A DNA stretch of 64,000 nucleotides. It comes from Candidatus Latescibacterota bacterium (GTDB lineage Bacteria > Latescibacterota > UBA2968 > UBA8231). The position numbers were made by a program, and so were the translations under genes. The stretch spans positions 960,001-1,024,000 of the forward strand of contig CBDCDC010000001.1 in assembly GCA_965215195.1 (NCBI GenBank), read 5' to 3'. Within the stretch, counting starts at the first letter, position 1, and each line of letters opens with the position of its first letter. Positions 1-64,000 of this stretch are shown in pieces. The notes under the pieces are model-generated. The model ran no database searches. It saw only the letters and a program-made list of their open reading frames with translations, and was not told where the DNA came from.

Positions 1-912
1 ATCGGCCCCACCGGCACCGGCAAGACCGAGCTGGCCAAAACCCTCGCCAAATTCCTGCAAGTCCCCTTCTCCATTGCCGACGCCACCATTCTCACCGAGG
101 CCGGCTACGTAGGCGAGGACGTGGAGAACATCCTCGTGGGTCTTTTGCAAGCGGCCGACTACGACGTGCCCCGCGCCGAAAAGGGCATCCTCTATCTCGA
201 CGAGGTCGACAAAATAGCCCGCAAGAGTGCCACGCCTTCGGTCGGCCGCGACGTGTCGGGCGAGGGCGTGCAGCAAGCACTGCTCAAAATTTTGGAGGGC
301 ACCACCGCCAACATCCCGCCCAAGGGGGGCCGCAAGCACCCCGAGCAGCCCATGATCCAGATGGACACCCGCAACATCCTCTTCGTCTGCGGCGGGGCCT
401 TCGAGGGGCTAGACAAGGTCATCAGCCAACGAGTCGGCAAGCGCACCATGGGCTTTGGGGCCGATGGCGACGATGAGCACCACTCCGACGCCCCAGACGT
501 ATTGCCGCTGGTGCAGCCCGAAGATCTGCTGGCCTACGGCATGATCCCCGAATTTGTCGGCCGCGTACCGGTAATCACCACCATGGACGCGCTCGCCGAG
601 GACGACTTGTTCCGCATCCTCACCGAGCCGCACGACGCCATCATCAAGCAGTTGCAGCGACTCTTCGCCATGGACGGGGTCGAGGTCGAATTCACCGAGG
701 AAGCCCTGCGCAAGATAGTGGCCCTGACCGTTCACAAGGGCACGGGGGCCCGCGGCCTGCGCTCCGTCTTAGAGCAGGCCATGATGGACATCATGTTCGA
801 CATTCCCTCTCAGGAGGGCGTGACGCGCCTGCAAATTACGGGCGAGATGATCGAGCGCGGGATCGCGCAGTACAGCAGCGAAGACGAAGAGATGCGGCGC
901 AAACGCGCCTAA
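1..912 (+). CDS. clpX: ATP-dependent Clp protease ATP-binding subunit ClpX (5' partial, begins before window)
   Basis: Frame 1 is open from base 1: Walker [10 protein letters not shown], then [16 protein letters not shown], Walker [34 protein letters not shown] loop and TGARGLR; lies directly upstream of engB as is usual. Confidence 0.97.
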
Positions 913-928
913 TCTCCGAGCACCGGCC

Positions 929-1522
929 ATGCGCTTTTCCTCTGTCGAATTCAAAATTGGCGCTGTCCGCACGGCCGATCTGCCCACGGATGGCTTGCCC
1001 GAAATCGCCTTAGTGGGCCGCTCCAACGTCGGCAAGTCTTCCCTGATCAACAGGTTGGTGCAGCGCAAGAAGCTGGCGCGCACCAGCACCGTGCCCGGCA
1101 AGACCCAGCAGTTGAACTACTATCTGGCCAACGAGCGGTTCTACTTGGTCGATCTGCCCGGCTACGGGTACGTGCGCGGCGGCGTGGGCTTGCGCTTGCA
1201 GCTCGGCCAGCTCATCCGCAGCTACATGACCAACCGCGCGGCCTTGTGCGCGGTGTTGCAGCTCGTCGATGCCCGGCGCGGCCCCACCGATTTGGATCGG
1301 CAGATGATCGACGAATTGCGCGCGCTCGACAAGCCCTTCCTCTTGGTCTTTACCAAAGCGGACAAACTGTCGCGCAACAAGCTGCAACGCTTATTCGACC
1401 AGCTCAATGACCAAGGATCGCTCGCCGGCCTTTCCTTTGTGTCCTTCTCGGCGGTTGACGGCCGCGGGCGGAACGACATTACCGGGTGGATCGCCGAGTC
1501 GCTAGTCAGCACCGCAGCCTAA
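929..1522 (+). CDS. engB: Ribosome biogenesis GTP-binding protein YihA/YsxC (EngB)
   Basis: GRSNVGKSSLIN (G1), PGKT (G2), DLPGYG (G3), TKADK (G4). Confidence 0.96.
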   Translation: MRFSSVEFKIGAVRTADLPTDGLPEIALVGRSNVGKSSLINRLVQRKKLARTSTVPGKTQQLNYYLANERFYLVDLPGYGYVRGGVGLRLQLGQLIRSYMTNRAALCAVLQLVDARRGPTDLDRQMIDELRALDKPFLLVFTKADKLSRNKLQRLFDQLNDQGSLAGLSFVSFSAVDGRGRNDITGWIAESLVSTAA

Positions 1523-1530
1523 AGAAGCCT

Positions 1531-3111
1531 ATGAAAGTACTGATCAGCGACAAGATGGACCCCCGCTGCGTCGAGATCCTCGAAGCCAACGACGGGATTG
1601 CAGTTGACGTGCGCAGTGGGTTGTCGCCGAGCGCGCTCCTAGACTGCATTGGCGCCTACGAGGGACTCGTCGTGCGCAGCGCGACCAAGGTGCCGGCCGA
1701 AGTGCTCGCGGCCGCGCCGCGTCTGCGGGTCATTGGCCGCGCCGGCACGGGCTTCGACAACATCGACGTAGAGGCGGCAACGCGCCACGGCGTCATCGTC
1801 ATGAACACCCCGGGCGGCAATTCCCTATCGACCGCCGAGCACACCTTCGCGCTCATAGCCTCGCTTGCGCGGCACATCCCACAGGCGACAGCCTCGCTTA
1901 AAAAGGGGCTGTGGGAACGGAGCCAATTCGTCGGCGTTGAGCTGGCGGGCAAGACCCTCGCCGTGGTCGGCTTGGGCCGAGTGGGGAGGGAAGTGGCCGC
2001 ACGTGCGACAGCTTTTCACATGCAGGTTCTCGGCTACGATCCCTACATTGGCCAAGAGGTCGCCCTCGCCTGCGGCGCACATCTGGCGTCCCTCGACGAG
2101 CTCTACGCTACCGCTGATTTTATTACCGTCCACACCCATCTCAGCGACCAGACCCGGCACCTGATTTCCGACGCCGAGATCGCCCAGTGCAAAGACGGGG
2201 TCTATCTAATCAACTGCGCCCGCGGCGGCATCATCGACGAGGCCGCCCTCCTGCGCGGCTTGAACTCGGGCAAGGTCGCCGGTGCCGCCTTAGACGTCTT
2301 TGAGGAGGAGCCACCGACCCTCGCGGATCTCTTGGTTGACGACCGCGTGATCTGTACGCCGCACTTGGCGGCCTCCACCAAGGAAGCCCAAGCCAACGTC
2401 GCCTTACAGGTAGCCGAGCAGGTCGGCGACGCCCTGACGGGCCGCGTCATTCGCAACGCAGTCAACGCCCCCTCGCTCGATCCCGAAATCCACGCCAAGC
2501 TACAGCCCTATCTCGTGCTGGCCGAGCGGTTGGGGCGACTGCAAGCCCAACTCGGCGAGGGACAGCTAGAGCGCATCACCATCGAATACCAAGGCGACGT
2601 CACCGCCTACCCGACCTCGCCCCTGACTTCAGCCGTGCTCGAGGGCATTATGGAGACCGTCTCGGACGCGGCCGTCAATGTGGTCAACGCGCTGCTTTTC
2701 GCCCAAGAGCGCGGCGTACAAGTCGATGAGCGGCTCAGCAGCGAGCACGAGGACTACGCCAGTCTCATCACCGTGGTATACCATACCAACAAGGGGCAGC
2801 GCCTGCTCGCCGGGACGCTCTTCGGCAAGAGCGACCCGCGCCTCGTGCGCCTCGACGAGTACAGCTTCGACGCCGTTCCAGAGGGGCACATGCTCTTTTA
2901 CATCAACGACGATGTCCCGGGCATCATCGGCCAAATCGGCACGGTCATGGGCAGCCACGAGGTCAACATCGCCCAAATGTCGTGCGGGCGTCGCCAAATG
3001 GGCGGCCAAGCCCTGACCATCCTCAACGTCGATGACCCGATCACCACCGACATAGTTGACGATATTCTCTCTCGGGAGTACATCTCCTGGGCCAAACAAG
3101 TCAGTCTTTAA
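1531..3111 (+). CDS. serA: D-3-phosphoglycerate dehydrogenase (long form with ASB and ACT domains)
   Basis: Start refined to ATG 1531 (MKVLISD); VRSATKV, IGRAGTGFDNID, GLGRVG, INCARGGII, TPHLAAST, C-terminal ACT motif DVPGIIGQIG. Confidence 0.95.
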   Translation: MKVLISDKMDPRCVEILEANDGIAVDVRSGLSPSALLDCIGAYEGLVVRSATKVPAEVLAAAPRLRVIGRAGTGFDNIDVEAATRHGVIVMNTPGGNSLSTAEHTFALIASLARHIPQATASLKKGLWERSQFVGVELAGKTLAVVGLGRVGREVAARATAFHMQVLGYDPYIGQEVALACGAHLASLDELYATADFITVHTHLSDQTRHLISDAEIAQCKDGVYLINCARGGIIDEAALLRGLNSGKVAGAALDVFEEEPPTLADLLVDDRVICTPHLAASTKEAQANVALQVAEQVGDALTGRVIRNAVNAPSLDPEIHAKLQPYLVLAERLGRLQAQLGEGQLERITIEYQGDVTAYPTSPLTSAVLEGIMETVSDAAVNVVNALLFAQERGVQVDERLSSEHEDYASLITVVYHTNKGQRLLAGTLFGKSDPRLVRLDEYSFDAVPEGHMLFYINDDVPGIIGQIGTVMGSHEVNIAQMSCGRRQMGGQALTILNVDDPITTDIVDDILSREYISWAKQVSL

Positions 3112-3126
3112 GCACGGGAGTACGCA

Positions 3127-4407
3127 ATGCCAGCGAAAATAGTATTAGGAGCGCAGTGGGGAGACGAGGCCAAGGCCAAGGTCGTCGATTACCTCGCGTC
3201 CGCAGCCGACGTGGTGGTGCGCTATCAGGGCGGGGCCAACGCCGGCCACACGGTCGTCGTCGGCTCCACCAAGTTCGTCTTCCACATCATTCCTTCGGGC
3301 ATCTTGCACGAGGGCAAAATCTGCGTGGTGGGCAACGGAGTGGTCGTCGATCCAGCCACCATGCTCGACGAGATCGCCGCGCTGGAGGCCAAGGGCTTTT
3401 CAGTGGCCGGCCGCTTCTTCGTCAGCCAAGTTGCCCACGTCGTAATGCCCTACCACAAGGTCTTGGAAAAGGCCGGGGAAGAGAGCGAAAACGGCGTCGC
3501 CATCGGCACGACCGGGCGCGGCATTGGCCCGGCTTACCGCGACAAAGCCGAGCGCAGCCACGGGGTGCGCGTCATGGATTTGTGCGACCCGGCGCGTTTG
3601 CGCGACAAGCTCCGGGCCAGCATCCGCGCCAAAAACGAAATCCTAACCAAGGTCTTCGGCCAAGAGCCGCTGGAGGCCGGCCCCATCATTGACGCGTACA
3701 TCAGCTACGGCGAGCGGTTCGCCCCATACATCGCCGACACCTCGGTCCTGCTCAACCAAGCCCTCGACCAAGGCCAAACCGTCCTCTGCGAAGGGGCGCA
3801 AGGGACCTTGCTCGACATCGACCACGGCACCTATCCCTACGTCACCTCCTCAAACACCACCGCGGGCGGGGCCTGCACCGGCACTGGCATCGGCCCCACG
3901 CGGATAGCCGAGGTAGTAGGCGTGGCCAAAGCGTACACCACGCGAGTGGGCAACGGGCCTTTTCCCACCGAGTTGTTGGGGGAAGAAGGCGAGCGTTTGC
4001 GCGCCTTGGGCCGCGAGTTCGGGGCCACTACCGGCCGGGCGCGGCGCTGCGGTTGGTTTGACGCCGCCATCTTGCGAGTCGCGGCCCGCATCAACGGCCT
4101 GACCAGTATCGCCCTGACCCGGCTCGACGTACTCGACCAATGCGACCGCCTCAAATTGGGCATTGGCTACCGCTGCGGCGACCAAGTGCTGGAGGAATTC
4201 CCCGCCGACCCGCAGGTACTCGACCAATGCGAGCCGATTTACGAAGAAATGGCCGGTTGGTGCGCTCCGACTACGGCCGCCCGCTGTTTCGACGATCTGC
4301 CGCCGCAAGCGCAGGCTTACGTGGAGCGGATCGCCGAGCTGGGCCGAGTGCCGGTCTCCCTGATTTCCGTAGGGCCGGAGCGCGAAGCCACCATCCCCCT
4401 CGCCTGA
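3127..4407 (+). CDS. purA: Adenylosuccinate synthetase
   Basis: GAQWGDEAK, QGGANAGHT, IGTTGRGIGPAY, EGAQG, GTYPYVTSS, EFGATTGRARRCGW. Confidence 0.98.
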   Translation: MPAKIVLGAQWGDEAKAKVVDYLASAADVVVRYQGGANAGHTVVVGSTKFVFHIIPSGILHEGKICVVGNGVVVDPATMLDEIAALEAKGFSVAGRFFVSQVAHVVMPYHKVLEKAGEESENGVAIGTTGRGIGPAYRDKAERSHGVRVMDLCDPARLRDKLRASIRAKNEILTKVFGQEPLEAGPIIDAYISYGERFAPYIADTSVLLNQALDQGQTVLCEGAQGTLLDIDHGTYPYVTSSNTTAGGACTGTGIGPTRIAEVVGVAKAYTTRVGNGPFPTELLGEEGERLRALGREFGATTGRARRCGWFDAAILRVAARINGLTSIALTRLDVLDQCDRLKLGIGYRCGDQVLEEFPADPQVLDQCEPIYEEMAGWCAPTTAARCFDDLPPQAQAYVERIAELGRVPVSLISVGPEREATIPLA

Positions 4408-4410
4408 GCC

Positions 4411-5322
4411 ATGCTACTCAAGCCTGCATCCGCCGAGTCCAAGCCGCGCGTCTTGCGCCGCCTGATGGCCGAGAAGACCCTGACCTTGCCCGGGGCCTTC
4501 AACGCACCCGTGGCCATGCTAGCCGAGCGCACCGGGTTTGAGGCCGTGTACATTTCCGGGGCCGGGCTGGCCAACGGCACGGCCGGCTACCCGGACGTCG
4601 GCCTGTTGGGCATGGACGAAATGGCGCGTCAAGCCGGTTACATTGCCAATGCGGTGCAAGTGCCCTGCATCTGCGATGCGGACACTGGGTTCGGCGAGGT
4701 CTGGCAGGTGATGCGCACGGTGCGCGCGTACGAGCGCGAGGGCTTGGCCGGGTTGCACTTAGAGGACCAAGTCATGCCCAAGCGCTGCGGCCACCTCGAC
4801 GGCAAGGCCCTGATCGGGGCCGAGGAAATGGAGCGCAAAATTGCTGCGGCCTGCGCGGCGCGGCAGGACCCGGACTTTGTGATCATCGCCCGCTGCGACG
4901 CCCGCGCTGTCGAGGGCTTTGCACAGAGCGTTGAGCGCGGTCGCCGCTACTTGGCAGCCGGCGCGGACGCCGTCTTTCCCGAGGCCATGCAGAGCACCGA
5001 GGAATTCGCCCGCTACGCCGCGCAAGTCAAAGGCCTGCTTCTCGCCAACATGACCGAATTCGGCAAATCGCCGTACCTATCGGTCGCGGAGTTCGCCGCC
5101 ATGGGATATTGCCTCGTGATTTTCCCTATGAGCGCCTTTCGCGCGATGATGAAGGCCGTCGAAGGGCTGTTCCGCGAACTCAAGGAAAAGGGCACTTTAG
5201 AAGGTGCCCTCGGGCAGATGCAGACGCGGGAGGAGCTCTACGAACTGCTTGGCTACGACGAGTATACCAAACTAGACGCGGCGTTGGCCGCCCGCTTTCC
5301 ATTGCACGGAGAGAACCAATGA
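4411..5322 (+). CDS. prpB: 2-methylisocitrate lyase
   Basis: DADTGFG, LEDQVMPKRCGHLDGK, ANMTEFGKSP; clustered with a prpC-like synthase. Confidence 0.92.
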   Translation: MLLKPASAESKPRVLRRLMAEKTLTLPGAFNAPVAMLAERTGFEAVYISGAGLANGTAGYPDVGLLGMDEMARQAGYIANAVQVPCICDADTGFGEVWQVMRTVRAYEREGLAGLHLEDQVMPKRCGHLDGKALIGAEEMERKIAAACAARQDPDFVIIARCDARAVEGFAQSVERGRRYLAAGADAVFPEAMQSTEEFARYAAQVKGLLLANMTEFGKSPYLSVAEFAAMGYCLVIFPMSAFRAMMKAVEGLFRELKEKGTLEGALGQMQTREELYELLGYDEYTKLDAALAARFPLHGENQ

Positions 5323-5519
5323 AGTATCAGCTAACGGCTTTTATTAGACGCGAGGGCAATGGCTATGTCTCTCTATGTCCTGAATTAGATGTAGCAAGCC
5401 AAGGAAAGACCATTGAAGAAGCGCGGTGTAATTTACAAGAAGCCGTGGATTTGTTTTTGGAATGTGCGTCGCCTGAAGAAGTCGAGGATCGCCTGCAACT
5501 TGAGGTAGCTGTTGGCTAA
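5319..5519 (+). CDS. hicB: HicB-family antitoxin (short RNase H-like form)
   Basis: MKYQLTAFIRREGNGYVSLCPELDVASQGKTIEEARCNLQEAVDLF; ATGA overlap with the prpB stop; lower GC than flanks. Confidence 0.85.
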   Translation: MKYQLTAFIRREGNGYVSLCPELDVASQGKTIEEARCNLQEAVDLFLECASPEEVEDRLQLEVAVG

Positions 5520-5706
5520 AGTGCAGCCTCTTTCTGGCAGGGCCGTGTGTACCACCAAGCACGGTTTTGCAGAGAGCCGCATCATGCAGCGCAAACTCAA
5601 AACTGGCACGATTACAGTACCCGTGCCAGACCACAAGGAATTGCACCTAGGTACGCTGAGTTCGATAATTCGCCAGTCCGGTGTGCCGCGATCTGCCTTT
5701 GAATAG
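5512..5706 (+). pseudogene. hicA: HicA-family toxin, apparently degenerate (no GSH catalytic motif)
   Basis: TTG start after GAGGT; LSGRAVC..HGF...TVPVPDHKEL..GTLSSIIRQSG is HicA-like, but the expected R-x-GSH segment is absent (GFAESRIMQ). Confidence 0.7.
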
Positions 5707-5782
5707 TGGACCGCTGCTCCAATGCAACCTCGCTACTTGAGCATCCAACCCACGACCAACACTTCCCATAGAGAGATACAAA

Positions 5783-6913
5783 ATGACCGCCAAAGCCTAT
5801 AGCCCCGGCCTCGAAGGCGTCATCGCCGGCGAGTCCGCCCTTTCGCGCATCGATATCGATATCAACCGCCTGATCCTGCACGGTTACGACCTAGTCGAAC
5901 TGACGGAGAACGCCTCCTACGAAGAAGTCGCCTACTTGCTGCTCTACGGCGAGTTGCCGACAGTCGCCGAGTTGGCAGGATTTAACCAACAACTGCGCTC
6001 GAAGCGCGATTTGCCCGGCCCGGTCGTCGCTCTGTTGCGCTCCGCGCCGGCGGACGCCCACCCCATGGACCTGTTGCGCACGGCCGTATCGTCCCTAGCG
6101 TTTTTCGACGCCGAGACCCCCGACAACAGCCACGATGCCAACGTGCGCAAGGCCGTGCGCTTGCTGGCCAAAATTCCCACCGCACTCGCCTACGGCTATC
6201 GCTTCTCGCAGGGCCTAGCGCCGGTAGGTCCCGACGCCGAGCTAGACCACGCGGCCAATTTGCTCTACATGCTGCGCGGCGAAACACCGCCCGCGTACGA
6301 AGTAGAGGCCATGAACACTTCGCTGATCCTCTACGCCGAGCACGGATACAACGCCTCCACGTTTACCGCGCGGGTGGTAGCCTCAACCCTCGCCGACCTG
6401 TACGCGGCCATAACCGCGGCCATCGGCGCTCTCCACGGCCCCTTGCACGGCGGTGCCAACGAGGCCGCCATGCACATGCTCTTGGAGGTAGATTCGCCCG
6501 CAGCGGCCGAGCAGTGGGTCCTCGACGCGCTGGCGCAAAAGAAGAAGATCATGGGCTTTGGCCATCGGGAGTACAAAAGCGGCGACTCGCGGGTGCCGAC
6601 GATGAAGAAGGTTGGCCGCCAGATCGCCGCAGCCATCGGCGACACCAAGTGGCCGGACTTAGCTGACGTAGTCGAAGCGACGATGATGCGCGAAAAAGGC
6701 ATCTTCCCCAACGTCGATTTCCCCTGCGCGTACACCTACTACATCATGGGCATCCCGATCCCGCTCTACACCCCCATCTTCGTGGCCAGCCGCGTGGTGG
6801 GCTGGGCGGCGCACGTGATCGAACAGCACGACGCCAATCGGCTCATCCGCCCCAACCACATCTACACCGGGCCAGAGCATCGTGCGTTTGTCGCGCTCGG
6901 CGAGCGGGGCTGA
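5783..6913 (+). CDS. prpC: 2-methylcitrate synthase / citrate synthase
   Basis: PGLEGV, YAEHGYNASTF, GPLHGGANE, IMGFGHR, PNVDF; next to prpB. Confidence 0.9.
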   Translation: MTAKAYSPGLEGVIAGESALSRIDIDINRLILHGYDLVELTENASYEEVAYLLLYGELPTVAELAGFNQQLRSKRDLPGPVVALLRSAPADAHPMDLLRTAVSSLAFFDAETPDNSHDANVRKAVRLLAKIPTALAYGYRFSQGLAPVGPDAELDHAANLLYMLRGETPPAYEVEAMNTSLILYAEHGYNASTFTARVVASTLADLYAAITAAIGALHGPLHGGANEAAMHMLLEVDSPAAAEQWVLDALAQKKKIMGFGHREYKSGDSRVPTMKKVGRQIAAAIGDTKWPDLADVVEATMMREKGIFPNVDFPCAYTYYIMGIPIPLYTPIFVASRVVGWAAHVIEQHDANRLIRPNHIYTGPEHRAFVALGERG

Positions 6914-6915
6914 CC

Positions 6916-7440
6916 TCAGTCGCGCACTCTGAGCAACCAAGATCGCATAGCGAGCAAGAAACCCTGCACTGCATCGCTCCGGTAGTCGGGATACGTCCAC
7001 TCTAAAGGTCGATAGCGTCCTCGCTGATAGAGCAGGGTCACTTCGGCGTAGAGCTGCGGGGCAATGCAGATGCGGTGGCCAGCGCATTTGGTCGTGGCCA
7101 GCACCAAGCTCTCGATTGAGAGCAGGCCTGGGTCGATGTTGGCGCGGCGGCACTGTCCTCGGCTCATCGCCCGTTCCAACGCCATGGTCTGCGCCTTGAC
7201 AGCCGCCAGCTCGGCCGGGTCGATCTGCTGCTCAAAGCACACGAGCTGTTTGCGCAGCCCCGCGCCCATTTCCGCTTCGTAGTACGAGGTAAAATCAAAA
7301 TCATAGATATCACTGGCCCCGTACGGGAGACCGAAGCACTCGACGAGACCGATTTTGGCGTCGGCGAACGCATCAGCGGAATCGGCCAATATCGCGCAAA
7401 CTAAGGCGACGGGCGTGGAGGGTTGGAGATCAATGGGCAA
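6916..7440 (-). CDS. DUF4416 family protein
   Basis: FDFTSYYEAEMGAGL, RRANIDPGLL, LVLATTK..HRI, YAEVTL, WTYPDY motifs recalled for DUF4416. Confidence 0.8.
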   Translation of the reverse strand: MPIDLQPSTPVALVCAILADSADAFADAKIGLVECFGLPYGASDIYDFDFTSYYEAEMGAGLRKQLVCFEQQIDPAELAAVKAQTMALERAMSRGQCRRANIDPGLLSIESLVLATTKCAGHRICIAPQLYAEVTLLYQRGRYRPLEWTYPDYRSDAVQGFLLAMRSWLLRVRD

Positions 7441-7470
7441 GGGGTGGGATTGGGCAGGCAGTGGAGGGGT

Positions 7471-8604
7471 TCAATCCGAGTCGTCTGGCCAGATGTCTTC
7501 GAGTATAATACGTTCGCCAGTGTGTACACCTTGTATTATTACGTGCGAATCCCACATAGGGCGCACGATGTCATTCATCATGCCCTGTGGCACCTGTACG
7601 GTGTGTATTTTCTGGCCATCAATAACTTGTATGACACTGCTGTCTTCGCGCATCGCATCCGCGTGGCGTAATATCCCGCGTATTTCTATAGGTTCGGTTA
7701 GAGTTTGCTGCGACTCAACCCGCGGCGACGATGAAAATTCTGTCGGCGGTGATGGAAGTTCCGCCGCCGGCATGGTAAGCCCTACAGAACGTTGTACTCC
7801 GTCGCGAATTGTGGTAAAACCTACTTGGCTGATTCGTGCGCCATCGGGCGCAATTTTTCTTGCCAGACCAAAGAAGTTTCGCAGATAAGCGGGGTCGGGA
7901 ATACGCTTCTGTATTTCGATTATGTGGGACCTGTTGATCAACCTAAGTAACTCCATGAACTCATCGATGATAGCAGCCATCTCAAGCATTCCCGGCAAAG
8001 ACAGTTGGAGTGGCCGGCCGAATTTAAGCGTCACTGCAAAACTCCCGCTCCTAGGTACGGAAATCAGCGTCTGATAATTTTCCCGTATTCCTTTTTGTAC
8101 ACTCCCTCTCTCCCGGAAAGGCCGGTTTTGCTTTCGCTCAACGGTGCGGTAAATCAGTTTTGCGGAGCTACTGATGCGCTCATACATTTCCTCCGCCTTG
8201 ACAAGACCATTTCCCACTTCTTGACCTGAGAGGCTCAACTGAATCTCATCCTCCTGCAAAGTAATGCCTTTCAGGTTGAGGTGCCTTTGGAAGTGAATCT
8301 GATCCCAAAGGTCGCGCAACTCCTCAGCAATCTCTGGATGCGGTTCCTGCGCCAGAGCAGTGGCTACTATTTGCTCGGCTTGGCGAAACTGCTGGCAATC
8401 CAATGCCAAGGTGCCAGCGCTGCGATGCAACACTGCCCAAGCCAACCCGTCTGTTTTGTCCAGTTCGTCAATGGCAGCCAATTCATAGTGAAGTGCCTGC
8501 TCAAAATACACTAGTGAGTCTTCCGCATTACCGCGCGCCCGTTTTTTAAGGCCGAGGTCTGCAAATTCCATAGCTTTTTTGTGGAGATCATTAACTGAGT
8601 TCAT
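7471..8604 (-). CDS. Hypothetical protein: N-terminal TPR-like helical domain plus uncharacterised C-terminal extension
   Basis: 377-aa ORF; LHKKAMEFAD, VLHRSAGTLA, PHPEIAEELRDL helical N-terminus; ATGA-coupled to the upstream nuclease-like gene; lower GC. Confidence 0.75.
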   Translation of the reverse strand: MNSVNDLHKKAMEFADLGLKKRARGNAEDSLVYFEQALHYELAAIDELDKTDGLAWAVLHRSAGTLALDCQQFRQAEQIVATALAQEPHPEIAEELRDLWDQIHFQRHLNLKGITLQEDEIQLSLSGQEVGNGLVKAEEMYERISSSAKLIYRTVERKQNRPFRERGSVQKGIRENYQTLISVPRSGSFAVTLKFGRPLQLSLPGMLEMAAIIDEFMELLRLINRSHIIEIQKRIPDPAYLRNFFGLARKIAPDGARISQVGFTTIRDGVQRSVGLTMPAAELPSPPTEFSSSPRVESQQTLTEPIEIRGILRHADAMREDSSVIQVIDGQKIHTVQVPQGMMNDIVRPMWDSHVIIQGVHTGERIILEDIWPDDSD

Positions 8605-9113
8605 TTCTTTTTTACTGCGGCAAGCGGCCGTCCGAATTCAACCACGATTGCGTAAGCTGGTAGTTCCAGAGCATTCGACCGGTTCATCTGGCGCAATTTC
8701 TGCTTCACTCTCGTCCTAACTTGGCCATCATTACCTTTGCGGATGCCGGATACTTCCATCCTTGCTCTGAAGTCTAGTTCACCATCCCCGAGCCAATAAT
8801 CGAATCCTGTACCCTTTCGTGAACGCGCTACAACCACGTAACCGATTTCCCGACTTGCCAGTAGGACAGCAATGCCGGCAGCACCGTCTTCGGTAGCTTC
8901 CTCATCGTCGCTCCAAGTCCGGCGGGCTTGGTCAGTGATCGGCAGCCAATCTAGCCGATAACTATTGTTAGCGGCACTACGGACAATAAGGCGAGCACCC
9001 GGTGCATGACCCTGAGATTCTAGGCAAACGGCTCCGGCTTCGGCCAACTCGTTGCCCTTTGCTCGTGAGATACCGGGGATGTCATCAGTGTTCAGTTCGT
9101 TCAAATCCAGCAT
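8601..9113 (-). CDS. Putative PD-(D/E)xK-like nuclease (170 aa)
   Basis: Start refined to ATG 9113 (MLDLNEL); EATEDGA...KGTGFDYWL...RMEVSG...IVVEF resembles a restriction-endonuclease-fold active site (E...D...ExS). Confidence 0.6.
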   Translation of the reverse strand: MLDLNELNTDDIPGISRAKGNELAEAGAVCLESQGHAPGARLIVRSAANNSYRLDWLPITDQARRTWSDDEEATEDGAAGIAVLLASREIGYVVVARSRKGTGFDYWLGDGELDFRARMEVSGIRKGNDGQVRTRVKQKLRQMNRSNALELPAYAIVVEFGRPLAAVKKK

Positions 9114-9373
9114 GTACCAATCCAGAGAGTTGGATAATGCGATTACTCTGGTTAGACGGTTAATGGGCGGCGGTTTCGCCCGATGCAGTGGCCTTTGAAT
9201 AGGGAGTTTTGGTCCGTTAGTCAAGTAATATAATTCCTTTTGAACATCGGCAAGTCGGCAAATATCGCTGTATGGTCTCCGTGTTCCGGCGTTCTCTTTA
9301 GCTTGTACTCGTTGCGTTTCCAGTGCAAATCCTAGACATTGATCACCAGAAACTACCACTGGGAAAGGCCACT

Positions 9374-10432
9374 ATGCACCTAGCAGACCTAGACACGCCC
9401 GCGCTCCTCGTCGAGCTCGATGGCTTGGAGGACAACCTCGACCGCTACCAACGCTACTTTGACGCGCACGGCATTGGCTTGCGGCCCCACATCAAGACCC
9501 ACAAGTGCGTGGCCATTGCCCATATGCAAATGCGGCGCGGGGCCATCGGCATCACCTGCCAGAAATTAGGGGAGGCCGAGGTCATGGCCGCGGGCGGCGT
9601 CGATCGCGACATCCTGATTCCCTACAACATCATGGGTGCGCAAAAACTGGCGCGGCTGGTCGCGCTGGCGCGGGACACCCGGCTGACCGTGGCGGCCGAT
9701 TCCGCATACACCGTGCAGGGGCTAGCCGAGGCCGCCGCGGCAGCGGATGTCGCCGTGGGCGTGGTCGTCGAACTCGATCGCGGCCGCACGGGCGTAGGCT
9801 CGCCCGCCGCGGCAGCGGCTCTCGGCGAAAAAATCGATCAGGCCCCCAGCATTGAACTCCGGGGCATCATGTCCATGCCAGCGACTCCAGACATGCGGCC
9901 ACTCATCCAAGAGACGCTCGCGCATTTCGACCGCAAGGGACTGCCGCATCCCATCGTCAGCGGCGGCAGCACTCCGGGCGCGTTCATGGCGCACGAGATT
10001 CCCGAACTGACCGAGTACCGGGCCGGCGAGTACCCAGTCGGCGGCGTCGGCCATCTCCGCCGAGGGACCCACAGCGTCGGCCAGTGCGCTGGCCGGGTGC
10101 TGATGACCGTGGTCAGCCGGCCAGCCGCGCACCGAGCCATCCTCGACGGGGGCAGCAAGTCGCTCAGCGCAGCGGTTCATCGCGAGGAGGACGGCTCGTC
10201 CATCATGGGGCACATCGTCGAGTACCCGCAGGCCCGCTTCGCTGGAGCCTCCGAAGAACACGGGCAGGTCGATCTATCGGCTTGCGACAAAAAACCCCAA
10301 ATCGGCGAACAGGTGCAGGTCTTGCCAGTTCATCCCTGCCCTTGTTTCAACGAACACGGCCAGATCGTTGCCGTGCGCGGCGACCGAGTGGAAGCTGTCT
10401 GGCCGGTTGACGCCCGCGGGCAGATACGCTGA
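9374..10432 (+). CDS. D-threonine aldolase/DSD1-family PLP-dependent enzyme (alanine racemase fold)
   Basis: LDTPALL, LRPHIKTHK (PLP lysine), SGGSTP, EYRAGEY, DGGSKSL, SEEHG, PVHPC; start refined to ATG 9374. Confidence 0.88.
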   Translation: MHLADLDTPALLVELDGLEDNLDRYQRYFDAHGIGLRPHIKTHKCVAIAHMQMRRGAIGITCQKLGEAEVMAAGGVDRDILIPYNIMGAQKLARLVALARDTRLTVAADSAYTVQGLAEAAAAADVAVGVVVELDRGRTGVGSPAAAAALGEKIDQAPSIELRGIMSMPATPDMRPLIQETLAHFDRKGLPHPIVSGGSTPGAFMAHEIPELTEYRAGEYPVGGVGHLRRGTHSVGQCAGRVLMTVVSRPAAHRAILDGGSKSLSAAVHREEDGSSIMGHIVEYPQARFAGASEEHGQVDLSACDKKPQIGEQVQVLPVHPCPCFNEHGQIVAVRGDRVEAVWPVDARGQIR

Positions 10433-10444
10433 AAGGAGCGAATT

Positions 10445-11146
10445 GTGGATTTTGCCGAATTGAGCGAAAAGCTGAAGGCGGTCAGCACGGCCACCCTGAC
10501 GTCCGTGCTCCGCAACAAGGGGCTGCACAACACGTTTATGCAGCAAGTCGCACCCCTCGCGCCCGACATGCAGATGGTCGGCCGGGCCTTTACCCTGCGC
10601 TACATCCCCGCGCGCGAAGACCTCGACGAGGTTCCACTGGACAATTTGAAGGACGTGCAGCGGATCGGCATTGAGCAGGTGACCGCAGGCGACGCGTTCG
10701 TCATTGACGCCCGCGGCGACACCCGCGCTGGCACCATGGGGTCTATCTTAGCGGCGCGACTGCAAGTGCGGGGCTGTGCCGGGATCGTCACCGATGGAGC
10801 CTACCGCGACTCCCCGACCATTGCCGCGTCCGGGTTGCCCGCATACTCGGCGGCCATGAACGCCCACACCAACAAGACCATCCACCACCCCAGCGAAATT
10901 CAGGTGCCCATCGCCTGCGGCGGCGTGGCGGTATTCCCGGGCGACATCCTCGTCGGCGACGGGGAGGGGGTCGTGGTTATACCGACGGCAATGGCCGCGG
11001 AGGTGGCCGTTGAGGCCGCGGACATGGAGCAAAAGGAGCGCTTCATCACCGAGAAAATCCGCACCGGAGCCAGCATTGTCGGCACCTATCCACCCGACGA
11101 GCAGACCTTAGCCGAGTACCAAGCCTGGAAAGCAAACCAATCGTAG
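10445..11146 (+). CDS. RraA/HMG-CHA aldolase family protein
   Basis: GRAFTLRYIPARED, VTDGAYRD, CGGVAVFPGDILVGDGEGVVVIP; AAGGAG RBS before the GTG start. Confidence 0.88.
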   Translation: MDFAELSEKLKAVSTATLTSVLRNKGLHNTFMQQVAPLAPDMQMVGRAFTLRYIPAREDLDEVPLDNLKDVQRIGIEQVTAGDAFVIDARGDTRAGTMGSILAARLQVRGCAGIVTDGAYRDSPTIAASGLPAYSAAMNAHTNKTIHHPSEIQVPIACGGVAVFPGDILVGDGEGVVVIPTAMAAEVAVEAADMEQKERFITEKIRTGASIVGTYPPDEQTLAEYQAWKANQS

Positions 11147-11187
11147 GATCATCGCGATCAATTCGTCGCGCTGTTGAGCAACCTTGC

Positions 11188-11215
11188 GTAGGGGCACCTC
11201 TTGTGGGGTTTCCCC
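11188..11215. repeat. Degenerate GTAG-type REP-like palindrome between convergent genes
   Basis: gtaggggcacctcttgtggggtttcccc: GTAG foot plus imperfect GGGG/CCCC stem; single copy in window. Confidence 0.3.
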
Positions 11216-11226
11216 TTGTGGCCGCT

Positions 11227-12567
11227 TTAGCCCAAACGACGACGTAAGCGACGCGCGAGATCGCCAACCACAGCGGGAGCGGTGGCGGCGATATTGTGCA
11301 ACTCATCGGGATCTTGCTCAAGGTCGTAGAGTTCGTCGCAGTCGTTGTAATTCTCGATGTACTTGTGGGTAGCCGTGCGAATGCAGCGGAAGTTGCGCAG
11401 GGCGGCGACCGTCTCTTGGCGGTGGGTGTCGGTCTGGCCGTTGAGGAGCGGTTGCAGCGAGCGGGCGTCAACGTCTTGCTGCGGCGCGAGCCGGGCAAAA
11501 TCGCATATCGTGGCATTGAGGTCGATGAGCTCGCACAGCGCGTCGCAGACGCGGCCTCCGGCGATATTCGGCCCGGCCATGATCAAGGGTACGCGCAGGC
11601 TGGCCTCGTAGGCCGCGCTCTTGGTGTACAGCCCGTGGTCGCCGAGCAGTTCGCCGTGGTCAGAGGAGAAGATGATATAGGTGTTGTCGAGTTGGCCGCG
11701 TTTTTCGAGTGCGTCGAGGATCTGGCCGATCTGGTCGTCGATGAGTTCGATGGCGGCGCAGTATTGGCGGCGGGTTTGGGCGATTTGGTCGGAGGTGAAG
11801 TCGGCGGCGCGTTTCTCGATCCACTCGGGTTTGCCAGCGAGAGAGCCGCTGATGGCCGGGGGCATGGCTGCGTTGCGGTAGCGGTCGCCATATGCGGTGG
11901 GCGGGTCAAAGGGGTCGTGCGGGCCGACGAAGCTGACGAAGTAGTGCCAAGGGAAGTCGTCGGGCACCTTGGCGATCCACTCGGCGGCGCGCCGGCCGAT
12001 ATAGGCATCCGCAAAGTCCGCGCTGTCCAGCGGCGAATCGCGGCAGTCGGTAATCCAACCAGCGGCGGCGCGTTGCCGATAGTCTTGGTGAAATGTCGCC
12101 AGTTGCCCTTTGGCGGCTAGGTAGTGCGTATAGGGGCCAATCGGCGTGGGCGAGGAGCCGGCGTGCATTTTGCCCTCGCATTCCTCTGGATGGGTGAAAC
12201 CCCAGCTATAGGCGTAGGGCCGGTCGCCGTAGCGGCCATTGTAGCCGTCGGATTTGCGCAGGTCGAGCTTGCCGACGCAGCCGACGCGGTAGCCGGCGTC
12301 GCGCAGCCGCTGATAGTAGGTGGTGGTGCCCAAGGGCAGGCGCCCGGAATTGTCCAGACAGCCGAGGCGGCTCGGTTGCAGGCCAGAGGCTAAGCCGATC
12401 CGCGCTGGCGCGCAGACGGGTGCGTTGGTAGTGCATTGGGTGAAGCGCACGCCAGCGGCGGCGAGGCGGTCGAGGTGGGGCGTGCGCAGGAAGTCGGCAC
12501 TGGCCGCGCCGAGGTAGTCGTGGCGGTGCTGATCATCCATGATGAAGAGTATATTGGGACGAGGCAT
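11227..12567 (-). CDS. Sulfatase (Cys-type, formylglycine-dependent)
   Basis: PNILFIMDDQHR, CAPAR (CxPxR), GPHDP, SSDHGE, YEASLRVPLI, ELYDL..DPDE. Confidence 0.93.
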   Translation of the reverse strand: MPRPNILFIMDDQHRHDYLGAASADFLRTPHLDRLAAAGVRFTQCTTNAPVCAPARIGLASGLQPSRLGCLDNSGRLPLGTTTYYQRLRDAGYRVGCVGKLDLRKSDGYNGRYGDRPYAYSWGFTHPEECEGKMHAGSSPTPIGPYTHYLAAKGQLATFHQDYRQRAAAGWITDCRDSPLDSADFADAYIGRRAAEWIAKVPDDFPWHYFVSFVGPHDPFDPPTAYGDRYRNAAMPPAISGSLAGKPEWIEKRAADFTSDQIAQTRRQYCAAIELIDDQIGQILDALEKRGQLDNTYIIFSSDHGELLGDHGLYTKSAAYEASLRVPLIMAGPNIAGGRVCDALCELIDLNATICDFARLAPQQDVDARSLQPLLNGQTDTHRQETVAALRNFRCIRTATHKYIENYNDCDELYDLEQDPDELHNIAATAPAVVGDLARRLRRRLG

Positions 12568-12785
12568 GGGGGCGTTCCTTCTTGAACGAGCGCGAGACGG
12601 GCGATATGTTGGACGGACCTAATTCAGCGGCCGCGCAGAAGTGCGTCGATTCTGACCATAGATATAGAACTAGTTCACGCTCAAGTCCAAACACCCTTCG
12701 CCGGTCCCTTGATGAATCGCGATAGCACCAACGTAGCAGTCGGTCCAGTTCAACAGTAATGTTCGACAATACGGAGGAACAACCT

Positions 12786-13961
12786 ATGCGGATTGAGCAG
12801 ATTGAAATCAAGAACTACCGTTCCTTCCGCCGCGCCGTATTTGATGACTTACCCCCGATGGTCGTAGTCGTGGGCGCGAACGGCACGGGCAAGTCAACGC
12901 TATTCGACGTGTTCAGCTTTCTCAAGGACGCGCTGACCCAGAACGTCGCCATGGCCGTGGCGCGACGCGGCGGGTTCCGCGAGTTGGTCAGCCGGGGAGA
13001 AAAGGGACCGATTGGGATCACCATCAAATTTCGCGAGAGCGGCGGACGTCTGGCCACCTATGTTCTCCAAGTGGCCGCGGACCATGGGCGCATAGTAGTA
13101 GAACGCGAAATTCTGCGCTACCGTCGGGGCCAGTACGGCAAGCCTTGGCACTTTGTGGACTTCAGCCGTGGTGTCGGAAGCGCAATCACCAATGAATCGG
13201 TCTATGGCGAGGAGGGTGCTGAGGAGAAAAGAGAGGAGTACAAGCTCGACGACCCGAGCGTCCTCGCGATCAAGGGCTTGGGGCAGTTCCGCGAGTTTCA
13301 GGTCGTCTCAGAGTTCCGCAGCCTGATCGAAAACTGGCACGTCTCGGACTTCCACATTGCCGACGCCCGACCAAGCAGTGAGGCCGGCTATGCCGAGCAT
13401 CTGTCTAACCGCGGCGATAACGTCGCCCAAGTTGCCCAGTACCTCTACGAGAATCACCGCGAGTGCCTCGACCGAGTGCTGAAGGCTATGAGCCAGCGCG
13501 TCCCAGGCGTGAGCGGCGTTGAAGCCAAACCGACTGAAGATGGGCGTCTCGTCCTGCGCTTTCAGGATGGCAGCTTCAAGGACCCATTCATTGCCCGCTA
13601 CGTCTCCGACGGCACGATAAAGATGTTTGCCTACCTCGTCTTGCTGTACGACCCGAAGCCCCATCCATTGCTGGCGGTCGAAGAACCCGAAAACCAGCTC
13701 TATCCCGAATTGCTAATAGAATTGGCCGAGGAATTTCGGGACTACGCCCGGCGCGGCGGCCAAGTGTTCGTTTCGACCCACTCTCCCGACTTCCTAAACG
13801 GAGCGGGAATCAACGAGATCTTCTGGTTGGTCAAGAAAGATGGTTTCGCGATCGTGCGCCGAGCGTCCGACAGCGAACTGCTGCGCAACCTTGTTGCAGA
13901 GGGAGACCTGCCAGGTGCCCTCTGGAAGCAGAGGCTTTTCGAAGGGGCCGAGCTACGATGA
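12786..13961 (+). CDS. AAA_21/ABC-type ATPase of the conflict-system type
   Basis: IEIKNYRSF, Walker A GANGTGKST, signature VSDGT, Walker B AVEEPENQL, STHSP; start refined to ATG 12786. Confidence 0.9.
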   Translation: MRIEQIEIKNYRSFRRAVFDDLPPMVVVVGANGTGKSTLFDVFSFLKDALTQNVAMAVARRGGFRELVSRGEKGPIGITIKFRESGGRLATYVLQVAADHGRIVVEREILRYRRGQYGKPWHFVDFSRGVGSAITNESVYGEEGAEEKREEYKLDDPSVLAIKGLGQFREFQVVSEFRSLIENWHVSDFHIADARPSSEAGYAEHLSNRGDNVAQVAQYLYENHRECLDRVLKAMSQRVPGVSGVEAKPTEDGRLVLRFQDGSFKDPFIARYVSDGTIKMFAYLVLLYDPKPHPLLAVEEPENQLYPELLIELAEEFRDYARRGGQVFVSTHSPDFLNGAGINEIFWLVKKDGFAIVRRASDSELLRNLVAEGDLPGALWKQRLFEGAELR

Positions 13962-14281
13962 ATCGCCTTGTGTTCTTGTTAGAAGAAGACTCAATGAGGA
14001 TACTACTGGAAGGTCTGCTGCCAAAATTATTTCCCGAATTGTTATTCCAGTGTGTGCCCCACGACGGAAAGCAGGACCTAGAGAAGAGCATCCCACGCAA
14101 GTTGAAGGCTTGGCGCGAGCCGGGCACGACCATTGCGAAGCGATCCAATCGCTCAGATATTGAGAAAGCTTACTGCCTTACCGCTAATCGTGCGGTCTCG
14201 ACCTTCGACGGTAAACAATATCTCGTTCAGATTACAGCAAAGGAGAGATATAAATGGCCAAACTACTTGAGGAGATACTGA
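13958..14281 (+). pseudogene. DUF4276 (TOPRIM-like) protein, truncated after ~56 codons
   Basis: LVFLLEEDSM...GKQDLEKSIPRKLKAWREPG matches the DUF4276 N-terminus; similarity ends at ~14125 and no DxD motif follows; ATGA-coupled to the ATPase. Confidence 0.7.
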
Positions 14282-14718
14282 AGCAGAAACAAGAGCAACA
14301 GGAAGCGTCGGAGTTTGAACATGTAGCAGTTCGTCAGGAATGGATAGCCAACTGCGAAAAGCTCATGTCGAAGATAGCCGAGTGGTTACAGCCGCTTAAA
14401 GACAAAAACTGGCTGGAGATTCAGTCAGAGGATATTCCGATTCGGGAAGACCAGCTTGGGGATTACGAAACTCGATCTCTACGACTTGTCTTTTTAGACA
14501 GTCAGATTCTCACCTTCAGACCGGTCGGGCGTTTCATTATAGGTGCTCAAGGACGAGTCGATGTGGTCTCGGGTAGCACCCTTCTCGCAATGTTGCTGCA
14601 TAGAGGAAATGACGAGTGGGAATTTGCGAGGCGAGAGGGCCGATACGGGAAACCTGTACGGTGGGCATTCAATAGAAGTACCTTAGAGGAATTTCTGGTC
14701 GAGTTCCTAGAAGAGTAA
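14254..14718 (+). CDS. Hypothetical protein (candidate partner/antitoxin of the downstream HEPN protein)
   Basis: 154 aa, AAGGAG RBS; EW..W..IRED.LGDY...PVG.FIIGAQGRVD motif; ends 2 bp before the next gene. Confidence 0.7.
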   Translation: MAKLLEEILKQKQEQQEASEFEHVAVRQEWIANCEKLMSKIAEWLQPLKDKNWLEIQSEDIPIREDQLGDYETRSLRLVFLDSQILTFRPVGRFIIGAQGRVDVVSGSTLLAMLLHRGNDEWEFARREGRYGKPVRWAFNRSTLEEFLVEFLEE

Positions 14719-14720
14719 AA

Positions 14721-15251
14721 ATGCGCGAGTTCACTTGTGATTCGCTTCTCGAATGGTACGTCTTTCTCCAACAAAATGTGCGCGACCTTGGCGACGAGCA
14801 TTTTGAATCCTTCACACCGACTGAGTGCGACGAGGTACGTGCCGACCTGCTTGAGGAGCTACGCAAGGACTACGCGTTCAAGCTCCTTACGCTCTTGGAG
14901 GCAGGTATCCGAGAGGATTTTCTCGAATCGTTAAAACAAAAAAAGCGCGATAGAATAAGCAGAGCGTATCGCGATCTGTGTGCAGAATATCGCCGTGAGA
15001 CGAGTCAAGTTGGCAAGCAGGCTACTCAGGCATGTAGGCGGATTCCCATCGAGCGGATCTTCGACAAGTTACGAGACTGTTTCAGGGACATCGACGAGGC
15101 GTTTCGGAGGGTGTGCTCGGTAACCAAGGGATACTTCGGGTTTCGGAATTGGTATGCACACGGTCGGATTCGCACAATGCCGATTGTTCCAGATCCAGAA
15201 GACGTATATGATGCGTACGAGCAGTTTCAAGAGAAGGTGCTAAATAGATAA
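14721..15251 (+). CDS. Putative HEPN-domain RNase
   Basis: Helical-looking 176-aa protein with R-N-W-Y-A-H (Rx4H) at 15144-15161 and an upstream LLEAGIRE helix. Confidence 0.6.
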   Translation: MREFTCDSLLEWYVFLQQNVRDLGDEHFESFTPTECDEVRADLLEELRKDYAFKLLTLLEAGIREDFLESLKQKKRDRISRAYRDLCAEYRRETSQVGKQATQACRRIPIERIFDKLRDCFRDIDEAFRRVCSVTKGYFGFRNWYAHGRIRTMPIVPDPEDVYDAYEQFQEKVLNR

Positions 15252-15352
15252 CTGTCATTCAACTTGGTGGCGAGTTGGTATCACCTGACTGGCCGCTATG
15301 AATACCGACGACCCAATCCCATTTGCAGCATTAGCCCGCTTCAAGCGACCCT

Positions 15353-16750
15353 TCACCCACGCTCATCGGCCCGCTCAATGACCCGCATACTCTTCCAGCG
15401 GCCCGTGCGAAAGCGCAAGTAGAACGCCACGCCCAAGACGCATACATACGCACAGGCAAAGCTCCATATCAGGTACAGCCCCCCGTCGAAGTAGGTTAGG
15501 GCGACGAAAGACGGCACGACCATGAGCGCCCAAGCCAGCGAGATCGAAATCCACATGACGAAGCGGGTGTCGCCCGCGCCCTTCAGAGTCGCCGTGAAGA
15601 CCATGTAGGCGGCGTCGGAGACGCAGTACAGGGCCACGAAGCGCAGCAAGACCACGGCGATCTGATGCGCGGCCGCAAAGTTGGCGTCCCTGTCTTGGCC
15701 AAAGGGCGCGAGGAAAAGCTCCGGCACCACGACGTAGCCCAAGGACATGGTCCCCATGTACAGCATGGCCAAGTGCAAGCCCGTCCACGTGCAGTACTCG
15801 GCGGCGTCGGGCTGATCGCGCCCCAAGCGCTGGCCGACCATCGTCGAGATGGCAATGCTGCAACCAATGAGCGGCATAAAGGCGAGGCTGTTGATGTGAA
15901 AGGCCAAATTCGTCGCCGCTAGGGGAATCGGCCCCAAGCGGCCCACGACTAATAAAAAGAAGGTAAAGGCCATGATGTCGAGCATGAAGTTGACGCCGTT
16001 GGGGCCGCCGAAGCGCAACAGGCGCAGCAGCAGTTTGAGGTCGGGCTTCCAGCCGCGCAAGGTGGCGTATTCGCTGCGATAGCGCGGCCCCAAAAACAGC
16101 AGCGCGAAGCAAAGGGCCGAGACCACCAAGCCGATATTGGTAGCCCACGCCGCCCCGACGATCCCCAACTCAGGCAGTCCCCAGTGCCCGAATATCAGGC
16201 CGTAGTCGCAGACGATGTTGACGCTGATGGCCACGGCGTTGACCGCCAACACCACCCACGTCTGGCCCCGCCCGCTGAAAAAGCACGAGAAGGCCGTGGA
16301 CAAGACCTGCGGCCCGGTGCCGTAGCACAGGATGCGGAAGTACTGGGTTTCAGCGGCGCGGATGTCCGGGTCGTGGCCGATGAACGCGAAGAGTTCGCCG
16401 GCAAAGGCGGCCGGCAGCAAGGCCAAGAGGCCGCTGAACAGGGCCACGTACGCCCCTTGCCACACGGCCGGCCCCACGCGCGTCAGCCGCCGCGCACCCA
16501 TGTACTGGGCGACAAACGTGTTGGCGTATTGGGCCGTGCCCATGAAGAGGCTGATGAAGGTGAAGTTGGCCATGCCCGCCGGCAGCGCGGCCGCCAACGC
16601 CTCGGTGGAATACCAAGAGAGAAAGACCCGATCGACAAAGTGCTGGATGCTCCAGCTAGCCGTGCTCAGAATCAGCGGCAGGGCAAGCCGCAAAAACTCC
16701 CGATACCCGCCTGCGGCCCCCCACCGCCTCGCGATGCGGCCCACGCTCAA
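15353..16750 (-). CDS. MATE family efflux transporter
   Basis: LRLALPLI, FVDRVFL, AQYMGA, VGQRLG, LKGAGDT, about 12 hydrophobic segments; start refined to a TTG overlapping the upstream stop. Confidence 0.92.
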   Translation of the reverse strand: MSVGRIARRWGAAGGYREFLRLALPLILSTASWSIQHFVDRVFLSWYSTEALAAALPAGMANFTFISLFMGTAQYANTFVAQYMGARRLTRVGPAVWQGAYVALFSGLLALLPAAFAGELFAFIGHDPDIRAAETQYFRILCYGTGPQVLSTAFSCFFSGRGQTWVVLAVNAVAISVNIVCDYGLIFGHWGLPELGIVGAAWATNIGLVVSALCFALLFLGPRYRSEYATLRGWKPDLKLLLRLLRFGGPNGVNFMLDIMAFTFFLLVVGRLGPIPLAATNLAFHINSLAFMPLIGCSIAISTMVGQRLGRDQPDAAEYCTWTGLHLAMLYMGTMSLGYVVVPELFLAPFGQDRDANFAAAHQIAVVLLRFVALYCVSDAAYMVFTATLKGAGDTRFVMWISISLAWALMVVPSFVALTYFDGGLYLIWSFACAYVCVLGVAFYLRFRTGRWKSMRVIERADERG

Positions 16751-17766
16751 TTCGCCATAAATTCGGCCACCGCAATCAACTCCCCACCGCGCCGCGCCGA
16801 CTCCCACCCCGCCAGCACCGGGGCTAGCGAATGGAGGCCGTCGGCATAGTCGTTGAGGAGCAGGGCGCGGTTGCCAGTGCGCACGGCCTCAATGAAGACG
16901 CGGTCTTGCTCAAACCACGGGTCGAATTCCTCCGGCGCGTACACTATCTCGCCATTGACCTCGATCCGGTCGTACAGCCACAGTGCCAAGTATCCCCCTT
17001 CGTAAAAAACAGTGAAGCGCGGCTCGTCTCCTCGGGTCGCGGGCGTGGTGGCGAGGAACGTCGAGGTCATGGTCGCCCCGTTTGCCAACAAAAAGTTAAA
17101 CGAGCACGACAGCGGCATATTGTACCGAGGGGGATGGTGGTAAAACGCTTGCGCTTGGGTAATATCGAGGCCGCTCATAAAGCGCGCGTAGTCAACGGCG
17201 TGAACCCCCCAGTCAAAGGCCGAGCCGCCGGCCTTGTCCATCTGATAGTGCCAACTGTCCGGGTCGGGGACCTCGGCTTCGAGCAGGGGCAGGCCGGCCG
17301 TGCTCTGGAAGCGGACGTGGGTGATGGCCTTATCCGCGAGCAGGCGGCGGGCCTCCTGAAAGAGCGGGCGGTAGCGCTCGCGGAAACAGACCGTTGAGAT
17401 CGCGCCACCCGCAGCGACCGCAGCGGCAATGCGCCGCGCAACAGCCATGCTAGTCGCTTGCGGCTTCTCGCTGAAGAGATGGATGCCCCGCGCTGCGGCC
17501 ACAGCTTCCACATCAGTGCGCGCAAAGGCCGGCACGACCGAGTAGAGCGCGTCCAGCCGCTCCTCCGCAAGCATTTGGTGCGGGTCTGCATAGGTGCGGG
17601 CGATGGAGAACTTTTGCGCGGTAGCGGCGAGGTGGTCCGGGTTGGGGTCACTGGCGGCGACCAGCTCGACGCCGTCTAGCTTGCTCAGGTTGGGCAGGTG
17701 GGTGCGATTGGCGAAATTGCCGGTGCCATAGATGCCGACGCGCACCGGGCGATTGTCTGCGGGCAT
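16747..17766 (-). CDS. Gfo/Idh/MocA family oxidoreductase
   Basis: VGIYGTGNFA, SEKP, DWGVHAVD motifs. Confidence 0.9.
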   Translation of the reverse strand: MPADNRPVRVGIYGTGNFANRTHLPNLSKLDGVELVAASDPNPDHLAATAQKFSIARTYADPHQMLAEERLDALYSVVPAFARTDVEAVAAARGIHLFSEKPQATSMAVARRIAAAVAAGGAISTVCFRERYRPLFQEARRLLADKAITHVRFQSTAGLPLLEAEVPDPDSWHYQMDKAGGSAFDWGVHAVDYARFMSGLDITQAQAFYHHPPRYNMPLSCSFNFLLANGATMTSTFLATTPATRGDEPRFTVFYEGGYLALWLYDRIEVNGEIVYAPEEFDPWFEQDRVFIEAVRTGNRALLLNDYADGLHSLAPVLAGWESARRGGELIAVAEFMAN

Positions 17767-18106
17767 GAGTGAGTCCTTTGTTTAGCAACCTTATACAGCG
17801 GAGCGAAAGAGGCAAAAAAAGGAAAAAGGAACTCATGCGCCAGAGCACACTCAAGTCGGATGTTGCATCGTTCTATAAATCCTTGTAAAATCTGACTATG
17901 CCGAAAATCAGTCGATTGCTTGGGAGCGCGATTTGTATATGTGGGAGAATGGAGCAGACTTCGCATCTGAATTTCTCTACACTATTGTCACAGTTACGGC
18001 CTGAGTGGGAAGTTACAAAAAACGCAAGTAATAGGAGCAACAACGGGAGATGGCGGAAATCACGTATAGTACGCCGTCTTAAAAAAGTGATTTAGGAAAG
18101 AGACCT

Positions 18107-18769
18107 ATGCCATTCAAGATCGCCGATGATCCGGAGACCAATTATCGGGAGTTGGTAAGAACCGCCTATAACCGCTGTGCGATGAATTACGCGGGGCAAA
18201 GACGTACCACGGCCGAGGCGGAGCTCAACTTGATAACTGAACGTCTGCCCCCTAATGCAAAGGTCCTTGATGTTGGATGTGGTACTGGTATCCCAGTCGC
18301 CCGACATCTTGCAGGGACGTTTAGCCTCACTGGAATCGACATCTCCTCGAACATGATAGCTCTAGCCAAGAAAAACGTTCCCACAGCCAAATTCGCCATT
18401 GCCGACGTAATGGAGACTGAATTCCCCGTAGGTAGCTTCGATGCAATTGTCAGCTTTTACGCCATCTTCCACATCCCAAGACGGGAGCATCTGAACCTAT
18501 TTCGTCGATTCGCACAGTGGCTTCGGCTTGGTGGGCTCCTTCTAATTACAGTTGCCCAGCAAGACGACGGTCCTGGCTATACTGAAGATGACTTCTTCGG
18601 CGGGACCATGTACTGGAGCAACTTTGGCCCCTCGACCTACAAGAAGTTGCTTACTGAGACTGGGTTTCAGATTGAACAGAGCGGTATCGTAGGAGGGGGA
18701 TTCGGAAGTGTTGATGTGCCAGAGGAAATTCACCCATTTTTCTTTGCCGTCAGAAGAGAAGGCTCGTAG
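18107..18769 (+). CDS. Class I SAM-dependent methyltransferase
   Basis: VLDVGCGTG, GIDIS, FDAIVSFYAIFHIP, MYWS. Confidence 0.9.
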   Translation: MPFKIADDPETNYRELVRTAYNRCAMNYAGQRRTTAEAELNLITERLPPNAKVLDVGCGTGIPVARHLAGTFSLTGIDISSNMIALAKKNVPTAKFAIADVMETEFPVGSFDAIVSFYAIFHIPRREHLNLFRRFAQWLRLGGLLLITVAQQDDGPGYTEDDFFGGTMYWSNFGPSTYKKLLTETGFQIEQSGIVGGGFGSVDVPEEIHPFFFAVRREGS

Positions 18770-18826
18770 ATTGGCAAACCGCATTTGCCGCAATCGGCGC
18801 ACTCGTTTATCTGGAAAGGACTACCA

Positions 18827-19240
18827 ATGCTGCTAACAGGTCGATGTCTTTGCGGAGCGGTCAGCTATACAAGCGACTCAGAGCCTCAATCTGTGACCTA
18901 TTGCCACTGCGACGACTGCCGTAGGGCTACGGGCAGTGCTTTCAATGTAGGAGTTGGCGTACCAGCTTCTACATTTCAACTGAGTGGTAAAACCAAGGGA
19001 TACGAATCTACGAATGACGAAGGTCGCACAAAAATTCGCGAATTCTGTCCAGAATGTGGTTCGCAGTTGTTCACACGGTACCCCGACTTGGTGTTTATCA
19101 AGGCGGGCACCCTAGACCATTCTGAAGCTCTGCGACCCACTCGAGAGATTTGGACTGAAATGGCAGTCCCGTGGTCTAAAATTACCGCTGGTCTGCATAA
19201 ATTTTCCCGTGGGGGAAGTTCGCAACCGACAGCACGTTAG
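18827..19240 (+). CDS. GFA/CENP-V family Zn-binding protein
   Basis: GRCLCGAV, CHCDDCRR, FCPECGS; start refined to ATG 18827 after AAGGA. Confidence 0.9.
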   Translation: MLLTGRCLCGAVSYTSDSEPQSVTYCHCDDCRRATGSAFNVGVGVPASTFQLSGKTKGYESTNDEGRTKIREFCPECGSQLFTRYPDLVFIKAGTLDHSEALRPTREIWTEMAVPWSKITAGLHKFSRGGSSQPTAR

Positions 19241-19335
19241 AAGCCGTCTGCTTCACCGCGCCTTTAGGCGTGACAAACCCCTGTCGGGCTGCTTTGGCGT
19301 CCGGCGTTTTTCGCGGGCGAGACGCCCTCGATCCC
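19240..19335 (-). repeat. Partial inverted copy of the MITE/REP element at 21301-21453
   Basis: gaagccgtctgcttcaccgcgcctttaggcgtgacaaacccc is the near reverse complement of 21412-21453; also contains gggcgagacgccctcgatcc. Confidence 0.8.
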
Positions 19336-19381
19336 AGCGGCTTGGAGTCAAGGCCGAGGGCGAAACCTTTTAGAGGTTCAG

Positions 19382-19960
19382 ATGAGGATCTCAGTCGTCA
19401 GCAGTAGTCTCGATCCCGACAGTCACAGTAGGGTGCTTGCTACCATGTGTCGTACCGCTTTGGAGGACAAGGGCATCTCTGGCGACTTCATCGATCTGCG
19501 ACAACTTGATCCGCCCAATTTCGACAACGGCGCGATCTATTCATCTGAGGTGTACCAATCGTGCCACAGGATCATTGCGGCCTCCGATGCCGTAATTTTG
19601 GCGAGTCCAGTGTACAATTGGGCGTGTTGCGCTGAACTCAAGAAATTTGTCGAGTATATAGGTTCTACGCCACCAGACGGATCGCGCAAAGGTGCTTTCT
19701 ACGACAAGATCGTGATGTTTGTCAATGCGGGTGGGTTGCCGCACAGCTATATGGCGTTTGCGCCGCTGGCAACATCCCTCATGCTGGATTTCAAGTGCAT
19801 TATTAGCCCGTATAACGTGTATGCCCACGACGGCAATTGGGTTGAGAAAGACGAACTCGACGACGCAACGGCCGCGAGATTAAACAAGTCTCTAGCTGTG
19901 CTGACTGAACTTGCGGAGCGGCTCAAGAGCCGGTCATATACATCGAACTGGGAAATCTGA
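19382..19960 (+). CDS. NADPH-dependent FMN reductase (flavodoxin-like)
   Basis: SSSLDPDSHSR, ASPVYNW..AELK, AGG..SY. Confidence 0.85.
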   Translation: MRISVVSSSLDPDSHSRVLATMCRTALEDKGISGDFIDLRQLDPPNFDNGAIYSSEVYQSCHRIIAASDAVILASPVYNWACCAELKKFVEYIGSTPPDGSRKGAFYDKIVMFVNAGGLPHSYMAFAPLATSLMLDFKCIISPYNVYAHDGNWVEKDELDDATAARLNKSLAVLTELAERLKSRSYTSNWEI

Positions 19961-19974
19961 TTTCCATTAAGCCG

Positions 19975-20403
19975 ATGCCAAATTGCGACTACAGTCTTAC
20001 GTGGTATCACGGTTCCCAGCAAGAGCTGACGAAACTTCGGGTCGGAAGTTCGATCACCCAGAACCGAAATGTGGCGAAAGCGTTCTCTCATAGACCTTCA
20101 ATTGTTTCTATGTCTGACGAAGGTGCGTCCCTATCTGACAAACTTAGGGTGAAGCACAACGGCGTGACGCCTGGTTATCTCTATGCCGTTTCCGATGACA
20201 TTGGTCCCAATGATGTGTATCCCCATCCCCATCCGGCAAATGCCGATCGCTGGGAGTGGCTGACTAACCGGGAGTTGAAGCTCGAACTCATCGAACAGAC
20301 TATAGCAACGGACGAAGAACGTCTGACAGACAAAGAAATCGCAGAGATAAGGCGGAAACAGCAGGAAAGGGGCGCGGAATCATTCGCGGAGTGGTCTGTT
20401 TGA
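19975..20403 (+). CDS. Hypothetical protein, possible ADP-ribosyltransferase-like fold
   Basis: WYHGS near the N-terminus, SIT..RNVAKAF, GYLYAV, WEW. Confidence 0.5.
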   Translation: MPNCDYSLTWYHGSQQELTKLRVGSSITQNRNVAKAFSHRPSIVSMSDEGASLSDKLRVKHNGVTPGYLYAVSDDIGPNDVYPHPHPANADRWEWLTNRELKLELIEQTIATDEERLTDKEIAEIRRKQQERGAESFAEWSV

Positions 20404-20520
20404 AAAGAGGCCCGCTTGCCAATACTTTGCTCCCTGCGTTTGTTTCGGTTCTGATCCACTTTTTGCGCGGCAATAACGGAGCGCGCTTGACAAACATTTC
20501 TGATTGAAAGGCAACTCCAA

Positions 20521-21300
20521 ATGCTGATAATCGACGCGCATTGCCACGCCGGCAACAACTGGTTCGAGCCTATCGAGATCCTCGAGTTCGAGATGGACCG
20601 CAACGGCGTTGACAAGGCCGTACTCATCCAACACGGCGGCACATACAACAACACCTATCTCCTCCAAGAAGCAGCCAAGCGACCAGACCGGTTCAAAGTT
20701 GCGGTCCTCGTCGATCCCGAGTCCCGCGATCCACTCGGCGATCTTGCGCGGCTCGCAGAGCAAGGAGCAGCCGGTGTGCGCATGGCCCCGGATGGCCAGT
20801 TCGCCAACGCAGGTCCTTACGACATCTGGCGCAGAGCCGGCGAACTCGGCCTCGTAGTCTCGAGCATCGGCAACGCGCCCCAGTTCGCTGCCGACGACTT
20901 CTCGCGCGTGCTCGATGCGTGCCCGGACACGCACGTCGTCCTCGAACATCTCGCAGGAGTGGGCATTGCCGAGCCGCCCTATGCCGATTACGCTAAAGCC
21001 CTGCGACACGGCGAGCGCGACCACACCAGCATCAAAGTTCCCGGCTTGGGCGAAATCTGCGCCCGCCCACCGCGCCTGCTGCCCGAACTCGAATTCGACT
21101 GCGTCCCGCCACTTTTCGAGATGGCCAAGGACGCCTTCGGCGTACAACGCATGATGTGGGGCAGCGACTTTCCGCCCAGTGCTGGCAGAGAGGGCTACGC
21201 CAATGCGCGGCGCGGCGTCCTCAATCATCCGGCCTTTGCCGATGGCGATGATATCGAGTGGGTTATGGGAAAGACCGCAGCGCGCGTGTGGGGATTCTGA
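20521..21300 (+). CDS. Amidohydrolase_2 family protein (lactonase-like)
   Basis: IIDAHCH, VVLEHLA, MMWGSDFP. Confidence 0.88.
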   Translation: MLIIDAHCHAGNNWFEPIEILEFEMDRNGVDKAVLIQHGGTYNNTYLLQEAAKRPDRFKVAVLVDPESRDPLGDLARLAEQGAAGVRMAPDGQFANAGPYDIWRRAGELGLVVSSIGNAPQFAADDFSRVLDACPDTHVVLEHLAGVGIAEPPYADYAKALRHGERDHTSIKVPGLGEICARPPRLLPELEFDCVPPLFEMAKDAFGVQRMMWGSDFPPSAGREGYANARRGVLNHPAFADGDDIEWVMGKTAARVWGF

Positions 21301-21453
21301 GAAGCGGTCTGAAAATTCCGGGAAGCAGCAAACAATCTGATCGAGGGCGTCTCGCCCTCGAAAAGCGCTCCCTCCGAGGGCCGCTTGACCGCTACTCAAC
21401 GCGATCCGCCGGGGGTTTGTCACGCCTAAAGGCGTGGTGAAGCAGACCGCTTC
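21301..21453. mobile_element. Putative MITE (153 bp) with 11-bp terminal inverted repeats and 3-bp flanking direct repeat
   Basis: GAAGCGGTCTG ... CAGACCGCTTC, flanked by TGA on both sides (21298-21300, 21454-21456); internal palindromes cgagggcg-tct-cgccctcg and cacgcc-taaa-ggcgtg; related copies elsewhere in the window. Confidence 0.7.
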
Positions 21454-21493
21454 TGAGAAAATCTAACTTCCCTGTGGAAAATAGCAGAGCGAA

Positions 21494-22117
21494 ATGGCCC
21501 CAAAAAAAAAGAAAACCACGCGCCAAGCCTATGGCATCACAGTGCTCAAAGCCGCTGATCCCCGGGTGCGCGCCCAAAAAAAGCAGTACGCCCCCTGCAT
21601 CCACGGCAACAAATTCTGGAATGTGAGTTGGTGCGTGATGGACTTCCTCTCGCATCAGGGCCTGCCGCCAAAGACGCGGGTTTTGGATATCGGCTGCGGT
21701 TGGGGCCTCGCCGGGATATACTGCGCCAAAAATCACGATGCCAACGTCACGGCGATGGACGCGGATGCAGCGGTCTTTCCCTACTTGCAGCTACACGCCG
21801 AGATCAACGGAGTCGAGATAGAGACTTGGCGCTGCAAGTTCGAGAAAGTAAAAAAGAAAGACCTGCGACAAACCAACCTGATTATCGGGGCCGATATTTG
21901 CTTTTGGGACGAGATGGTCAAGCCGCTCTACAAGCTGATCAAAAAGGCGGTCGGGGTCGGGGTCGGGCAGATCATCATCGCCGATCCGGGCCGCCCGCCC
22001 TTTCACGAACTGAGCGAGAAGGTCGTCGATAAGCTCGGCGGCGAGCTCAAGGAGTGGGAAATCAACAGCGAGGTCAAAGCCGACGCGTACCTGCTCATCG
22101 CGGGCACACTGCCTTAG
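21494..22117 (+). CDS. Class I SAM-dependent methyltransferase (Methyltransf_16/protein lysine MTase-like)
   Basis: HGNKFW, VLDIGCGWGLAG, IIGADICFW, IADPGR. Confidence 0.85.
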   Translation: MAPKKKKTTRQAYGITVLKAADPRVRAQKKQYAPCIHGNKFWNVSWCVMDFLSHQGLPPKTRVLDIGCGWGLAGIYCAKNHDANVTAMDADAAVFPYLQLHAEINGVEIETWRCKFEKVKKKDLRQTNLIIGADICFWDEMVKPLYKLIKKAVGVGVGQIIIADPGRPPFHELSEKVVDKLGGELKEWEINSEVKADAYLLIAGTLP

Positions 22118-22179
22118 TACACGACACCTACGTTGAGTGCGCGTCTTTGCGAGCATTCCCGGGCAGGACGCCCGCTCGC

Positions 22180-22306
22180 CCGGCGGACCGCGTTGAGCAG
22201 CGGTTGAGACGCCCTTGGATGGAGCATTTTGCGAGGGCGAGACGCCCTCGATCCTCGATTGTTTGCTGCACACAAGGGACGGTCCGCGGAATTTTCAGAC
22301 CGCTTC
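22180..22306 (-). repeat. Inverted copy of the left portion of the 21301 MITE
   Basis: Ends in ggaattttcagaccgcttc (reverse complement of 21301-21319) and is colinear through gagggcgagacgccctcgatc and gattgtttgctgc; further fragments at 22363-22375 and 22414-22440. Confidence 0.8.
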
Positions 22307-22497
22307 CAGAAACGTTCTTAAAATGCCCGTGCCGGCTTAGTGGTTAGTGCCCTTGCCCATAGGGCGCGGTGAAGCCGCTTTTTGCGATGGGGATCGATCA
22401 AGTCAATGCCCCGTTGTCACGCCTGCGGCGCGGTGAAGCGGCCAGGCGATCCCGCAAGGGATCCGGTCGGCGGCTCGATCATAAATCAGGCGTGGGA

Positions 22498-23469
22498 TTA
22501 GCTCCCGTATTTATTGCGTACTTTCTCGAAGAGCATCTGCTGGATCGATTGGGCGGCTTCTGTAGGTCCCGTTCCACATTCCGAATCCAACCTCTGAAGT
22601 GCGGCTCGATGAAATTCGGGCACGATCTCAAAGCCTATGAAGTGCCTGTTGAGTCGCCGCGCAGCAACAGCCGTAGTGCCGCTGCCCATGAACGGATCCA
22701 ATACCACTTGGCCCTCTCGCGTCGTGAGCTTGATCAGGAACTTGATGAGCTTCAGCGGTTTCTGGGCCTCGTGAATTTTTTGTTCGCCTTTTTGGAAACC
22801 AAACGCCAATAGATTGGTTGGGGTTGCGCCATGGCTCTGACACGCTTCTGTGTTCATGGCCCCTACGCCTTGCTCGAGGATGTTGTCAGCAATAGTGCCG
22901 CCGATCTTGTAGGGCTTCACGAACCAAGCAATCGGCTCATATACGGGCGCGAGGTTCCCCAAACGCCAGCCGCGCCACGCTTTGGCCTCGGCCTCTAACC
23001 CGCGTCTCGCAAAGACAATGCTCACCCTTTGCGCTCGATGGTGCGCCGATTCTTTCTGCCAAGCGAGCATGTCCTTGAGGAGGAAACCGCTGTCTTCAAA
23101 AGCGTTGACGACGCGGTGTATAGTACGGCGTGCGCCGAAAACGAAGAGCGATGCGCCGCGCTTCATTTTTGGCAAAAGCCGTTCAGTCCAGCTTTGACAC
23201 CACTGCTGATACTCTCGTCCCATGTTTCTATCGGCCTGCGACCAGCCATTGATGGGCTTGCCTCGCCTCTTAAAGGCCGATTTCCCAGCCTGCGCGGGCG
23301 ACTGCCCCAACAGCGCTGAGTTCGTATTGTCGTGTAAGACATCCCAGTCATCTAGGTTGATTCCATAGGGAATGTCCGACAGGAAAAGTTCTATGCTGTT
23401 GTCGGCCAAGCGCGAAATGTGATCTCGGCAGTCGCCGCGGGTGATTTTGTCCAAATACGCTTCGTTCAT
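22498..23469 (-). CDS. Site-specific DNA methyltransferase (beta class, M.HindIII-like, probable m6A)
   Basis: Catalytic SDIPY precedes SAM motif DPFMGSGTT; WDVLHDNTNSAL, FKRRGKPINGWSQAD, HRAQR and EPIAWF are motifs I recall from M.HindIII. Confidence 0.85.
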   Translation of the reverse strand: MNEAYLDKITRGDCRDHISRLADNSIELFLSDIPYGINLDDWDVLHDNTNSALLGQSPAQAGKSAFKRRGKPINGWSQADRNMGREYQQWCQSWTERLLPKMKRGASLFVFGARRTIHRVVNAFEDSGFLLKDMLAWQKESAHHRAQRVSIVFARRGLEAEAKAWRGWRLGNLAPVYEPIAWFVKPYKIGGTIADNILEQGVGAMNTEACQSHGATPTNLLAFGFQKGEQKIHEAQKPLKLIKFLIKLTTREGQVVLDPFMGSGTTAVAARRLNRHFIGFEIVPEFHRAALQRLDSECGTGPTEAAQSIQQMLFEKVRNKYGS

Positions 23470-23526
23470 GCCGACTCCAATTCAAGAATGTCGTTTTTGG
23501 CAACGGATTGAACCTTTTGAATCTTG

Positions 23527-24582
23527 TTATCGAGTGTGCTCCACTTCAGCACCTCCTTTATCGCTTCTAAGCGCAACTAGTGTCAAAACCTCCGCCGGAT
23601 TCTGGCCACAGGCCCTCAGCAGGTGCCTTGTGTTTCTTATTGCTTTTTGGCCACCTCTCGCTTCCACCCACAACCCCTCCTTGAGACGTTGCGGTCTTTC
23701 AAAAGGCGAGCCGTCAGGATGTTCTTTCTTTATATTGACGATATAATGCCCTTTTTTCATAGTAAGCACAGGGACGTTTTTCGAGAGCAAACCTTTTGAA
23801 TAAAGCCACTCCGCCGTATTCACTAAAACATCCTTCCACAATCGGATGCCATTCTCGCTCTCGTCGGGAAACTTGATTGCCAGCGGAGGATCACCTGAAC
23901 TACTAGGACTTCTTCCTCTGAACATATCCGAAAGCGCAACCCACTTGGTATCCTTCGGCTCTGGCGCGGATGATGGGGCTGCTTTTGTGGGTTCGGGGTA
24001 GGACTCCGGCGTGGACGGCGTCGCTTTTACAGGTTCGGGGTGAGCGGGCACTGGCTCCGGTTCCGACTCGGCGGCAAAAATCGGCTCGTTTGCCGGCGTC
24101 GGCTGGCCCGATACCATGTTACTACGCCAAAGCAAGAGCAGTTTCAGGGCGCACTCATGGGTAGGGTCATGAGTGATAGATACTTGTAAGAGACGGCGGT
24201 CCTCCAACCGTTCCTGTTTGAAAACTTCGTAAAACTCCCAATAATCACCATCGGTCAGACCGGCATAAGGAATGCCTTCCATGTTTGCGTAGCGCACCAT
24301 CTGCTCTTGGTACTTGACCAGCGACTCCCCCAGTTTTTTGGCCTCAATAAATGCCGCCGGCTTATCACCAGAGCCTCGCAAAGCATAATCAACCGGACCA
24401 GAGCCGGAGGGGTACTCCGGGGTTACTAACGCCGGATCGGCCGGATCCCACTCCAGCGCTTGTAGCAACGGGTCAATAAGTGCCATCCGTGTGCGCGTTT
24501 CGTTGATCTGCAAATTCTGTTTGTGGGTGCGGATGCGTTCTTTGATCGTCTCAATCGCGCCGACCAAATCGTCGAGCAGCAT
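23527..24582 (-). CDS. HsdR_N-like (type I restriction R N-terminal) nuclease-domain protein with Pro-rich linker and uncharacterised C-terminal domain
   Basis: NETRTRMALIDPLL..LEWD, PEY, VDYAL, IEAKK, QMVRYA, LTDG..W; PEP-rich imperfect repeat linker. Confidence 0.8.
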   Translation of the reverse strand: MLLDDLVGAIETIKERIRTHKQNLQINETRTRMALIDPLLQALEWDPADPALVTPEYPSGSGPVDYALRGSGDKPAAFIEAKKLGESLVKYQEQMVRYANMEGIPYAGLTDGDYWEFYEVFKQERLEDRRLLQVSITHDPTHECALKLLLLWRSNMVSGQPTPANEPIFAAESEPEPVPAHPEPVKATPSTPESYPEPTKAAPSSAPEPKDTKWVALSDMFRGRSPSSSGDPPLAIKFPDESENGIRLWKDVLVNTAEWLYSKGLLSKNVPVLTMKKGHYIVNIKKEHPDGSPFERPQRLKEGLWVEARGGQKAIRNTRHLLRACGQNPAEVLTLVALRSDKGGAEVEHTR

Positions 24583-24792
24583 AGTATTATTCCTTCTATG
24601 ATGGGTTGTGACCTACACGAGGGACAAACTGCGAATCAGTTGCCCCTTCTGCCAATAGCCTTGTGAGACGATGTATTGGGCTGCTTCGCCTCCTTTGTAC
24701 GCGCTGGGGTCCACACGGATTTTCTCGCAATTTCACCCAATGTTCCGCACCTTTTTCTTTTTTGCGTGGGCTGGTCCCGCCGCTCGCCCAAT

Positions 24793-26106
24793 TCACAGAT
24801 AGCTATTGACGATATTTTCCAGCATTTCCTCGCGGCCACTGCGCCGTTCCGGCTCGCCGTGCTGGTGGACGTAAGCTTCTAGCTCGGCGAAGTTGGTGTC
24901 GCCGCGCATGATCTTCTCGCCAATGCCGCTGCGGTACGAGGCGTAGCGCGCCTCCACAAAGGCGTCGAGTGCGCCGTCGTCGATGATGCGCTGGGCCAGC
25001 GTTAGCCCGCGGGCAAACGAGTCCATGCCGCCGATGTGGGCGTGGAAGAGATCCTCCAAGTCGCAGGAGCCGCGCCGCACCTTGGCGTCGAAGTTGATGC
25101 CGCCGGGCGCGATGCCGCCTTGCTTGAGGATCACCAGCATGGCGTAGGTGGTGGAGTAGAGGTCGGTGGGGAATTGGTCGGTGTCCCAGCCGAGCAGGTA
25201 ATCGCCGCGGTTGGCGTCAATGCTGCCCAGTTTGCCCTCGGCCGAAGCGAGCTGGAGGTCGTGTTCAAAGGTGTGGCCGGCCAGGGTGGCGTGATTGGCT
25301 TCGATGTTGAGCTTAAACTCGTCCAACAGGTCGTATTTGCGGAGAAAGCTCAAGACGGTAGCGGCGTCGTAGTCGTATTGGTGCTTGGTCGGCTCTTTGG
25401 GCTTGGGCTCCACGAGCAGGGTGCCGGTAAAGCCGAGCGCCTTTTTGTGTTCCACGGCCATGTGCAAGAAGCGTGCGAGCTGGTCCTGCTCGTGCGCCAT
25501 GTTGGTGTTGAGCAAGCTGGAGTACCCCTCGCGCCCACCCCAAAACACGTAGTTGGCCCCCCCGAGCCGATGGGTGCATTCCATGGCCTTTTTGATCTGC
25601 GCCGCGGCCCAGGCGAAGACGTGAGCGTCGGGATTGGTGGCGGCCCCGTGGGTAAAGCGTGCGTGCGAGAAACAGTTGGACGTGCCCCACAGCAAGCGGA
25701 CGCCCGTGTCGGCTTGCAATTGCTCGGCCAGCCCCACGATGTGGTCGAGGCGGTCGTTGCTCTCTTTGAGGGTTTCGCCTTCGGGCGCGATGTCGCGGTC
25801 GTGCCAGCAGTAGAACGGTGCGCCGAGCTTGGCGATGAACTCAAAGGCCGCGTGCAGGGTGTCCTCGGCGCGCTGCATGGGGTCGGCGGCGCGGTCCCAA
25901 GGCCGGTCGTACACCGGCGTCGGGCCGAAGGGGTCGATACCCCCGCCCTTGAAGCTGTGCCAAAAGGCCACGGAGAAGCGCAGGTGCTCGGCCATGGTCT
26001 TATCGCCGACCGTAGCCTCGGCGTCGTAGTGCTTGAAGGCCAAGGGATTTTTAGAATCTGGGCCTTCGTAGGCAATTTTTTTGATGCCCTTAAAAAATTC
26101 GCTCAT
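24793..26106 (-). CDS. xylA: Xylose isomerase (class II)
   Basis: LRFSVAFWH, WHDRD, FWGGREGY, EPKPKEPTKHQYD, NIEANH, GWDTDQF. Confidence 0.97.
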   Translation of the reverse strand: MSEFFKGIKKIAYEGPDSKNPLAFKHYDAEATVGDKTMAEHLRFSVAFWHSFKGGGIDPFGPTPVYDRPWDRAADPMQRAEDTLHAAFEFIAKLGAPFYCWHDRDIAPEGETLKESNDRLDHIVGLAEQLQADTGVRLLWGTSNCFSHARFTHGAATNPDAHVFAWAAAQIKKAMECTHRLGGANYVFWGGREGYSSLLNTNMAHEQDQLARFLHMAVEHKKALGFTGTLLVEPKPKEPTKHQYDYDAATVLSFLRKYDLLDEFKLNIEANHATLAGHTFEHDLQLASAEGKLGSIDANRGDYLLGWDTDQFPTDLYSTTYAMLVILKQGGIAPGGINFDAKVRRGSCDLEDLFHAHIGGMDSFARGLTLAQRIIDDGALDAFVEARYASYRSGIGEKIMRGDTNFAELEAYVHQHGEPERRSGREEMLENIVNSYL

Positions 26107-26170
26107 GGTTTGCTCTTTCTGAGTTTAGTGGAATCCGCGAGGTCTTGCGCCGCAAAGCGCATAGACGAGC

Positions 26171-26944
26171 TCACGCTGGAGTGACGTAGGCGGCGGTGAT
26201 GCCGCCATCGACGACAAAGGTCGCGCCGGTGATGAAGGAGGCGTCGTCCGAGGCCAAGAAGACGACCGTGCGGGCGATTTCTTCAGCTTCGCCGAAGCGG
26301 CCCATGGGAATGTGGACCAAGCGGCGCTGGCGCTTCTCCTCGCTGTCGAGGTATTGCATCAACAGCTCGGTGCGCAAGGGGCCGGGGCACAGCGCGTTGA
26401 CGCGGATGTTTTCGCGAGCGTGGACAACGGCTAGCTCGCGCGTCAGCGCGAGGACGCCGCCCTTGCTGGCGGTATAGGCCAATTGGGGGGTGGCCGCTCC
26501 GAGCAAGGCCACGAAAGAGGCGGTGTTGACGATTGCGCCGCGGCCGGCGCGGCGCAGGGCCGGAATGCCGTATTTGCAGCCCAAAAAGACGCCCTTGAGA
26601 TTGACGGCCATGGTCAGGTCCCAAACCGCTTCTTCGGTGTCGATGGCGTCGGCGTCGGCGTGGTGGGAGATGCCGGCGTTGTTGAACAGCACGTTGAGGC
26701 GACCATAAGCGGCTTCGGCTTGCTGCACCATGCGCTCGCAGTCGGCGGCGCGAGCCACGTCGGCCGCAATGGCGATGGCCCGACCGTTGTGCGCGGCGAT
26801 GGCGTCAGCCGTTTGCTCGGCCGTGGCGGCGTCGATGTCAACGGCCGCGATGTGTGCGCCTTCGCGGGCGCAGTGCAGCGCGGTTTGGCGGCCGATGCCC
26901 GAGCCAGCGCCGGTGATGAGGACGACTTTGTCGGCGAGCCTCAT
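26171..26944 (-). CDS. Short-chain dehydrogenase/reductase
   Basis: TGAGSGIG, NNAG, YTASK, VNALCPG. Confidence 0.92.
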   Translation of the reverse strand: MRLADKVVLITGAGSGIGRQTALHCAREGAHIAAVDIDAATAEQTADAIAAHNGRAIAIAADVARAADCERMVQQAEAAYGRLNVLFNNAGISHHADADAIDTEEAVWDLTMAVNLKGVFLGCKYGIPALRRAGRGAIVNTASFVALLGAATPQLAYTASKGGVLALTRELAVVHARENIRVNALCPGPLRTELLMQYLDSEEKRQRRLVHIPMGRFGEAEEIARTVVFLASDDASFITGATFVVDGGITAAYVTPA

Positions 26945-28323
26945 GATGCTGTGGCCCGCGCTGCCTCGCCTACGACCTCTGACAGGGCCGGATGCGCGTG
27001 GACGGTGCGGGCCACATCCTCGGCACTGGCACCGAACTCTAGGGCCAAGACGCCCTCGGCAATCAAGTGGGAAGCCTGCGGCCCTAGGATGTGCATCCCC
27101 AAGAGCTGGTCGGTGTGCGCATCGGCGACGACCTTGACTAGGCCGTCGATGTCGTCCATGCAGTGAGCGCGGGCATTGCCGCGAAATGGGTACTTGCCGA
27201 TGGCGACCTCGCGGCCGGCCGCTATAGCTTCTTCCTCGCTCGCCCCCACGGAGGCCAATTCTGGATGGGTGTACACGACCGCGGGTATGGCCGCGTAGTT
27301 GACCTGCCCAGCGCGCCCGGCCATGCGCTCGGCAACCGCGATTCCTTCGGCCTCGGCCTTGTGGGCCAACATCGGCCCAGGCACGAGGTCGCCGATAGCC
27401 CAGATCCCCTCGACATTGGTGCGCCCCTGCGCGTCAACGAGGACCTGTCCCTGCTCGTTGACTGCCACGCCCACGTCTTCCAGCCCCAACCCCGTGCTAC
27501 ATGGTTTGCGCCCCACGGCCACCAGCACCTGATCGCACGTCTCGACGCGCTCTCGATCGCCGGCCGCTATGGTCAGGGTCACTTGGCCTTCTGCGCTCGC
27601 GGCCGCTTGGGCCTTGGCCCGGAGCAAGAACTTTAGTCCCTGTCGCTTGAGCAGCCGCTCTAGCTGTTGGGCCATCTCGCGGTCCATCCCCGGCAAAATC
27701 TGCTCCATGGCTTCCACTACGAGCACTTGGCCCCCCAGCCGCGACCACACGGACCCCAGTTCAAGCCCAATGGCACCGCCGCCAATGACGACGAGCCGCT
27801 CAGGCACCTTTTTTAGGGTTAGGGCCTCGGTCGAGCTGATTACGTGTTCGCCGTCAAAGGGCAGGTTCGGCAGTTCCACGGGCGTACTCCCGGTGGCCAA
27901 CAGAATGTGCTTGGCAGACAGCGCCTGCTCGCCGTCAGTTCCTTGCACCGATACGCTCCCCGGGGCGAGGACTTGGCCCTTGCCGACGAAATGCGTCACC
28001 CCCCGACCCTTAAACAGCCCCTCAATGCCCTTGGTCATGGTCTGCACGATTTTCTCTTTCCGCGCCATCATGGCCCGCAGGTCCAAGCCCACTTCGCCCT
28101 GCCCGATCCCGTGGTGCCCCAACCCCTTCTTGGCCCGGTAAAACAAAGCACTCGACTCCAGCAGGGCCTTGCTGGGGATGCAGCCGACGTTGAGGCAGGT
28201 GCCGCCGAGATAGCTTTTGTCGATACAGGCCACCTTCATGCCGAGTTGTGCCGCCTTGCTCGCGGCCACGTAGCCGCCGGGGCCGGCGCCGATGACAACT
28301 AAGTCGAATGCAGTGTCGCGCAC
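26941..28323 (-). CDS. lpdA: Dihydrolipoamide dehydrogenase (E3)
   Basis: GAGPGGY, GGTCLNVGCIPSK, GGGAIGLE, HAHPALSE; GTG start after AAGGA. Confidence 0.96.
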   Translation of the reverse strand: MRDTAFDLVVIGAGPGGYVAASKAAQLGMKVACIDKSYLGGTCLNVGCIPSKALLESSALFYRAKKGLGHHGIGQGEVGLDLRAMMARKEKIVQTMTKGIEGLFKGRGVTHFVGKGQVLAPGSVSVQGTDGEQALSAKHILLATGSTPVELPNLPFDGEHVISSTEALTLKKVPERLVVIGGGAIGLELGSVWSRLGGQVLVVEAMEQILPGMDREMAQQLERLLKRQGLKFLLRAKAQAAASAEGQVTLTIAAGDRERVETCDQVLVAVGRKPCSTGLGLEDVGVAVNEQGQVLVDAQGRTNVEGIWAIGDLVPGPMLAHKAEAEGIAVAERMAGRAGQVNYAAIPAVVYTHPELASVGASEEEAIAAGREVAIGKYPFRGNARAHCMDDIDGLVKVVADAHTDQLLGMHILGPQASHLIAEGVLALEFGASAEDVARTVHAHPALSEVVGEAARATAS

Positions 28324-28356
28324 GGTGTTTCCTTTTTGCAATGGGTGCGGTGCTGG

Positions 28357-29559
28357 TTATACCTCTAACAGCAGCCGCGCTGGATCCTCGAGGAGCTCTT
28401 TCAACCGCACCAAAAACGAGACCGACTGCTGCCCATCGACGAGCCGATGGTCGTAGGACAGCGCCACGTACATCATTGGCCTGATCACCACTTGGCCCTC
28501 CACGGCCACGGGCCGCTCTTGGATCGCGTGCATTCCCAAGATGCCGCTTTGCGGTGCGTTTAGAATCGGCGTGGAAAGCAGCGAGCCAAAAATCCCGCCG
28601 TTGGTGATGGTAAAGGTGCCACCGCTTAGCTCGTCCATGGCCAGCTTGTTGTCGCGGGCACTCAGGGCGAGCCGCTTGATGTGGCTTTCGAGCTGGGCGA
28701 TGGACATCTGATCGGCGCGGCGCAAGACCGGCACGACTAGCCCGCGCTCGGTGCTCACTGCGATCCCCAAATTGACGAAGTCGTGATACACAATGTGCGT
28801 GCCGTCGATTTGCGCGTTGATCGCTGGAAACTCGCCGAGCGCGAGGACAGCGGCGCGCGAGAAAAAGGACATCAGCCCCAGCGACGCGCCGTGGACTTGG
28901 GCAAAACGCTCCTTGTATTTGGCTCTGATCTGCATCACCCCGCTCATGTCGATTTCGTTAAAGGTCGTCAGCATGGCCGCGTTGTGCTGGGCGGCGACCA
29001 AGTGCTCAGCAATGCGCTGGCGGAGCCGGCTCATGGGCTCGCGACGGATGCGATCGGGACCAGCGGGTGCAGGTGGCGGCTGAGCGGGTTCGGGGACTGG
29101 TGGCGGTTGAATGGATTCAGGCGCAGGTGGTTGAGCGGATTCGGGCGCAGGTGGCGGCTGCATGGGATCGGCGGTCTCTAGGTGAGCGAGCACGTCCTTC
29201 TTGGTCAGCCGCCCGTCCTTGCCCGTGCCCAAAATCGCGGCCGGGTCCAGCTCGTGCTCTTCGACTAAGCGGCGCACGGCTGGGCTTAGGACGGGTTCGG
29301 GTTTGGACGCCGGGACCGGCGCGGCGGATTGTTCTATTTCCGCAACTACCGCTCCTATGGCTAGGGTGGTGTCGGTAGGTTGTAGGTGTTTGAGTGCGCC
29401 GCTGGCTGGGGACGGCAGCTCGACGTTGGCCTTGTCGGTCTCCAGCACACAGAGCGGCTCGTCGCGCTCGACGCGCTCGCCGTCGTCCTTGAGCCACTCG
29501 AGGAGAAGCACCTCGCTGACCGATTCACCCATGCTCGGTATTGCGACTTGTACTGACAT
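28357..29559 (-). CDS. sucB: 2-oxoglutarate dehydrogenase E2 (dihydrolipoyl succinyltransferase)
   Basis: Lipoyl ETDKA, E3-binding [14 protein letters not shown], catalytic YDHRLVDG. Confidence 0.96.
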
Positions 29560-29569
29560 GCAAATGCTC

Positions 29570-32365
<2,796 letters not shown>

Positions 32366-32546
32366 AGATCCTCCGACTGCATGGGCTAGATTCTGCAACT
32401 GAATATAAGAAGCATAGACGACAGACAACGCAAGCGAACCGTGCGCTATGTTCGGCTTTCGCTGGGCATCCATAAGGGGTGCGTCGCTCAAGCCGAGTCT
32501 CTATGCGGCGGTCGCCTAGAGGCAATTTTATAGCCATTATGCACAG

Positions 32547-32819
32547 GTGCAAAAATGCGCTCGTCAAGCTACCGCGGCCGAGGCGGTGGTTGGCTCTAAG
32601 AGGCGGCTATTTTGGAGGATGGCGCTGGCGTTGGTGGTGAGTTTGGCCGGGGCGACGTGGATCATTTTACAGGTGTGCTACGAGCACGGCGGGATCAATT
32701 TGCATCCGTTCTTTGATCCGTCAGGCCGGGCGCAAATTTGCCGACATGGCGCGGCCGCCTGTCCCCACGCCGTCATTGTAACGACACATTACCGGGATCA
32801 GTCGCAAGCGTCCGCATAA
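32547..32819 (+). CDS. Possible small membrane protein
   Basis: Single hydrophobic stretch filling the sucA-pyrE gap; no recognisable family. Confidence 0.25.
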   Translation: MQKCARQATAAEAVVGSKRRLFWRMALALVVSLAGATWIILQVCYEHGGINLHPFFDPSGRAQICRHGAAACPHAVIVTTHYRDQSQASA

Positions 32820-32840
32820 ACTCATAGACTCGCATCGTCT

Positions 32841-33359
32841 TCATCTCTTAAGTTCGCTCATCCGAAACAAGGCGTGGAGCTCAATGCCTGCTCGGGCTAA
32901 GCTCTCGGTGCCACCGGATTCGCGGTCGATCACGCAGATGGCCTGTGAAACTTCTGCACCGAGATTGCGCAGGTCCTGAGCGGAAAGGGCAATTTGGCCG
33001 CCGGAAGTGACGACATCTTCGACGATCAGCAGATTTTTGCCGGCAATGTCCGGGCCTTCGGCTAATTTGCAAGTGCCGTATTCTTTGGTCTGTTTGCGCA
33101 CGAAGCAAGTGGGCAGTCCCGCAAGCTGCGCGAGCATGGTGGCGATAGGCACCCCACCGAGCTCGAGGCCGGCGAGAATGTCGGTGTCGTCCGGGATTAA
33201 GGGCTGGAGGTGGGTGGCGAGTGCATAGAGGAGCGCGGGATGGGTTTCAAACTGATATTTGTCGAAATACTCTGTGGCTGTCGCGCCTGAGCGCAAAGTA
33301 AATTGTCCGCGCAGGTGAGCGGTCTGATAGATGCGGTGAGCGAGTTCGAGTCGGTTCAT
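32841..33359 (-). CDS. pyrE: Orotate phosphoribosyltransferase
   Basis: FTLRSG..YFDKY, VRKQTKEYG, VEDVVTSGG; start refined to ATG 33359. Confidence 0.93.
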   Translation of the reverse strand: MNRLELAHRIYQTAHLRGQFTLRSGATATEYFDKYQFETHPALLYALATHLQPLIPDDTDILAGLELGGVPIATMLAQLAGLPTCFVRKQTKEYGTCKLAEGPDIAGKNLLIVEDVVTSGGQIALSAQDLRNLGAEVSQAICVIDRESGGTESLARAGIELHALFRMSELKR

Positions 33360-33397
33360 GGCGTGGAATTTAGGGAAAAATGGGAGGAAATGCACTG

Positions 33398-35023
33398 CTA
33401 AGGTTCCTCGACGCGGAGGACTTGGTCGGCGGCGACGTTGTCGAGGGTCTGTACTTGGCCAGAAGGCCAAGTGATTTCGACGCGGGCGCGGGTGGCTTGT
33501 CCCAAGCCGAAATGCAGCCGCGGATCGTGGCTGGCCAGATAACTGCCGCCCGATTGGCGCTCCTGCGTTTGCCGGACGCCGCCAGCGGTGACGGCCACGC
33601 GGGCACCTAGGGCGTCGGGGTGGGTCCGGCCAGTGAGGAGAATTTGCAGCCAATGGTGGCGGTGGCCGCCATCGTTGCGCAACAGGCGCGGTGAGGCGGC
33701 CACCGTGGTGACCAGCAGGTCGAGGTCGCCATCGTCGTCGTAGTCGGCCACGGCCGTACCGCGCCCGACATTGGCTTGGGCAAAGGCTGGTCCCATACTG
33801 GCAGAGACGTCGGTGAAGCGTTGGCCATCCTCGTTGCGGAATAGCTGGTTGGTTTGGCGGTAGGTCTGGGTCGAGTCCCATTCGGCGACCACATCCATGA
33901 CATGGCCATTGGCGACAAACAGGTCGAGATCGCGGTCGTTGTCGTAATCGAGGAAGCGGGTGCCAAAGCCGAGGGGTCGGAACGAGGCCTCCCCCAGCCC
34001 GAGCCGCCCGGAGGCGATGGCGAACTGGCCCTGCCCGTCGTTTTGGTAGAGCGTGTTGGTCTCAAAGGCAAAGTTGGTAACGAAGAGGTCCATATCGCCG
34101 TCGCGGTCGTAGTCGCCGAAGTCGGTGCCCATGCCGGCCTCGGCGTGGCCGTGCTCGTCGTAGCGGGTTCCGGCCGCCAGCCCGATCTCGACGAAAGTAC
34201 CGCGCTGGTTCTCGTAGAGAAAGTTCATCGTCCCGTCGTTGGCCACATAGATATCGGTGTCGCCGTCCACGTCGTAGTCGGCAAAGGCCACGCCGAGGCC
34301 GCGGCCCTCTAGGGTGATGCCGGCTGGCTCGCTGACGTCGGTGAAGCGGTCGCCGTCGTTGCGGTAGAGAATATCGCCGATCGGGGAATAGGCGGCCGGC
34401 TCGCAGTAGGAGCGGGTCTTGCCGACCTTGCAGACGATATTGGCGTCGAGGCTGAAGTGAACGTAGTTGGCGACGAAGAGGTCGGTGTCGCCGTCCACGT
34501 CGTAGTCGAAGAAGCCGGCGCTGGTGCCCCAGCGTGGGTCTTCGACGCCGACCTCATTGCGGACAAAGGTGCCGCTGTCGTTGCGGTAGAGGGCGTTGGG
34601 GCCGTAGTTGGCGACGAAGAGGTCCTGATCGCCATCGGCATCGTAGTCGGCGGCCGAGACCCCGAAGCCGTAGCTTGGGTCATCTGCGGCGGTGGAGCCG
34701 CTGACGTTGTGGAAGGTTCCTTGCCCGTGATTTTGGTAGAGTTGGTTGCGCGGCAGGGGTTCGGGAGGGAGTCCTTTTAGGTAGGTGCCGTTGACTAGGT
34801 AGAGGTCGAGGTCCCAATCGCCGTCGTAGTCGAGGAAGGCAGCCCCGGCACCAAACGTTTCGACGTAGTAGTACTCCCCGGAAAAGCCGTTGAAGTGAGT
34901 AAAGTCCAAGCCAGCATCCTGGCCGACATCGACAAAGTGGATCGGGGTGGTGGGCTCAGGAGGCTCGGCGGTGCAGCCGCTCAACAGCACGAGAGCGGCC
35001 AGCCACGGCCACGGAGTGCTCAC
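33398..35023 (-). CDS. CRTAC1/ASPIC-UnbV family FG-GAP (VCBS) repeat lipoprotein
   Basis: Lipobox LLSGC; repeated DYDxDGDxDLF blades; GSYLAS..RLHFGLG..WPSG. Confidence 0.92.
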   Translation of the reverse strand: MSTPWPWLAALVLLSGCTAEPPEPTTPIHFVDVGQDAGLDFTHFNGFSGEYYYVETFGAGAAFLDYDGDWDLDLYLVNGTYLKGLPPEPLPRNQLYQNHGQGTFHNVSGSTAADDPSYGFGVSAADYDADGDQDLFVANYGPNALYRNDSGTFVRNEVGVEDPRWGTSAGFFDYDVDGDTDLFVANYVHFSLDANIVCKVGKTRSYCEPAAYSPIGDILYRNDGDRFTDVSEPAGITLEGRGLGVAFADYDVDGDTDIYVANDGTMNFLYENQRGTFVEIGLAAGTRYDEHGHAEAGMGTDFGDYDRDGDMDLFVTNFAFETNTLYQNDGQGQFAIASGRLGLGEASFRPLGFGTRFLDYDNDRDLDLFVANGHVMDVVAEWDSTQTYRQTNQLFRNEDGQRFTDVSASMGPAFAQANVGRGTAVADYDDDGDLDLLVTTVAASPRLLRNDGGHRHHWLQILLTGRTHPDALGARVAVTAGGVRQTQERQSGGSYLASHDPRLHFGLGQATRARVEITWPSGQVQTLDNVAADQVLRVEEP

Positions 35024-36552
35024 AGCAGATGGGCCAAGGTCACGGCGAGCAATAAGCCGAGCGAGACCCAGCCCAGCAGGGTTTGGAAGCTAGCGAGGAG
35101 TTTGAGCTTGCCGGTCGCGTACCAAGGGTAGGGATCGGTGCGGGTGAAGGTGTGGATGCTGAAACCGATACAGTCGGCGAGGGTTGGGTGCCCGTCGCCA
35201 TTGGCGGACTGCAGGATGTTAGGGACCAGCCGATAGATCAGTGCCCAAAGGAGGATGCTGCCGAGGATGCAGAGGACGAGCTGTAGCGGGGCCGTGCCGT
35301 AGCGGGAGCTGAGGTTCCATAGCTCCAACGCCCAGCGGCGCGGCGCAGCATAAGAAAGGGTGCGCCGCTGGTGGTCTAGGCGCTCAACCTCGCAGTCGGC
35401 GGCGTCGCCTTTTAGTCCTTGGGCGAGGAAGTGGTGTCGCAGGCTGTTGTAGGCCGGGTCAAGCGCGGCAAACGACGCCGAGTCGGCACTGGCCAGCCGG
35501 CGGCGCACGTGCGCCCAGCGGACGCGGAGGCGGTCGAAATAGGCTTCCTCTATGTAGAGGCGGGCGTTTTCGGCGAAGGTCGAATCGGTTTGATCACTTG
35601 GGCGCAGGTCAAGGGTGCCGATAGCGGCGCGGCGCAGGTTGAGGGCGCGGTTGAAAAAGGAATTGAAACGTAGTATTCGTGCTTGGACGCCACTGAAATC
35701 AGCCTCTTTGCGGAAGTAGCTGCCGCCGAAGTAGGCTTGGGCAAAGGTCGCGTTGGCGAAGTGGGCGGCTTGGGCAAAGGTGAAGTCGGCAAAATGAGCT
35801 AGGCCGGCGAAGGTGGCCCGGTTAAAGGAGACTTCCCCGTCGGCACGAGCCGCTGCAAAGTCGGCCGCGGCGAGGAATTGGGTCCGCCAGAAAAGGGCGC
35901 GTTCGGCAAAGCGGGCACCAATAAAGGAAGCCGGGCCATTCCAACGGGCGTCCTTGAAAGAGGCCACGCCGGCGAAGCGAGCATCGGCAAAGTCGGTCTG
36001 GCCGGCGAAGTGGATGCCTTCAAAGTAGGTGGCGGCCTCAAAGCGGGTGCGGGCGAAGCGAGCGGCACCGGCGAAGTGGGCGTTGATAAACGAGTTGGGG
36101 CCGGCGAAATCGCCGTCGGCAAAGTCGGCGTCGGCGCGAAAGGCCGCCTGTTTGAGGTTGAGGTGTTTGCCAGACCGGCTTGCGCGTAGGCCGAATGCGC
36201 CGTGAAAGCGGCTATTCACCAACGAGAGGCCACTGGCGAATGCAGTGCGCTCGCATTGCACCGGGCCGAGGAAGACCACATTGTTGAGGGTGACCTCGTC
36301 TAAGAAGAAGACGTCGTTGAGATGGAGCGCGGCGCGCACGGTGTCGAGACCGGCGGTCGGGGCGTAGAGGGGACCAACGACCGCAGTGGTGTGGAGGTGG
36401 ATGGCCCCTTTTGCCCGTTGTAGGCGCGAGAGTAGCTCCTTCGCTGGGAGCAGGGCGTAAGTCTGGTCGGCGATGGTGGTGTCGGCGCGATCGGCGCGTG
36501 CGCCGAGCGGTATTAGGAGGAGGCAGCAAAGCGCCCGCAGGGGGGTGGCCAT
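35020..36552 (-). CDS. Pentapeptide-repeat protein with signal peptide and C-terminal two-TM channel-like segment
   Basis: AxF/FxxAxF repeats; YG..P, TM, FSIHTFT pore-helix-like segment, TM. Confidence 0.75.
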   Translation of the reverse strand: MATPLRALCCLLLIPLGARADRADTTIADQTYALLPAKELLSRLQRAKGAIHLHTTAVVGPLYAPTAGLDTVRAALHLNDVFFLDEVTLNNVVFLGPVQCERTAFASGLSLVNSRFHGAFGLRASRSGKHLNLKQAAFRADADFADGDFAGPNSFINAHFAGAARFARTRFEAATYFEGIHFAGQTDFADARFAGVASFKDARWNGPASFIGARFAERALFWRTQFLAAADFAAARADGEVSFNRATFAGLAHFADFTFAQAAHFANATFAQAYFGGSYFRKEADFSGVQARILRFNSFFNRALNLRRAAIGTLDLRPSDQTDSTFAENARLYIEEAYFDRLRVRWAHVRRRLASADSASFAALDPAYNSLRHHFLAQGLKGDAADCEVERLDHQRRTLSYAAPRRWALELWNLSSRYGTAPLQLVLCILGSILLWALIYRLVPNILQSANGDGHPTLADCIGFSIHTFTRTDPYPWYATGKLKLLASFQTLLGWVSLGLLLAVTLAHLL

Positions 36553-38237
36553 CAGCTTTGGGCGGCGGTGTACTGCTTCAAATGGGATTCGTGGATGGTT
36601 ATCGGATAGATTTTACGCAGACTATGCATGTATTCGACGTAGCGGTGCTGGGCTTTGTCGATGAGCACGTAGGCCCGGGCACGTCGCTCTGAGTCCTCGT
36701 CGTAGGGGATGTGTTCTCGTTGGCGATCCACGACTTTGAATACCGAATAGCCTTGCTGGGTGCGGACCGGGCCGCCCACTTGGCCGACCGCGAGATCTTG
36801 GGCTAAGTCGGAGATGCCGGGGAAGAATTGCTCGGTATATATATTGAAATTGATGCGTCCGTTGTGGTGGAGGGCCTCGGCGCGTTCGCTGTGGCGCACG
36901 GCGAGGGTTTCGGCCTCGGCCTCCGTGGCTTGCGCTAGTTCGGTGAGCAGCCGCTGGGCTAACGAGTCGCTGGAGACTAGGATTTCGATGGCGACGGTAG
37001 TAGTGGGTTTGGTGAATTTCTCCGGGTGTTCGTCGTAGAAGGTGCGTGCCTCTTCTGGGGTGACCGACAGATGCTGGTCAACCATGATCTTGCGTAGGCC
37101 GGTGACCATGAGTTCTTGGCGCTTGGCGACTATACTAGCGCGGAATTCGGGGTCTTGGTCCAGCCCGGCGTTAATGATCTCAGACATGAACAGGTGTTCG
37201 GGGATAACCCGGCGGTTGAGCAATTCTGCGGCGCGCTCAGGATCGGTTAGCATTTGCGGGGCTATTTTCATCTGGCGGATGGTCTCGACGAATTTTCCTA
37301 GGCCGATGGGGTCTCCCTTGCCGAAGATGCAGACGGGCAAGGCGGCGTCGGCCTCGGCGAGAGCGAACTCCTCGCCTGTGAACTGGCCGATGCGCTCGGC
37401 CAACAGGGCGAGATTCTGCGACTGCGGTTGAGGATGGTACGCGCCCCGCAGCGAATCAAGCATGGTTTGCAGGCGCTGGTTGCGCTGGGCGATGAGCAAT
37501 TCTTCGCGGATGCGGGACTCGGAGGCTTCAAGTGGCGCGGGGATTTCGTCGAGGACGGTGAAGATGACAAACTTTTGCTCGCGGGCGATGGCCAGCGGCA
37601 TCGGCGGGGCGATTTCGCCGATTTCTAGGTCGCCGACTTCGGCTGCGACATCGGGCATGAGTTGGTCGCGCAACTGGTACAGCCCAGTATCACCGCCGCG
37701 TTCGGCACTTTCGCGGTGAGTCGAATGGATGCGGGCCAGTTGGTGGAAATCGGCACCGCCTTGGATCTGCTGGTAAAGGGCGTTGGCTTCTTCTTCGGTA
37801 TTGACCATGATGCCACCGAGACGTATTGAGCGGTCGCGGCGGGTTGCGCGGTAGTGGGCCTCGACCATTTCCGCGGTGATATTCAGCTTGCTGATGATCT
37901 CCCGTTGCTCGTAGAGGCGCAGGATGCGCGAGCGTTCATAATTAGTTAGCTCGTCGATAAACCAAACCATATTTTCGATGTTGGACGCTTCGGCTTCTTG
38001 TAGGAGTAACTCCTTGTCGATCAAGCTATTGAGCAGATTGCGGGCGATGGCCAGCGGCGTGGCCCCTTGGTGCATACCTTCGGGGATCAGGGCGGAGAAC
38101 TCGGCGAACTTAGCCGCGGTGATCGGCTTGTCGCCGACCTCGGCAACAACGAGTTCGGCCGGCGAGGGGGCCGGCGACTGATCTCCACAGGCGGCGAAGA
38201 GCCAACTGAGCAAGAGCAGGGCGTTAAGATGCTTCAT
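36552..38237 (-). CDS. SurA/PrsA-like peptidyl-prolyl isomerase lipoprotein (two parvulin-like domains)
   Basis: Lipobox LFAAC; GADFHQLARIHS..SAERGGDTG and LAVRHS..GPVRTQQGYSVF. Confidence 0.82.
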   Translation of the reverse strand: MKHLNALLLLSWLFAACGDQSPAPSPAELVVAEVGDKPITAAKFAEFSALIPEGMHQGATPLAIARNLLNSLIDKELLLQEAEASNIENMVWFIDELTNYERSRILRLYEQREIISKLNITAEMVEAHYRATRRDRSIRLGGIMVNTEEEANALYQQIQGGADFHQLARIHSTHRESAERGGDTGLYQLRDQLMPDVAAEVGDLEIGEIAPPMPLAIAREQKFVIFTVLDEIPAPLEASESRIREELLIAQRNQRLQTMLDSLRGAYHPQPQSQNLALLAERIGQFTGEEFALAEADAALPVCIFGKGDPIGLGKFVETIRQMKIAPQMLTDPERAAELLNRRVIPEHLFMSEIINAGLDQDPEFRASIVAKRQELMVTGLRKIMVDQHLSVTPEEARTFYDEHPEKFTKPTTTVAIEILVSSDSLAQRLLTELAQATEAEAETLAVRHSERAEALHHNGRINFNIYTEQFFPGISDLAQDLAVGQVGGPVRTQQGYSVFKVVDRQREHIPYDEDSERRARAYVLIDKAQHRYVEYMHSLRKIYPITIHESHLKQYTAAQS

Positions 38238-38347
38238 GGTTCGGGGATGCTCCTAATTTTGAGGAAAAAAATAATGATGAATGTAAAGAGAAAGGCGCGG
38301 AATAAAAGGTAAAACGCCGGGGCGATGGGGCAAGGCTTGAAAGGTGC

Positions 38348-38376
38348 TTGCGGCGTTAGGGGCTATTGATTATAAA
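38348..38376 (+). promoter_or_regulatory. Candidate sigma70-type promoter for the surface-protein locus
   Basis: TTGCGG-N17-TATAAA in the AT-rich divergent intergenic region. Confidence 0.4.
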
Positions 38377-38478
38377 TAGTTGGCCTGCTAGGGGATTGCG
38401 CGGTGATAAGCTTCGCAGATGTGATGAACTTATTGAGTTTTTTTAGATCTGAATTCACTTGTCAACGAACTTTTGCCT

Positions 38479-40704
38479 ATGAAACGCATCAGTGTATATG
38501 CTCTCTTAGTGTGCTTGCTCGGGGGCCGGCCGGCCGGTGCTGAAGTCGTGATCGTCGGCGGCGAAGGCGGTTTGGATTGGGCCAGCGGCGGCGGCGAGAT
38601 ACAAGCGACGGTCATCCGCAGCGCGACTTCAGTGGAAAATACCAACGCGCCGGGTGGGGTCATTGACTTTCGTGCCGAGGGCTTCAACAACTGGATCTTT
38701 CCGCAACGCGCCGATACCACACTCAATATCGCTATCGGTGCCAATTCCGAGGCTCGCGGCGGCTCGATCACCTCGCCCAATACCATCAACATTCGGCCGG
38801 AGTTGCCCAATATCATCGACGGCGATGGTGAGACAGCACTGGATTTGCGCGCCAGTGCCGGAGGCCAGAGCGCACGCGTGTTGGGCATTATCATCGATCT
38901 AGACTTAGGTGCCCGTTTCGGGGTTAATCGCTTCAAGTTTTTTCCCCGCAACGCCGACCCGGCGTTCCCCGCTCCGGCGTTCCCATACCAGAACGATTTT
39001 ATGCGCGGCTTCGAGATATTCATCAACGACGGTACGCCCGAGACTCAGCGCGAGGGGGTGCCGATCCGCGAGACCGTAGTGCTGGCCAACCAGAACGAAG
39101 ACCCAGTAGTTGACGCGCATATCCCGCCTCAGTACGTGCGGTTCGTGCGGCTCAAGTCGCTGACGGCGACGGGCTTTGACTTGGCCGAGTTCCAAGTTTT
39201 TGGTACCGGCTTTGTGCCTGAGGCCCTCTATATCTCCAATGTCTTTGACTTCGGCGACCTGTCGCTCTTTGGAACGCTGCGCTGGGTCGAACAGAAGGTG
39301 GGCGATAGCGGACGGTCTCGGGTCTTGATCCGCACCCGCACCGGCAACGACCCGCAGCCGGTCGAGTACAACAAAATTCGCCCAGGCGAGCAGATTTTCC
39401 GCTTGGGTGGTGGGGCTAGCCAGACGGGTACCACGGCCCGCGGCGACGAAGTGCCGTGGAAATTCGCCGCCGACATCGAGGATACCGAGCTACAGACTCT
39501 GGTTGAGACGGTGCTCGATAACGAGGATGTCGACCTGCGCGAGGCGCTCCAGATATTCAAGGATCTGCCGCTGGAGCAGCAGGAGCAGATCTCGCTGACA
39601 GCCACCGACTTCGGCCGGTTGCGCAATGAGGACAAGGGCAATATTCGCAACGATGTGACCAATTGGAGTGCTTGGTCGCCGCCGTATCCAGTCAGTGCGC
39701 TGGTTGACTTGGACGCCGACTTGGCCGACGCATTCCTGGGGGTGCCGGTGGTCTCGCCGAGTCCGCGGCGCTATTTCCAGTTCTCAATTGAGTTCTTTAG
39801 CGACGAATTTGAGTCGGCCACTGGCGTTGGGGGGATTTCCTTTGAGGTACTGCCTTCGCCTTTTGCCGAGGAGTTAATCGCCGAGATCGTCCCGCGCCAA
39901 GCGGCGCTGGGCGAAAAGGCAGACTTTACCCTCGCCGTGTTGAGCAAACTTCGCCCGGGCCTTGACCGCGGTTTCAATCGGCTACAGGTCGATACCCCGC
40001 TCAAGGTCGAAAACGTAGGACTGGTGGAGGTTCGGCACCCAGACGGCACGGCGGATGAGGCCGACTTTAGCGGCGCGGTGCTCGACCAATTGCCGCTCCA
40101 GCGCGGCGATTTTGCAGTGGTTGAGGCTGCCGACAACAGCTTCATCTTTGAGTTCCCAATGGTCGCCGCGGATGGTACCGAGGTGCGGGTAACCTTCGAC
40201 AACGCAGTGCTGCGCTTCGGCACGACCTTTACGACGCGGGCGTTCAATTCGGGCGAGGAAGTGCAGATTGCCCAAGATGTGGTATCGGGCAACGCCGCCG
40301 ATCTGGGGGAAGCCGATCCGGACTTGCAGCCTTTGGGTACTCCTTTCAGTGGGAACCTCTCGGTGGCCGTGCCGATCGTCGGCGACCTACTGGTCAACGT
40401 GCGTGCGGTCCCCGGGGTCTTTAGCCCCAACGGAGACGGCATAAACGACCAAGCTGCGGTTCAGTACGACATCACCAATATTGCTCGACCGACCGATGTA
40501 GAAATCGTGGTGCTCGACTTGGCGGGGCGGCCGGTGCGGAAGCTCTACCGCGGACTCGACAGCAGCGGGCGCCACGCGCATCCTTGGGACGGCAAAAACG
40601 ACGCCGGGGAGGCACTGCCTCCAGGCAATTATCTGTTCAGAGTGACGCTGGATGCTGGCACTGGCCAGGAACGCGGCATCGGCATGGTCAGCTTGGCTTA
40701 TTGA
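38479..40704 (+). CDS. Secreted discoidin-like/Ig-like protein with C-terminal FlgD-Ig (FSPNGDGIND) domain; divergent member of the array family
   Basis: Signal peptide; IIDGDGET..IDLDLG..LAEFQVFG; RTRTG..WSAWS..RRYFQ; FSPNGDGIND..WDGKND..GNYL; ends SLAY. Confidence 0.8.
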   Translation: MKRISVYALLVCLLGGRPAGAEVVIVGGEGGLDWASGGGEIQATVIRSATSVENTNAPGGVIDFRAEGFNNWIFPQRADTTLNIAIGANSEARGGSITSPNTINIRPELPNIIDGDGETALDLRASAGGQSARVLGIIIDLDLGARFGVNRFKFFPRNADPAFPAPAFPYQNDFMRGFEIFINDGTPETQREGVPIRETVVLANQNEDPVVDAHIPPQYVRFVRLKSLTATGFDLAEFQVFGTGFVPEALYISNVFDFGDLSLFGTLRWVEQKVGDSGRSRVLIRTRTGNDPQPVEYNKIRPGEQIFRLGGGASQTGTTARGDEVPWKFAADIEDTELQTLVETVLDNEDVDLREALQIFKDLPLEQQEQISLTATDFGRLRNEDKGNIRNDVTNWSAWSPPYPVSALVDLDADLADAFLGVPVVSPSPRRYFQFSIEFFSDEFESATGVGGISFEVLPSPFAEELIAEIVPRQAALGEKADFTLAVLSKLRPGLDRGFNRLQVDTPLKVENVGLVEVRHPDGTADEADFSGAVLDQLPLQRGDFAVVEAADNSFIFEFPMVAADGTEVRVTFDNAVLRFGTTFTTRAFNSGEEVQIAQDVVSGNAADLGEADPDLQPLGTPFSGNLSVAVPIVGDLLVNVRAVPGVFSPNGDGINDQAAVQYDITNIARPTDVEIVVLDLAGRPVRKLYRGLDSSGRHAHPWDGKNDAGEALPPGNYLFRVTLDAGTGQERGIGMVSLAY

Positions 40705-40736
40705 GGCACGGGCCTTTTTTGGAACGAGGGAGAGCA

Positions 40737-43541
40737 GTGTTGAAAGCGATGCGGAGTCTTGCAGTGATCGGTGCTTTACTAGGCCTAACCCCGGCGCATG
40801 GGCAGGAGGACTATCAGGCTCGGCTAGGGGTACAGCGGGGTGGTGCTGTCAGTTTTGAGCCTATCGGCCCGGGAGTATTATTTGGCGCACTCGACCCGAC
40901 CGTCAAAAAGTGGTACGTGCCGCAGGAGCTGTACGTGGACTACGGTTGGCGTCAATGGGAATACTCCAACTACGCCCGCACCCCGTATGAGCGCTACGTC
41001 AACACAACCCGCGAGGGTGCTTACTTCTACGATGTGTACGGCAACTTCACCACCCATGGTTGGCTGATCTACGACTGGCGTCAAGACCAGCCGTTGCCCT
41101 TGGGCAGTGGTATCTTCCAAGGTACGCGTTTTAATACTTGGTTCAATGCAGTGACCATCAGCGGTGATTCGCAAGGGCAGTACCACTACGCGATCACGGT
41201 CGGCGACCGGATCCGCACGACCTTGACGCCGATGACCTTTTCCAAGCCGGACTTCAATGGGGTGCAGGTGGATTTTGCCTCAGACAAGTACCAAGCGACG
41301 ATCCTCGCCTCGCGCATCAGCGAGCCGATCCGAGGCTCCTCGCAGGGCCTCGGCGGCAGCACCGAGCCGGTGACCCAGACCAACACGACCTCAATGTTTG
41401 GTGGGCGGGCGACGTTCCAGGTCGGCGACTTCATCACGCTGGGAGCCACGCTAGTTGATGCCCGCAACGCCAATACCACCCTCGATCTCTTCGCTGGCGA
41501 CCTGATCGCTGGCAGCCTCACGGCTGGGCAAAGCACGACCCCCCTAACGGCTATTGCGGTGATCCTCAGCGACGATTCGCCCGCAGACAACGAAGGGGGC
41601 GCAGCCCTGTTTAGCCACGACGTGCGGATCACCAGCCGCGACTTCGACACCGGCAAGGAGACGGTTTCTACCCTGCAGGAGGTGGTCCGCCCCGGTGCGC
41701 AGTGGCCGGTCCTCTTCGGGGGATTTCGGCGGCCGGGCTTTCTGGCCGCGGACGGTCCAGAGCGGATCATCGTCAACTACGACTTCAACGACCCGGCCTA
41801 CGTGGGCCCGGATCCGACGACCATTGTCGCGGTGGACTTCAACTACGTGCTGGCCAACGACTTCAAGGTCGAGATGTGGTCCGACCGCCAGACAGGTCAG
41901 CGGGCGGTCCCGGCGGCCCCGCTGACTAGCGAAGTAATCGACAATAGCCAGCCGGCCTTTGTGGTACTCCGGCGCGCCGAGGGCAATGTAAAAGACATCT
42001 CCAACTTGCAGCGCATCAAGTTCGACTATGGCTTGCCGACAGCCAACCTAATCGGCGGCTTTACTATTGAAGGTGCCGACGCATTTGGCTTCGACTTCTA
42101 CGGCGAGTGGGATCGCAACAAGCGCTATGCTCAGTACCCCAATGCCGCGCTCTTCAACGAGGGGAAGAAACACGCGATCTCCTCCGAGGCATCCGACGCT
42201 TGGCACTTCAATGTCTCGCGCAATGTGTTCCCCTACTTCCTCTACGGCGAGGCCTACGCCATCGATGAAGCCTATTCGACCACCACCTTTCTGGTCAATG
42301 CCAACGGCGACGTGCAATACGACAATAGTCAGCGACACTTCTACGAATTCGTCGATGACAATGACGACCAAGACCGTTTCCCTGACTGGGTTCGCTTCGG
42401 CACGATCAACGACCGGGCAATCTACCCAGGTTGGGACCAGAACAACGACTTCATCTCGGATTTCAACCAGAATGACAACGCCACCGTGGGCAATATCACC
42501 CCCGACTACGAGGAGCCGTTTCTGCGCTACAACGTCGATCGGCCGGAGTTTCTCTTCGGCATTGACCTCAACAACAACAATTGGATCGACCGCTTTGAGG
42601 ACGACGACTTGCCCGATTTCCCTTATAAACCCGATCGGCGGGGGTTTAATGTCTTCGGGGGGGTGCATTTGATGCCGGAGGCTCGGCTGATCGTCGGCCG
42701 CACGGACGAGGAGTCACAGACAACCGACGCGACTAACGTGACCAACTACGCGATGTTCGCCTTCGACAAGAACTATTCGGGCTTGGGACGCCTGCGGGTC
42801 TTCGATATGATCAAGCAGGCTAAGGACACCATACCTGATGCCCGCCGCGAACCTACGCCCTTTGAGGGTGCGCCGATCCAGCCAGTAGTCCGCGATATTC
42901 TTCCGGCGCAGGACACTTGGATCAACACTGCCTTCGTGCAGTTCGACTACAAGGGTATCGAGGGCTTGAACGTGGTCAACAAGCTCAAGTGGGAGACCTT
43001 CAGCCAGAACCAAGCCGAGACTCGCGATGCTAACGGCCGCCTGATGGAGGACGAAGCCAGCTTTTTCGGCTTGATCAACAAGGTTGACTACACCTACGGC
43101 TTGGGGCGTTTGGACTTGCAGCCGAGACTCAAAAGCGAACTTCTGCGCCAGACAGCCTTTCTGGTCGCAGAAGACGATCGCAAGGAATGGACGGCAACGG
43201 CGCAGTTAATAGCGACCTTGCCAGTACTCCGCCACACGATTGTTCAGGCCGGGCTGGAGCAGTTGTGGTTCAGTAACCAGAGCTTGGACGAGGATGCCCT
43301 TATTGCGGCTGGTCGCCAGCAGGAGACGGGCGACCTGAGTTCGACCAATGTCGCCGTACAGATCTCGACCACCTCGGATTATCTGGGCTACCGGCTGACG
43401 ACCCAGATTGGCCTGCGCTACGGCCGGATCTTCACCGAACAGGTGATCGAGGACAGCGACCGTCTGGGTACCTTTGTGATTGGCGATGAGAGCAGCAACG
43501 AGACGACCAGTTTTATTACGGTCTTCGCCGGGCTAGAGTGA
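40737..43541 (+). CDS. Large exported protein, probable outer-membrane beta-barrel with acidic Ca-binding-like loops (paralog 1)
   Basis: Signal peptide (PAHG-Q); DDNDDQD, DQNNDFISDFNQN, IDLNNN; alternating beta-strand pattern near the C-terminus, ending FITVFAGLE; start uncertain (40737/40749). Confidence 0.65.
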   Translation: MLKAMRSLAVIGALLGLTPAHGQEDYQARLGVQRGGAVSFEPIGPGVLFGALDPTVKKWYVPQELYVDYGWRQWEYSNYARTPYERYVNTTREGAYFYDVYGNFTTHGWLIYDWRQDQPLPLGSGIFQGTRFNTWFNAVTISGDSQGQYHYAITVGDRIRTTLTPMTFSKPDFNGVQVDFASDKYQATILASRISEPIRGSSQGLGGSTEPVTQTNTTSMFGGRATFQVGDFITLGATLVDARNANTTLDLFAGDLIAGSLTAGQSTTPLTAIAVILSDDSPADNEGGAALFSHDVRITSRDFDTGKETVSTLQEVVRPGAQWPVLFGGFRRPGFLAADGPERIIVNYDFNDPAYVGPDPTTIVAVDFNYVLANDFKVEMWSDRQTGQRAVPAAPLTSEVIDNSQPAFVVLRRAEGNVKDISNLQRIKFDYGLPTANLIGGFTIEGADAFGFDFYGEWDRNKRYAQYPNAALFNEGKKHAISSEASDAWHFNVSRNVFPYFLYGEAYAIDEAYSTTTFLVNANGDVQYDNSQRHFYEFVDDNDDQDRFPDWVRFGTINDRAIYPGWDQNNDFISDFNQNDNATVGNITPDYEEPFLRYNVDRPEFLFGIDLNNNNWIDRFEDDDLPDFPYKPDRRGFNVFGGVHLMPEARLIVGRTDEESQTTDATNVTNYAMFAFDKNYSGLGRLRVFDMIKQAKDTIPDARREPTPFEGAPIQPVVRDILPAQDTWINTAFVQFDYKGIEGLNVVNKLKWETFSQNQAETRDANGRLMEDEASFFGLINKVDYTYGLGRLDLQPRLKSELLRQTAFLVAEDDRKEWTATAQLIATLPVLRHTIVQAGLEQLWFSNQSLDEDALIAAGRQQETGDLSSTNVAVQISTTSDYLGYRLTTQIGLRYGRIFTEQVIEDSDRLGTFVIGDESSNETTSFITVFAGLE

Positions 43542-43560
43542 TATGAGACGAGGGCGAACG

Positions 43561-46518
43561 ATGTTGAGACGCACGGCGATTTTCGTCGTTCTATCCTTGG
43601 CGCTGGGCGAAGCGAATGCTCAGCGCATGGATTACGGCAACCGCGTGGGGCACCGCGTGGGCGAACAAGTGCGCTACTCCTCGGTCGGCGCAGCGGTCGA
43701 TATGGACGTGTTAGACCCAACGGTCATGCGCTGGTACATGCCGCAGGAGCTCTTCAGCGAATACGGACGTCGCCAATGGAGCTACACCAACTACGCCAGA
43801 GAACCCTACCGCCGCTACCTAGACCGCAATCTCGATGGCAACTACTTTTACGACGCCTATGGGGATTTTATCACCCGCGGCTACGTCATCTACGACTGGC
43901 GCCAGATCCAGCCGCGTACTTTCGAGAGCAGCTCTATCACTAAGACAGGCCGCTACGCGAACTGGTTCAACCGTTTAATTATCACTTCAGACCAAACCAG
44001 CACCTATAGCTACTCAATTATCGTCGGCGACGAGATTCGCACCACGTTGACGCCGATGACCTTCAATAAGGTTGGTTTCAACGGGGTGGTGACCAACTTC
44101 GCGGCGGGTCGCATCCGGGCTACGGGCCTGTTTTCGCGGGTGACCCTGCCCATCATCCATATTGACGCGGATGTGCCGACAGCCTCGTTGGAGAACTTTT
44201 CCAACTTGGCAGCCGGCCGTCTTGAACTTGATGTGGCCGACCAAGCAACCTTGGGGCTGACGTTGGTCAACGTTCACAACGGCAACGGCGTACGCGAAAG
44301 TTTCCAGGGTAACCCACTCAAAGGCCAGTTGACTTCGGGTCAGCTCGACCGCCAATTGAACCTGCTGGTAGTCAGGCTTGCGGATGATTCGCCCGAAGAT
44401 GGTGAAGGCGGTGCGGTGCTCTTCAGCGACGACGTGGAAATCGCCACCACTCTGCTCCGCGAGGTCGCAGTGGGTGACAGCGTACAGCTAGTAGGGCGCG
44501 ATACCACCATCGTCGGTAGCGGCATAGGCTTTCGCCCGGTGCGCGATGGGGGCGAGCTCCGCGACGGCTTTTTGCGCGCCGATGGCGCAGAGAGCATCGT
44601 GCTCAAGTACGTGCTGGCACCCGAGGATGATGCCTCTGAGGAAGGCTCCCTGCGCTTGCTTTTGCAGCAGAGGCTAGGGCTGACTCTGGCAGAGGCCGCC
44701 GACGCGGTCTCCGCGATCAAAAGCGTGAGATTCCGCTTGGTGCTGGCCAACGACTACCGGGTGGAGGTGTCGTCCGATCGCCAGACCAATCGCTCGGGCC
44801 AGCCGCAATTTATTGTCATGGAGCGGGCACCGGGCAATATCAAGAACGAACTCAACCAGCGCGAAGTCGTCATCGACTACGGCCTGCCGACGGCCAGCCA
44901 GATCTTCGGAGCTAGTGCTGAGCTGCGCGACTTTTACGGCTTCGACTTCTACGGCGAGTTCAACGTCAGCAACCAGTACCGGCAATATCCCTCAATCAAC
45001 CGCAAAAAGCACAAGAGTTTCTCGGGCATCGTCGACGACGAGGCCGCACTCGGCTGGATGTTCAACTTGGCGCGGAAGTCCGGTCCGTGGCTGCTCTTTC
45101 TGGAGGGCTTCGGCATGGACGAGATGTATTCTACCAGTGTGCTGCCGGTCGATGGCCGCGGCGTGGCCGACTACTCGCCTCAAGCCACCAACCTGCTCTA
45201 CGATTTAGTCGACGACAACGATGACCACGACCGGCACCCGGACCAATTGCGGATTTTTCAGGGGAGTTTGATCCCGCCGCAGACTACCTCAATCAGCAAC
45301 TTCACGGTGACTTCCGAGGGGGTAGCCGACCCGGCGGTTTTCCCCGGCTACGACGAAAACGGTGATTTTATCTCTGATTTCAACCAGAACGGCAATGGCG
45401 ACACGGAGAATCTTTTTCCCGACTACGAAGAGCCTTTCCTGCGCTATCACTCGGACCGACCAGAGTTCCTCTTTGGCATTGACTTGAACAACAACGGATG
45501 GGCCGAGCGCTTTGAAAACGACGATTTGCCCGACTATCCCTATAAGAAGGACCACTGGGGCTACAACGCCTACGCCCGAGTCCAAGTCAATCCAAAGGTG
45601 CGCCTGACGGGCGGTTTCCTCTATCAGGATCAGCGCGAAACCGATCGCCGCAATGAGACGGCCTATGGAATTTTGACCTATCAGCAGACTTGGCCCACTT
45701 GGGGCTCCTTGCGGGTCTATGACATGCTAAAAAGGGCTGAGGATACCATCCCCGACCCGCTCTCGCAGTGGATCCTACCCGAGCTAGAGTTGGGTAGTGT
45801 CGTCGAAGAAGTCAGTGGGCGCAACGTCTCGGTACCCGACCTTTTGGCCGCTGAGGACACTTGGATCAATACGTTCTATGCAGACTGGGAGTATAATAGC
45901 CCGCGACGCTGGGCCACGCGGCACCGCTTCAAGTGGGATTGGTGGCACCAGCGCAACGCGGACGCGGTCTTCTCCCTCGACGAGACCGGGGAGAGGATTC
46001 TCGATGTGGAGGGGGATCCGGTGGTGCTTTTCGACCCGCTCGGTCCCGAAGGGCGCAATGGCCGTAAGACCGCGGGCTTCATTGGGCTAATCGACAAAAT
46101 TAGCTACGCCTTTAACTGGCGACGGCTGTGGCTTTCACCTAGGTTCAAAAGCGAATTTCTACGCCAAGTGCCATTTAACCGCGACTTGGCTAAGCGGCGC
46201 TCTTGGGACGCCTTGTGGTCGTTCTTGGTGCGCTTTCCGCTCTTAGTGCGCTCCAGTGTTGACCTCGGCGTTGAACAGCGCCAGTTCTACAATCTCATAG
46301 CCGACGAGGATAAACTGGCAGCAGGGGAGCGAACCGGAGACTTCAGAGGCACGGTCTTGGCCGTGCAATTAACCAATCGCAGGGATTACTTGGGCTACGA
46401 ACTTACTGCCCAGCTCGGCCTGCGCTACGACCGACGTGCGCTCGAAGTTGTCGATGGTGACGCTGAGACGCGCACGGCGGGGCTGGCCTTCCTTTCGGTT
46501 TTCGCCAGTCTGAGGTAG
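43561..46518 (+). CDS. Large exported protein, probable outer-membrane beta-barrel (paralog 2)
   Basis: Signal peptide (EANA-Q); shares LDPTV..WY.PQEL, IRTTLTPMTF, DDSP.D.EGGA, DYGLPTA, PDYEEPFLRY..DRPEFLFGIDLNNN with paralog 1; ends FLSVFASLR; alternative start 43543. Confidence 0.65.
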   Translation: MLRRTAIFVVLSLALGEANAQRMDYGNRVGHRVGEQVRYSSVGAAVDMDVLDPTVMRWYMPQELFSEYGRRQWSYTNYAREPYRRYLDRNLDGNYFYDAYGDFITRGYVIYDWRQIQPRTFESSSITKTGRYANWFNRLIITSDQTSTYSYSIIVGDEIRTTLTPMTFNKVGFNGVVTNFAAGRIRATGLFSRVTLPIIHIDADVPTASLENFSNLAAGRLELDVADQATLGLTLVNVHNGNGVRESFQGNPLKGQLTSGQLDRQLNLLVVRLADDSPEDGEGGAVLFSDDVEIATTLLREVAVGDSVQLVGRDTTIVGSGIGFRPVRDGGELRDGFLRADGAESIVLKYVLAPEDDASEEGSLRLLLQQRLGLTLAEAADAVSAIKSVRFRLVLANDYRVEVSSDRQTNRSGQPQFIVMERAPGNIKNELNQREVVIDYGLPTASQIFGASAELRDFYGFDFYGEFNVSNQYRQYPSINRKKHKSFSGIVDDEAALGWMFNLARKSGPWLLFLEGFGMDEMYSTSVLPVDGRGVADYSPQATNLLYDLVDDNDDHDRHPDQLRIFQGSLIPPQTTSISNFTVTSEGVADPAVFPGYDENGDFISDFNQNGNGDTENLFPDYEEPFLRYHSDRPEFLFGIDLNNNGWAERFENDDLPDYPYKKDHWGYNAYARVQVNPKVRLTGGFLYQDQRETDRRNETAYGILTYQQTWPTWGSLRVYDMLKRAEDTIPDPLSQWILPELELGSVVEEVSGRNVSVPDLLAAEDTWINTFYADWEYNSPRRWATRHRFKWDWWHQRNADAVFSLDETGERILDVEGDPVVLFDPLGPEGRNGRKTAGFIGLIDKISYAFNWRRLWLSPRFKSEFLRQVPFNRDLAKRRSWDALWSFLVRFPLLVRSSVDLGVEQRQFYNLIADEDKLAAGERTGDFRGTVLAVQLTNRRDYLGYELTAQLGLRYDRRALEVVDGDAETRTAGLAFLSVFASLR

Positions 46519-46531
46519 ATGAACCCACGGC

Positions 46532-48274
46532 ATGAGCGGTGTTTCTACGGTGCAAGGCTGGATCATCAATCGCGGCTACGATGCAATTTTTTTTATTGGT
46601 ACGCCGTTTTTGTCGCTAGTCGCGTTGCTCGTCGCCTCACAGTACTTCAGTTCGGCCAACATTGCTTGGTTCGTGTTGGCGTTCTTTGCGGTGGGCCACC
46701 ACTTACCCGGTTTCATGCGTGCCTACGGCGAAAGAGAGCTTTTCGACCGCCATAAGACAACCTTCCTCGTCTCTCCGCTAGTGGTAACCGCCTTCGTAGC
46801 TTGGAGTGTATTCAACGGCTATCTGGGCTTCTTCATCTTCTTAGCCCTATGGGATCTGTGGCATTTCTTCATGCAGCACTACGGCTTCATGAGGATCTAC
46901 GATGTCAAACGCCGAAAGCCCTCCCGCCTCAGCGCACGGCTGGACTGGTGGCTGACGGCCTTTTGGTTTGGCTATATCATCATCGACAGTCCCCATTACT
47001 TGATCAATTTCCTCGAGCGCTGCCACCGCTACGGCTTCGGCCTCTACACTTGGATTACACCGGAGTTTCTCTTAGAGCTTAGAGAGTGGGTTTTCTATCT
47101 GGCCCTCGGAATAGCCTTCCTCTACGTAGTAAACATGGTCGGAGAACGGGCGCGGGGCATACCAGTAGTTTGGCCGAAGTTGGCAATTTCGCTTACGACC
47201 TTCGCCACCGTTTATTATGCCTATATTGTCCTCGAAGACATCATTCTCGGCTACGCGATTACGGCCTTGGCTCACGATATTCAATACTTTGCCATCGTCT
47301 GGATTTACAACCACGGGGTGCTCAAGCGCTCGCAGGAGTTGGGCACGTCCTTCTTCCGCTTCTTGTTTTCCGACGGCCGCTTCCGCATCGTATTGTTCTA
47401 TGTGATTCTGATTTTGGCTTATGGCGGAATTGAGGCCCTAGCCCGAGCGACAGAGAACTATCTAATATACGATGTGGTTAAGGTCATCATCGCCGCTTCA
47501 GCTTTTTTGCATTACTACTACGACGGTTTTATGTGGAAAGTGCGAAAAAAAGAGATACGCCAGAACTTCGTCGCCGGGGATGAGGGCGAAGCGATCTCGG
47601 TGAGGCGCAAGGGGCTACGCGAAAAGCTACAGGAAAGCGTCGGGTGCTGGGTGGGGTTGCGCTATGCATTCGAGACAGGGCGACAAGTGCTCTACTTTGG
47701 CGTACCCATTCTCTTTTTGGCTTGGAGCGATGCCACCTATTCGGTGTCGGATCTGGAAGTAGGAGAATACATGGCGCGAATGACGCCGAACGTGGGCAAA
47801 ATCCACGACGCCTTGGGCAGGGCCTACGTACAGCAAGGCCAGTACGATCGCGCGATAGAAGAGCACCAAAAAGCGGTGGACTTGGAGCCTGAATTCGCAC
47901 CGGCCTATACCCATCTCGGCATCGCCTATTCGCTATCTGGCGACTCGGACCGAGCCATAGAACTCCACCTCAAGGCCATCGACTTAGAGCCAGAAATGGC
48001 CCAGGCCCATTACAATCTAGGCGTGGATTATTGGGGAATGGGCAAGCTAATCGAGGCGGAGCGGGCTTTCAAGCGGTCAATTGAAGAGGATAGCCAGTAT
48101 ATTCGCGCATATAAAGCCCTATCTCAAGTGTATAGAAAACAGGGAAATAGAGCAGAGTATGTCAGAATTTCCGCCCTAGTCCGCGACCTAGAAAAGGCGA
48201 CTCAACGCAGGGAGTTGAGCCGCAGCGCGATGCCGTGGGCTACGGGCACTGCACTAGCCGAGAACACCCGCTGA
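46532..48274 (+). CDS. Polytopic membrane protein with His motifs and C-terminal TPR repeats
   Basis: Many TM segments; GHH, WHFFMQHYG, AHDIQY, LHYYYDGFMW; about four TPRs (e.g. AYTHLGIAY, AHYNLG). Confidence 0.8.
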   Translation: MSGVSTVQGWIINRGYDAIFFIGTPFLSLVALLVASQYFSSANIAWFVLAFFAVGHHLPGFMRAYGERELFDRHKTTFLVSPLVVTAFVAWSVFNGYLGFFIFLALWDLWHFFMQHYGFMRIYDVKRRKPSRLSARLDWWLTAFWFGYIIIDSPHYLINFLERCHRYGFGLYTWITPEFLLELREWVFYLALGIAFLYVVNMVGERARGIPVVWPKLAISLTTFATVYYAYIVLEDIILGYAITALAHDIQYFAIVWIYNHGVLKRSQELGTSFFRFLFSDGRFRIVLFYVILILAYGGIEALARATENYLIYDVVKVIIAASAFLHYYYDGFMWKVRKKEIRQNFVAGDEGEAISVRRKGLREKLQESVGCWVGLRYAFETGRQVLYFGVPILFLAWSDATYSVSDLEVGEYMARMTPNVGKIHDALGRAYVQQGQYDRAIEEHQKAVDLEPEFAPAYTHLGIAYSLSGDSDRAIELHLKAIDLEPEMAQAHYNLGVDYWGMGKLIEAERAFKRSIEEDSQYIRAYKALSQVYRKQGNRAEYVRISALVRDLEKATQRRELSRSAMPWATGTALAENTR

Positions 48275-48282
48275 GAAAATCA

Positions 48283-48312
48283 TTGACAAACCAATCCTTT
48301 TTTTGTTATTTG
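48283..48312 (+). promoter_or_regulatory. Candidate sigma70-type promoter
   Basis: Perfect TTGACA at 48283 followed 18 bp later by a weak TATTTG preceded by TG; AT-rich gap. Confidence 0.4.
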
Positions 48313-48427
48313 GCAATTTATATAGAGAGTGTTCGACGCAAATACTCTCAAGTAAAGGCGGTTGCCAACGGTGGCAGGTGTGACACCGCTTTTTACGTTT
48401 AACCTTATTATAATGGAGGTCTCAACA

Positions 48428-49354
48428 ATGAGAAAATTGTTAGCTTTCGCCGCCACGGCGTTGATGCTGACTAGCACGGCTAGCCTCGCCCACTTTCCAG
48501 AAGGCCAGATCTTCGGGGCGTGGCAGTGGCCGTCGACCCATCTTCCTAACTTGGATGGCGACATCTCCGAGTGGAATGTGCTACCGGATGAGCTGTGGAT
48601 CGACATCTTCCAGACGGAAGTCGCCGAGGGCGATATCGGTCGCGAGATCGACACTGCCAATCTCAACTTCCGCGTCGCTGTTGGTTGGAACGACGAACTG
48701 GACCGCATCTATTATGTCTATGACCGCTTCGACGACATTTGGGATCGCGATGCCGGCGGCTTTGGCTGCTGCGGCCAAGATGACAGCATCGAGATTTTCC
48801 TCGACGCCGACCATAGCGCCGACCGCTTCGCCTTTTGGGATGGCGACTACGAGGACCCGGAGGAACGCGCCCGCAACAACGGCCGCACCAACCAGACGGG
48901 GCACTACCGCTGGCCGGCTCTCGAGCCTTTTGGCTTCTACTGGTTCTGGCTGAGTAGCTCAACTTGGCACGACAAAGAGCCTTATTCGTGTTGCCCGACC
49001 TCCTTCAATCTCGATGGGGCCCACGGCACCGAGGCCAACTTCCAAGCCGAGTGGTACACGGTTGGTTGGGATGATTTTGATCACAACAGCCCCGAAAACA
49101 GCATCCTCCACGATTTTGTCGAGGGAGAGATCATCGGCGTTGGTATCCAAGTCGTCGATAACGACAACGGCCCGAGTTCGGATGATCCTCGAACCGCCAA
49201 GTGGGCGCTGGGCGGTCAGCCCTGCATCAATGGCGACGGTGCCTGCGGCAGCGACTACATTTTGCTGCCGGTCCAAACCGATCTACTGCCGGATCAGATG
49301 TCGGCTATCGAGGGCAATAGCTGGGGCCACATCAAGGCTTCGTTCGGCCAATAG
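48428..49354 (+). CDS. Secreted CBM9/DOMON-like protein with SWGxIK C-terminal motif
   Basis: GGAGG RBS, signal peptide (ASLA-H); PNLDGDISEW, GWN..RIY, DSIEIFLDAD, IGVGIQVVDND; tail SAIEGNSWGHIKASFGQ. Confidence 0.72.
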   Translation: MRKLLAFAATALMLTSTASLAHFPEGQIFGAWQWPSTHLPNLDGDISEWNVLPDELWIDIFQTEVAEGDIGREIDTANLNFRVAVGWNDELDRIYYVYDRFDDIWDRDAGGFGCCGQDDSIEIFLDADHSADRFAFWDGDYEDPEERARNNGRTNQTGHYRWPALEPFGFYWFWLSSSTWHDKEPYSCCPTSFNLDGAHGTEANFQAEWYTVGWDDFDHNSPENSILHDFVEGEIIGVGIQVVDNDNGPSSDDPRTAKWALGGQPCINGDGACGSDYILLPVQTDLLPDQMSAIEGNSWGHIKASFGQ

Positions 49355-49382
49355 GCGCGAACAACTAGCAGTTTTACTAATT

Positions 49383-49419
49383 AAGGAGGGAGGGTAGAGT
49401 TGCTCTACCCTCCCTCCTT
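49383..49419 (+). terminator. Perfect 17-bp hairpin (terminator or mRNA-stabilising stem)
   Basis: aaggagggagggtagag-ttg-ctctaccctccctcctt, followed by gtatttat. Confidence 0.75.
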
Positions 49420-49467
49420 GTATTTATGTATGATATGTACATTCTACAAACCTTGGGGATAGCGAGC

Positions 49468-51393
49468 ATGAGGAGAGGCTTATGGCTTTGGGTGCTTTGG
49501 GTGGCGATAGGATGGAGTGGGCGTAGCGGTGCGCTGACCGTTTACCGCATCGGCGCAGCGGATTTGCCCGCGCCCGCGTTGGATGTACCCTATCAATTTG
49601 TTCAGCTCGAATGGGAGGCCATAGATGCCAAAGCGCACGGCAGCGCGATACAAATGGCGCTCGGCCCCAATGGGATCATGCCGCAGCAGCTAGACCCGAC
49701 AGTCAACTTGACGCCTCTTTTGGACGAACGCGGCGGCCGGATTGAGACTTTGCAGACGATAGTCGGTTTTGCTCGCTTTCCGGCCCGCGATGCGCCGATG
49801 TTCGATGGCGATCCGACGACGCACTTTCTCGGCGATGGCGACTGGGGCGGTGATTACGGCCGGGTCAAAAACAAGCTCCTGATCTTCGACTTGGGTGGCA
49901 ACTTCATCGTCGATCGCATCAAGTTTTACCCCCGCGAACGCTTTCTCGACACCCGCTTCATTGAGCGCTTTGTTATCGGCATCAGCGATGGCGACCCACT
50001 CAAGGAGAATACGCGCGAGTACGTCGTTGGTGGAGAGGGCGGCCAGTTCCGCGATTACGATGTGGTGTACAACATCACCGAAAACACGCAGTCGGTGATC
50101 GAGCTGAGCATCCCGGATGCGCCTATCCGCCAACTCATGTTTGAGGCACCGCCCAACACCCGTGGCGTTTGGGAGATCGCCGAGTTTGAACTCTACGGCA
50201 TCGGCTTCGCGCCCGAGAGCCAGTACACAACCAACGTCATCGACTTAGGCGGCATGGTGAGTTTGGGCGACCTAACGTGGTCGGGGGAAGCCGAGGGGAG
50301 GGCAAAGGTGGCGATAGCGATGCGCAGCGGCGATGACGACGATCCCAATACCTATTGGCGCCTGACCTTTCGCGGCGACGAGCGCAGTCGCTTCGGCACC
50401 AGCGGCACCGCCTTGACGCTCAGCACGTACAACAAATTGGAAAAGGGCGAGAAGGCTGGAATCACGCCCGATACCGAAAACTGGTCCGACTGGAGCCCAC
50501 CATACAACTTCGCCGCCGGAGAGGATGTGCTGCTGGCGGATAGACCGCGTCGCTACGTGCAGTTCAAGGCCGATTTCACTGCACAGAAAGAAGCTGGTGG
50601 GCGTCTGGATTTTTTGCAGTTCAGTGTCTCGAATCCGCCGGTGGCTAGCCAAGCCTTGGCCGAGATCGGGCCGGCGAGTGCCCGTGCCGGAGAGGTGACG
50701 TCTTTTACTTATGCGATTCTGCCTCAGTTGCGCGACGAGGATTTGGGATTTGATACTATTGAGATTGAGACCCCAGTTGAGGTTGCGAGTATTGATGCGC
50801 TACGGATCGATAGCCAAGAGGCCAGCTTTGTTGTTGTGCGCTCGGACGCACGAGGATTCGCGCTGCGGATCCCGCGCATGGATCCGCAACAGACGGGCGA
50901 ACTAATTGAAATTGACTTTGCGGTGGCAGTGTTCAAGTTCGGGACGGTGTTCACCGGGAGGATCTCCGACAGCGAGAAGCCCTTTGAGGTGCGGCAGGCA
51001 CTGACCGCCGGCAACGCCGATCCACTGGTAGAGAGCAACTCCCTGAGCGTAGGGCTGGTCAATGTGGAGGAGAAGACGGTCAATGACCTCAAACTGTCTT
51101 CGCCGGTGTTTACGCCCAACGGCGACGGAATCAATGACGCCCTCGAGATTGAATACGAACTGTTGAATCTCTTCGGCGCGGTCCCGGTGGCACTGGATCT
51201 ATACGATCTGTCGGGGCAGCGGGTAGGGATGGTGCATCGGGGAACGGCGGCGAGCGGCCGATTCGCACTGACGTGGGACGGAGTGCTAGCGAATGGTGCT
51301 GTGACAGCACCGGGGCTGTATTTACTGCGATTGGAAGTTGACAGCGACCAAGGTAGGGAAGCGCGTCAGCGCGTCATTGCCTTGGCCTATTGA
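49468..51393 (+). CDS. Array protein A1: secreted discoidin-like + Ig-like + FlgD-Ig
   Basis: Signal peptide, LTVYRIG, FDGDPTT, IFDLGG, WEIAEFELYG, FTPNGDGIND, ends ALAY. Confidence 0.85.
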   Translation: MRRGLWLWVLWVAIGWSGRSGALTVYRIGAADLPAPALDVPYQFVQLEWEAIDAKAHGSAIQMALGPNGIMPQQLDPTVNLTPLLDERGGRIETLQTIVGFARFPARDAPMFDGDPTTHFLGDGDWGGDYGRVKNKLLIFDLGGNFIVDRIKFYPRERFLDTRFIERFVIGISDGDPLKENTREYVVGGEGGQFRDYDVVYNITENTQSVIELSIPDAPIRQLMFEAPPNTRGVWEIAEFELYGIGFAPESQYTTNVIDLGGMVSLGDLTWSGEAEGRAKVAIAMRSGDDDDPNTYWRLTFRGDERSRFGTSGTALTLSTYNKLEKGEKAGITPDTENWSDWSPPYNFAAGEDVLLADRPRRYVQFKADFTAQKEAGGRLDFLQFSVSNPPVASQALAEIGPASARAGEVTSFTYAILPQLRDEDLGFDTIEIETPVEVASIDALRIDSQEASFVVVRSDARGFALRIPRMDPQQTGELIEIDFAVAVFKFGTVFTGRISDSEKPFEVRQALTAGNADPLVESNSLSVGLVNVEEKTVNDLKLSSPVFTPNGDGINDALEIEYELLNLFGAVPVALDLYDLSGQRVGMVHRGTAASGRFALTWDGVLANGAVTAPGLYLLRLEVDSDQGREARQRVIALAY

Positions 51394-51395
51394 GG

Positions 51396-53330
51396 ATGAG
51401 CCAGATGGGGTACATAATTGCATTGTGGACGTTGGGGTCGCTAGTGGTCGGCGCAGGCGATCTTGATGCTCTAACGATCTACCGGATCGGGGGTGCCGAC
51501 CTGCCCGCGCCGGAGCTAGCGTCGGTTGAAGGGGTGGAATTCGTGCAGATTGATTGGGCCGCTATCGACGAGGATTTGCACGGTAGTATCAACTTGCTAG
51601 AAGTGTCCGTTGGCCACATCGCGCCGCGTCAGCTTGACCCCACGGTCAATCTGACGCCGCTTTTGCCGCAGGCTGATTTTCTCGGCGATATACTCTATCT
51701 GACTTGGATCGGCTGGGGAGGGTTTAACGACGACGACGAGTTTATCTGGGACGAGGATCCCAATACGGCCTATCTGGGAGATGGTCATTTCGCCTCGCAT
51801 GGGCCGAATACCAAAAACCTGATCTTCGATTTTGGCGGGCTGTTTTTTATCGACCGGGTCAAGTTCTACCCGCGGCCCAGCCATCTGACCGACCGCTTCG
51901 TCGAGCGCTTCGTTATCGGCACTAGCGATGGCGACCCGCTCAAGGATCCCGACCGGGAACTTCGGGCCGGGGCGAGAGGCGATTATGTGGCCTTCGATGT
52001 GATTTACAATGTCCGCGACAATACGCAGCCAGTCATTGAGTTGAAGATGCCCGATGAGCCAATCCGCAAGTTACTCTTTCGGGCACCGGAGAATACGCGG
52101 GGAATTTGGGAATTGGCCGAGTTGGAACTCTATGGTTCGGGTTTTGCGCCCTTCTCCAATTATACCAGCAGCATTATCGACTTGGGCAAGCCGGTGGCTT
52201 TGGGCGATTTGAGCTGGTCGGGCGAAGCCGACACTGGTGCCCAGATCAGCTTAGTGATGCGTAGCGGCGATGTGCCAGACCCGAGCATCTATTGGCGCTT
52301 CACCTTCCGCGGCGACGAGCAGAGCCGCTTTGACGCCAAGGGCCAGCCGCTTACGGCCCGAGCCTACGACAAGCTCAATAAAGGCGAAAAGGCCGGGATT
52401 ACGCCTGATACCCAAAACTGGGAGCCGTGGAGTCAGGCCTACGCCTTTGCGGCTGGTTCAGGGGCGATGCAAGCCGACAAACCGCGTCGCTACGTACAGC
52501 TCAAGGCCGATTTTACCGCGCAGAAGGAGGCTGGCGGACGGCTGGATTTTTTGCAGTTTAGCGTCTCGGACCCGCCAGTGGCGACGCAAGTGTTGGCCGA
52601 AATTTCGCCACCGAGTGCCCGCGCCGGGGACGTCACCCAGTTCACCTATACGATTATGCCGCAATTCGAGCGCGAAGATTTGGGATTTGACACCATCGAG
52701 ATTGAGACGCCGGTCGAAGTAGCCAGCATTGATGGTGTGCGAATCGCCGGCCAGGAAGCCAGCTTTGAGGTCGTGTTCTTGGACGCCACCGGCTTTGTCC
52801 TCAAAATCCCACGGATGGACGTGCAGCAAACCAACGAACGGATTGAGGTGGACTTCGCCGTGGAGGTGTTCAAGTTTGGAACGGTATTCGCTGGCCGGAT
52901 CTCCGATAGCGAAAAGCCCTTTGAGGTTCGTCAGGCATTAACCCCGGGCGATGCCGATCCGCTGACCGATAGCAACACCCTGAGCGTGGGATTAGTCGAG
53001 GTGAGAGAGGAAGCAGTCAATGCGCTCAAGCTGTCTTCGCCGGTGTTTACGCCCAACGGCGATGGAATCAACGACGCCCTTGAGATCGAATACGAGTTGT
53101 TGAACCTTTTTGGTGCGGTGCCAGTGATGCTGGACCTATACGACTTATCAGGGCGGTGGATCGGGGTGGTGGATCGGGGCATGGCGGCGAGCGGACGGGT
53201 CTCGCTGCGTTGGGACGGGAGGTTAGCGGACGGATCAGTGGCTGCGCCGGGATTGTACCTGCTGCAGCTCGAAGTAGAAAGCGACCAAGGCAAGGAAGCA
53301 CGCCAGCGCGTCGTCGTTTTGGCCTACTGA
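51396..53330 (+). CDS. Array protein A2
   Basis: LTIYRIGG, IFDFGG, WELAELELYG, FTPNGDGIND, ends VLAY; start uncertain (51390/51396/51405). Confidence 0.85.
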   Translation: MSQMGYIIALWTLGSLVVGAGDLDALTIYRIGGADLPAPELASVEGVEFVQIDWAAIDEDLHGSINLLEVSVGHIAPRQLDPTVNLTPLLPQADFLGDILYLTWIGWGGFNDDDEFIWDEDPNTAYLGDGHFASHGPNTKNLIFDFGGLFFIDRVKFYPRPSHLTDRFVERFVIGTSDGDPLKDPDRELRAGARGDYVAFDVIYNVRDNTQPVIELKMPDEPIRKLLFRAPENTRGIWELAELELYGSGFAPFSNYTSSIIDLGKPVALGDLSWSGEADTGAQISLVMRSGDVPDPSIYWRFTFRGDEQSRFDAKGQPLTARAYDKLNKGEKAGITPDTQNWEPWSQAYAFAAGSGAMQADKPRRYVQLKADFTAQKEAGGRLDFLQFSVSDPPVATQVLAEISPPSARAGDVTQFTYTIMPQFEREDLGFDTIEIETPVEVASIDGVRIAGQEASFEVVFLDATGFVLKIPRMDVQQTNERIEVDFAVEVFKFGTVFAGRISDSEKPFEVRQALTPGDADPLTDSNTLSVGLVEVREEAVNALKLSSPVFTPNGDGINDALEIEYELLNLFGAVPVMLDLYDLSGRWIGVVDRGMAASGRVSLRWDGRLADGSVAAPGLYLLQLEVESDQGKEARQRVVVLAY

Positions 53331-53333
53331 AAG

Positions 53334-55934
53334 ATGGGTATGCATCGTATCAGCATCGTATTAGTGCTTGGTTGGGCAGCGGGCGTCTCGGCCCAAGCTG
53401 GGCATCAGGTGACGACGACTCAGGTAGTAGTCAACAGCCGCGCTCACTGGCAGAACTGGAGCTTTCCACCGGGAGTGCTGGAACTAGGTGCCGATGGCTC
53501 GGTGCGGCCTCAAAACGTCCGCCGCGACATCAATGCGGTGCAAGATATCGTTGAGCACTTGCGCTTACGTCCTCCGAAAAGAATCAAAAAAGACCCCGAA
53601 GACATCGTGCCACTTGACGCGGTACAGGGCGGGGGCACGGCAAATATTGTCGCGGTGCCCAAGATTTTTGATGGGGATTTGACGACCTACTGGGAACCGG
53701 CTGCGGCGAGCGAAGAGTCCGATATCGCTTCGCAGTGGTGGTTCGTCGTTGACTTGGGCCGGTTGGTGATCGCTAAGAAGATCGTGCTCAAATTCGTCGC
53801 TGAGGATATGGGGGACCCGTTCTTGCAGTTCGATGTGCTGGCCTCGCAGGGCAACAAGCCCAAGGGCAACCAGCGTTCTCCGCTACCGGAGTTTAGCCCG
53901 TTGTTGCGGACCTTGCGACCCAACAAGGACCAGCGCGTCTTCGAGATTGACATGGACCAGTTGGGAGATGATTTCGTCGGTACCGGCCTCCGATTCGTGC
54001 AGATCGTGGTAACTGACAGCGGTTTTGACCGCGGCCGGGAGCTGAGCCAAGCCGAGTACGAGGCCCTACCGGCAGGAGAGCAGGGGGCGATTGACTACTT
54101 TAAAAAGCTCACTGGAGGCCGCGAGACCTTGGTGGAACAGAGGGTTTTCGAGCGTCTCGACGCTGACCGCCAAGGCACGATCCGTTACTACCGCAAGGAG
54201 CGTCCGCGGCTGGCGGAGCTGGAGATTCTAACCGAAGGCGACGAGATCCTTTCCGGGATGCTGGAACGCGGCGGTTTCGGTACGGCGACGCAGACAGCCT
54301 CAATTAGCAACATGATTGACGGCGAGATCGAAAGTAGGGTCCAATTTATCACCCGCTTCGGCCGGGGATCGCTCAACTCCCCGGAGGGCGGGGTTTTGTT
54401 CGATTTAGGGGCCTTTTACTGGATCGATGCTTTCCGCATCGCCTACGCCGGCGGGGCCTTTCAAGCCTACCATCTGGATTTTTCCGATGGCAGCCTCGAA
54501 GCAGACGGCAGCCTCAAATGGTCGGTCGCGGTCAATCGCACGGAGACCAGCCACTACGGCAGCAGTCAGGGGCTAGGTTTCGGCCTCTATGAGGGCAACG
54601 ACTTTGAGCGGATTAAAGCGCGATTCTTCCACCTCGTCTGGAAGCAGTTCGAGTCGGGCAGCGGCTTTGGCGGCGGCTCCGGCCAGCCGGCCGAGATTCA
54701 ACTCTACGGGCGGGGTTTTCAGCCAGAAGTGACCCTGACGTCCGACTTGGTGCGCTTGGGCGGTAGTCGCAACCTGTCCTCCATTGAGTGGGACGCCGAT
54801 ACTCCGCCGGGGACCAGTGTAATTTTGCAGACCCGCACCGGCAACGAGCTCGACGAAGTGCTGCGCTACTTCAAAAAGGACGGCACCGAAGTTACCGAGG
54901 CTGAGTACAACAAGCTGCTATCGATTTTTCGCGGCGATACCATCGGCGAAGAAGTCGCCGGTGGGGACTGGAGCGGCTGGAGCCAGCCCTACGAAGACGC
55001 CAGCACCAGCCCGATTACCTCACCCAGCCCGCGCGAATTTCTCGAGATCCGTGCGGGCCTGCTATCGGACGATCCAGAGGTTAGTGCAACGCTGCGCTCA
55101 ATCCGGCTCAACTTCACCAATCCGGTCGCGCAAAGGCTTGTCGGCGAAGTCGCCCCTTTCGAGGTCGGGAGCCTCGGCAAGGAGCAGCGTTTTTCCTTTT
55201 ACGTGCGCCCGGACTTCGCTCGTAGCGATCCCGGTTTCGACCAGTTGCTTTTGATCGCTCCCGCCGACATGAATCTGCGCTTCGAGGGATTTTATGGTGG
55301 CACAGAGACCGAAATGGCGGCCGGGGAGACGACCGGGACGGCCCTCGGTGCTGATGTCGTGCCTACTTCAGGCGACAGCTTGCAGATAGCGTTCTCTCCA
55401 CTGAGGCCTGATTCGGAGGTCGAGGTGGTGCGGTTGGACTTTTCGACAGCCTTGTTTTCGACCGGGGCGGTGGTGCAGGCGTCGTTGCAGCACAGCGGGT
55501 TGGAGGCCGGTGGTTGGCAGCGGGTGGATCCGGGCGAGGCGGTTGCGGCGGTTATCAGCAATACGACGACCTTGGTGGGAAAAGTCAAGTATGGGCCTTT
55601 AGTGCAAGCGGTGTCGGTGGTACCAGTGGCGTTTTCGCCCAATGGCGACGGAATCAATGACGAGGTATCGTTCCGCTTTGCGGTGGTCAAGGTGAGTGAT
55701 GACAGTCCGGTGGAGGTACTCATCTACGATCTACAAGGGCGGTTGGTGCGGCGACTGGCCGAGCAGCGGGGGTTGAGCACGGGGTCGTATGGGATCGCTT
55801 GGGACGGGCGCGACGGACAGGGCGAGGTAGCTCCACCAGGGATCTATCTAGCACGGTTGCGCGTGGACACCGATACCGAGGGATCCCAGATGGGCAATGC
55901 CGAAATTTTTCGCACCGTCGCCGTTACCTACTAG
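53334..55934 (+). CDS. Array protein B1: two discoidin-like domains + Ig-like + FlgD-Ig
   Basis: QVVVNSRAHWQNW, FDGDLTTYWEP, WWFVVDLGR, PRLAELE, FDLGAFYWID, PAEIQLYG, FSPNGDGIND, ends AVTY. Confidence 0.85.
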   Translation: MGMHRISIVLVLGWAAGVSAQAGHQVTTTQVVVNSRAHWQNWSFPPGVLELGADGSVRPQNVRRDINAVQDIVEHLRLRPPKRIKKDPEDIVPLDAVQGGGTANIVAVPKIFDGDLTTYWEPAAASEESDIASQWWFVVDLGRLVIAKKIVLKFVAEDMGDPFLQFDVLASQGNKPKGNQRSPLPEFSPLLRTLRPNKDQRVFEIDMDQLGDDFVGTGLRFVQIVVTDSGFDRGRELSQAEYEALPAGEQGAIDYFKKLTGGRETLVEQRVFERLDADRQGTIRYYRKERPRLAELEILTEGDEILSGMLERGGFGTATQTASISNMIDGEIESRVQFITRFGRGSLNSPEGGVLFDLGAFYWIDAFRIAYAGGAFQAYHLDFSDGSLEADGSLKWSVAVNRTETSHYGSSQGLGFGLYEGNDFERIKARFFHLVWKQFESGSGFGGGSGQPAEIQLYGRGFQPEVTLTSDLVRLGGSRNLSSIEWDADTPPGTSVILQTRTGNELDEVLRYFKKDGTEVTEAEYNKLLSIFRGDTIGEEVAGGDWSGWSQPYEDASTSPITSPSPREFLEIRAGLLSDDPEVSATLRSIRLNFTNPVAQRLVGEVAPFEVGSLGKEQRFSFYVRPDFARSDPGFDQLLLIAPADMNLRFEGFYGGTETEMAAGETTGTALGADVVPTSGDSLQIAFSPLRPDSEVEVVRLDFSTALFSTGAVVQASLQHSGLEAGGWQRVDPGEAVAAVISNTTTLVGKVKYGPLVQAVSVVPVAFSPNGDGINDEVSFRFAVVKVSDDSPVEVLIYDLQGRLVRRLAEQRGLSTGSYGIAWDGRDGQGEVAPPGIYLARLRVDTDTEGSQMGNAEIFRTVAVTY

Positions 55935-55944
55935 AGGAAACATA

Positions 55945-58557
55945 ATGATGAATCGATCTTTGGCCCTGGCCGTGCTGATCGCTGGCACTGCGTTAGCCCA
56001 ATCGGGATACCAGATAACCGCGAATCAAGTGGTGGTTGACAGTCGCGCTCACTGGCAAAACTGGAATTTTCCGCCAGGGGTGCTGGAACTGGGAAGTACC
56101 GGGACGGTGCAACCCCGGAGTCTGCGGCGCGATATTAACGCTGTCGGCGACATTGTCGCCAACTTGCGTGCGCGTCCACCTGAGGGTCTAAAGAAAACGC
56201 CAGAAGCCATCGTCCTCGCCGACGCCATACTAGGTGGTGCCCGCTCCAATGTCGCTGGCGTGGAAAACCTTTTCGACGGTGATATAACTACCTATTGGGA
56301 ACCTGACCCACCAACCGAGGCGCTGGATCTGAGCACTCAGTGGTGGTTTATCGTCGATTTGGGGCGCTTGGTGATGGCCAAGAAGATCGTGCTCAAGTTC
56401 GTCGCCGAAGAGTTGGGCGATCCCTTCTTACAATTCGACCTCTTGGCCTCGCAGGGCAATATTCCTAAAGGCAACCAGCGTTCACCCACCCCCGAGTTTA
56501 CCACCATCCTCCGCACGTTAAAACCCAACAAGGAACAGCGGGTTTTCGAACTGGTCACCAACTCAGAGCCAACCTTTGCCGGCACCGGGATGCGCTTCTT
56601 GCAGATCATAATTACCGGCAGTGACTTCGACCGCGGGCGGGAAGTGATCTTGGAACAATACGAGGCTCTGCCGACGAGCGACCAGGGGGCCATTGAGTTT
56701 TACAAAAAGCAGGCCGATGGCAGCGAGACCGTGGTGTCGCCGGAAATTTACGAGTTGCTAACAGCCGAGCAGCAAGGACCGATCCGCTACTTCCAGCGCG
56801 AGCGCCCGCGATTGGCCGAATTGGAAGTCTGGGCAGAGGGCGACGAGATTCTCACCGGAGCCTTGGCCCGCGGTGGGTTTGGCACTGCGACGCAAACCGC
56901 GGCGATCAACAACCTGATCGATGGCCAAATCGAGAGCAAGGTCCAGTTTCTCTATTCTTTCGGTCGCGGCTCGTTCAAGGATCCGGAAGGCATCGTCTTT
57001 TTTGACTTGGGGGCGTTTTACTGGATCGATGCTTTTCGCATGGCCTACGGTGGCTCAACGTTTCGGGATTACCGGCTCGATTTTTCCGACGGCAGCCTCG
57101 AAGCCGACGGCAGCCTTAAGTGGACTACGGCGGGGACGCGCCAGACCTCCTCCCCTACAGCGGTGGGGTCGAAGTGGGAAAGCGAGACTAATCTCAGATT
57201 CGGAGCCTACGAGGGTAACGATTTTGAGCGGATAAAAGCGCGCTTCTTTCGCTTGGTGTGGGAGCAGGTCGAAAGCGCCACGGCTCGCGGTGGGGCTACC
57301 GGCCAGCCGGCGGAGATCCAGCTTTACGGTCGGGGGTATCACCCGGAGGTGGTGCTGATCTCCAATTTGATCCGCTTGGGGGCCAGCCGCAATCTGCTGT
57401 CGATTGCTTGGGACGCTGATACGCCGCCGGGGACCAGCGTAGTTTTGCAGACCCGCACCGGCAACGAACTTGATGAGGTACTGCGCTACTTCAAAAAGGA
57501 CGGTACAGAAGTCACCGAGGCCGAGTACAACAAATTGTTGTCGATTTTTCGCGGTGACACTGTCGGCGAGGAGGTCGCCGGTGGGGACTGGAGTGACTGG
57601 AGTGCGCCCTACGAAGTGGCTGCGGGCAGTCCGATTAGTTCGCCATCGCCGCGGGCGTACTTGGAGGTGCGGGCGGTGTTGCGGTCGGACATGCCCGATT
57701 ACAGCGCGACGCTGCGATCGCTGCGATTGGATTTCACCAATCCGGTCGCGCAGGGGCTATTGGGCGAAGTGACCCCCTTTGCGGTGGAGCAGCTGGGGCA
57801 GCCGCAGCGATTTTCGCTCTACGTGCGCCCAGAGTTTGCCACTGGCGATCCGGGGTTTGATCAGTTGTTAGTAGTAGCCCCGTCGGATATGCGCTTGGCG
57901 TTTGAAGGGGTATATGGCGGTCCGGCGGCGGCACTGGCCACCGACGTAGGAGCCGATTGGGCCTTGGACGGAGCGGAAGTCGTCCCCACCGCCGGCGATA
58001 GTTTGCAAGTGGCGTTTTCGGAGATAGGCCCATCCTCGGAGGTGGAGGTGGTGCGGCTGGATTTTTCGACGGCCTTGTTTTCGACCGGAGCAGTATTGCA
58101 GGCATCGTTGCAGCACAGTGTTGAGGGAGAGGGGGGCTGGCAGCGGGTGGATCCGGGCGAGGCAGTAGAAGCCATTGCCAGCAACACGACGACGCTGGTG
58201 GGGGCGGTGCAGGAGGGTGCCTTGGTGCAGGCGGTGAAAGTAGAGCCGCGAGTGGTTACGCCCAATGGCGACGGGGTCAACGACGAGGTGGGGTTTCGCT
58301 TCCAGGTGGTCAAGGTGGACGGAGCCAGTCCGGTGGAGGTGTTGATCTACGATGTGCGGGGGCGGCGAATGCGGCGCTTAGTCGAGCATCGTCCGGCGAG
58401 CACGGGGATCTACGAGATGGAGTGGGACGGTCGGGATAAGCAGGGGACGGTGGTGGTACCGGGAGTCTATCTGGTACGGGTGCGAGTCGATACCGATATC
58501 GAGGGGGCCCACATTGCACACGCCGAAATCCTACGTACTATCGCCGTTGCCTACTAG
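55945..58557 (+). CDS. Array protein B2
   Basis: Same motifs as B1; VTPNGDGVND; ends AVAY; start refined to ATG 55945 after AGAGGA. Confidence 0.85.
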   Translation: MMNRSLALAVLIAGTALAQSGYQITANQVVVDSRAHWQNWNFPPGVLELGSTGTVQPRSLRRDINAVGDIVANLRARPPEGLKKTPEAIVLADAILGGARSNVAGVENLFDGDITTYWEPDPPTEALDLSTQWWFIVDLGRLVMAKKIVLKFVAEELGDPFLQFDLLASQGNIPKGNQRSPTPEFTTILRTLKPNKEQRVFELVTNSEPTFAGTGMRFLQIIITGSDFDRGREVILEQYEALPTSDQGAIEFYKKQADGSETVVSPEIYELLTAEQQGPIRYFQRERPRLAELEVWAEGDEILTGALARGGFGTATQTAAINNLIDGQIESKVQFLYSFGRGSFKDPEGIVFFDLGAFYWIDAFRMAYGGSTFRDYRLDFSDGSLEADGSLKWTTAGTRQTSSPTAVGSKWESETNLRFGAYEGNDFERIKARFFRLVWEQVESATARGGATGQPAEIQLYGRGYHPEVVLISNLIRLGASRNLLSIAWDADTPPGTSVVLQTRTGNELDEVLRYFKKDGTEVTEAEYNKLLSIFRGDTVGEEVAGGDWSDWSAPYEVAAGSPISSPSPRAYLEVRAVLRSDMPDYSATLRSLRLDFTNPVAQGLLGEVTPFAVEQLGQPQRFSLYVRPEFATGDPGFDQLLVVAPSDMRLAFEGVYGGPAAALATDVGADWALDGAEVVPTAGDSLQVAFSEIGPSSEVEVVRLDFSTALFSTGAVLQASLQHSVEGEGGWQRVDPGEAVEAIASNTTTLVGAVQEGALVQAVKVEPRVVTPNGDGVNDEVGFRFQVVKVDGASPVEVLIYDVRGRRMRRLVEHRPASTGIYEMEWDGRDKQGTVVVPGVYLVRVRVDTDIEGAHIAHAEILRTIAVAY

Positions 58558-58584
58558 CTCTTTTTCTCCAGCGGAGGGAGTACT

Positions 58585-60546
58585 ATGCGAGTGTCGCTGG
58601 TTCTACTGGCCCTCGGTTTCCTCTGGAGCCAAGCGCCGGCACTGACGATTTATCGGATTGGTGGCCAGAGCCTGCCTCCGCCCGAGCTAGACGCCCCCTA
58701 CGAATTCGTGTCGTTGTCTTGGGCCGATGCCGACGAGGCTCGCGATGGCCGGATCGAGTTAGTCGAGGTAGGGGCCGACTTCATTCGCCCGCAGCGTCTA
58801 GATCCCGCTGTCAACATCGCGCCGCAGATCTACGAATTGGACGGTGGCAAAGTCTTCGTCATGCACTCGCACACCGGCTGGACCGAGAACTTAGAGGAAG
58901 ACGACGTCTTCATCTTCGATGGCGACCCCGAAACCGTCTATTTGGGCGATGGCCACTGGCCTTGGGGGTCCATTTTCTTTGGCGGACGCTCCCTCGATGA
59001 GAGCTGGGGCAAGGGACGATGGATCTACACCAAGGTCTGGATCTTCGACCTCGGCGGCCTATTCACCCTCCAGCGCATCCGCTTTTTCCCTCGCGAAAAA
59101 TTCGCCAACGAGCGTTTCGTCCAGCGATTTAGAGTCGGCACCAGCGATGGCGACCCCCTCAAGGATGGCACCCGCGAGCACACGATCATGCACCGGGGCT
59201 TTTTTTTCGACTTCGACATTGCCTATGACGTCAAGGAAAATTCGAGCGGGGTGGTAGAACTGGCGATGCCCTCCGAGCCGGTCCAGCGCCTGCTGTTTGA
59301 CGCCCCGGAAAATTCGAGTGGGATTTGGGAACTAGCCGAGTTTGAAATATACGGCTTCGGCTTCACCACCGAGGCCACCTACCGCTCGAGCGTCATCGAC
59401 CTCGGCGAAGCGGTCGCACTGGGTGCCGTTACCTGGTCGGGGAGGCAGGATCCAGAGGCCGCCATCGAGCTGCGGACGCGCAGCGGCGACAGCGCCGACC
59501 CGAACAACTACTGGCGCTTCACGTTCAGGGGCGACGAGAAGTCTCTCTTCGACCAACAAGGGAGGCCGCTCACCCGGCAAAGCTATGCCAAACTCAACAG
59601 GGGAGAGAAGGCGGGGATTACCTATGATACCCGCAACTGGGACTCGTGGAGTCCCGCCTATGACTTCAGCACCGGGGCGGGAGATATACAGGTGGACAAA
59701 CCGCGGCGCTACGTGCAGTTTAGTGCCGACTTCCACTCAACCCGCGACCAAGGTAGTCAGCTTGACTACGTGCAGTTTGCCGTGTCGGACCCGCCTATTG
59801 CAACCCAAGTCCTAGCGGAAATCACGCCGAATGCGGTACAGGCGGGCGAGCCGGCGGCGTTTACCTATGCGTTGACCCCGGTGTTTAATCTCCGGGATTT
59901 GGGCTTCGATTCGATTGAAATCGATACCCCGAGCCTGCCCGATGGGGTGGACGCGGTGCGGATCAGCGGCGAGGAGGTGGGGTTTGAGATCCGGCGGCTG
60001 GACGAGCGAGGCTTTGAATTGGGGATTCCCCGGATTGACGCGACGCGGACCGGCGAGCGGATCGAGGTCGATTTCCGCGCCGAGATATTCCAGTTCGGGA
60101 CGCTTTTTGCCGGGCGGGTCTTCGATAGCGAGAAACCGCACGAAGTGAGGCAGGCGCTGACGGCCGGCGATGCGAATCCCCTACTAGATGGCAACCGCTT
60201 AAGCGTGGACATTCTGGATTTGGAACAAAAGAGCATCAAGAGGCTGCGCGTACAGGCCAGCGTCTTCACTCCCAACGGCGACGGGGTTAACGATGTGGTC
60301 GCGATTGAGTGCGACTTGCTGAACGTAGAGGCCGCGCCCGTGGTAATCCACATATTTGATTTGGCGGGGCGCGAGATCGGCCGAATCGACAGCGGAGAGC
60401 AGGTCAGCGGGCGGTTTAGGGCGACGTGGGACGGGCGTGCTGCCGATGATCGACTCGCGTCGCCGGGGACGTATCTGTTGCGGCTCATTGTGGAGACGGA
60501 TGAGGGGGCCGATCGGGCGCAACGGGTCGTCGGCGTGGCCTATTAA
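58585..60546 (+). CDS. Array protein A3
   Basis: GGAG RBS, LTIYRIGG, FDGDPET, IFDLGG, FTPNGDGVND, ends GVAY. Confidence 0.85.
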   Translation: MRVSLVLLALGFLWSQAPALTIYRIGGQSLPPPELDAPYEFVSLSWADADEARDGRIELVEVGADFIRPQRLDPAVNIAPQIYELDGGKVFVMHSHTGWTENLEEDDVFIFDGDPETVYLGDGHWPWGSIFFGGRSLDESWGKGRWIYTKVWIFDLGGLFTLQRIRFFPREKFANERFVQRFRVGTSDGDPLKDGTREHTIMHRGFFFDFDIAYDVKENSSGVVELAMPSEPVQRLLFDAPENSSGIWELAEFEIYGFGFTTEATYRSSVIDLGEAVALGAVTWSGRQDPEAAIELRTRSGDSADPNNYWRFTFRGDEKSLFDQQGRPLTRQSYAKLNRGEKAGITYDTRNWDSWSPAYDFSTGAGDIQVDKPRRYVQFSADFHSTRDQGSQLDYVQFAVSDPPIATQVLAEITPNAVQAGEPAAFTYALTPVFNLRDLGFDSIEIDTPSLPDGVDAVRISGEEVGFEIRRLDERGFELGIPRIDATRTGERIEVDFRAEIFQFGTLFAGRVFDSEKPHEVRQALTAGDANPLLDGNRLSVDILDLEQKSIKRLRVQASVFTPNGDGVNDVVAIECDLLNVEAAPVVIHIFDLAGREIGRIDSGEQVSGRFRATWDGRAADDRLASPGTYLLRLIVETDEGADRAQRVVGVAY

Positions 60547-60556
60547 GGAAGATGCG

Positions 60557-62488
60557 ATGAAGCACGTAGCGGTATGGTTTGGATTGTGGCTGTTCATTAG
60601 CGGTCCTCTCGACGCACTGACGATCTACCGGCTCGGGGGCAGCGATTTGCCGATCCCGGAGTTAGCGGCGATTGAGGGGGTAGAGTTCGTGCAGCTAGCG
60701 TGGGCTGACATTGACGAAGATCGGCACGGCCAGACCAACCTAATCGAAGTAGCCCCCAACTACATCGCGCCGCGTCAACTTGACCCGGCGGTCAACCTGA
60801 CGCCGCTTTTGCCCCAGCCTGACTTCCTCGGCGATATTCTCTACCTGACTTGGATCGGCTGGGGTGGTCCCGATGTCGATGACTGGTTTATTTGGGACGA
60901 GGATCCCAATACGGCCTATCTGGGCGATGGCCACTTCGCCCAGCATGGCCCCAGACACAAAAGTCTAATTTTCGACCTCGGCGGTCTGTTTTTTCTCGAG
61001 CGAATCAAGTTCTACCCCCGTGAAAGACACCTCCACGACCGCTTTGTGGAAAGCTTCACTATCGGCACCAGCGACGGCGATCCGCTCAAAGATCCCTATC
61101 GAGAATTGCAGGCCGGCGTGGGGGGGTTCGGCAGGGGGTCTGTCTTCGCCTTTGACGTGCTCTACGATATCAGGGAAAATACCGATCCCATCATTGAGCT
61201 AGAACTGCCCGCGGAACCCGTGCAGAAGGTGCTCTTCCGGGCACCGGAGAACACGCGGGGCATATGGGAGTTGGCCGAACTCGAACTCTACGGCGCTGGT
61301 TTTGCCCCCTTTGCCGGCTATCGGAGCAATGTCATTGATATGGGCCGGGCGGTGTCTCTGGGCGAACTGAACTGGTCGGGTGCGGTTGAGCCGGGTGCCC
61401 GCGTCGCCTTAACTACGCGCAGCGGCGACACGCCTACGCCCAATATCTACTGGCGCTTTACTTTTCGCGGCGATGAGCAGAGCCGCTTCGACACTCAGGG
61501 TCGGGCATTGACGCACAAAGCCTATAACAAGCTCAACAAGGGCGAGCGGGCCGGGATCACGCCCGATACCCAGCACTGGGAAGCTTGGAGCCAAGCATAC
61601 GATTTTGCGACTAGCGCGGGGGCGATGCAGGCGGACCAGCCCCGGCGCTACGTGCAACTGCGTGCCGATTTTGAATCGCTCAAGGAGGCGGGTGGGCGGC
61701 TGGACTATGTACAGTTCGGCGTTTCGGACCCGCCGGTGGCCACCCAAGCGCTGGCTGAGATCGCCCCGGCGCTGGTTAAAGCGGGTGAGGTATCTTCCTT
61801 TACCTATGCGATATTGCCCCGGTTTGAAGAGGACGATCTGGGGTTTGACACCATTGAGATTGAGACGCCTGTGCAGGTGACGAATGTTGACGCAGCGCGC
61901 ATTAGCGGGATGGAGGTCGGCTTTGACGTCCTGCGCTCGGACGCAAAGGGCTTTGCGTTGCGCATCCCGCGCATGGATTTGCAGCGCACCGAAGAGCTGG
62001 TTGAGGTGGACTTTCAGGTAAAAGTGTTCAAGTTCGGCACGATGTTCGCCGGCCGAGTGTCGGATAGCGAAAGACCCTTTGAAGTGCGGCAGAGGCTCAC
62101 TGCGGGCGATGCCGACCCATTGGTCGAGAGCAATGCGCTGAGCGTGGGTTTGGTTGAGTTGCAACGCAAGGCGGCCAACGCGCTTGAGCTAGCCTCGCCA
62201 GTGTTCACGCCCAATGGCGACGGAGTCAACGACGAATTGCAGATAGAATATGAACTGTTGAATCTCTTGGGAGCGGTGCCAATCGCGCTGGATCTGTACG
62301 ATTTGTCGGGCCATCGTTTGGGGGAAGTGTATCGCGGCGCGGCGCAGAGCGGCCGATTTCACTTGGAGTGGGGTGGGGTGTTAGCGAGTGGGGAGCGGGT
62401 AGTGCCGGGGTGCTACCTACTGCGCCTAAAGGTGACCAGCGACCAAGGCGGAGAAATCCTCCAGCGCGTCATCGCACTGGCTTATTAG
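60557..62488 (+). CDS. Array protein A4
   Basis: Start refined to ATG 60557 (MKHVAVWF); LTIYRLGG, FTPNGDGVND, ends ALAY. Confidence 0.85.
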   Translation: MKHVAVWFGLWLFISGPLDALTIYRLGGSDLPIPELAAIEGVEFVQLAWADIDEDRHGQTNLIEVAPNYIAPRQLDPAVNLTPLLPQPDFLGDILYLTWIGWGGPDVDDWFIWDEDPNTAYLGDGHFAQHGPRHKSLIFDLGGLFFLERIKFYPRERHLHDRFVESFTIGTSDGDPLKDPYRELQAGVGGFGRGSVFAFDVLYDIRENTDPIIELELPAEPVQKVLFRAPENTRGIWELAELELYGAGFAPFAGYRSNVIDMGRAVSLGELNWSGAVEPGARVALTTRSGDTPTPNIYWRFTFRGDEQSRFDTQGRALTHKAYNKLNKGERAGITPDTQHWEAWSQAYDFATSAGAMQADQPRRYVQLRADFESLKEAGGRLDYVQFGVSDPPVATQALAEIAPALVKAGEVSSFTYAILPRFEEDDLGFDTIEIETPVQVTNVDAARISGMEVGFDVLRSDAKGFALRIPRMDLQRTEELVEVDFQVKVFKFGTMFAGRVSDSERPFEVRQRLTAGDADPLVESNALSVGLVELQRKAANALELASPVFTPNGDGVNDELQIEYELLNLLGAVPIALDLYDLSGHRLGEVYRGAAQSGRFHLEWGGVLASGERVVPGCYLLRLKVTSDQGGEILQRVIALAY

Positions 62489-62501
62489 AGGGCGAGATAC
62501 G

Positions 62502-64000
62502 ATGAAGACCATTTGGACTTTTGCCTGCGCCTTGCTGCTGGGCACGATGTGCGCCGAGGCTCAGGGAGTGGGTCATCGCGTCACCGCTGACCAAGTCGTA
62601 GTCAATAGTCAGCAGCACTGGCAGAACTGGTCCTTCGGGTCGGGCACTCTAGACATCGGACCCAGCGGCGAAGTCCGGCCACGGCGGCTGCACAAGAATA
62701 TCAATGCCGTGGAGAATGCCCTCGAATTCCTGCGCCTGAATCCTCCCAATTACATTAAAAAAGATGCGGCAGATATCGAACTCAGCGACGGAATCCGCGC
62801 CGGCTCCAATGCTCCGGGCGTACTGGCCCTCTTTGACGGCGATATGGAGACCTATTGGGAACCCGACGTACTCAACCGAGGTATCGACTTGGCGACGCAG
62901 TGGTGGTTTATCGTCGATCTGGGCCGCTTCGTCATGGCCCGCAAGATCGTGCTCAAATTTGTCGATGAAGCACTGGGCGACCCCTTCCTGCAGTTTGATG
63001 TACTAGTCTCGGAAGGCCGCCAGCCCAAAGGCAACAGCCGTTCGCAAACGCCTGAATTTAGCCGGGTGGCGCGCACCTTGGTGCCCAACAAGCAACAGCG
63101 GCTCTTTGAGATCGAACTGGAATCCGCAGAAGAGTTTGCGGGCATGGGCCTGCGCTTCGTTCAGGTGATCGTGACCGGCAGCGACTTTGCCCAAGGTCGG
63201 GAGATCAGCCGCGACGAGTACGAGGCCCTGCCAGAAGCAGACCGGGGAGCGATTCTCTACCACAAGCGGCTGCCAAACGGCAATGAGGCCGCGGTCAAAA
63301 AGGAGGTCTATGACCAACTCGAAGCATCGCGGCAAGGCCCCGTGCGCTATTTCGTGCGCGAAAGGCCGCGCCTAGCCGAACTGGAAGTGTGGGCCGAGGG
63401 CGACGAAATCCTGATAAATACGGTTGAGCGCGGGGGCGTAGTCACCTCGACCCAGTCCTTGGCGCTGGCGAGCCTGTTCGATGGCGATGTACTCAGTTTC
63501 AGCGAGGTGATTTTTATCTTCTCTCCTGGGCAATTAAAGGAACCAGAGGGCGAGGTGTTTTTCGATATGGGGGCCTCGTTCTGGATCGACGCTTTCCGCA
63601 TGGCCTTGGGAGCGCGCCAGCGAAATTTCGAGGGTTATAGACTGGATTTCTCCAATGGTGAGCGCGAGGCAGACGGTAGCCTCAAGTGGACTCCCGCGGC
63701 CGCGGTGAGTGGTGCGGAAGTCCTCGGTCGCAGCGTGATTGGCACCCGAAGCGTAATGGGCAACAACTTTAGCCCCCTAAGGGCACGTTTTTTTCGCTTC
63801 GTGTGGAATCAGATTGTGCGCGGGGTAGGCAATAGCGGTGCGGCCATTCTGGCCGATCCGTCCGAGTTGCAACTCTACGGGGAAGGGTTTATGTCGGAAG
63901 TAAGCCTGACTTCGGATCTGGTGCGGCTGGGCGGCAGACGCAACTTGGTCTCAATCGAATGGGACGCGGATGTGCCGCCGGGCACGAGTGTGCTGGTGCA
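62502..64000 (+). CDS. Array protein B3 (3' partial, runs off the window; absent from the ORF track)
   Basis: Read by hand: MKTIWTFACALLLG..QVVVNSQQHWQNWSF, FDGDMETYWEP, WWFIVDLGR, PRLAELEVWAEGDE, PSELQLYG. Confidence 0.85.
   Translation, partial: MKTIWTFACALLLGTMCAEAQGVGHRVTADQVVVNSQQHWQNWSFGSGTLDIGPSGEVRPRRLHKNINAVENALEFLRLNPPNYIKKDAADIELSDGIRAGSNAPGVLALFDGDMETYWEPDVLNRGIDLATQWWFIVDLGRFVMARKIVLKFVDEALGDPFLQFDVLVSEGRQPKGNSRSQTPEFSRVARTLVPNKQQRLFEIELESAEEFAGMGLRFVQVIVTGSDFAQGREISRDEYEALPEADRGAILYHKRLPNGNEAAVKKEVYDQLEASRQGPVRYFVRERPRLAELEVWAEGDEILINTVERGGVVTSTQSLALASLFDGDVLSFSEVIFIFSPGQLKEPEGEVFFDMGASFWIDAFRMALGARQRNFEGYRLDFSNGEREADGSLKWTPAAAVSGAEVLGRSVIGTRSVMGNNFSPLRARFFRFVWNQIVRGVGNSGAAILADPSELQLYGEGFMSEVSLTSDLVRLGGRRNLVSIEWDADVPPGTSVLV

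Follow-up and report, generated by a model that had tools for sequence, protein, structure and literature searches.

What kind of system is encoded where two large barrel-like proteins lie beside eight secreted proteins of a single family? The question was raised by a 64,000-nucleotide stretch of DNA (the window) from a Latescibacterota genome, for which an initial annotation had proposed a barrel-plus-cargo system serving either export and display or ligand capture. We call the barrel family B, the secreted family C and a further CBM9-like secreted family M. All genes listed in that annotation (cA, B1, B2, the membrane/TPR gene, M and c1–c7) were found in their places on the + strand, with the foldase lipoprotein gene opposite them:

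33398..35023, − strand: FG-GAP/ASPIC-UnbV lipoprotein, of a family often found beside the cassette
36552..38237, − strand: SurA/PrsA-type PPIase lipoprotein, 561 aa, divergent (Rotamase_2, E 2.5e-21)
38479..40704, + strand: cA, C-family secreted protein, 741 aa, with CBM32-like, hub-like split and Ig parts and an FlgD/CHU_C-type tail whose last residue is Tyr (FlgD_ig 1e-9, CHU_C 2.6e-7)
40749..43541, + strand: B1, large predicted outer-membrane beta-barrel, 930 aa, by AF2 model, amphipathic strands and fold matches (alternative start possible at 40740)
43543..46518, + strand: B2, second barrel paralog, 985–991 aa, by identity to B1 and tree
46532..48274, + strand: multi-pass membrane protein with His motifs and C-terminal TPRs, 580 aa (TPR families)
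48428..49354, + strand: M, CBM9-like secreted protein, 308 aa
49382..49420, + strand: stem-loop of 18 pairs separating M from c1, a terminator or a site for processing or stability
49468..51393, + strand: c1, short C paralog with one CBM32-like domain (ORF from 49426)
51396..53330, + strand: c2, short C paralog, modelled as representative (AF2, fold matches)
53334..55934, + strand: c3, long C paralog of 866 aa with two sets of discoidin-like motifs
55945..58557, + strand: c4, long C paralog, 870 aa
58585..60546, + strand: c5, short C paralog, 653 aa
60557..62488, + strand: c6, short C paralog, 643 aa
62502..64000, + strand: c7, long C paralog continuing beyond the window (867 aa in the genome, end at 65105 in window numbering)

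The spacers between c1 and c7 measure 2, 3, 10, 27, 10 and 13 bp, as expected from the annotated range of about 2–27 bp. The total of terminator-like sites across the region equals the shuffle mean, the M–c1 stem-loop being the only long one, and a promoter scan of the region was uninformative (4 found, 5.3 expected).

The two ~950-aa paralogs had been described as barrel-like, and the AF2 model of B1 (pLDDT 88.9, pTM 0.85) is indeed a large outer-membrane barrel. DSSP counts 23 long strands between residues 117 and 910, from which we derive about 24 strands for the modelled barrel, and the strands are amphipathic. B1 further has a predicted extracellular beta-domain (mature residues 241–408) and an Asp/Asn-rich loop (490–610). 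The N-terminal ∼110 residues lie ahead of the barrel, are as conserved as any other region and fall on plug or lumen positions in loose, weak alignments with FhuA and CirA; this conserved segment is a candidate plug. B2 shares 39% identity with B1, and members of the family range from 870 to 1050 aa. In the tree, B1-type genes and B2-type genes fall into separate clades, having been duplicated together as pairs, and the family expanded in three separate clades. Neither B1 nor B2 matched any Pfam or NCBIfam family at E 0.05, TonB-receptor barrel and plug families included. The best fold neighbours of B1 are outer-membrane barrels, none of them close: in three fold searches none of the solved barrels listed came near (highest TM to query in Foldseek 0.26; highest Z in VIA 14.1, at an rmsd of 12). 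TonB-dependent transporter chains aligned only loosely (Z 9–11.6, rmsd 4–13), and the FimD/PapC ushers are among the neighbours as well (Z 13.6, rmsd 7.3, 288 aligned). Two matches of the B profile to PDB sequences at E 0.08–0.16 were set aside as chance. In the ESM Atlas, whole B1 found unnamed clusters at 0.99 carrying Latescibacterota/Gemmatimonadota labels and, weakly, DUF6029 at 0.89, while its 235–410 domain had no match.

For the C proteins a common modular plan of discoidin-like, Ig-like and FlgD-type parts had been suggested, and most of it held. All eight carry the D[GE]D..T, DLG-type, R[ST]G and [TS]PNGDG.ND motifs, and all end in -AY or -TY; the WS.WS pattern is present in seven of the eight, and F5/8 matches are weak and restricted to three, the CBM32 fold being confirmed by the A2 profile and the c2 model. 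Signal peptides were judged by eye. Identity among the C proteins of the window is 24–69% over aligned parts (25–29% between cA and c1–c7). FlgD_ig and/or CHU_C match all seven complete proteins, some below cut-off, with CHU_C (Pfam) above cut-off in two of the seven; TIGR04131 (cut-off 35 bits) reached 25.4 bits at best and matched four of the seven at all. A flagellar FlgD identity was rejected, the matches being far below cut-off and confined to the tail. The AF2 model of c2 (pLDDT 94.8, pTM 0.86) gave only multi-domain Foldseek matches as a whole (TM 0.12–0.18). By parts, residues 56–227 resemble the CBM32 domain 4a42 (Z 13.8, rmsd 2.3, 123 aligned), and the tail models as a seven-strand sandwich ending in Tyr and similar to the tail of PorU (Z 12.3, rmsd 2.3, 98 aligned). 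The remaining domain is a beta-sandwich split around an insert (residues 1–55 and 225–369), as in the podophage tail hub Pa223 gp59 (2–46 and 403–512; Z 11.6, rmsd 2.9, 130 aligned) and the P22 gp10 class; in C, however, the insert is a CBM32 domain rather than a propeller, identity is 14% and there are no phage genes nearby. As modelled, C is a CBM32/Ig protein of non-catalytic type that combines a PorU-type tail with the split domain resembling podophage tail hubs.

The CBM9-like assignment of M was borne out by its profile match to 1i82 (E 4e-6); PF06452 matches 8 of 31 M members. M paralogs have a tail of their own, [ST]WG.[ILV]K, present in 31 of 41.

Far from being unique, the locus is one copy of a genome-wide cassette, with 35 barrel-bearing regions in all: the genome contains 53 B, 129 C and 41 M paralogs, amounting to 7.7% of its DNA. 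Of 65 full-length related loci, 24 repeat the gene order seen here. C is present in 34 of the 35 B regions, often directly upstream of B. A C gene lies within 5 kb of 49 of the 53 B genes versus 15% of other ORFs of at least 500 aa, whereas of the 89 ordinary FlgD-tail genes of type-A-like kind only 3 are as near to B as this, so that the proximity of B and C is not due to chance. Genome-wide, 122 of the 129 C tails end in Tyr and 105 contain [TS]PN.DG. Across 151 genomes of the phylum, B occurs in 96 (11 of the 14 sampled Latescibacterota families) and M, tracking B, in 95; co-occurrence of the barrel and array families, which the initial annotation had put forward as a check, was found in 95 of the 96 B-positive genomes. 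C-core matches in family f2 were discarded: in the three genomes checked they belong to a protein of a riboflavin operon that lacks the Tyr tail. A literature search on Latescibacterota with type IX secretion (T9SS) or FlgD tails returned no description of this system.

The ratio of the two families differs a lot between genomes. About 18 C accompany 4 B in genome G002, whereas G060 has 40 near-full-length B matches and 3 C genes, and G003 has 15 B and one C. None of the 18 non-core G060 windows and none of the 5 G003 windows held C, and the B genes there are mostly single, with no secreted partner adjoining. B has therefore expanded almost without C in these genomes and is not simply the export barrel of C, which argues against a main role of B in exporting or displaying C and favours ligand capture. 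The neighbours of B in G060 and G003 include GH78, BNR-repeat, sulfatase, Gfo/Idh/MocA, PhyH and enolase-type genes; near-B enzyme ORFs number 2.9 versus 1.55 per 20 kb in 20 control windows, a modest enrichment in G060 that is biased because the families were picked from the near-B set. In the genome of the window, catabolic enzymes are rarer within 12 kb of B (21 of 502 genes) than elsewhere (332 of 3741).

A possible source of energy is indicated by core operons in which up to three B genes stand together with a large TPR protein, one ExbB and two ExbD (C1:164–184 kb and C2:1886–1902 kb). The same type of operon was found in G015, G006 and G060. The genome has 4 ExbB matches for its 53 B genes. 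No canonical TonB is encoded in the core operons; the three TonB_C matches of the genome lie elsewhere, as do PF00593 TonB-dependent barrel matches at 16 places. A single partial SusD match (PF07980, C2:2053 kb) falls outside the B regions. Two of the four core lipoproteins tested have an AgmX/PglI domain scoring over cut-off; GltG/GltJ matches, on a tail domain, stayed below it. In three core operons a PorV/PorP-like gene follows directly behind C; these 286–307-aa genes score weakly to the PorP/SprF model (E 1e-3). Genome searches for PorP/SprF were blank and those for GldM and GldN gave no match, control genomes being silent in both cases. The window had been noted to contain no T9SS core, and this remains true of the window itself, but the genome encodes SprA, seven PorV-family matches over cut-off and a PorU-like neighbour, all away from the locus. 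C is most likely ordinary T9SS cargo and not cargo of B, given these genes; signal peptide, Ig-like tail and the presence of SprA and PorV mark it as a predicted T9SS substrate. SprA is near-universal in the phylum sample, and in families f2–f4 it occurs in 49 of 50 genomes while B occurs in none of the 50, so B is not a general energiser of T9SS.

The best explanation of these data, to which we assign a probability of about 0.5, is a capture-and-import system powered by the proton-motive force, working like SusC/SusD and the surface glycan-binding proteins that go with it, but made of unrelated parts. B would be a large outer-membrane transporter, probably gated, with different solutes taken by different paralogs, energised by ExbB/ExbD/ExbD motors from a few shared core operons. 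The link from motor to B would be something other than canonical TonB, with a single-helix DUF4159 protein and the AgmX/PglI-type domain of the core lipoprotein as candidates. C and M, in which only CBM32, CBM9 and Ig folds are present, would act as non-catalytic binding proteins; such folds alone are no proof of sugar binding, and we infer ligands of carbohydrate type. C may be exported by the SprA T9SS via its Tyr-ending tail and a PorV-like shuttle and then stay attached to the cell surface, with the extracellular domain of B as its probable docking site, while the PPIase would help folding. The many barrels per few motors speak for import, as many TonB-dependent transporters share few motors. 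Against it, catabolic enzymes are depleted near B in the genome of the window, DUF6785 does not track B across the phylum, the genome already has the TonB-dependent barrels and TonB_C genes mentioned above, and the near-constant presence of C in its B regions, as well as the C excess in G002, is what display would give.

The likeness to SusC/SusD and the TonB-dependent transporters of Bacteroidota PULs lies in the dozens of paralogous large barrels served by few shared ExbB/ExbD motors, in non-catalytic surface binding proteins encoded alongside, in inner-membrane proteins nearby and, in G060 and G003, in neighbouring catabolic enzymes. However, B has no TonB-receptor or plug family match and seems to exceed 22 strands, its partners are signal-peptide proteins with T9SS-like tails rather than SusD lipoproteins, the core operons lack canonical TonB, and the surroundings of B in this genome show no enrichment of enzymes. 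As the initial annotation had held, the system is distinct from the described sets: B and C were assigned neither to SusC/SusD nor to PorP/SprF. Of its two proposals, ligand capture thus gained from the C-free expansion, whereas B as the export or display barrel of C did not.

Display is nevertheless possible, if rather doubtful. B would then act as a giant counterpart of PorP/SprF, the cognate anchor that keeps the T9SS-secreted lectin adhesins of family C, and perhaps WG-tailed M, at the surface, without import, and the cassette would diversify adhesion to host or particle glycans. The frequent position of C directly upstream of B agrees with the order that PMC12618676 reports for type B cargo and PorP/SprF. 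SprB–SprF and PG1035–PorP are comparable pairs, with FTPNGDG.ND-tail cargo just upstream of the barrel, and SprA and PorV are present here too. The distinct tail class of C and the avoidance of B by type-A-like tails, the depletion of catabolic genes near B in this genome and the tracking of B by M point the same way. On the other hand, PorP/SprF are barrels of about 300 residues, roughly a third the size of B, and their model (TIGR03519/PF11751) does not match B, there are two to three cargo proteins per barrel, and the C tail, a PorU-like sandwich below the TIGR04131 cut-off, differs from the type B CTD. B outnumbers C about 15-fold in G060 and G003, real PorV/PorP-like genes already stand behind C in core operons, and a passive anchor has no need of an ExbB/ExbD motor or a 900-residue barrel.

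A motor machine comparable to Agl-Glt/Nfs of Myxococcus, which would move or tension C adhesins for gliding or attachment or energise T9SS release in a lineage without GldLM, seems unlikely. Agl-Glt consists of ExbB/TolQ-like and two ExbD/TolR-like subunits, a TPR scaffold and outer-membrane barrels, to which the core operons correspond in their one ExbB, two ExbD, large TPR protein and several barrels, and the AgmX/PglI (TonB_C-like) domain and the blank GldM/GldN searches (silent in the controls too) would fit. But one ExbB accompanied by two ExbD is a frequent arrangement in the Ton systems of Bacteroidota, the f2–f4 genomes have SprA without B, and B1 and B2 match none of the Glt equivalog set (GltA/B/H barrels, GltG, GltD/E, CglB), family models thus giving no relation between B and the Glt barrels. 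The massive expansion to 40–50 dispersed B paralogs beside metabolic genes is left unexplained, and the cargo consists of T9SS-type lectins. We consider it very unlikely that B is an usher-like export or assembly pore on which C polymerises into rings or short fibres via its hub-like domain: FimD/PapC among the fold neighbours, the resemblance of C to the hexameric Pa223 hub and the foldase encoded beside it would suit this, but the usher match is no better than that of other barrels, no usher family matches, C has a T9SS-type tail and B occurs without C.

In Gram-negative bacteria, active transport inward across the outer membrane is attributed almost entirely to TonB-dependent transporters. 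We tentatively suggest that the import system is a further class of energised importer independent of these, with a ∼24-strand barrel driven by ExbB/ExbD, a non-TonB linker and a T9SS-secreted lectin cap attached via a phage-tail-hub-like domain, and that many Latescibacterota rely on it as their chief route of uptake. We class family and cassette as new at the system level since the hardware is not known, though the working principle probably is. Import would mean that the PUL problem has been solved a second time and would be central to how these uncultured bacteria, in which B and its partners take up to ∼8% of a genome, obtain their food; display would mean that T9SS cargo is anchored by a new route and sorted by a new class of Tyr-ending tails. 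On both readings the testable parts include a T9SS found outside Bacteroidota and perhaps without GldLM, a new class of tail, a WG-tail signal and candidate binding modules numbering in the hundreds.

Several accessory families accompany B. DUF6785 membrane proteins are found within 12 kb of B in 21 of 44 cases (background 11.8%); as an obligatory part they were ruled out since they do not track B across the phylum, being present in 16 of 16 f2 genomes without B and in 0 of 13 f10 genomes with B. A C-membrane fusion at C2:753584, considered as a sign of periplasmic C, is a single case in which C lacks its last strand, and probably reflects a frameshift or deletion. The His-motif/TPR membrane protein, whose membrane domain has three paralogs in the genome, occurs in 24 of the 65 full-length related loci and is an accessory specific to this locus type. 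The PPIase lipoprotein is a probable dedicated foldase, with 30 of its 37 paralogs within 12 kb of a B gene (background 11.8%), and 28 of the 52 FG-GAP paralogs lie within the same distance.

The locus in the window (C1:960001-1024000) is a single instance of a cassette repeated throughout the genome. The source genome of the window, G000 (6.13 Mb, 95% complete), encodes 53 members of the large outer-membrane barrel family B, 129 secreted C proteins (counted as CBM32-like/Ig core plus FlgD/CHU_C-type tail) and 41 CBM9-like secreted M proteins, together about 475 kb or 7.7% of the genome DNA. The 53 B genes form 35 regions, which hold C in 34 cases, a SurA/PrsA-type PPIase (foldase) in 28, M in 27, a DUF6785 membrane protein in 19 and a small lipoprotein family in 15; a frequent gene order is M-lipoprotein-C-C-C-B. 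The twelve genes on one strand and the divergent foldase of the initial annotation were all present in the window as described, its shared motif plan was found in 8/8 C proteins, and neighbours among the distal seven C genes are indeed 2-27 bp apart. The eight C proteins all have -AY or -TY as their last two residues and share 24-69% identity where they align; the two barrels, B1 and B2, share 39% identity. The closest B1 relatives (87-95% identity) come from deposits labelled Candidatus Latescibacterota or, in some cases, Gemmatimonadota; among 65 full-length related loci, which are kin and not independent, 24 show the gene order of the window.

Across G000 the final residue is Tyr in 122 of the 129 C proteins; the remaining seven include one fusion. 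A further 89 proteins bear an ordinary type-A-like FlgD tail, mostly with a basic or other polar last residue, and their genes avoid B: 3/89 lie within 5 kb of a B gene, versus 87/129 C genes and 7.8% of a background ORF set that includes shadow ORFs. A second repeated array, away from B (contig C2: 2144-2193 kb, 2366-2395 kb and 2770-2781 kb), interleaves FlgD-tail proteins of ~730 aa ending in -KKTTKLP or -RKMVKLE with DUF4159 single-helix proteins. FG-GAP/ASPIC-UnbV lipoproteins are also strongly expanded (52 genes, of which 28 are no more than 12 kb from B). In the window, the foldase and FG-GAP genes flank one for a pentapeptide-repeat protein (PF13576; 35020-36552) that has a membrane region at its C-terminus, and upstream on the minus strand (24793-32491) lie what we take to be genes for xylose isomerase, an SDR and the E1, E2 and E3 components of 2-oxoglutarate dehydrogenase. 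The membrane domain at 46532-47600 carries several His motifs and matches no Pfam family; it has three copies in G000 and may resemble membrane di-iron enzymes. At C2:753584-757801 a C protein minus its last strand runs in-frame into a membrane/TPR protein like that of window 46532-48274, probably by a frameshift or deletion.

The suggestion that the large paralogs are barrels was supported by modelling: B1 (AlphaFold2; 86 aligned sequences of 150 first aligned) gave a large outer-membrane barrel with pLDDT 88.9 and pTM 0.85. Residues 117-910 contain 23 long strands by our count, mostly of alternating hydrophobicity, so the strand number may be about 24; TBDTs are described with 22 strands, a plug and a TonB box in PMC11658791. 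From the pattern of short turns and long loops, an inserted beta-domain (241-408) and an Asp/Asn-rich stretch (490-610) are predicted to face outward. The latter (31% D+N) is the most conserved region of B, and its DxDxD-type motifs point to putative calcium binding. Residues 26-80, ahead of the barrel, equal this stretch in conservation and in loose alignments fall, weakly, on the plug positions of FhuA and CirA. The best fold matches were all outer-membrane barrels (MtrB, SlpA, LptD, FimD, SprA, Omp85), none of them close. No Pfam or NCBIfam family matches B1 or B2. The B family itself numbers 721 representatives, many of them fragments, in a set of 1.84 billion searched at E 0.001.

The C protein c2 was modelled with pLDDT 94.8 as almost all-beta and without a catalytic domain.

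Domains of the c2 model (residues, domain, fold match)
1-55 plus 225-369: split domain with the RSG/WS.WS/RY.Q motifs; three virus tail chains, Z 11.6, 10.7 and 10.4
56-227: CBM32/F5-8 domain; Z 13.8
376-512: Ig domain; Z 10.8
514-620: PorU-like tail; Z 12.3

The length of the matched 512-residue Pa223 chain suggests the tail hub gp59, whose apical domain is formed by two segments, residues 2-46 and 403-512, with a propeller inserted between them (bioRxiv 10.1101/2025.06.11.659172); the modelled C split domain would likewise consist of two segments around an insert. Of the 41 M paralogs, 31 end in a WG tail. The pattern [ST]WG.[ILV]K occurs at the C-terminus of 54 G000 proteins, these 31, with the M protein of the window (48428-49354) among them, plus 23 unrelated, mostly secreted-looking ones (2/23 within 5 kb of B), and appears to be a sorting or anchoring signal in its own right.

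Of 151 Latescibacterota genomes, sampled evenly, B was found in 96; the count is 64/64 in the family of G000 and 0/50 in three families of the same class. M (95/151) shows nearly the same pattern, and the expected co-occurrence of barrel and C families holds: 95 of the 96 genomes with B also encode the C core. Weak C-core matches appeared in 25 B-negative genomes; the three checked are another protein. The B-negative family f2 (L150:9474-11525, L151, L152) has one protein of ~690 aa that shares part of the C core, bears a different tail and is encoded in what we take to be a riboflavin biosynthesis operon. DUF6785 (47/61 genomes) does not follow B.

Each of four divergent G000 loci has two or three B genes, consecutive or nearby. 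In two of the four, ExbB, two ExbD and a TPR protein of ~1080 residues are encoded together with lipoproteins, and one of these two also has a DUF4159 protein; the related genomes G015, G006 and G060 share this core-operon plan. A single membrane helix and a basic linker give DUF4159 proteins a TonB-like layout. An AgmX/PglI domain scored over cut-off on the core lipoprotein in 2/4 tested, and the canonical TonB_C genes of G000 lie outside the core operons. In G015, G006 and one G000 locus the gene immediately behind C is PorV/PorP-like (below cut-off), the cargo-then-shuttle order described for type B cargo in PMC12618676 and PMC9143113. Since SprA is present in 143/151 phylum genomes and searches of G000 for GldM and GldN, as for PorP, gave no match (control genomes were equally silent), the T9SS of these genomes may lack the known motor. 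An SprA-like gene (1969 aa) lies at C1:252999-258908. A possible further partner of B is a ~635-aa type-A-tail family, which adjoins core B genes in G000 (C1:184390, C2:2530819, C2:3778985) and is also encoded near B in four windows of G060 (L156, L160, L167, L170).

The most economical reading of the cassette, with a probability of about 0.5, is a motor-powered capture-and-import system. Many solute-specific B barrels would share few ExbB/ExbD motors, and in the G000 lineage each barrel would have acquired a foldase and T9SS-secreted binding proteins of its own. Such a cassette would work like SusCD or type B/PorP pairs, but it passes the sequence tests of neither, in keeping with the initial view of a system distinct from described Sus and T9SS sets. 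For Latescibacteria, the transport passages of PMC4454575 mention only porins and TonB-dependent import. We found no account of a B/C/M system in the literature, mostly outside subscription papers; supplementary gene tables could list these proteins. Lectin adhesins displayed on a cognate barrel would fit G000 well but G060 and G003 poorly, and we consider them rather unlikely; an Agl-Glt-like motor machine appears improbable, an usher-like assembly pore very improbable.

Expansion of B is possible without C. Against three C genes, G060 has 65 B matches, of which 40 are nearly full-length; G003 has 15 B versus one C, and G002 four B versus about 18 C; C was absent from 18/18 non-core G060 windows and 5/5 G003 windows around B. 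In a midpoint-rooted FastTree of 93 sequences (52 of the 53 G000 copies, a 555-aa fragment being left out, and relatives from sampled windows only), 40 G000 copies and the four of G002 form one clade (support 1.0), 24/26 G060 copies group with a core-operon type and 6/6 G003 copies fall in a third clade. The G003 copies adjoin DUF4159, often also M and DUF6785. Of 90 G060 neighbours, 61 were scanned, after exclusion of mobile, regulatory and previously labelled genes, and many of the 61 encode glycoside hydrolases, sulfatases and oxidoreductases. The density was 2.9 versus 1.55 per 20 kb in 20 control windows (p 0.007, but with families picked from those near B). In G000 these families are depleted around B (4.2% versus 8.9%), which goes against a plain PUL reading there. 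About nine B genes of G060 are fragmented, and insertion sequences adjoin many of its B loci, which suggests recent turnover of the family.

Follow-up and report, generated by a model that had tools for sequence, protein, structure and literature searches.

Genes and features of the locus

The window is the whole stretch of DNA analyzed, 64,000 nucleotides from a Candidatus Latescibacterota bacterium (contig CBDCDC010000001.1, positions 960,001 to 1,024,000). Two tandem genes, A and B, encode large proteins that are predicted to form outer-membrane barrels. They and the other features are, in window positions:

36552..38237, − strand: SurA-like periplasmic chaperone, divergent, 561 aa, SurA_N and two parvulin PPIase domains
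38473..40704, + strand: U, 743 aa, secreted beta-sandwich chain, directly upstream of barrel A
40737..43541, + strand: barrel A, 934 aa from GTG 40737 (ATG at 40749), first-position pair member, about 28 predicted transmembrane strands
40893..41084, + strand: aromatic N-terminal block of A, residues 53–116, with DPTVKKWYVPQEL, YSNYARTPYERY and YDWRQ
41571..41600, + strand: acidic turn DDSPxDxxGG of A, residues 279–288, the longest inward turn
42264..42635, + strand: acidic insert of A, residues 510–633, forming outward loop 8 (from strand 15 to strand 16)
43543..46518, + strand: barrel B, 991 aa, second-position pair member, start 2 nt past the stop of A
45118..45552, + strand: acidic insert of B, residues ~526–670, placed by BLASTP alignment with A
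46532..48274, + strand: 580-aa polytopic membrane protein, TPR repeats towards the C-terminus
48428..49354, + strand: K, secreted CBM9-like protein, 308 aa from ATG 48428
49382..49420, + strand: 18-bp perfect stem-loop with a T-rich tail, between K and the tailed-gene array
49426..63998, + strand: array of seven U-related genes (Pfam), six complete, each with a T9SS-tail match
49426–51393, 51390–53330, 53334–55934, 55897–58557, 58585–60546 and 60356–62488, + strand: the complete array genes
62502 onward, + strand: array gene ended by the window edge before its C-terminus

The open reading frames of A (40584/40737–43541) and B (43543–46518) lie on the + strand. The tandem paralog pair proposed in the preliminary description was borne out by BLASTP, in which A and B aligned over both whole lengths with 399/1020 identities (39%; 624 bits, E reported as 0.0). 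The acidic blocks quoted there (VDDNDDxDRxPD and PGxDxNxDFISDFNQN) were found in both translations, and the block PDYEEPFLRY..DRPEFLFGIDLNNN.W.RFE.DDLPD.PYK.D and the N-terminal aromatic blocks (WYxPQEL, YxNYARxPYxRY, and YDWRQ) are present as well. The blocks are kept well beyond the A/B pair, down to 22–27% identity in a 68-sequence alignment. A mature Gln start, also proposed earlier, is plausible for both proteins, with a cleavable signal peptide ending in AHG before QEDY in A and in ANA before QRMDY in B; among 51 paralogs, the aligned column is Q in 17, in a region where the alignment is unreliable. The C-terminal strand motif F-I/L-T/S-V/I-F/Y-A-G-L was recovered in most of these paralogs, as judged by eye without a count.

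The divergent chaperone gene is assigned by its Pfam matches (Rotamase_2 2.5e-21, Rotamase 2.1e-18, and SurA_N_3 1.5e-4) and falls in a BLAST cluster of 30 paralogs located within 8 genes of barrels, five of which were checked with Pfam. The TPR protein matched TPR_11 (4.9e-19) and related models at residues 418–554 and has at least four hydrophobic segments in its N-terminal 300 residues; related TPR proteins downstream of other barrels gave weak PMT_2 matches. K has 45 paralogs in the genome and matched no Pfam or NCBIfam model; in its nearest Atlas clusters, 13%, 37%, and 100% of the members have CBM9_1. The hairpin at 49382–49420, unique in sequence in the genome, may serve in termination or in RNA stability. 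With that exception, scans for promoters and terminators gave about what chance predicts (4 found vs 4.7 expected, and 13 vs 12.0).

U combines a CBM32/discoidin-like module with a T9SS type-B-like C-terminal domain. The domain matched FlgD_ig (1.1e-9) and CHU_C (2.6e-7) in Pfam and TIGR04131 in NCBIfam at 25.4 bits, below the cut-off of 35. Against the PDB, the U-family profile matched the FlgD Ig domain (4.7e-9), the PorU C-terminus (6.9e-4), CBM32 (2.5e-4, to 4a41 over profile positions 96–208, and 6.3e-4), and galactose-oxidase N-domains. The AlphaFold model of U is a beta-sandwich chain (pLDDT 85.2, pTM 0.76), for which Foldseek returned galactose oxidase, C5a peptidase Ig domains, and RbmA. 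CHU_C and/or FlgD_ig is found at the C-terminus of all seven complete tailed neighbours (U and six array proteins), and weak F5/8 type C matches, with scores below the Pfam cut-offs, occur in 3/7 array genes.

T9SS machinery is encoded elsewhere in the genome. PorU was detected above the cut-off (628.6 bits), adjoining the best PorV-like gene (147.6 bits, below the cut-off) on another contig. SprA_N occurs in a separate 1969-aa ORF; SprA/Sov proteins have about 2000–2400 residues. PorU was above the cut-off in 5/5 barrel-bearing genomes tested vs 0/5 barrel-less genomes of the same class. By their C-terminal domains, and with a T9SS in the genome, the neighbouring U-type proteins qualify as predicted T9SS cargo, of either type A or type B given the TIGR04131 score below its cut-off.

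Fold, topology, and conserved segments of the barrel family

The AlphaFold model of A is confident and all-beta (pLDDT 83.4, pTM 0.82), with long antiparallel strands over residues 104–932. Foldseek gave 74 matches at E <= 0.001, with SlpA, LptD, MtrB, FimD, and porins as the best; among the matches listed, all were outer-membrane barrels. The matches are generic and none is specific (TM-scores <=0.26). With VIA-align, the model was matched to SlpA at Z 15.1 (441 aligned, rmsd 8.6), to SprA at Z 13.2 (365 aligned, rmsd 11.8), and to MtrB at Z 11.5 (426 aligned, rmsd 8.3).

Strands were counted by DSSP and loop parity, not read from coordinates, which gave approximately 28. By parity, there are 13 inward connections of 2–8 residues each, of which 10 are identical in length across 51 paralogs and the remaining three vary by 1–4 residues. 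On the outward side, 12/14 connections vary in length among the same paralogs (e.g., 38–183, 27–102, and 1–33 residues). This alternation of turn and loop lengths is as expected of a barrel and supports that reading. A and B are thus predicted to be very large outer-membrane beta-barrels of about 28 strands with both ends directed inward. To our knowledge, a strand number of 28 has not been seen in any solved structure, and the family would add a new size class to outer-membrane biology.

Neither protein matched a Pfam or NCBIfam family at E <= 0.01, and the best sequence match in the PDB was an unrelated methylase at E 0.014. In line with the plug and POTRA domains missed in the preliminary description, no Plug, TonB-receptor, POTRA, SprA, or PorV model of Pfam or NCBIfam matched A or B; Plug (PF07715), TonB_dep_Rec (PF00593), and a TonB box are lacking in both. 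The genome has 16 PF00593 matches in about 15 ORFs, all at loci other than the barrels. TonB-dependent receptors appear among the fold matches at Z 8.4–11.2, below SlpA, porins, and SprA, and the receptor barrel has 22 strands vs the approximately 28 predicted here.

Several specific identities were rejected. For SprA/Sov, A and B contain no SprA_N (PF14349), and the match to 6h3i (Z 13.2, 365/2124 residues) is generic. For PorV, which is a barrel of about 370 residues encoded beside porU, neither protein gave an NCBIfam match (NF033710), and for PorP/SprF neither matched PF11751. PorP_SprF was not found in the genome at all, a weak blank, since control genomes gave no match either. An SlpA-type identity was dismissed as there is no SLH match in A or B, and SlpA, though the best fold match, has a TM of only 0.26. 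Matches to DUF5916 (PF19313) and DUF6029 (PF19494) at E <= 10 all lie at other loci in the genome. Alignment of the barrel-family profile with a DUF5916 protein by hhalign gave a probability of 0.3%, and the DUF6029 lead (Atlas similarity 0.89) was discarded, its sole genomic matches being elsewhere. Omp85, BamA, TamA, and two-partner identities, which call for POTRA domains and a 16-strand Omp85 barrel, were set aside because A and B have no POTRA or Omp85 Pfam match; the fold matches to CdiB, FhaC, BamA, and TamA (Z 9.7–11.9) cover part of the A model only.

With FimD usher, CdiB, FhaC, and SprA among the fold matches, the barrels could be imagined as dedicated export or assembly pores, i.e., private usher-like or two-partner-like channels that mount the beta-sandwich neighbours, with the SurA-like protein as chaperone of the latter. 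The private chaperone gene and the tight genetic coupling of barrel and cargo would fit such a role. It is very unlikely, however, given that the cargo is already T9SS-tailed in a genome with PorU, PorV-like, and SprA-like genes, that A and B have neither POTRA nor the usher plug, N-terminal, and C-terminal domains, and that the fold matches do not exceed TM 0.26.

The earlier proposal of a novel outer-membrane family is upheld by the fold, for which all the matches listed were outer-membrane barrels, by the turn/loop alternation, and by the absence of Pfam, NCBIfam, and PDB sequence matches. Every named homolog in public sources is annotated as 'hypothetical protein', and literature searches on T9SS of Latescibacterota/Gemmatimonadota and on 28-stranded outer-membrane barrels returned no description of the family among the papers listed, as judged by titles and the openings of abstracts. 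In PMC12993501, the terms 'outer membrane', 'secretion system', 'TonB', and 'FlgD' do not occur.

While the outward loops generally vary in length, the acidic insert (loop 8) is an exception and the best-conserved part of the family. Its mean majority-residue fraction is 0.62, vs 0.47 and 0.40 for the barrel halves, and the top four 15-residue conservation windows all lie at A residues 537–630 (51 paralogs of one genome). It has about 125 residues (119–157 aa in these paralogs), and loop parity places it on the outward side. By DSSP, the insert of A is coil with three short helices (pLDDT 61–95 over 541–640). It contains three Asp/Asn-rich Ca-loop-like motifs (541–552, 567–579, and 610–621); B has the same motifs and an extra stretch of about 20 residues between the first and the second. 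In the 68-sequence alignment (A numbering), D567 and D610 are invariant, and conservation is at least 90% at D541, N542, D543, D544, D546, D550, D571, D575, N579, P589, D590, E593, P594, F595, N612, N613, N614, D618, E621, D623, D627, Y630, and D633.

In the 12-residue EF-hand loop, positions 1, 3, and 5 are D or N, position 6 is G, position 8 is hydrophobic, and position 12 is E or D. Residues 610–621 of A (DLNNNNWIDRFE) fit this consensus at positions 1, 3, 5, 8, 9, and 12; D610 is invariant, N612, N614, D618, and E621 are conserved at 90% or more, and position 6 is G in the consensus of the family. Scanned as separate segments, neither insert (A or B) nor the N-terminal block matched any Pfam family at E <= 10, Ca-binding models included. 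Ca binding by the insert, as suggested earlier, is inferred at the level of motifs. Docking of the array proteins on the insert, also suggested earlier, would fit the outward position of the insert by loop parity and the genetic tie between array proteins and barrels, although neither observation demonstrates contact.

Two further segments of A stand out. The acidic turn DDSPxDxxGG has 7–8 residues in 51/51 paralogs (conservation 0.74), with D279 and S281 invariant and D280, P282, D284, and G288 at least 90% conserved in the 68-sequence alignment. The aromatic N-terminal block lies before strand 1 and then runs into it with low model confidence (pLDDT <50 at residues 16–34, 36–52, 61–73, and 85–91; conservation 0.52 over residues 26–103). 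This block may be periplasmic or a plug.

Cassette organization and possible function

A and B are a matched pair of an undescribed barrel family, which is the fixed centre of a cassette that is repeated about 38 times in the 6.13-Mb genome, where the family has 53 matches. The gene-neighbourhood searches that had been suggested found tailed genes beside barrels, within the genome and in others. A tailed protein was located within 6 genes of 50/52 called barrels (26% background) and a K-type protein within 6 genes of 34/52 (9.5% background), counts that rest on crude ORF calling and on paralogs and relatives that are not independent. Conversely, a barrel was located within 6 genes of 104/136 U-type proteins. 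Immediately upstream, 29/52 barrels have a tailed-protein gene and 10 more have another barrel gene. CBM9-like proteins, SurA-like chaperones, or TPR proteins are encoded in many cassettes as well. At 65 related loci in other genomes, a U-type gene is directly upstream in 61, two barrels are present in 62, and a SurA-like gene in 54. Adjacency of barrel and tailed genes recurs in other families of the phylum. In the distant genome G003, K or DUF6785 was nearby at the four barrel loci examined, and a tailed protein at none of them.

In six pair cassettes, the first-position barrels form one clade (SH-aLRT 89) and the second-position barrels another (99) with matching internal branching; the pair was therefore inherited as a unit. 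Three triple cassettes gave three position clades (SH-aLRT 100, 100, and 99).

The family comprises 688 representatives at 50% identity, with up to about 90 first-look barrel candidates per genome, and in the present genome its 53 matches outnumber the 16 TonB-dependent receptor matches by more than 3:1. Several related records bear MAG names, and one of the sequencing runs holding part of the stretch is labelled as a sponge metagenome; no RNA run was listed among 22 runs.

These copy numbers bear on the idea of a general structural porin, in which the barrels would be abundant wide diffusion pores or envelope ties, like SlpA of Deinococcus, and the neighbours would be loosely related. SlpA is indeed the best fold match (Foldseek E 5.6e-9; VIA-align Z 15.1, 441 aligned), but the TM to it is 0.26, SLH domain and coiled coil are missing, and 53 diversified copies, each locked to its own lectin/chaperone set, are a misfit for a general porin, which makes this explanation highly improbable.

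Judged from gene neighbourhood and fold, the cassette could serve as a surface capture/uptake hub, a reading that is plausible though short of probable. The T9SS would export the tailed lectin-like proteins, which would remain on the cell surface next to the barrel they belong with and, together with the CBM9-like K, catch a glycan-type ligand. The barrel or barrel pair would be the outer-membrane passage for the caught ligand, forming a Sus-like unit from different parts. The Ca-stabilised insert might act as a constant structural core (lid, constriction, or docking face), while variable outward loops and diversified lectins would set the specificity. The lumen may be open, or plugged either by the insert or by the N-terminal block. 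Folding and membrane insertion of such large barrels may be assisted by the SurA-like and TPR proteins. An adjacent ExbB/ExbD motor, encoded after the barrels of the deepest cassette type in three genomes, could power the uptake step there.

The uptake hub is favoured by the CBM32, F5/8 type C, and CBM9-like matches and by uptake hints in the neighbourhood, namely ExbB/ExbD after the barrels of the deep type and, near cassettes, several sugar ABC-transporter genes and 19 polytopic membrane proteins of the DUF6785/DUF6784 kind. Known barrels of similar size pass or house large substrates. Against it, A and B have no Plug or TonB box and the window cassette has no ExbB/ExbD, the lectin calls are weak (E ~1e-4, and F5/8 type C below the Pfam cut-offs), and the four G003 loci are devoid of tailed proteins. 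When 116 other neighbour proteins were scanned, one glycoside hydrolase (GH5) was found and the rest were a mixed set. The typical enzyme complement of a polysaccharide-utilisation locus is missing on that count, and a locus of this type with enzymes was rejected; the same count weighs against the hub.

Alternatively, the barrels might be cargo-specific partners that only anchor the T9SS-exported lectin-like proteins on the surface, doing for type-B tails what PorP/SprF does, at a far larger size. Nothing would then pass through the barrel, and the cassettes would mediate adhesion, e.g., to glycans of a host or of particles. The position of the tailed gene directly upstream of barrels, here and at the related loci, fits an anchor, as does the occurrence of PorU in barrel-bearing genomes. 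The tails match the type-B model (CHU_C/TIGR04131) and no other tail model, and the most conserved part of the barrel (insert) and of the cargo (tail) could be a docking pair. A complex prediction of barrel A (residues 95–934) with the U tail (640–743) scored 0.00 in two runs whose controls were not folded, and is evidence neither way. PorP/SprF proteins have about 300 residues, and some 930 residues in about 28 strands far exceed what an anchor needs. The TIGR04131 score is under its cut-off, and the failure to find PorP_SprF, which would also suit an anchor, carries little weight given the blank control genomes. Transport is suggested by the ExbB/ExbD genes that accompany the deep cassette type and by membrane transporters in the vicinity of other cassettes, and the G003 barrels have no adjacent tailed genes at the four loci examined. 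On balance, a pure anchor is somewhat unlikely.

A bolder version of the uptake hub would be an obligate hetero-oligomeric 28-strand machine with a dockerin-like, Ca-loaded insert into which lectin-like and CBM9-like proteins plug, yielding a cellulosome-like array on a TonB-plug-free import pore that was driven by ExbB/ExbD in an ancestral three-barrel form. It is distinctly unlikely, and if true it would be a third independent outer-membrane solution for nutrient capture beside TonB-dependent receptors and SusCD.

Comparison with known systems

The family, unnamed in Pfam, NCBIfam, and PDB, marks a database gap. The barrels and their cassette partners take a visible share of the coding capacity in uncultured marine Latescibacterota/Gemmatimonadota. 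The function of the cassette, once known, would clarify how these bacteria interact with their environment or hosts. New here are the position clades of pairs and triples, the test of a 28-strand topology, and the location assigned to the insert.

SlpA of Deinococcus radiodurans is a 30-strand barrel. As the best fold match and a very large single-chain barrel, it resembles A, but it differs in identity (10–12%, TM 0.26), in gene context, and in its SLH and coiled-coil parts, which are absent here. LptD and MtrB, whose barrels of 26 strands enclose a partner protein, belong to a similar size class (LptD at Foldseek E 6.8e-8; MtrB at Z 11.5, 426 aligned) and suggest the idea of a large barrel sheathing a partner; A and B, however, have no LptD/OstA or MtrB sequence match and no LptE or cytochrome neighbour.

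DUF5916 proteins, for which we know of no function, likewise combine a CBM9-type module with a large outer-membrane barrel, and fused CBM9_1 and DUF5916 proteins occur in this genome (2/2 tested). Here, in contrast, K is a separate gene, the DUF5916 matches lie at other loci, and no barrel homology is detectable. The SusC/SusD-type polysaccharide utilisation loci of Bacteroidota are similar in that a large outer-membrane barrel family has expanded to tens of copies, every one tied to genes that encode ligand-binding proteins of the surface. Unlike SusC, the present barrels have neither Plug nor TonB box, and a 22-strand receptor domain is probably absent; their putative binding proteins have T9SS tails and are not lipoproteins, and there is no regular set of glycoside hydrolases.

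In Flavobacterium johnsoniae, SprB is a T9SS type-B cargo with SprF as its cognate PorP/SprF outer-membrane protein. Common to both systems are a secreted protein with a type-B-like tail encoded beside a dedicated barrel gene, many such pairs per genome, and the presence of the T9SS. The barrel here is, however, about 930 residues long with some 28 strands and no PF11751 match, it comes in fixed pairs or triples, and CBM9-like, SurA-like, and TPR proteins are further members of its cassette; the tail scores under the curated TIGR04131 cut-off. The barrel family is new and the kind of system is known, and the family would extend the principle of a T9SS cargo with a private outer-membrane partner past Bacteroidota.

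Barrel family and its acidic loop

Genes A and B of the window encode very large outer-membrane barrels of a new family, in which an acidic outward loop is conserved. The two genes were delimited as follows:

40584/40737–43541, + strand: ORF of barrel gene A, GTG at 40737 taken as start, 934 aa
43543–46518, + strand: barrel gene B, 991 aa, starting 2 nt past the stop of A

The start region of A also contains an ATG (40749) with a Shine–Dalgarno-like GGGAG just 5' of it, and the signal peptide is the same from either start. The preliminary description had proposed diverged tandem paralogs with shared blocks. This was borne out: the proteins aligned end to end by BLASTP (399/1020 identities, 39%, 624 bits), and all the blocks quoted were found in both translations. 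In an alignment of 68 sequences, with identities down to 22–27%, D567 and D610 of the acidic insert (A residues 510–633) were invariant and more than 20 further insert residues were at least 90% conserved. In 51 paralogs of the window's genome, the four 15-residue windows with the highest conservation lay within A residues 537–630, and the mean majority-residue fraction was 0.62 in the insert vs 0.47 and 0.40 in the barrel halves. Since conservation extends far beyond the A/B pair, that of the paired blocks is far above chance.

Neither A nor B matched a Pfam or NCBIfam model at E ≤ 0.01, and A, B and the family profile had no sequence match among solved structures. The AlphaFold2 model of A (68-row alignment; pLDDT 83.4, pTM 0.82) consisted of long antiparallel strands over residues 104–932, with low confidence over the N-terminal 100 residues and with coil and three short helices at residues 540–633. 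The fold matches listed by Foldseek and VIA-align were outer-membrane barrels. Those listed by Foldseek were SlpA (E 5.6e-9), LptD, MtrB, FimD and porins, with TM-scores vs the query of at most 0.26 throughout, and those from VIA-align were SlpA (Z 15.1, 441 aligned, rmsd 8.6), CymA (13.5), SprA (13.2) and MtrB (11.5). The model shows A as a large outer-membrane barrel without a specific relative, and this barrel-type result, combined with the lack of Pfam, NCBIfam and PDB sequence matches, upheld the earlier proposal of a novel outer-membrane family. A role as a general porin was considered improbable. No description of the family was found in the literature searched.

From the DSSP string of the model, rather than from coordinates, 28 strands were counted in A. 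Connections were set inward or outward by parity from the C-terminal strand, and their lengths were compared over the 51 paralogs. All 13 inward connections had 2–8 residues (10 of fixed length in every paralog, three varying by 1–4 residues), and 12 of the 14 outward ones were of variable length (e.g., 38–183, 27–102 and 1–33 residues). Alternating short-fixed and long-variable connections are a known signature of bacterial outer-membrane barrels, and the unbroken alternation supports the even count of 28 strands predicted for A. The large barrels known from solved structures have 22, 24, 26, 30 or 36 strands; a 28-stranded outer-membrane barrel was not found in the literature searched. The longest inward turn, DDSPxDxxGG (A residues 279–288, window 41571–41600), was almost invariant across the family and nearly fixed in length. 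Such an acidic turn would not be expected on the periplasmic side; it might be a contact for the chaperone, a TPR protein or a motor protein.

The same parity alternation placed the insert outward as loop 8, joining strands 15 and 16. It was the one long outward loop both conserved (0.62) and near-constant in length (119–157 residues in the 51 paralogs). Three Asp/Asn-rich motifs were found in it, of which 541–552 and 567–579 resemble DxDxDG-type loops. In the third, 610–621 (DLNNNNWIDRFE), positions 1, 3, 5, 8, 9 and 12 agree with the consensus of EF-hand loops. Each of these was conserved to at least 90%, if not invariant, and position 6 is G in the family consensus. Scanned on its own, the insert had no Pfam hit up to E 10; from its motifs, Ca binding may reasonably be inferred.

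A word-index search yielded 1193 relatives among 8000 candidates scored, 'hypothetical protein' being the only name that any source gave them, and an exhaustive search gave 688 representatives at 50% identity. The named members came from Gemmatimonadota and Latescibacterota MAGs, with one distant cluster labelled Ignavibacteria/Bacteroidota. Within the phylum, the family was present in 95 of the 151 sampled genomes, including 64/64 from the window's own family and 0/30 and 0/18 in two other families.

Inheritance in pairs and triples

The barrels are inherited in pairs or triples. In a tree of the 51 paralogs (quick IQ-TREE search), the six pair cassettes gave a first-position clade, which includes A (SH-aLRT 89), and a second-position clade, which includes B (99), with identical internal branching. 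The three triple cassettes formed three position clades (100, 100 and 99). Triple-cassette barrels, two barrels lying 4 kb apart and one single made up a deep sister group of 12. The mirrored first- and second-position clades reflect one old tandem duplication, followed by duplications of the whole pair with both members retained each time.

Related loci in other genomes (65 evaluable) had two barrels in 62 cases, a gene of the type of U (tailed beta-sandwich protein, 38473–40704) directly upstream in 61 and a SurA-like gene in 54, the latter lying between both barrels in 21. Tandem pairs and triples occurred in distant families of the phylum as well. There, the barrels of G009, G015 and G006 again follow a gene for a tailed protein (U-type, with a T9SS-like C-terminal domain), and tail matches lie, by coordinates, just upstream of barrels in G014 and at a single locus of G003; at four further G003 barrel loci, K (CBM9-like protein) or DUF6785 was present and a tailed protein was absent.

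In one cassette of the window's genome and in G015 and G006, the deep type with three barrels is followed by a very large TPR protein (1090–1181 aa, with repeats like those of YfiO), DUF5683, a small one of 123–148 aa (fn3-like in the copies of the window's genome) and ExbB, then one or two ExbD. The gene runs were:

12955–19005: locus L172
15122–19966: locus L171
14956–19811: locus L147

The ExbB/ExbD run is a possible private motor for this cassette type.

Genes accompanying the barrels

The barrels are tightly linked, genetically, to lectin-like proteins with T9SS tails, a CBM9-like protein and chaperone or TPR genes of their own. In the window's genome (6.13 Mb, 2 contigs), 53 barrel matches fell into 38 loci. 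Genes were called crudely, as longest ORFs weighted by GC3, and neighbours were labelled by searches seeded with window proteins. A tailed protein lay at most six genes away for 50 of the 52 called barrels (background 26%) and a K-type protein (300 residues) for 34/52 (background 9.5%); conversely, 104 of 136 U-type proteins had a barrel no more than six genes away. Immediately upstream was the gene of a tailed protein for 29/52 barrels and that of another barrel for 10 more. The genes immediately downstream encoded SurA-like proteins with a double parvulin, two kinds of TPR protein (very large ones, and ones with a polytopic N-terminus, some of which matched PMT_2 weakly), FG-GAP/ASPIC proteins and polytopic membrane proteins of the DUF6785/DUF6784 type. 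BLAST clustering placed 30 SurA-like proteins (five checked by Pfam), 19 DUF6785-type proteins (one checked) and 15 lipoprotein-like proteins (~250 residues, no Pfam match) at most eight genes from barrels. In five of the single-barrel cassettes listed (e.g., C2:1172338 and C2:3072348), a lipoprotein-like protein of 240–279 aa lay between K and the first tailed gene, and one inspected copy had a lipobox-like AAGGC. This protein, one of the 15 paralogs, is probably a further fixed component of the single-barrel type.

U was modelled as a chain of beta-sandwich domains (pLDDT 85.2) resembling galactose oxidase N-domains, C5a-peptidase Ig domains and RbmA. The U-family profile matched CBM32 modules (E 2.5e-4 and 6.3e-4) and also FlgD/PorU C-terminal domains. 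K (48428–49354) was CBM9-like in the Atlas. The 116 other neighbours were mixed, including ABC sugar/peptide transporters, oxidoreductases, restriction enzymes and one GH5; this does not make a classical enzyme-rich utilisation locus.

T9SS components were found in the window's genome: PorU (628.6 bits) adjoining a PorV-like gene, and an ORF of 1969 aa with SprA_N. That the barrel itself is an export pore was given little probability. In a small, non-independent sample, PorU was above the cut-off in 5/5 barrel-bearing genomes from other families, and only a sub-threshold PorU-like match was present in 5/5 barrel-less genomes. Barrel-less G007, G028, G051, G057 and G063, of the window's class, each had one ORF of 1874–1991 aa with a partial sub-cut-off PorU sortase match, which may represent a different C25-type peptidase architecture.

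Further features were observed in the window. A hairpin at 49382–49420 (perfect stem of 18 bp, loop of 3 nt, T-rich tail) separates the K gene from the first tailed-array gene. It is the sole strong hairpin in 38000–50000 and unique in the genome, and may divide the cluster into two transcription units or protect the RNA upstream of it from decay. Tailed-array ORFs overlap as listed, by 38 nt (55897–55934) and 191 nt (60356–60546); the real start of the 60356–62488 gene is probably further downstream, because the aligned signal peptide begins ~90 residues in. Upstream of the SurA-like gene, 33398–36552 (− strand) encodes two proteins, one of the FG-GAP/ASPIC-UnbV type (540 aa) and one with pentapeptide repeats (510 aa, two C-terminal hydrophobic segments). 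Both types recur by other cassettes, e.g., at L137 (630-aa pentapeptide protein) and L105 (FG-GAP protein). A complete 2-oxoglutarate dehydrogenase set (26941–32491, − strand; E1 972 aa, E2 399 aa, E3 465 aa) is ordinary housekeeping and forms the left border of the cassette region.

Possible function and known systems

Capture and uptake is our tentative reading. The T9SS would export the tailed proteins, which would remain on the surface next to their own barrel; the cassette set would bind a glycan-type ligand for which the barrel would be the passage. The insert would supply a constant core; specificity would come from the variable loops and the lectins. The insert may also be a docking site for the array proteins, as the preliminary description suggested. 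Arguments for uptake are the size of the barrels, the pattern of their amplification, the modules resembling carbohydrate-binding ones and the neighbouring ExbB/ExbD and transporter genes; the lack of a plug, TonB box and enzyme set and the weak lectin scores speak against it. In the main rival reading, somewhat less probable, the barrel would be a pure anchor for the tailed proteins, an oversized counterpart of PorP/SprF.

The Pfam/NCBIfam domains defining PorP/SprF and SusCD were searched for and did not place the barrels in either group. DUF5916 proteins of the window's genome, in which a CBM9 domain is fused to a barrel, echo the separate K and barrel genes, and their barrels have no detectable relation to the A/B family. 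In its proposed working, the system comes closest to type-B cargo of the T9SS that has its own PorP/SprF partner, or to a SusCD unit.
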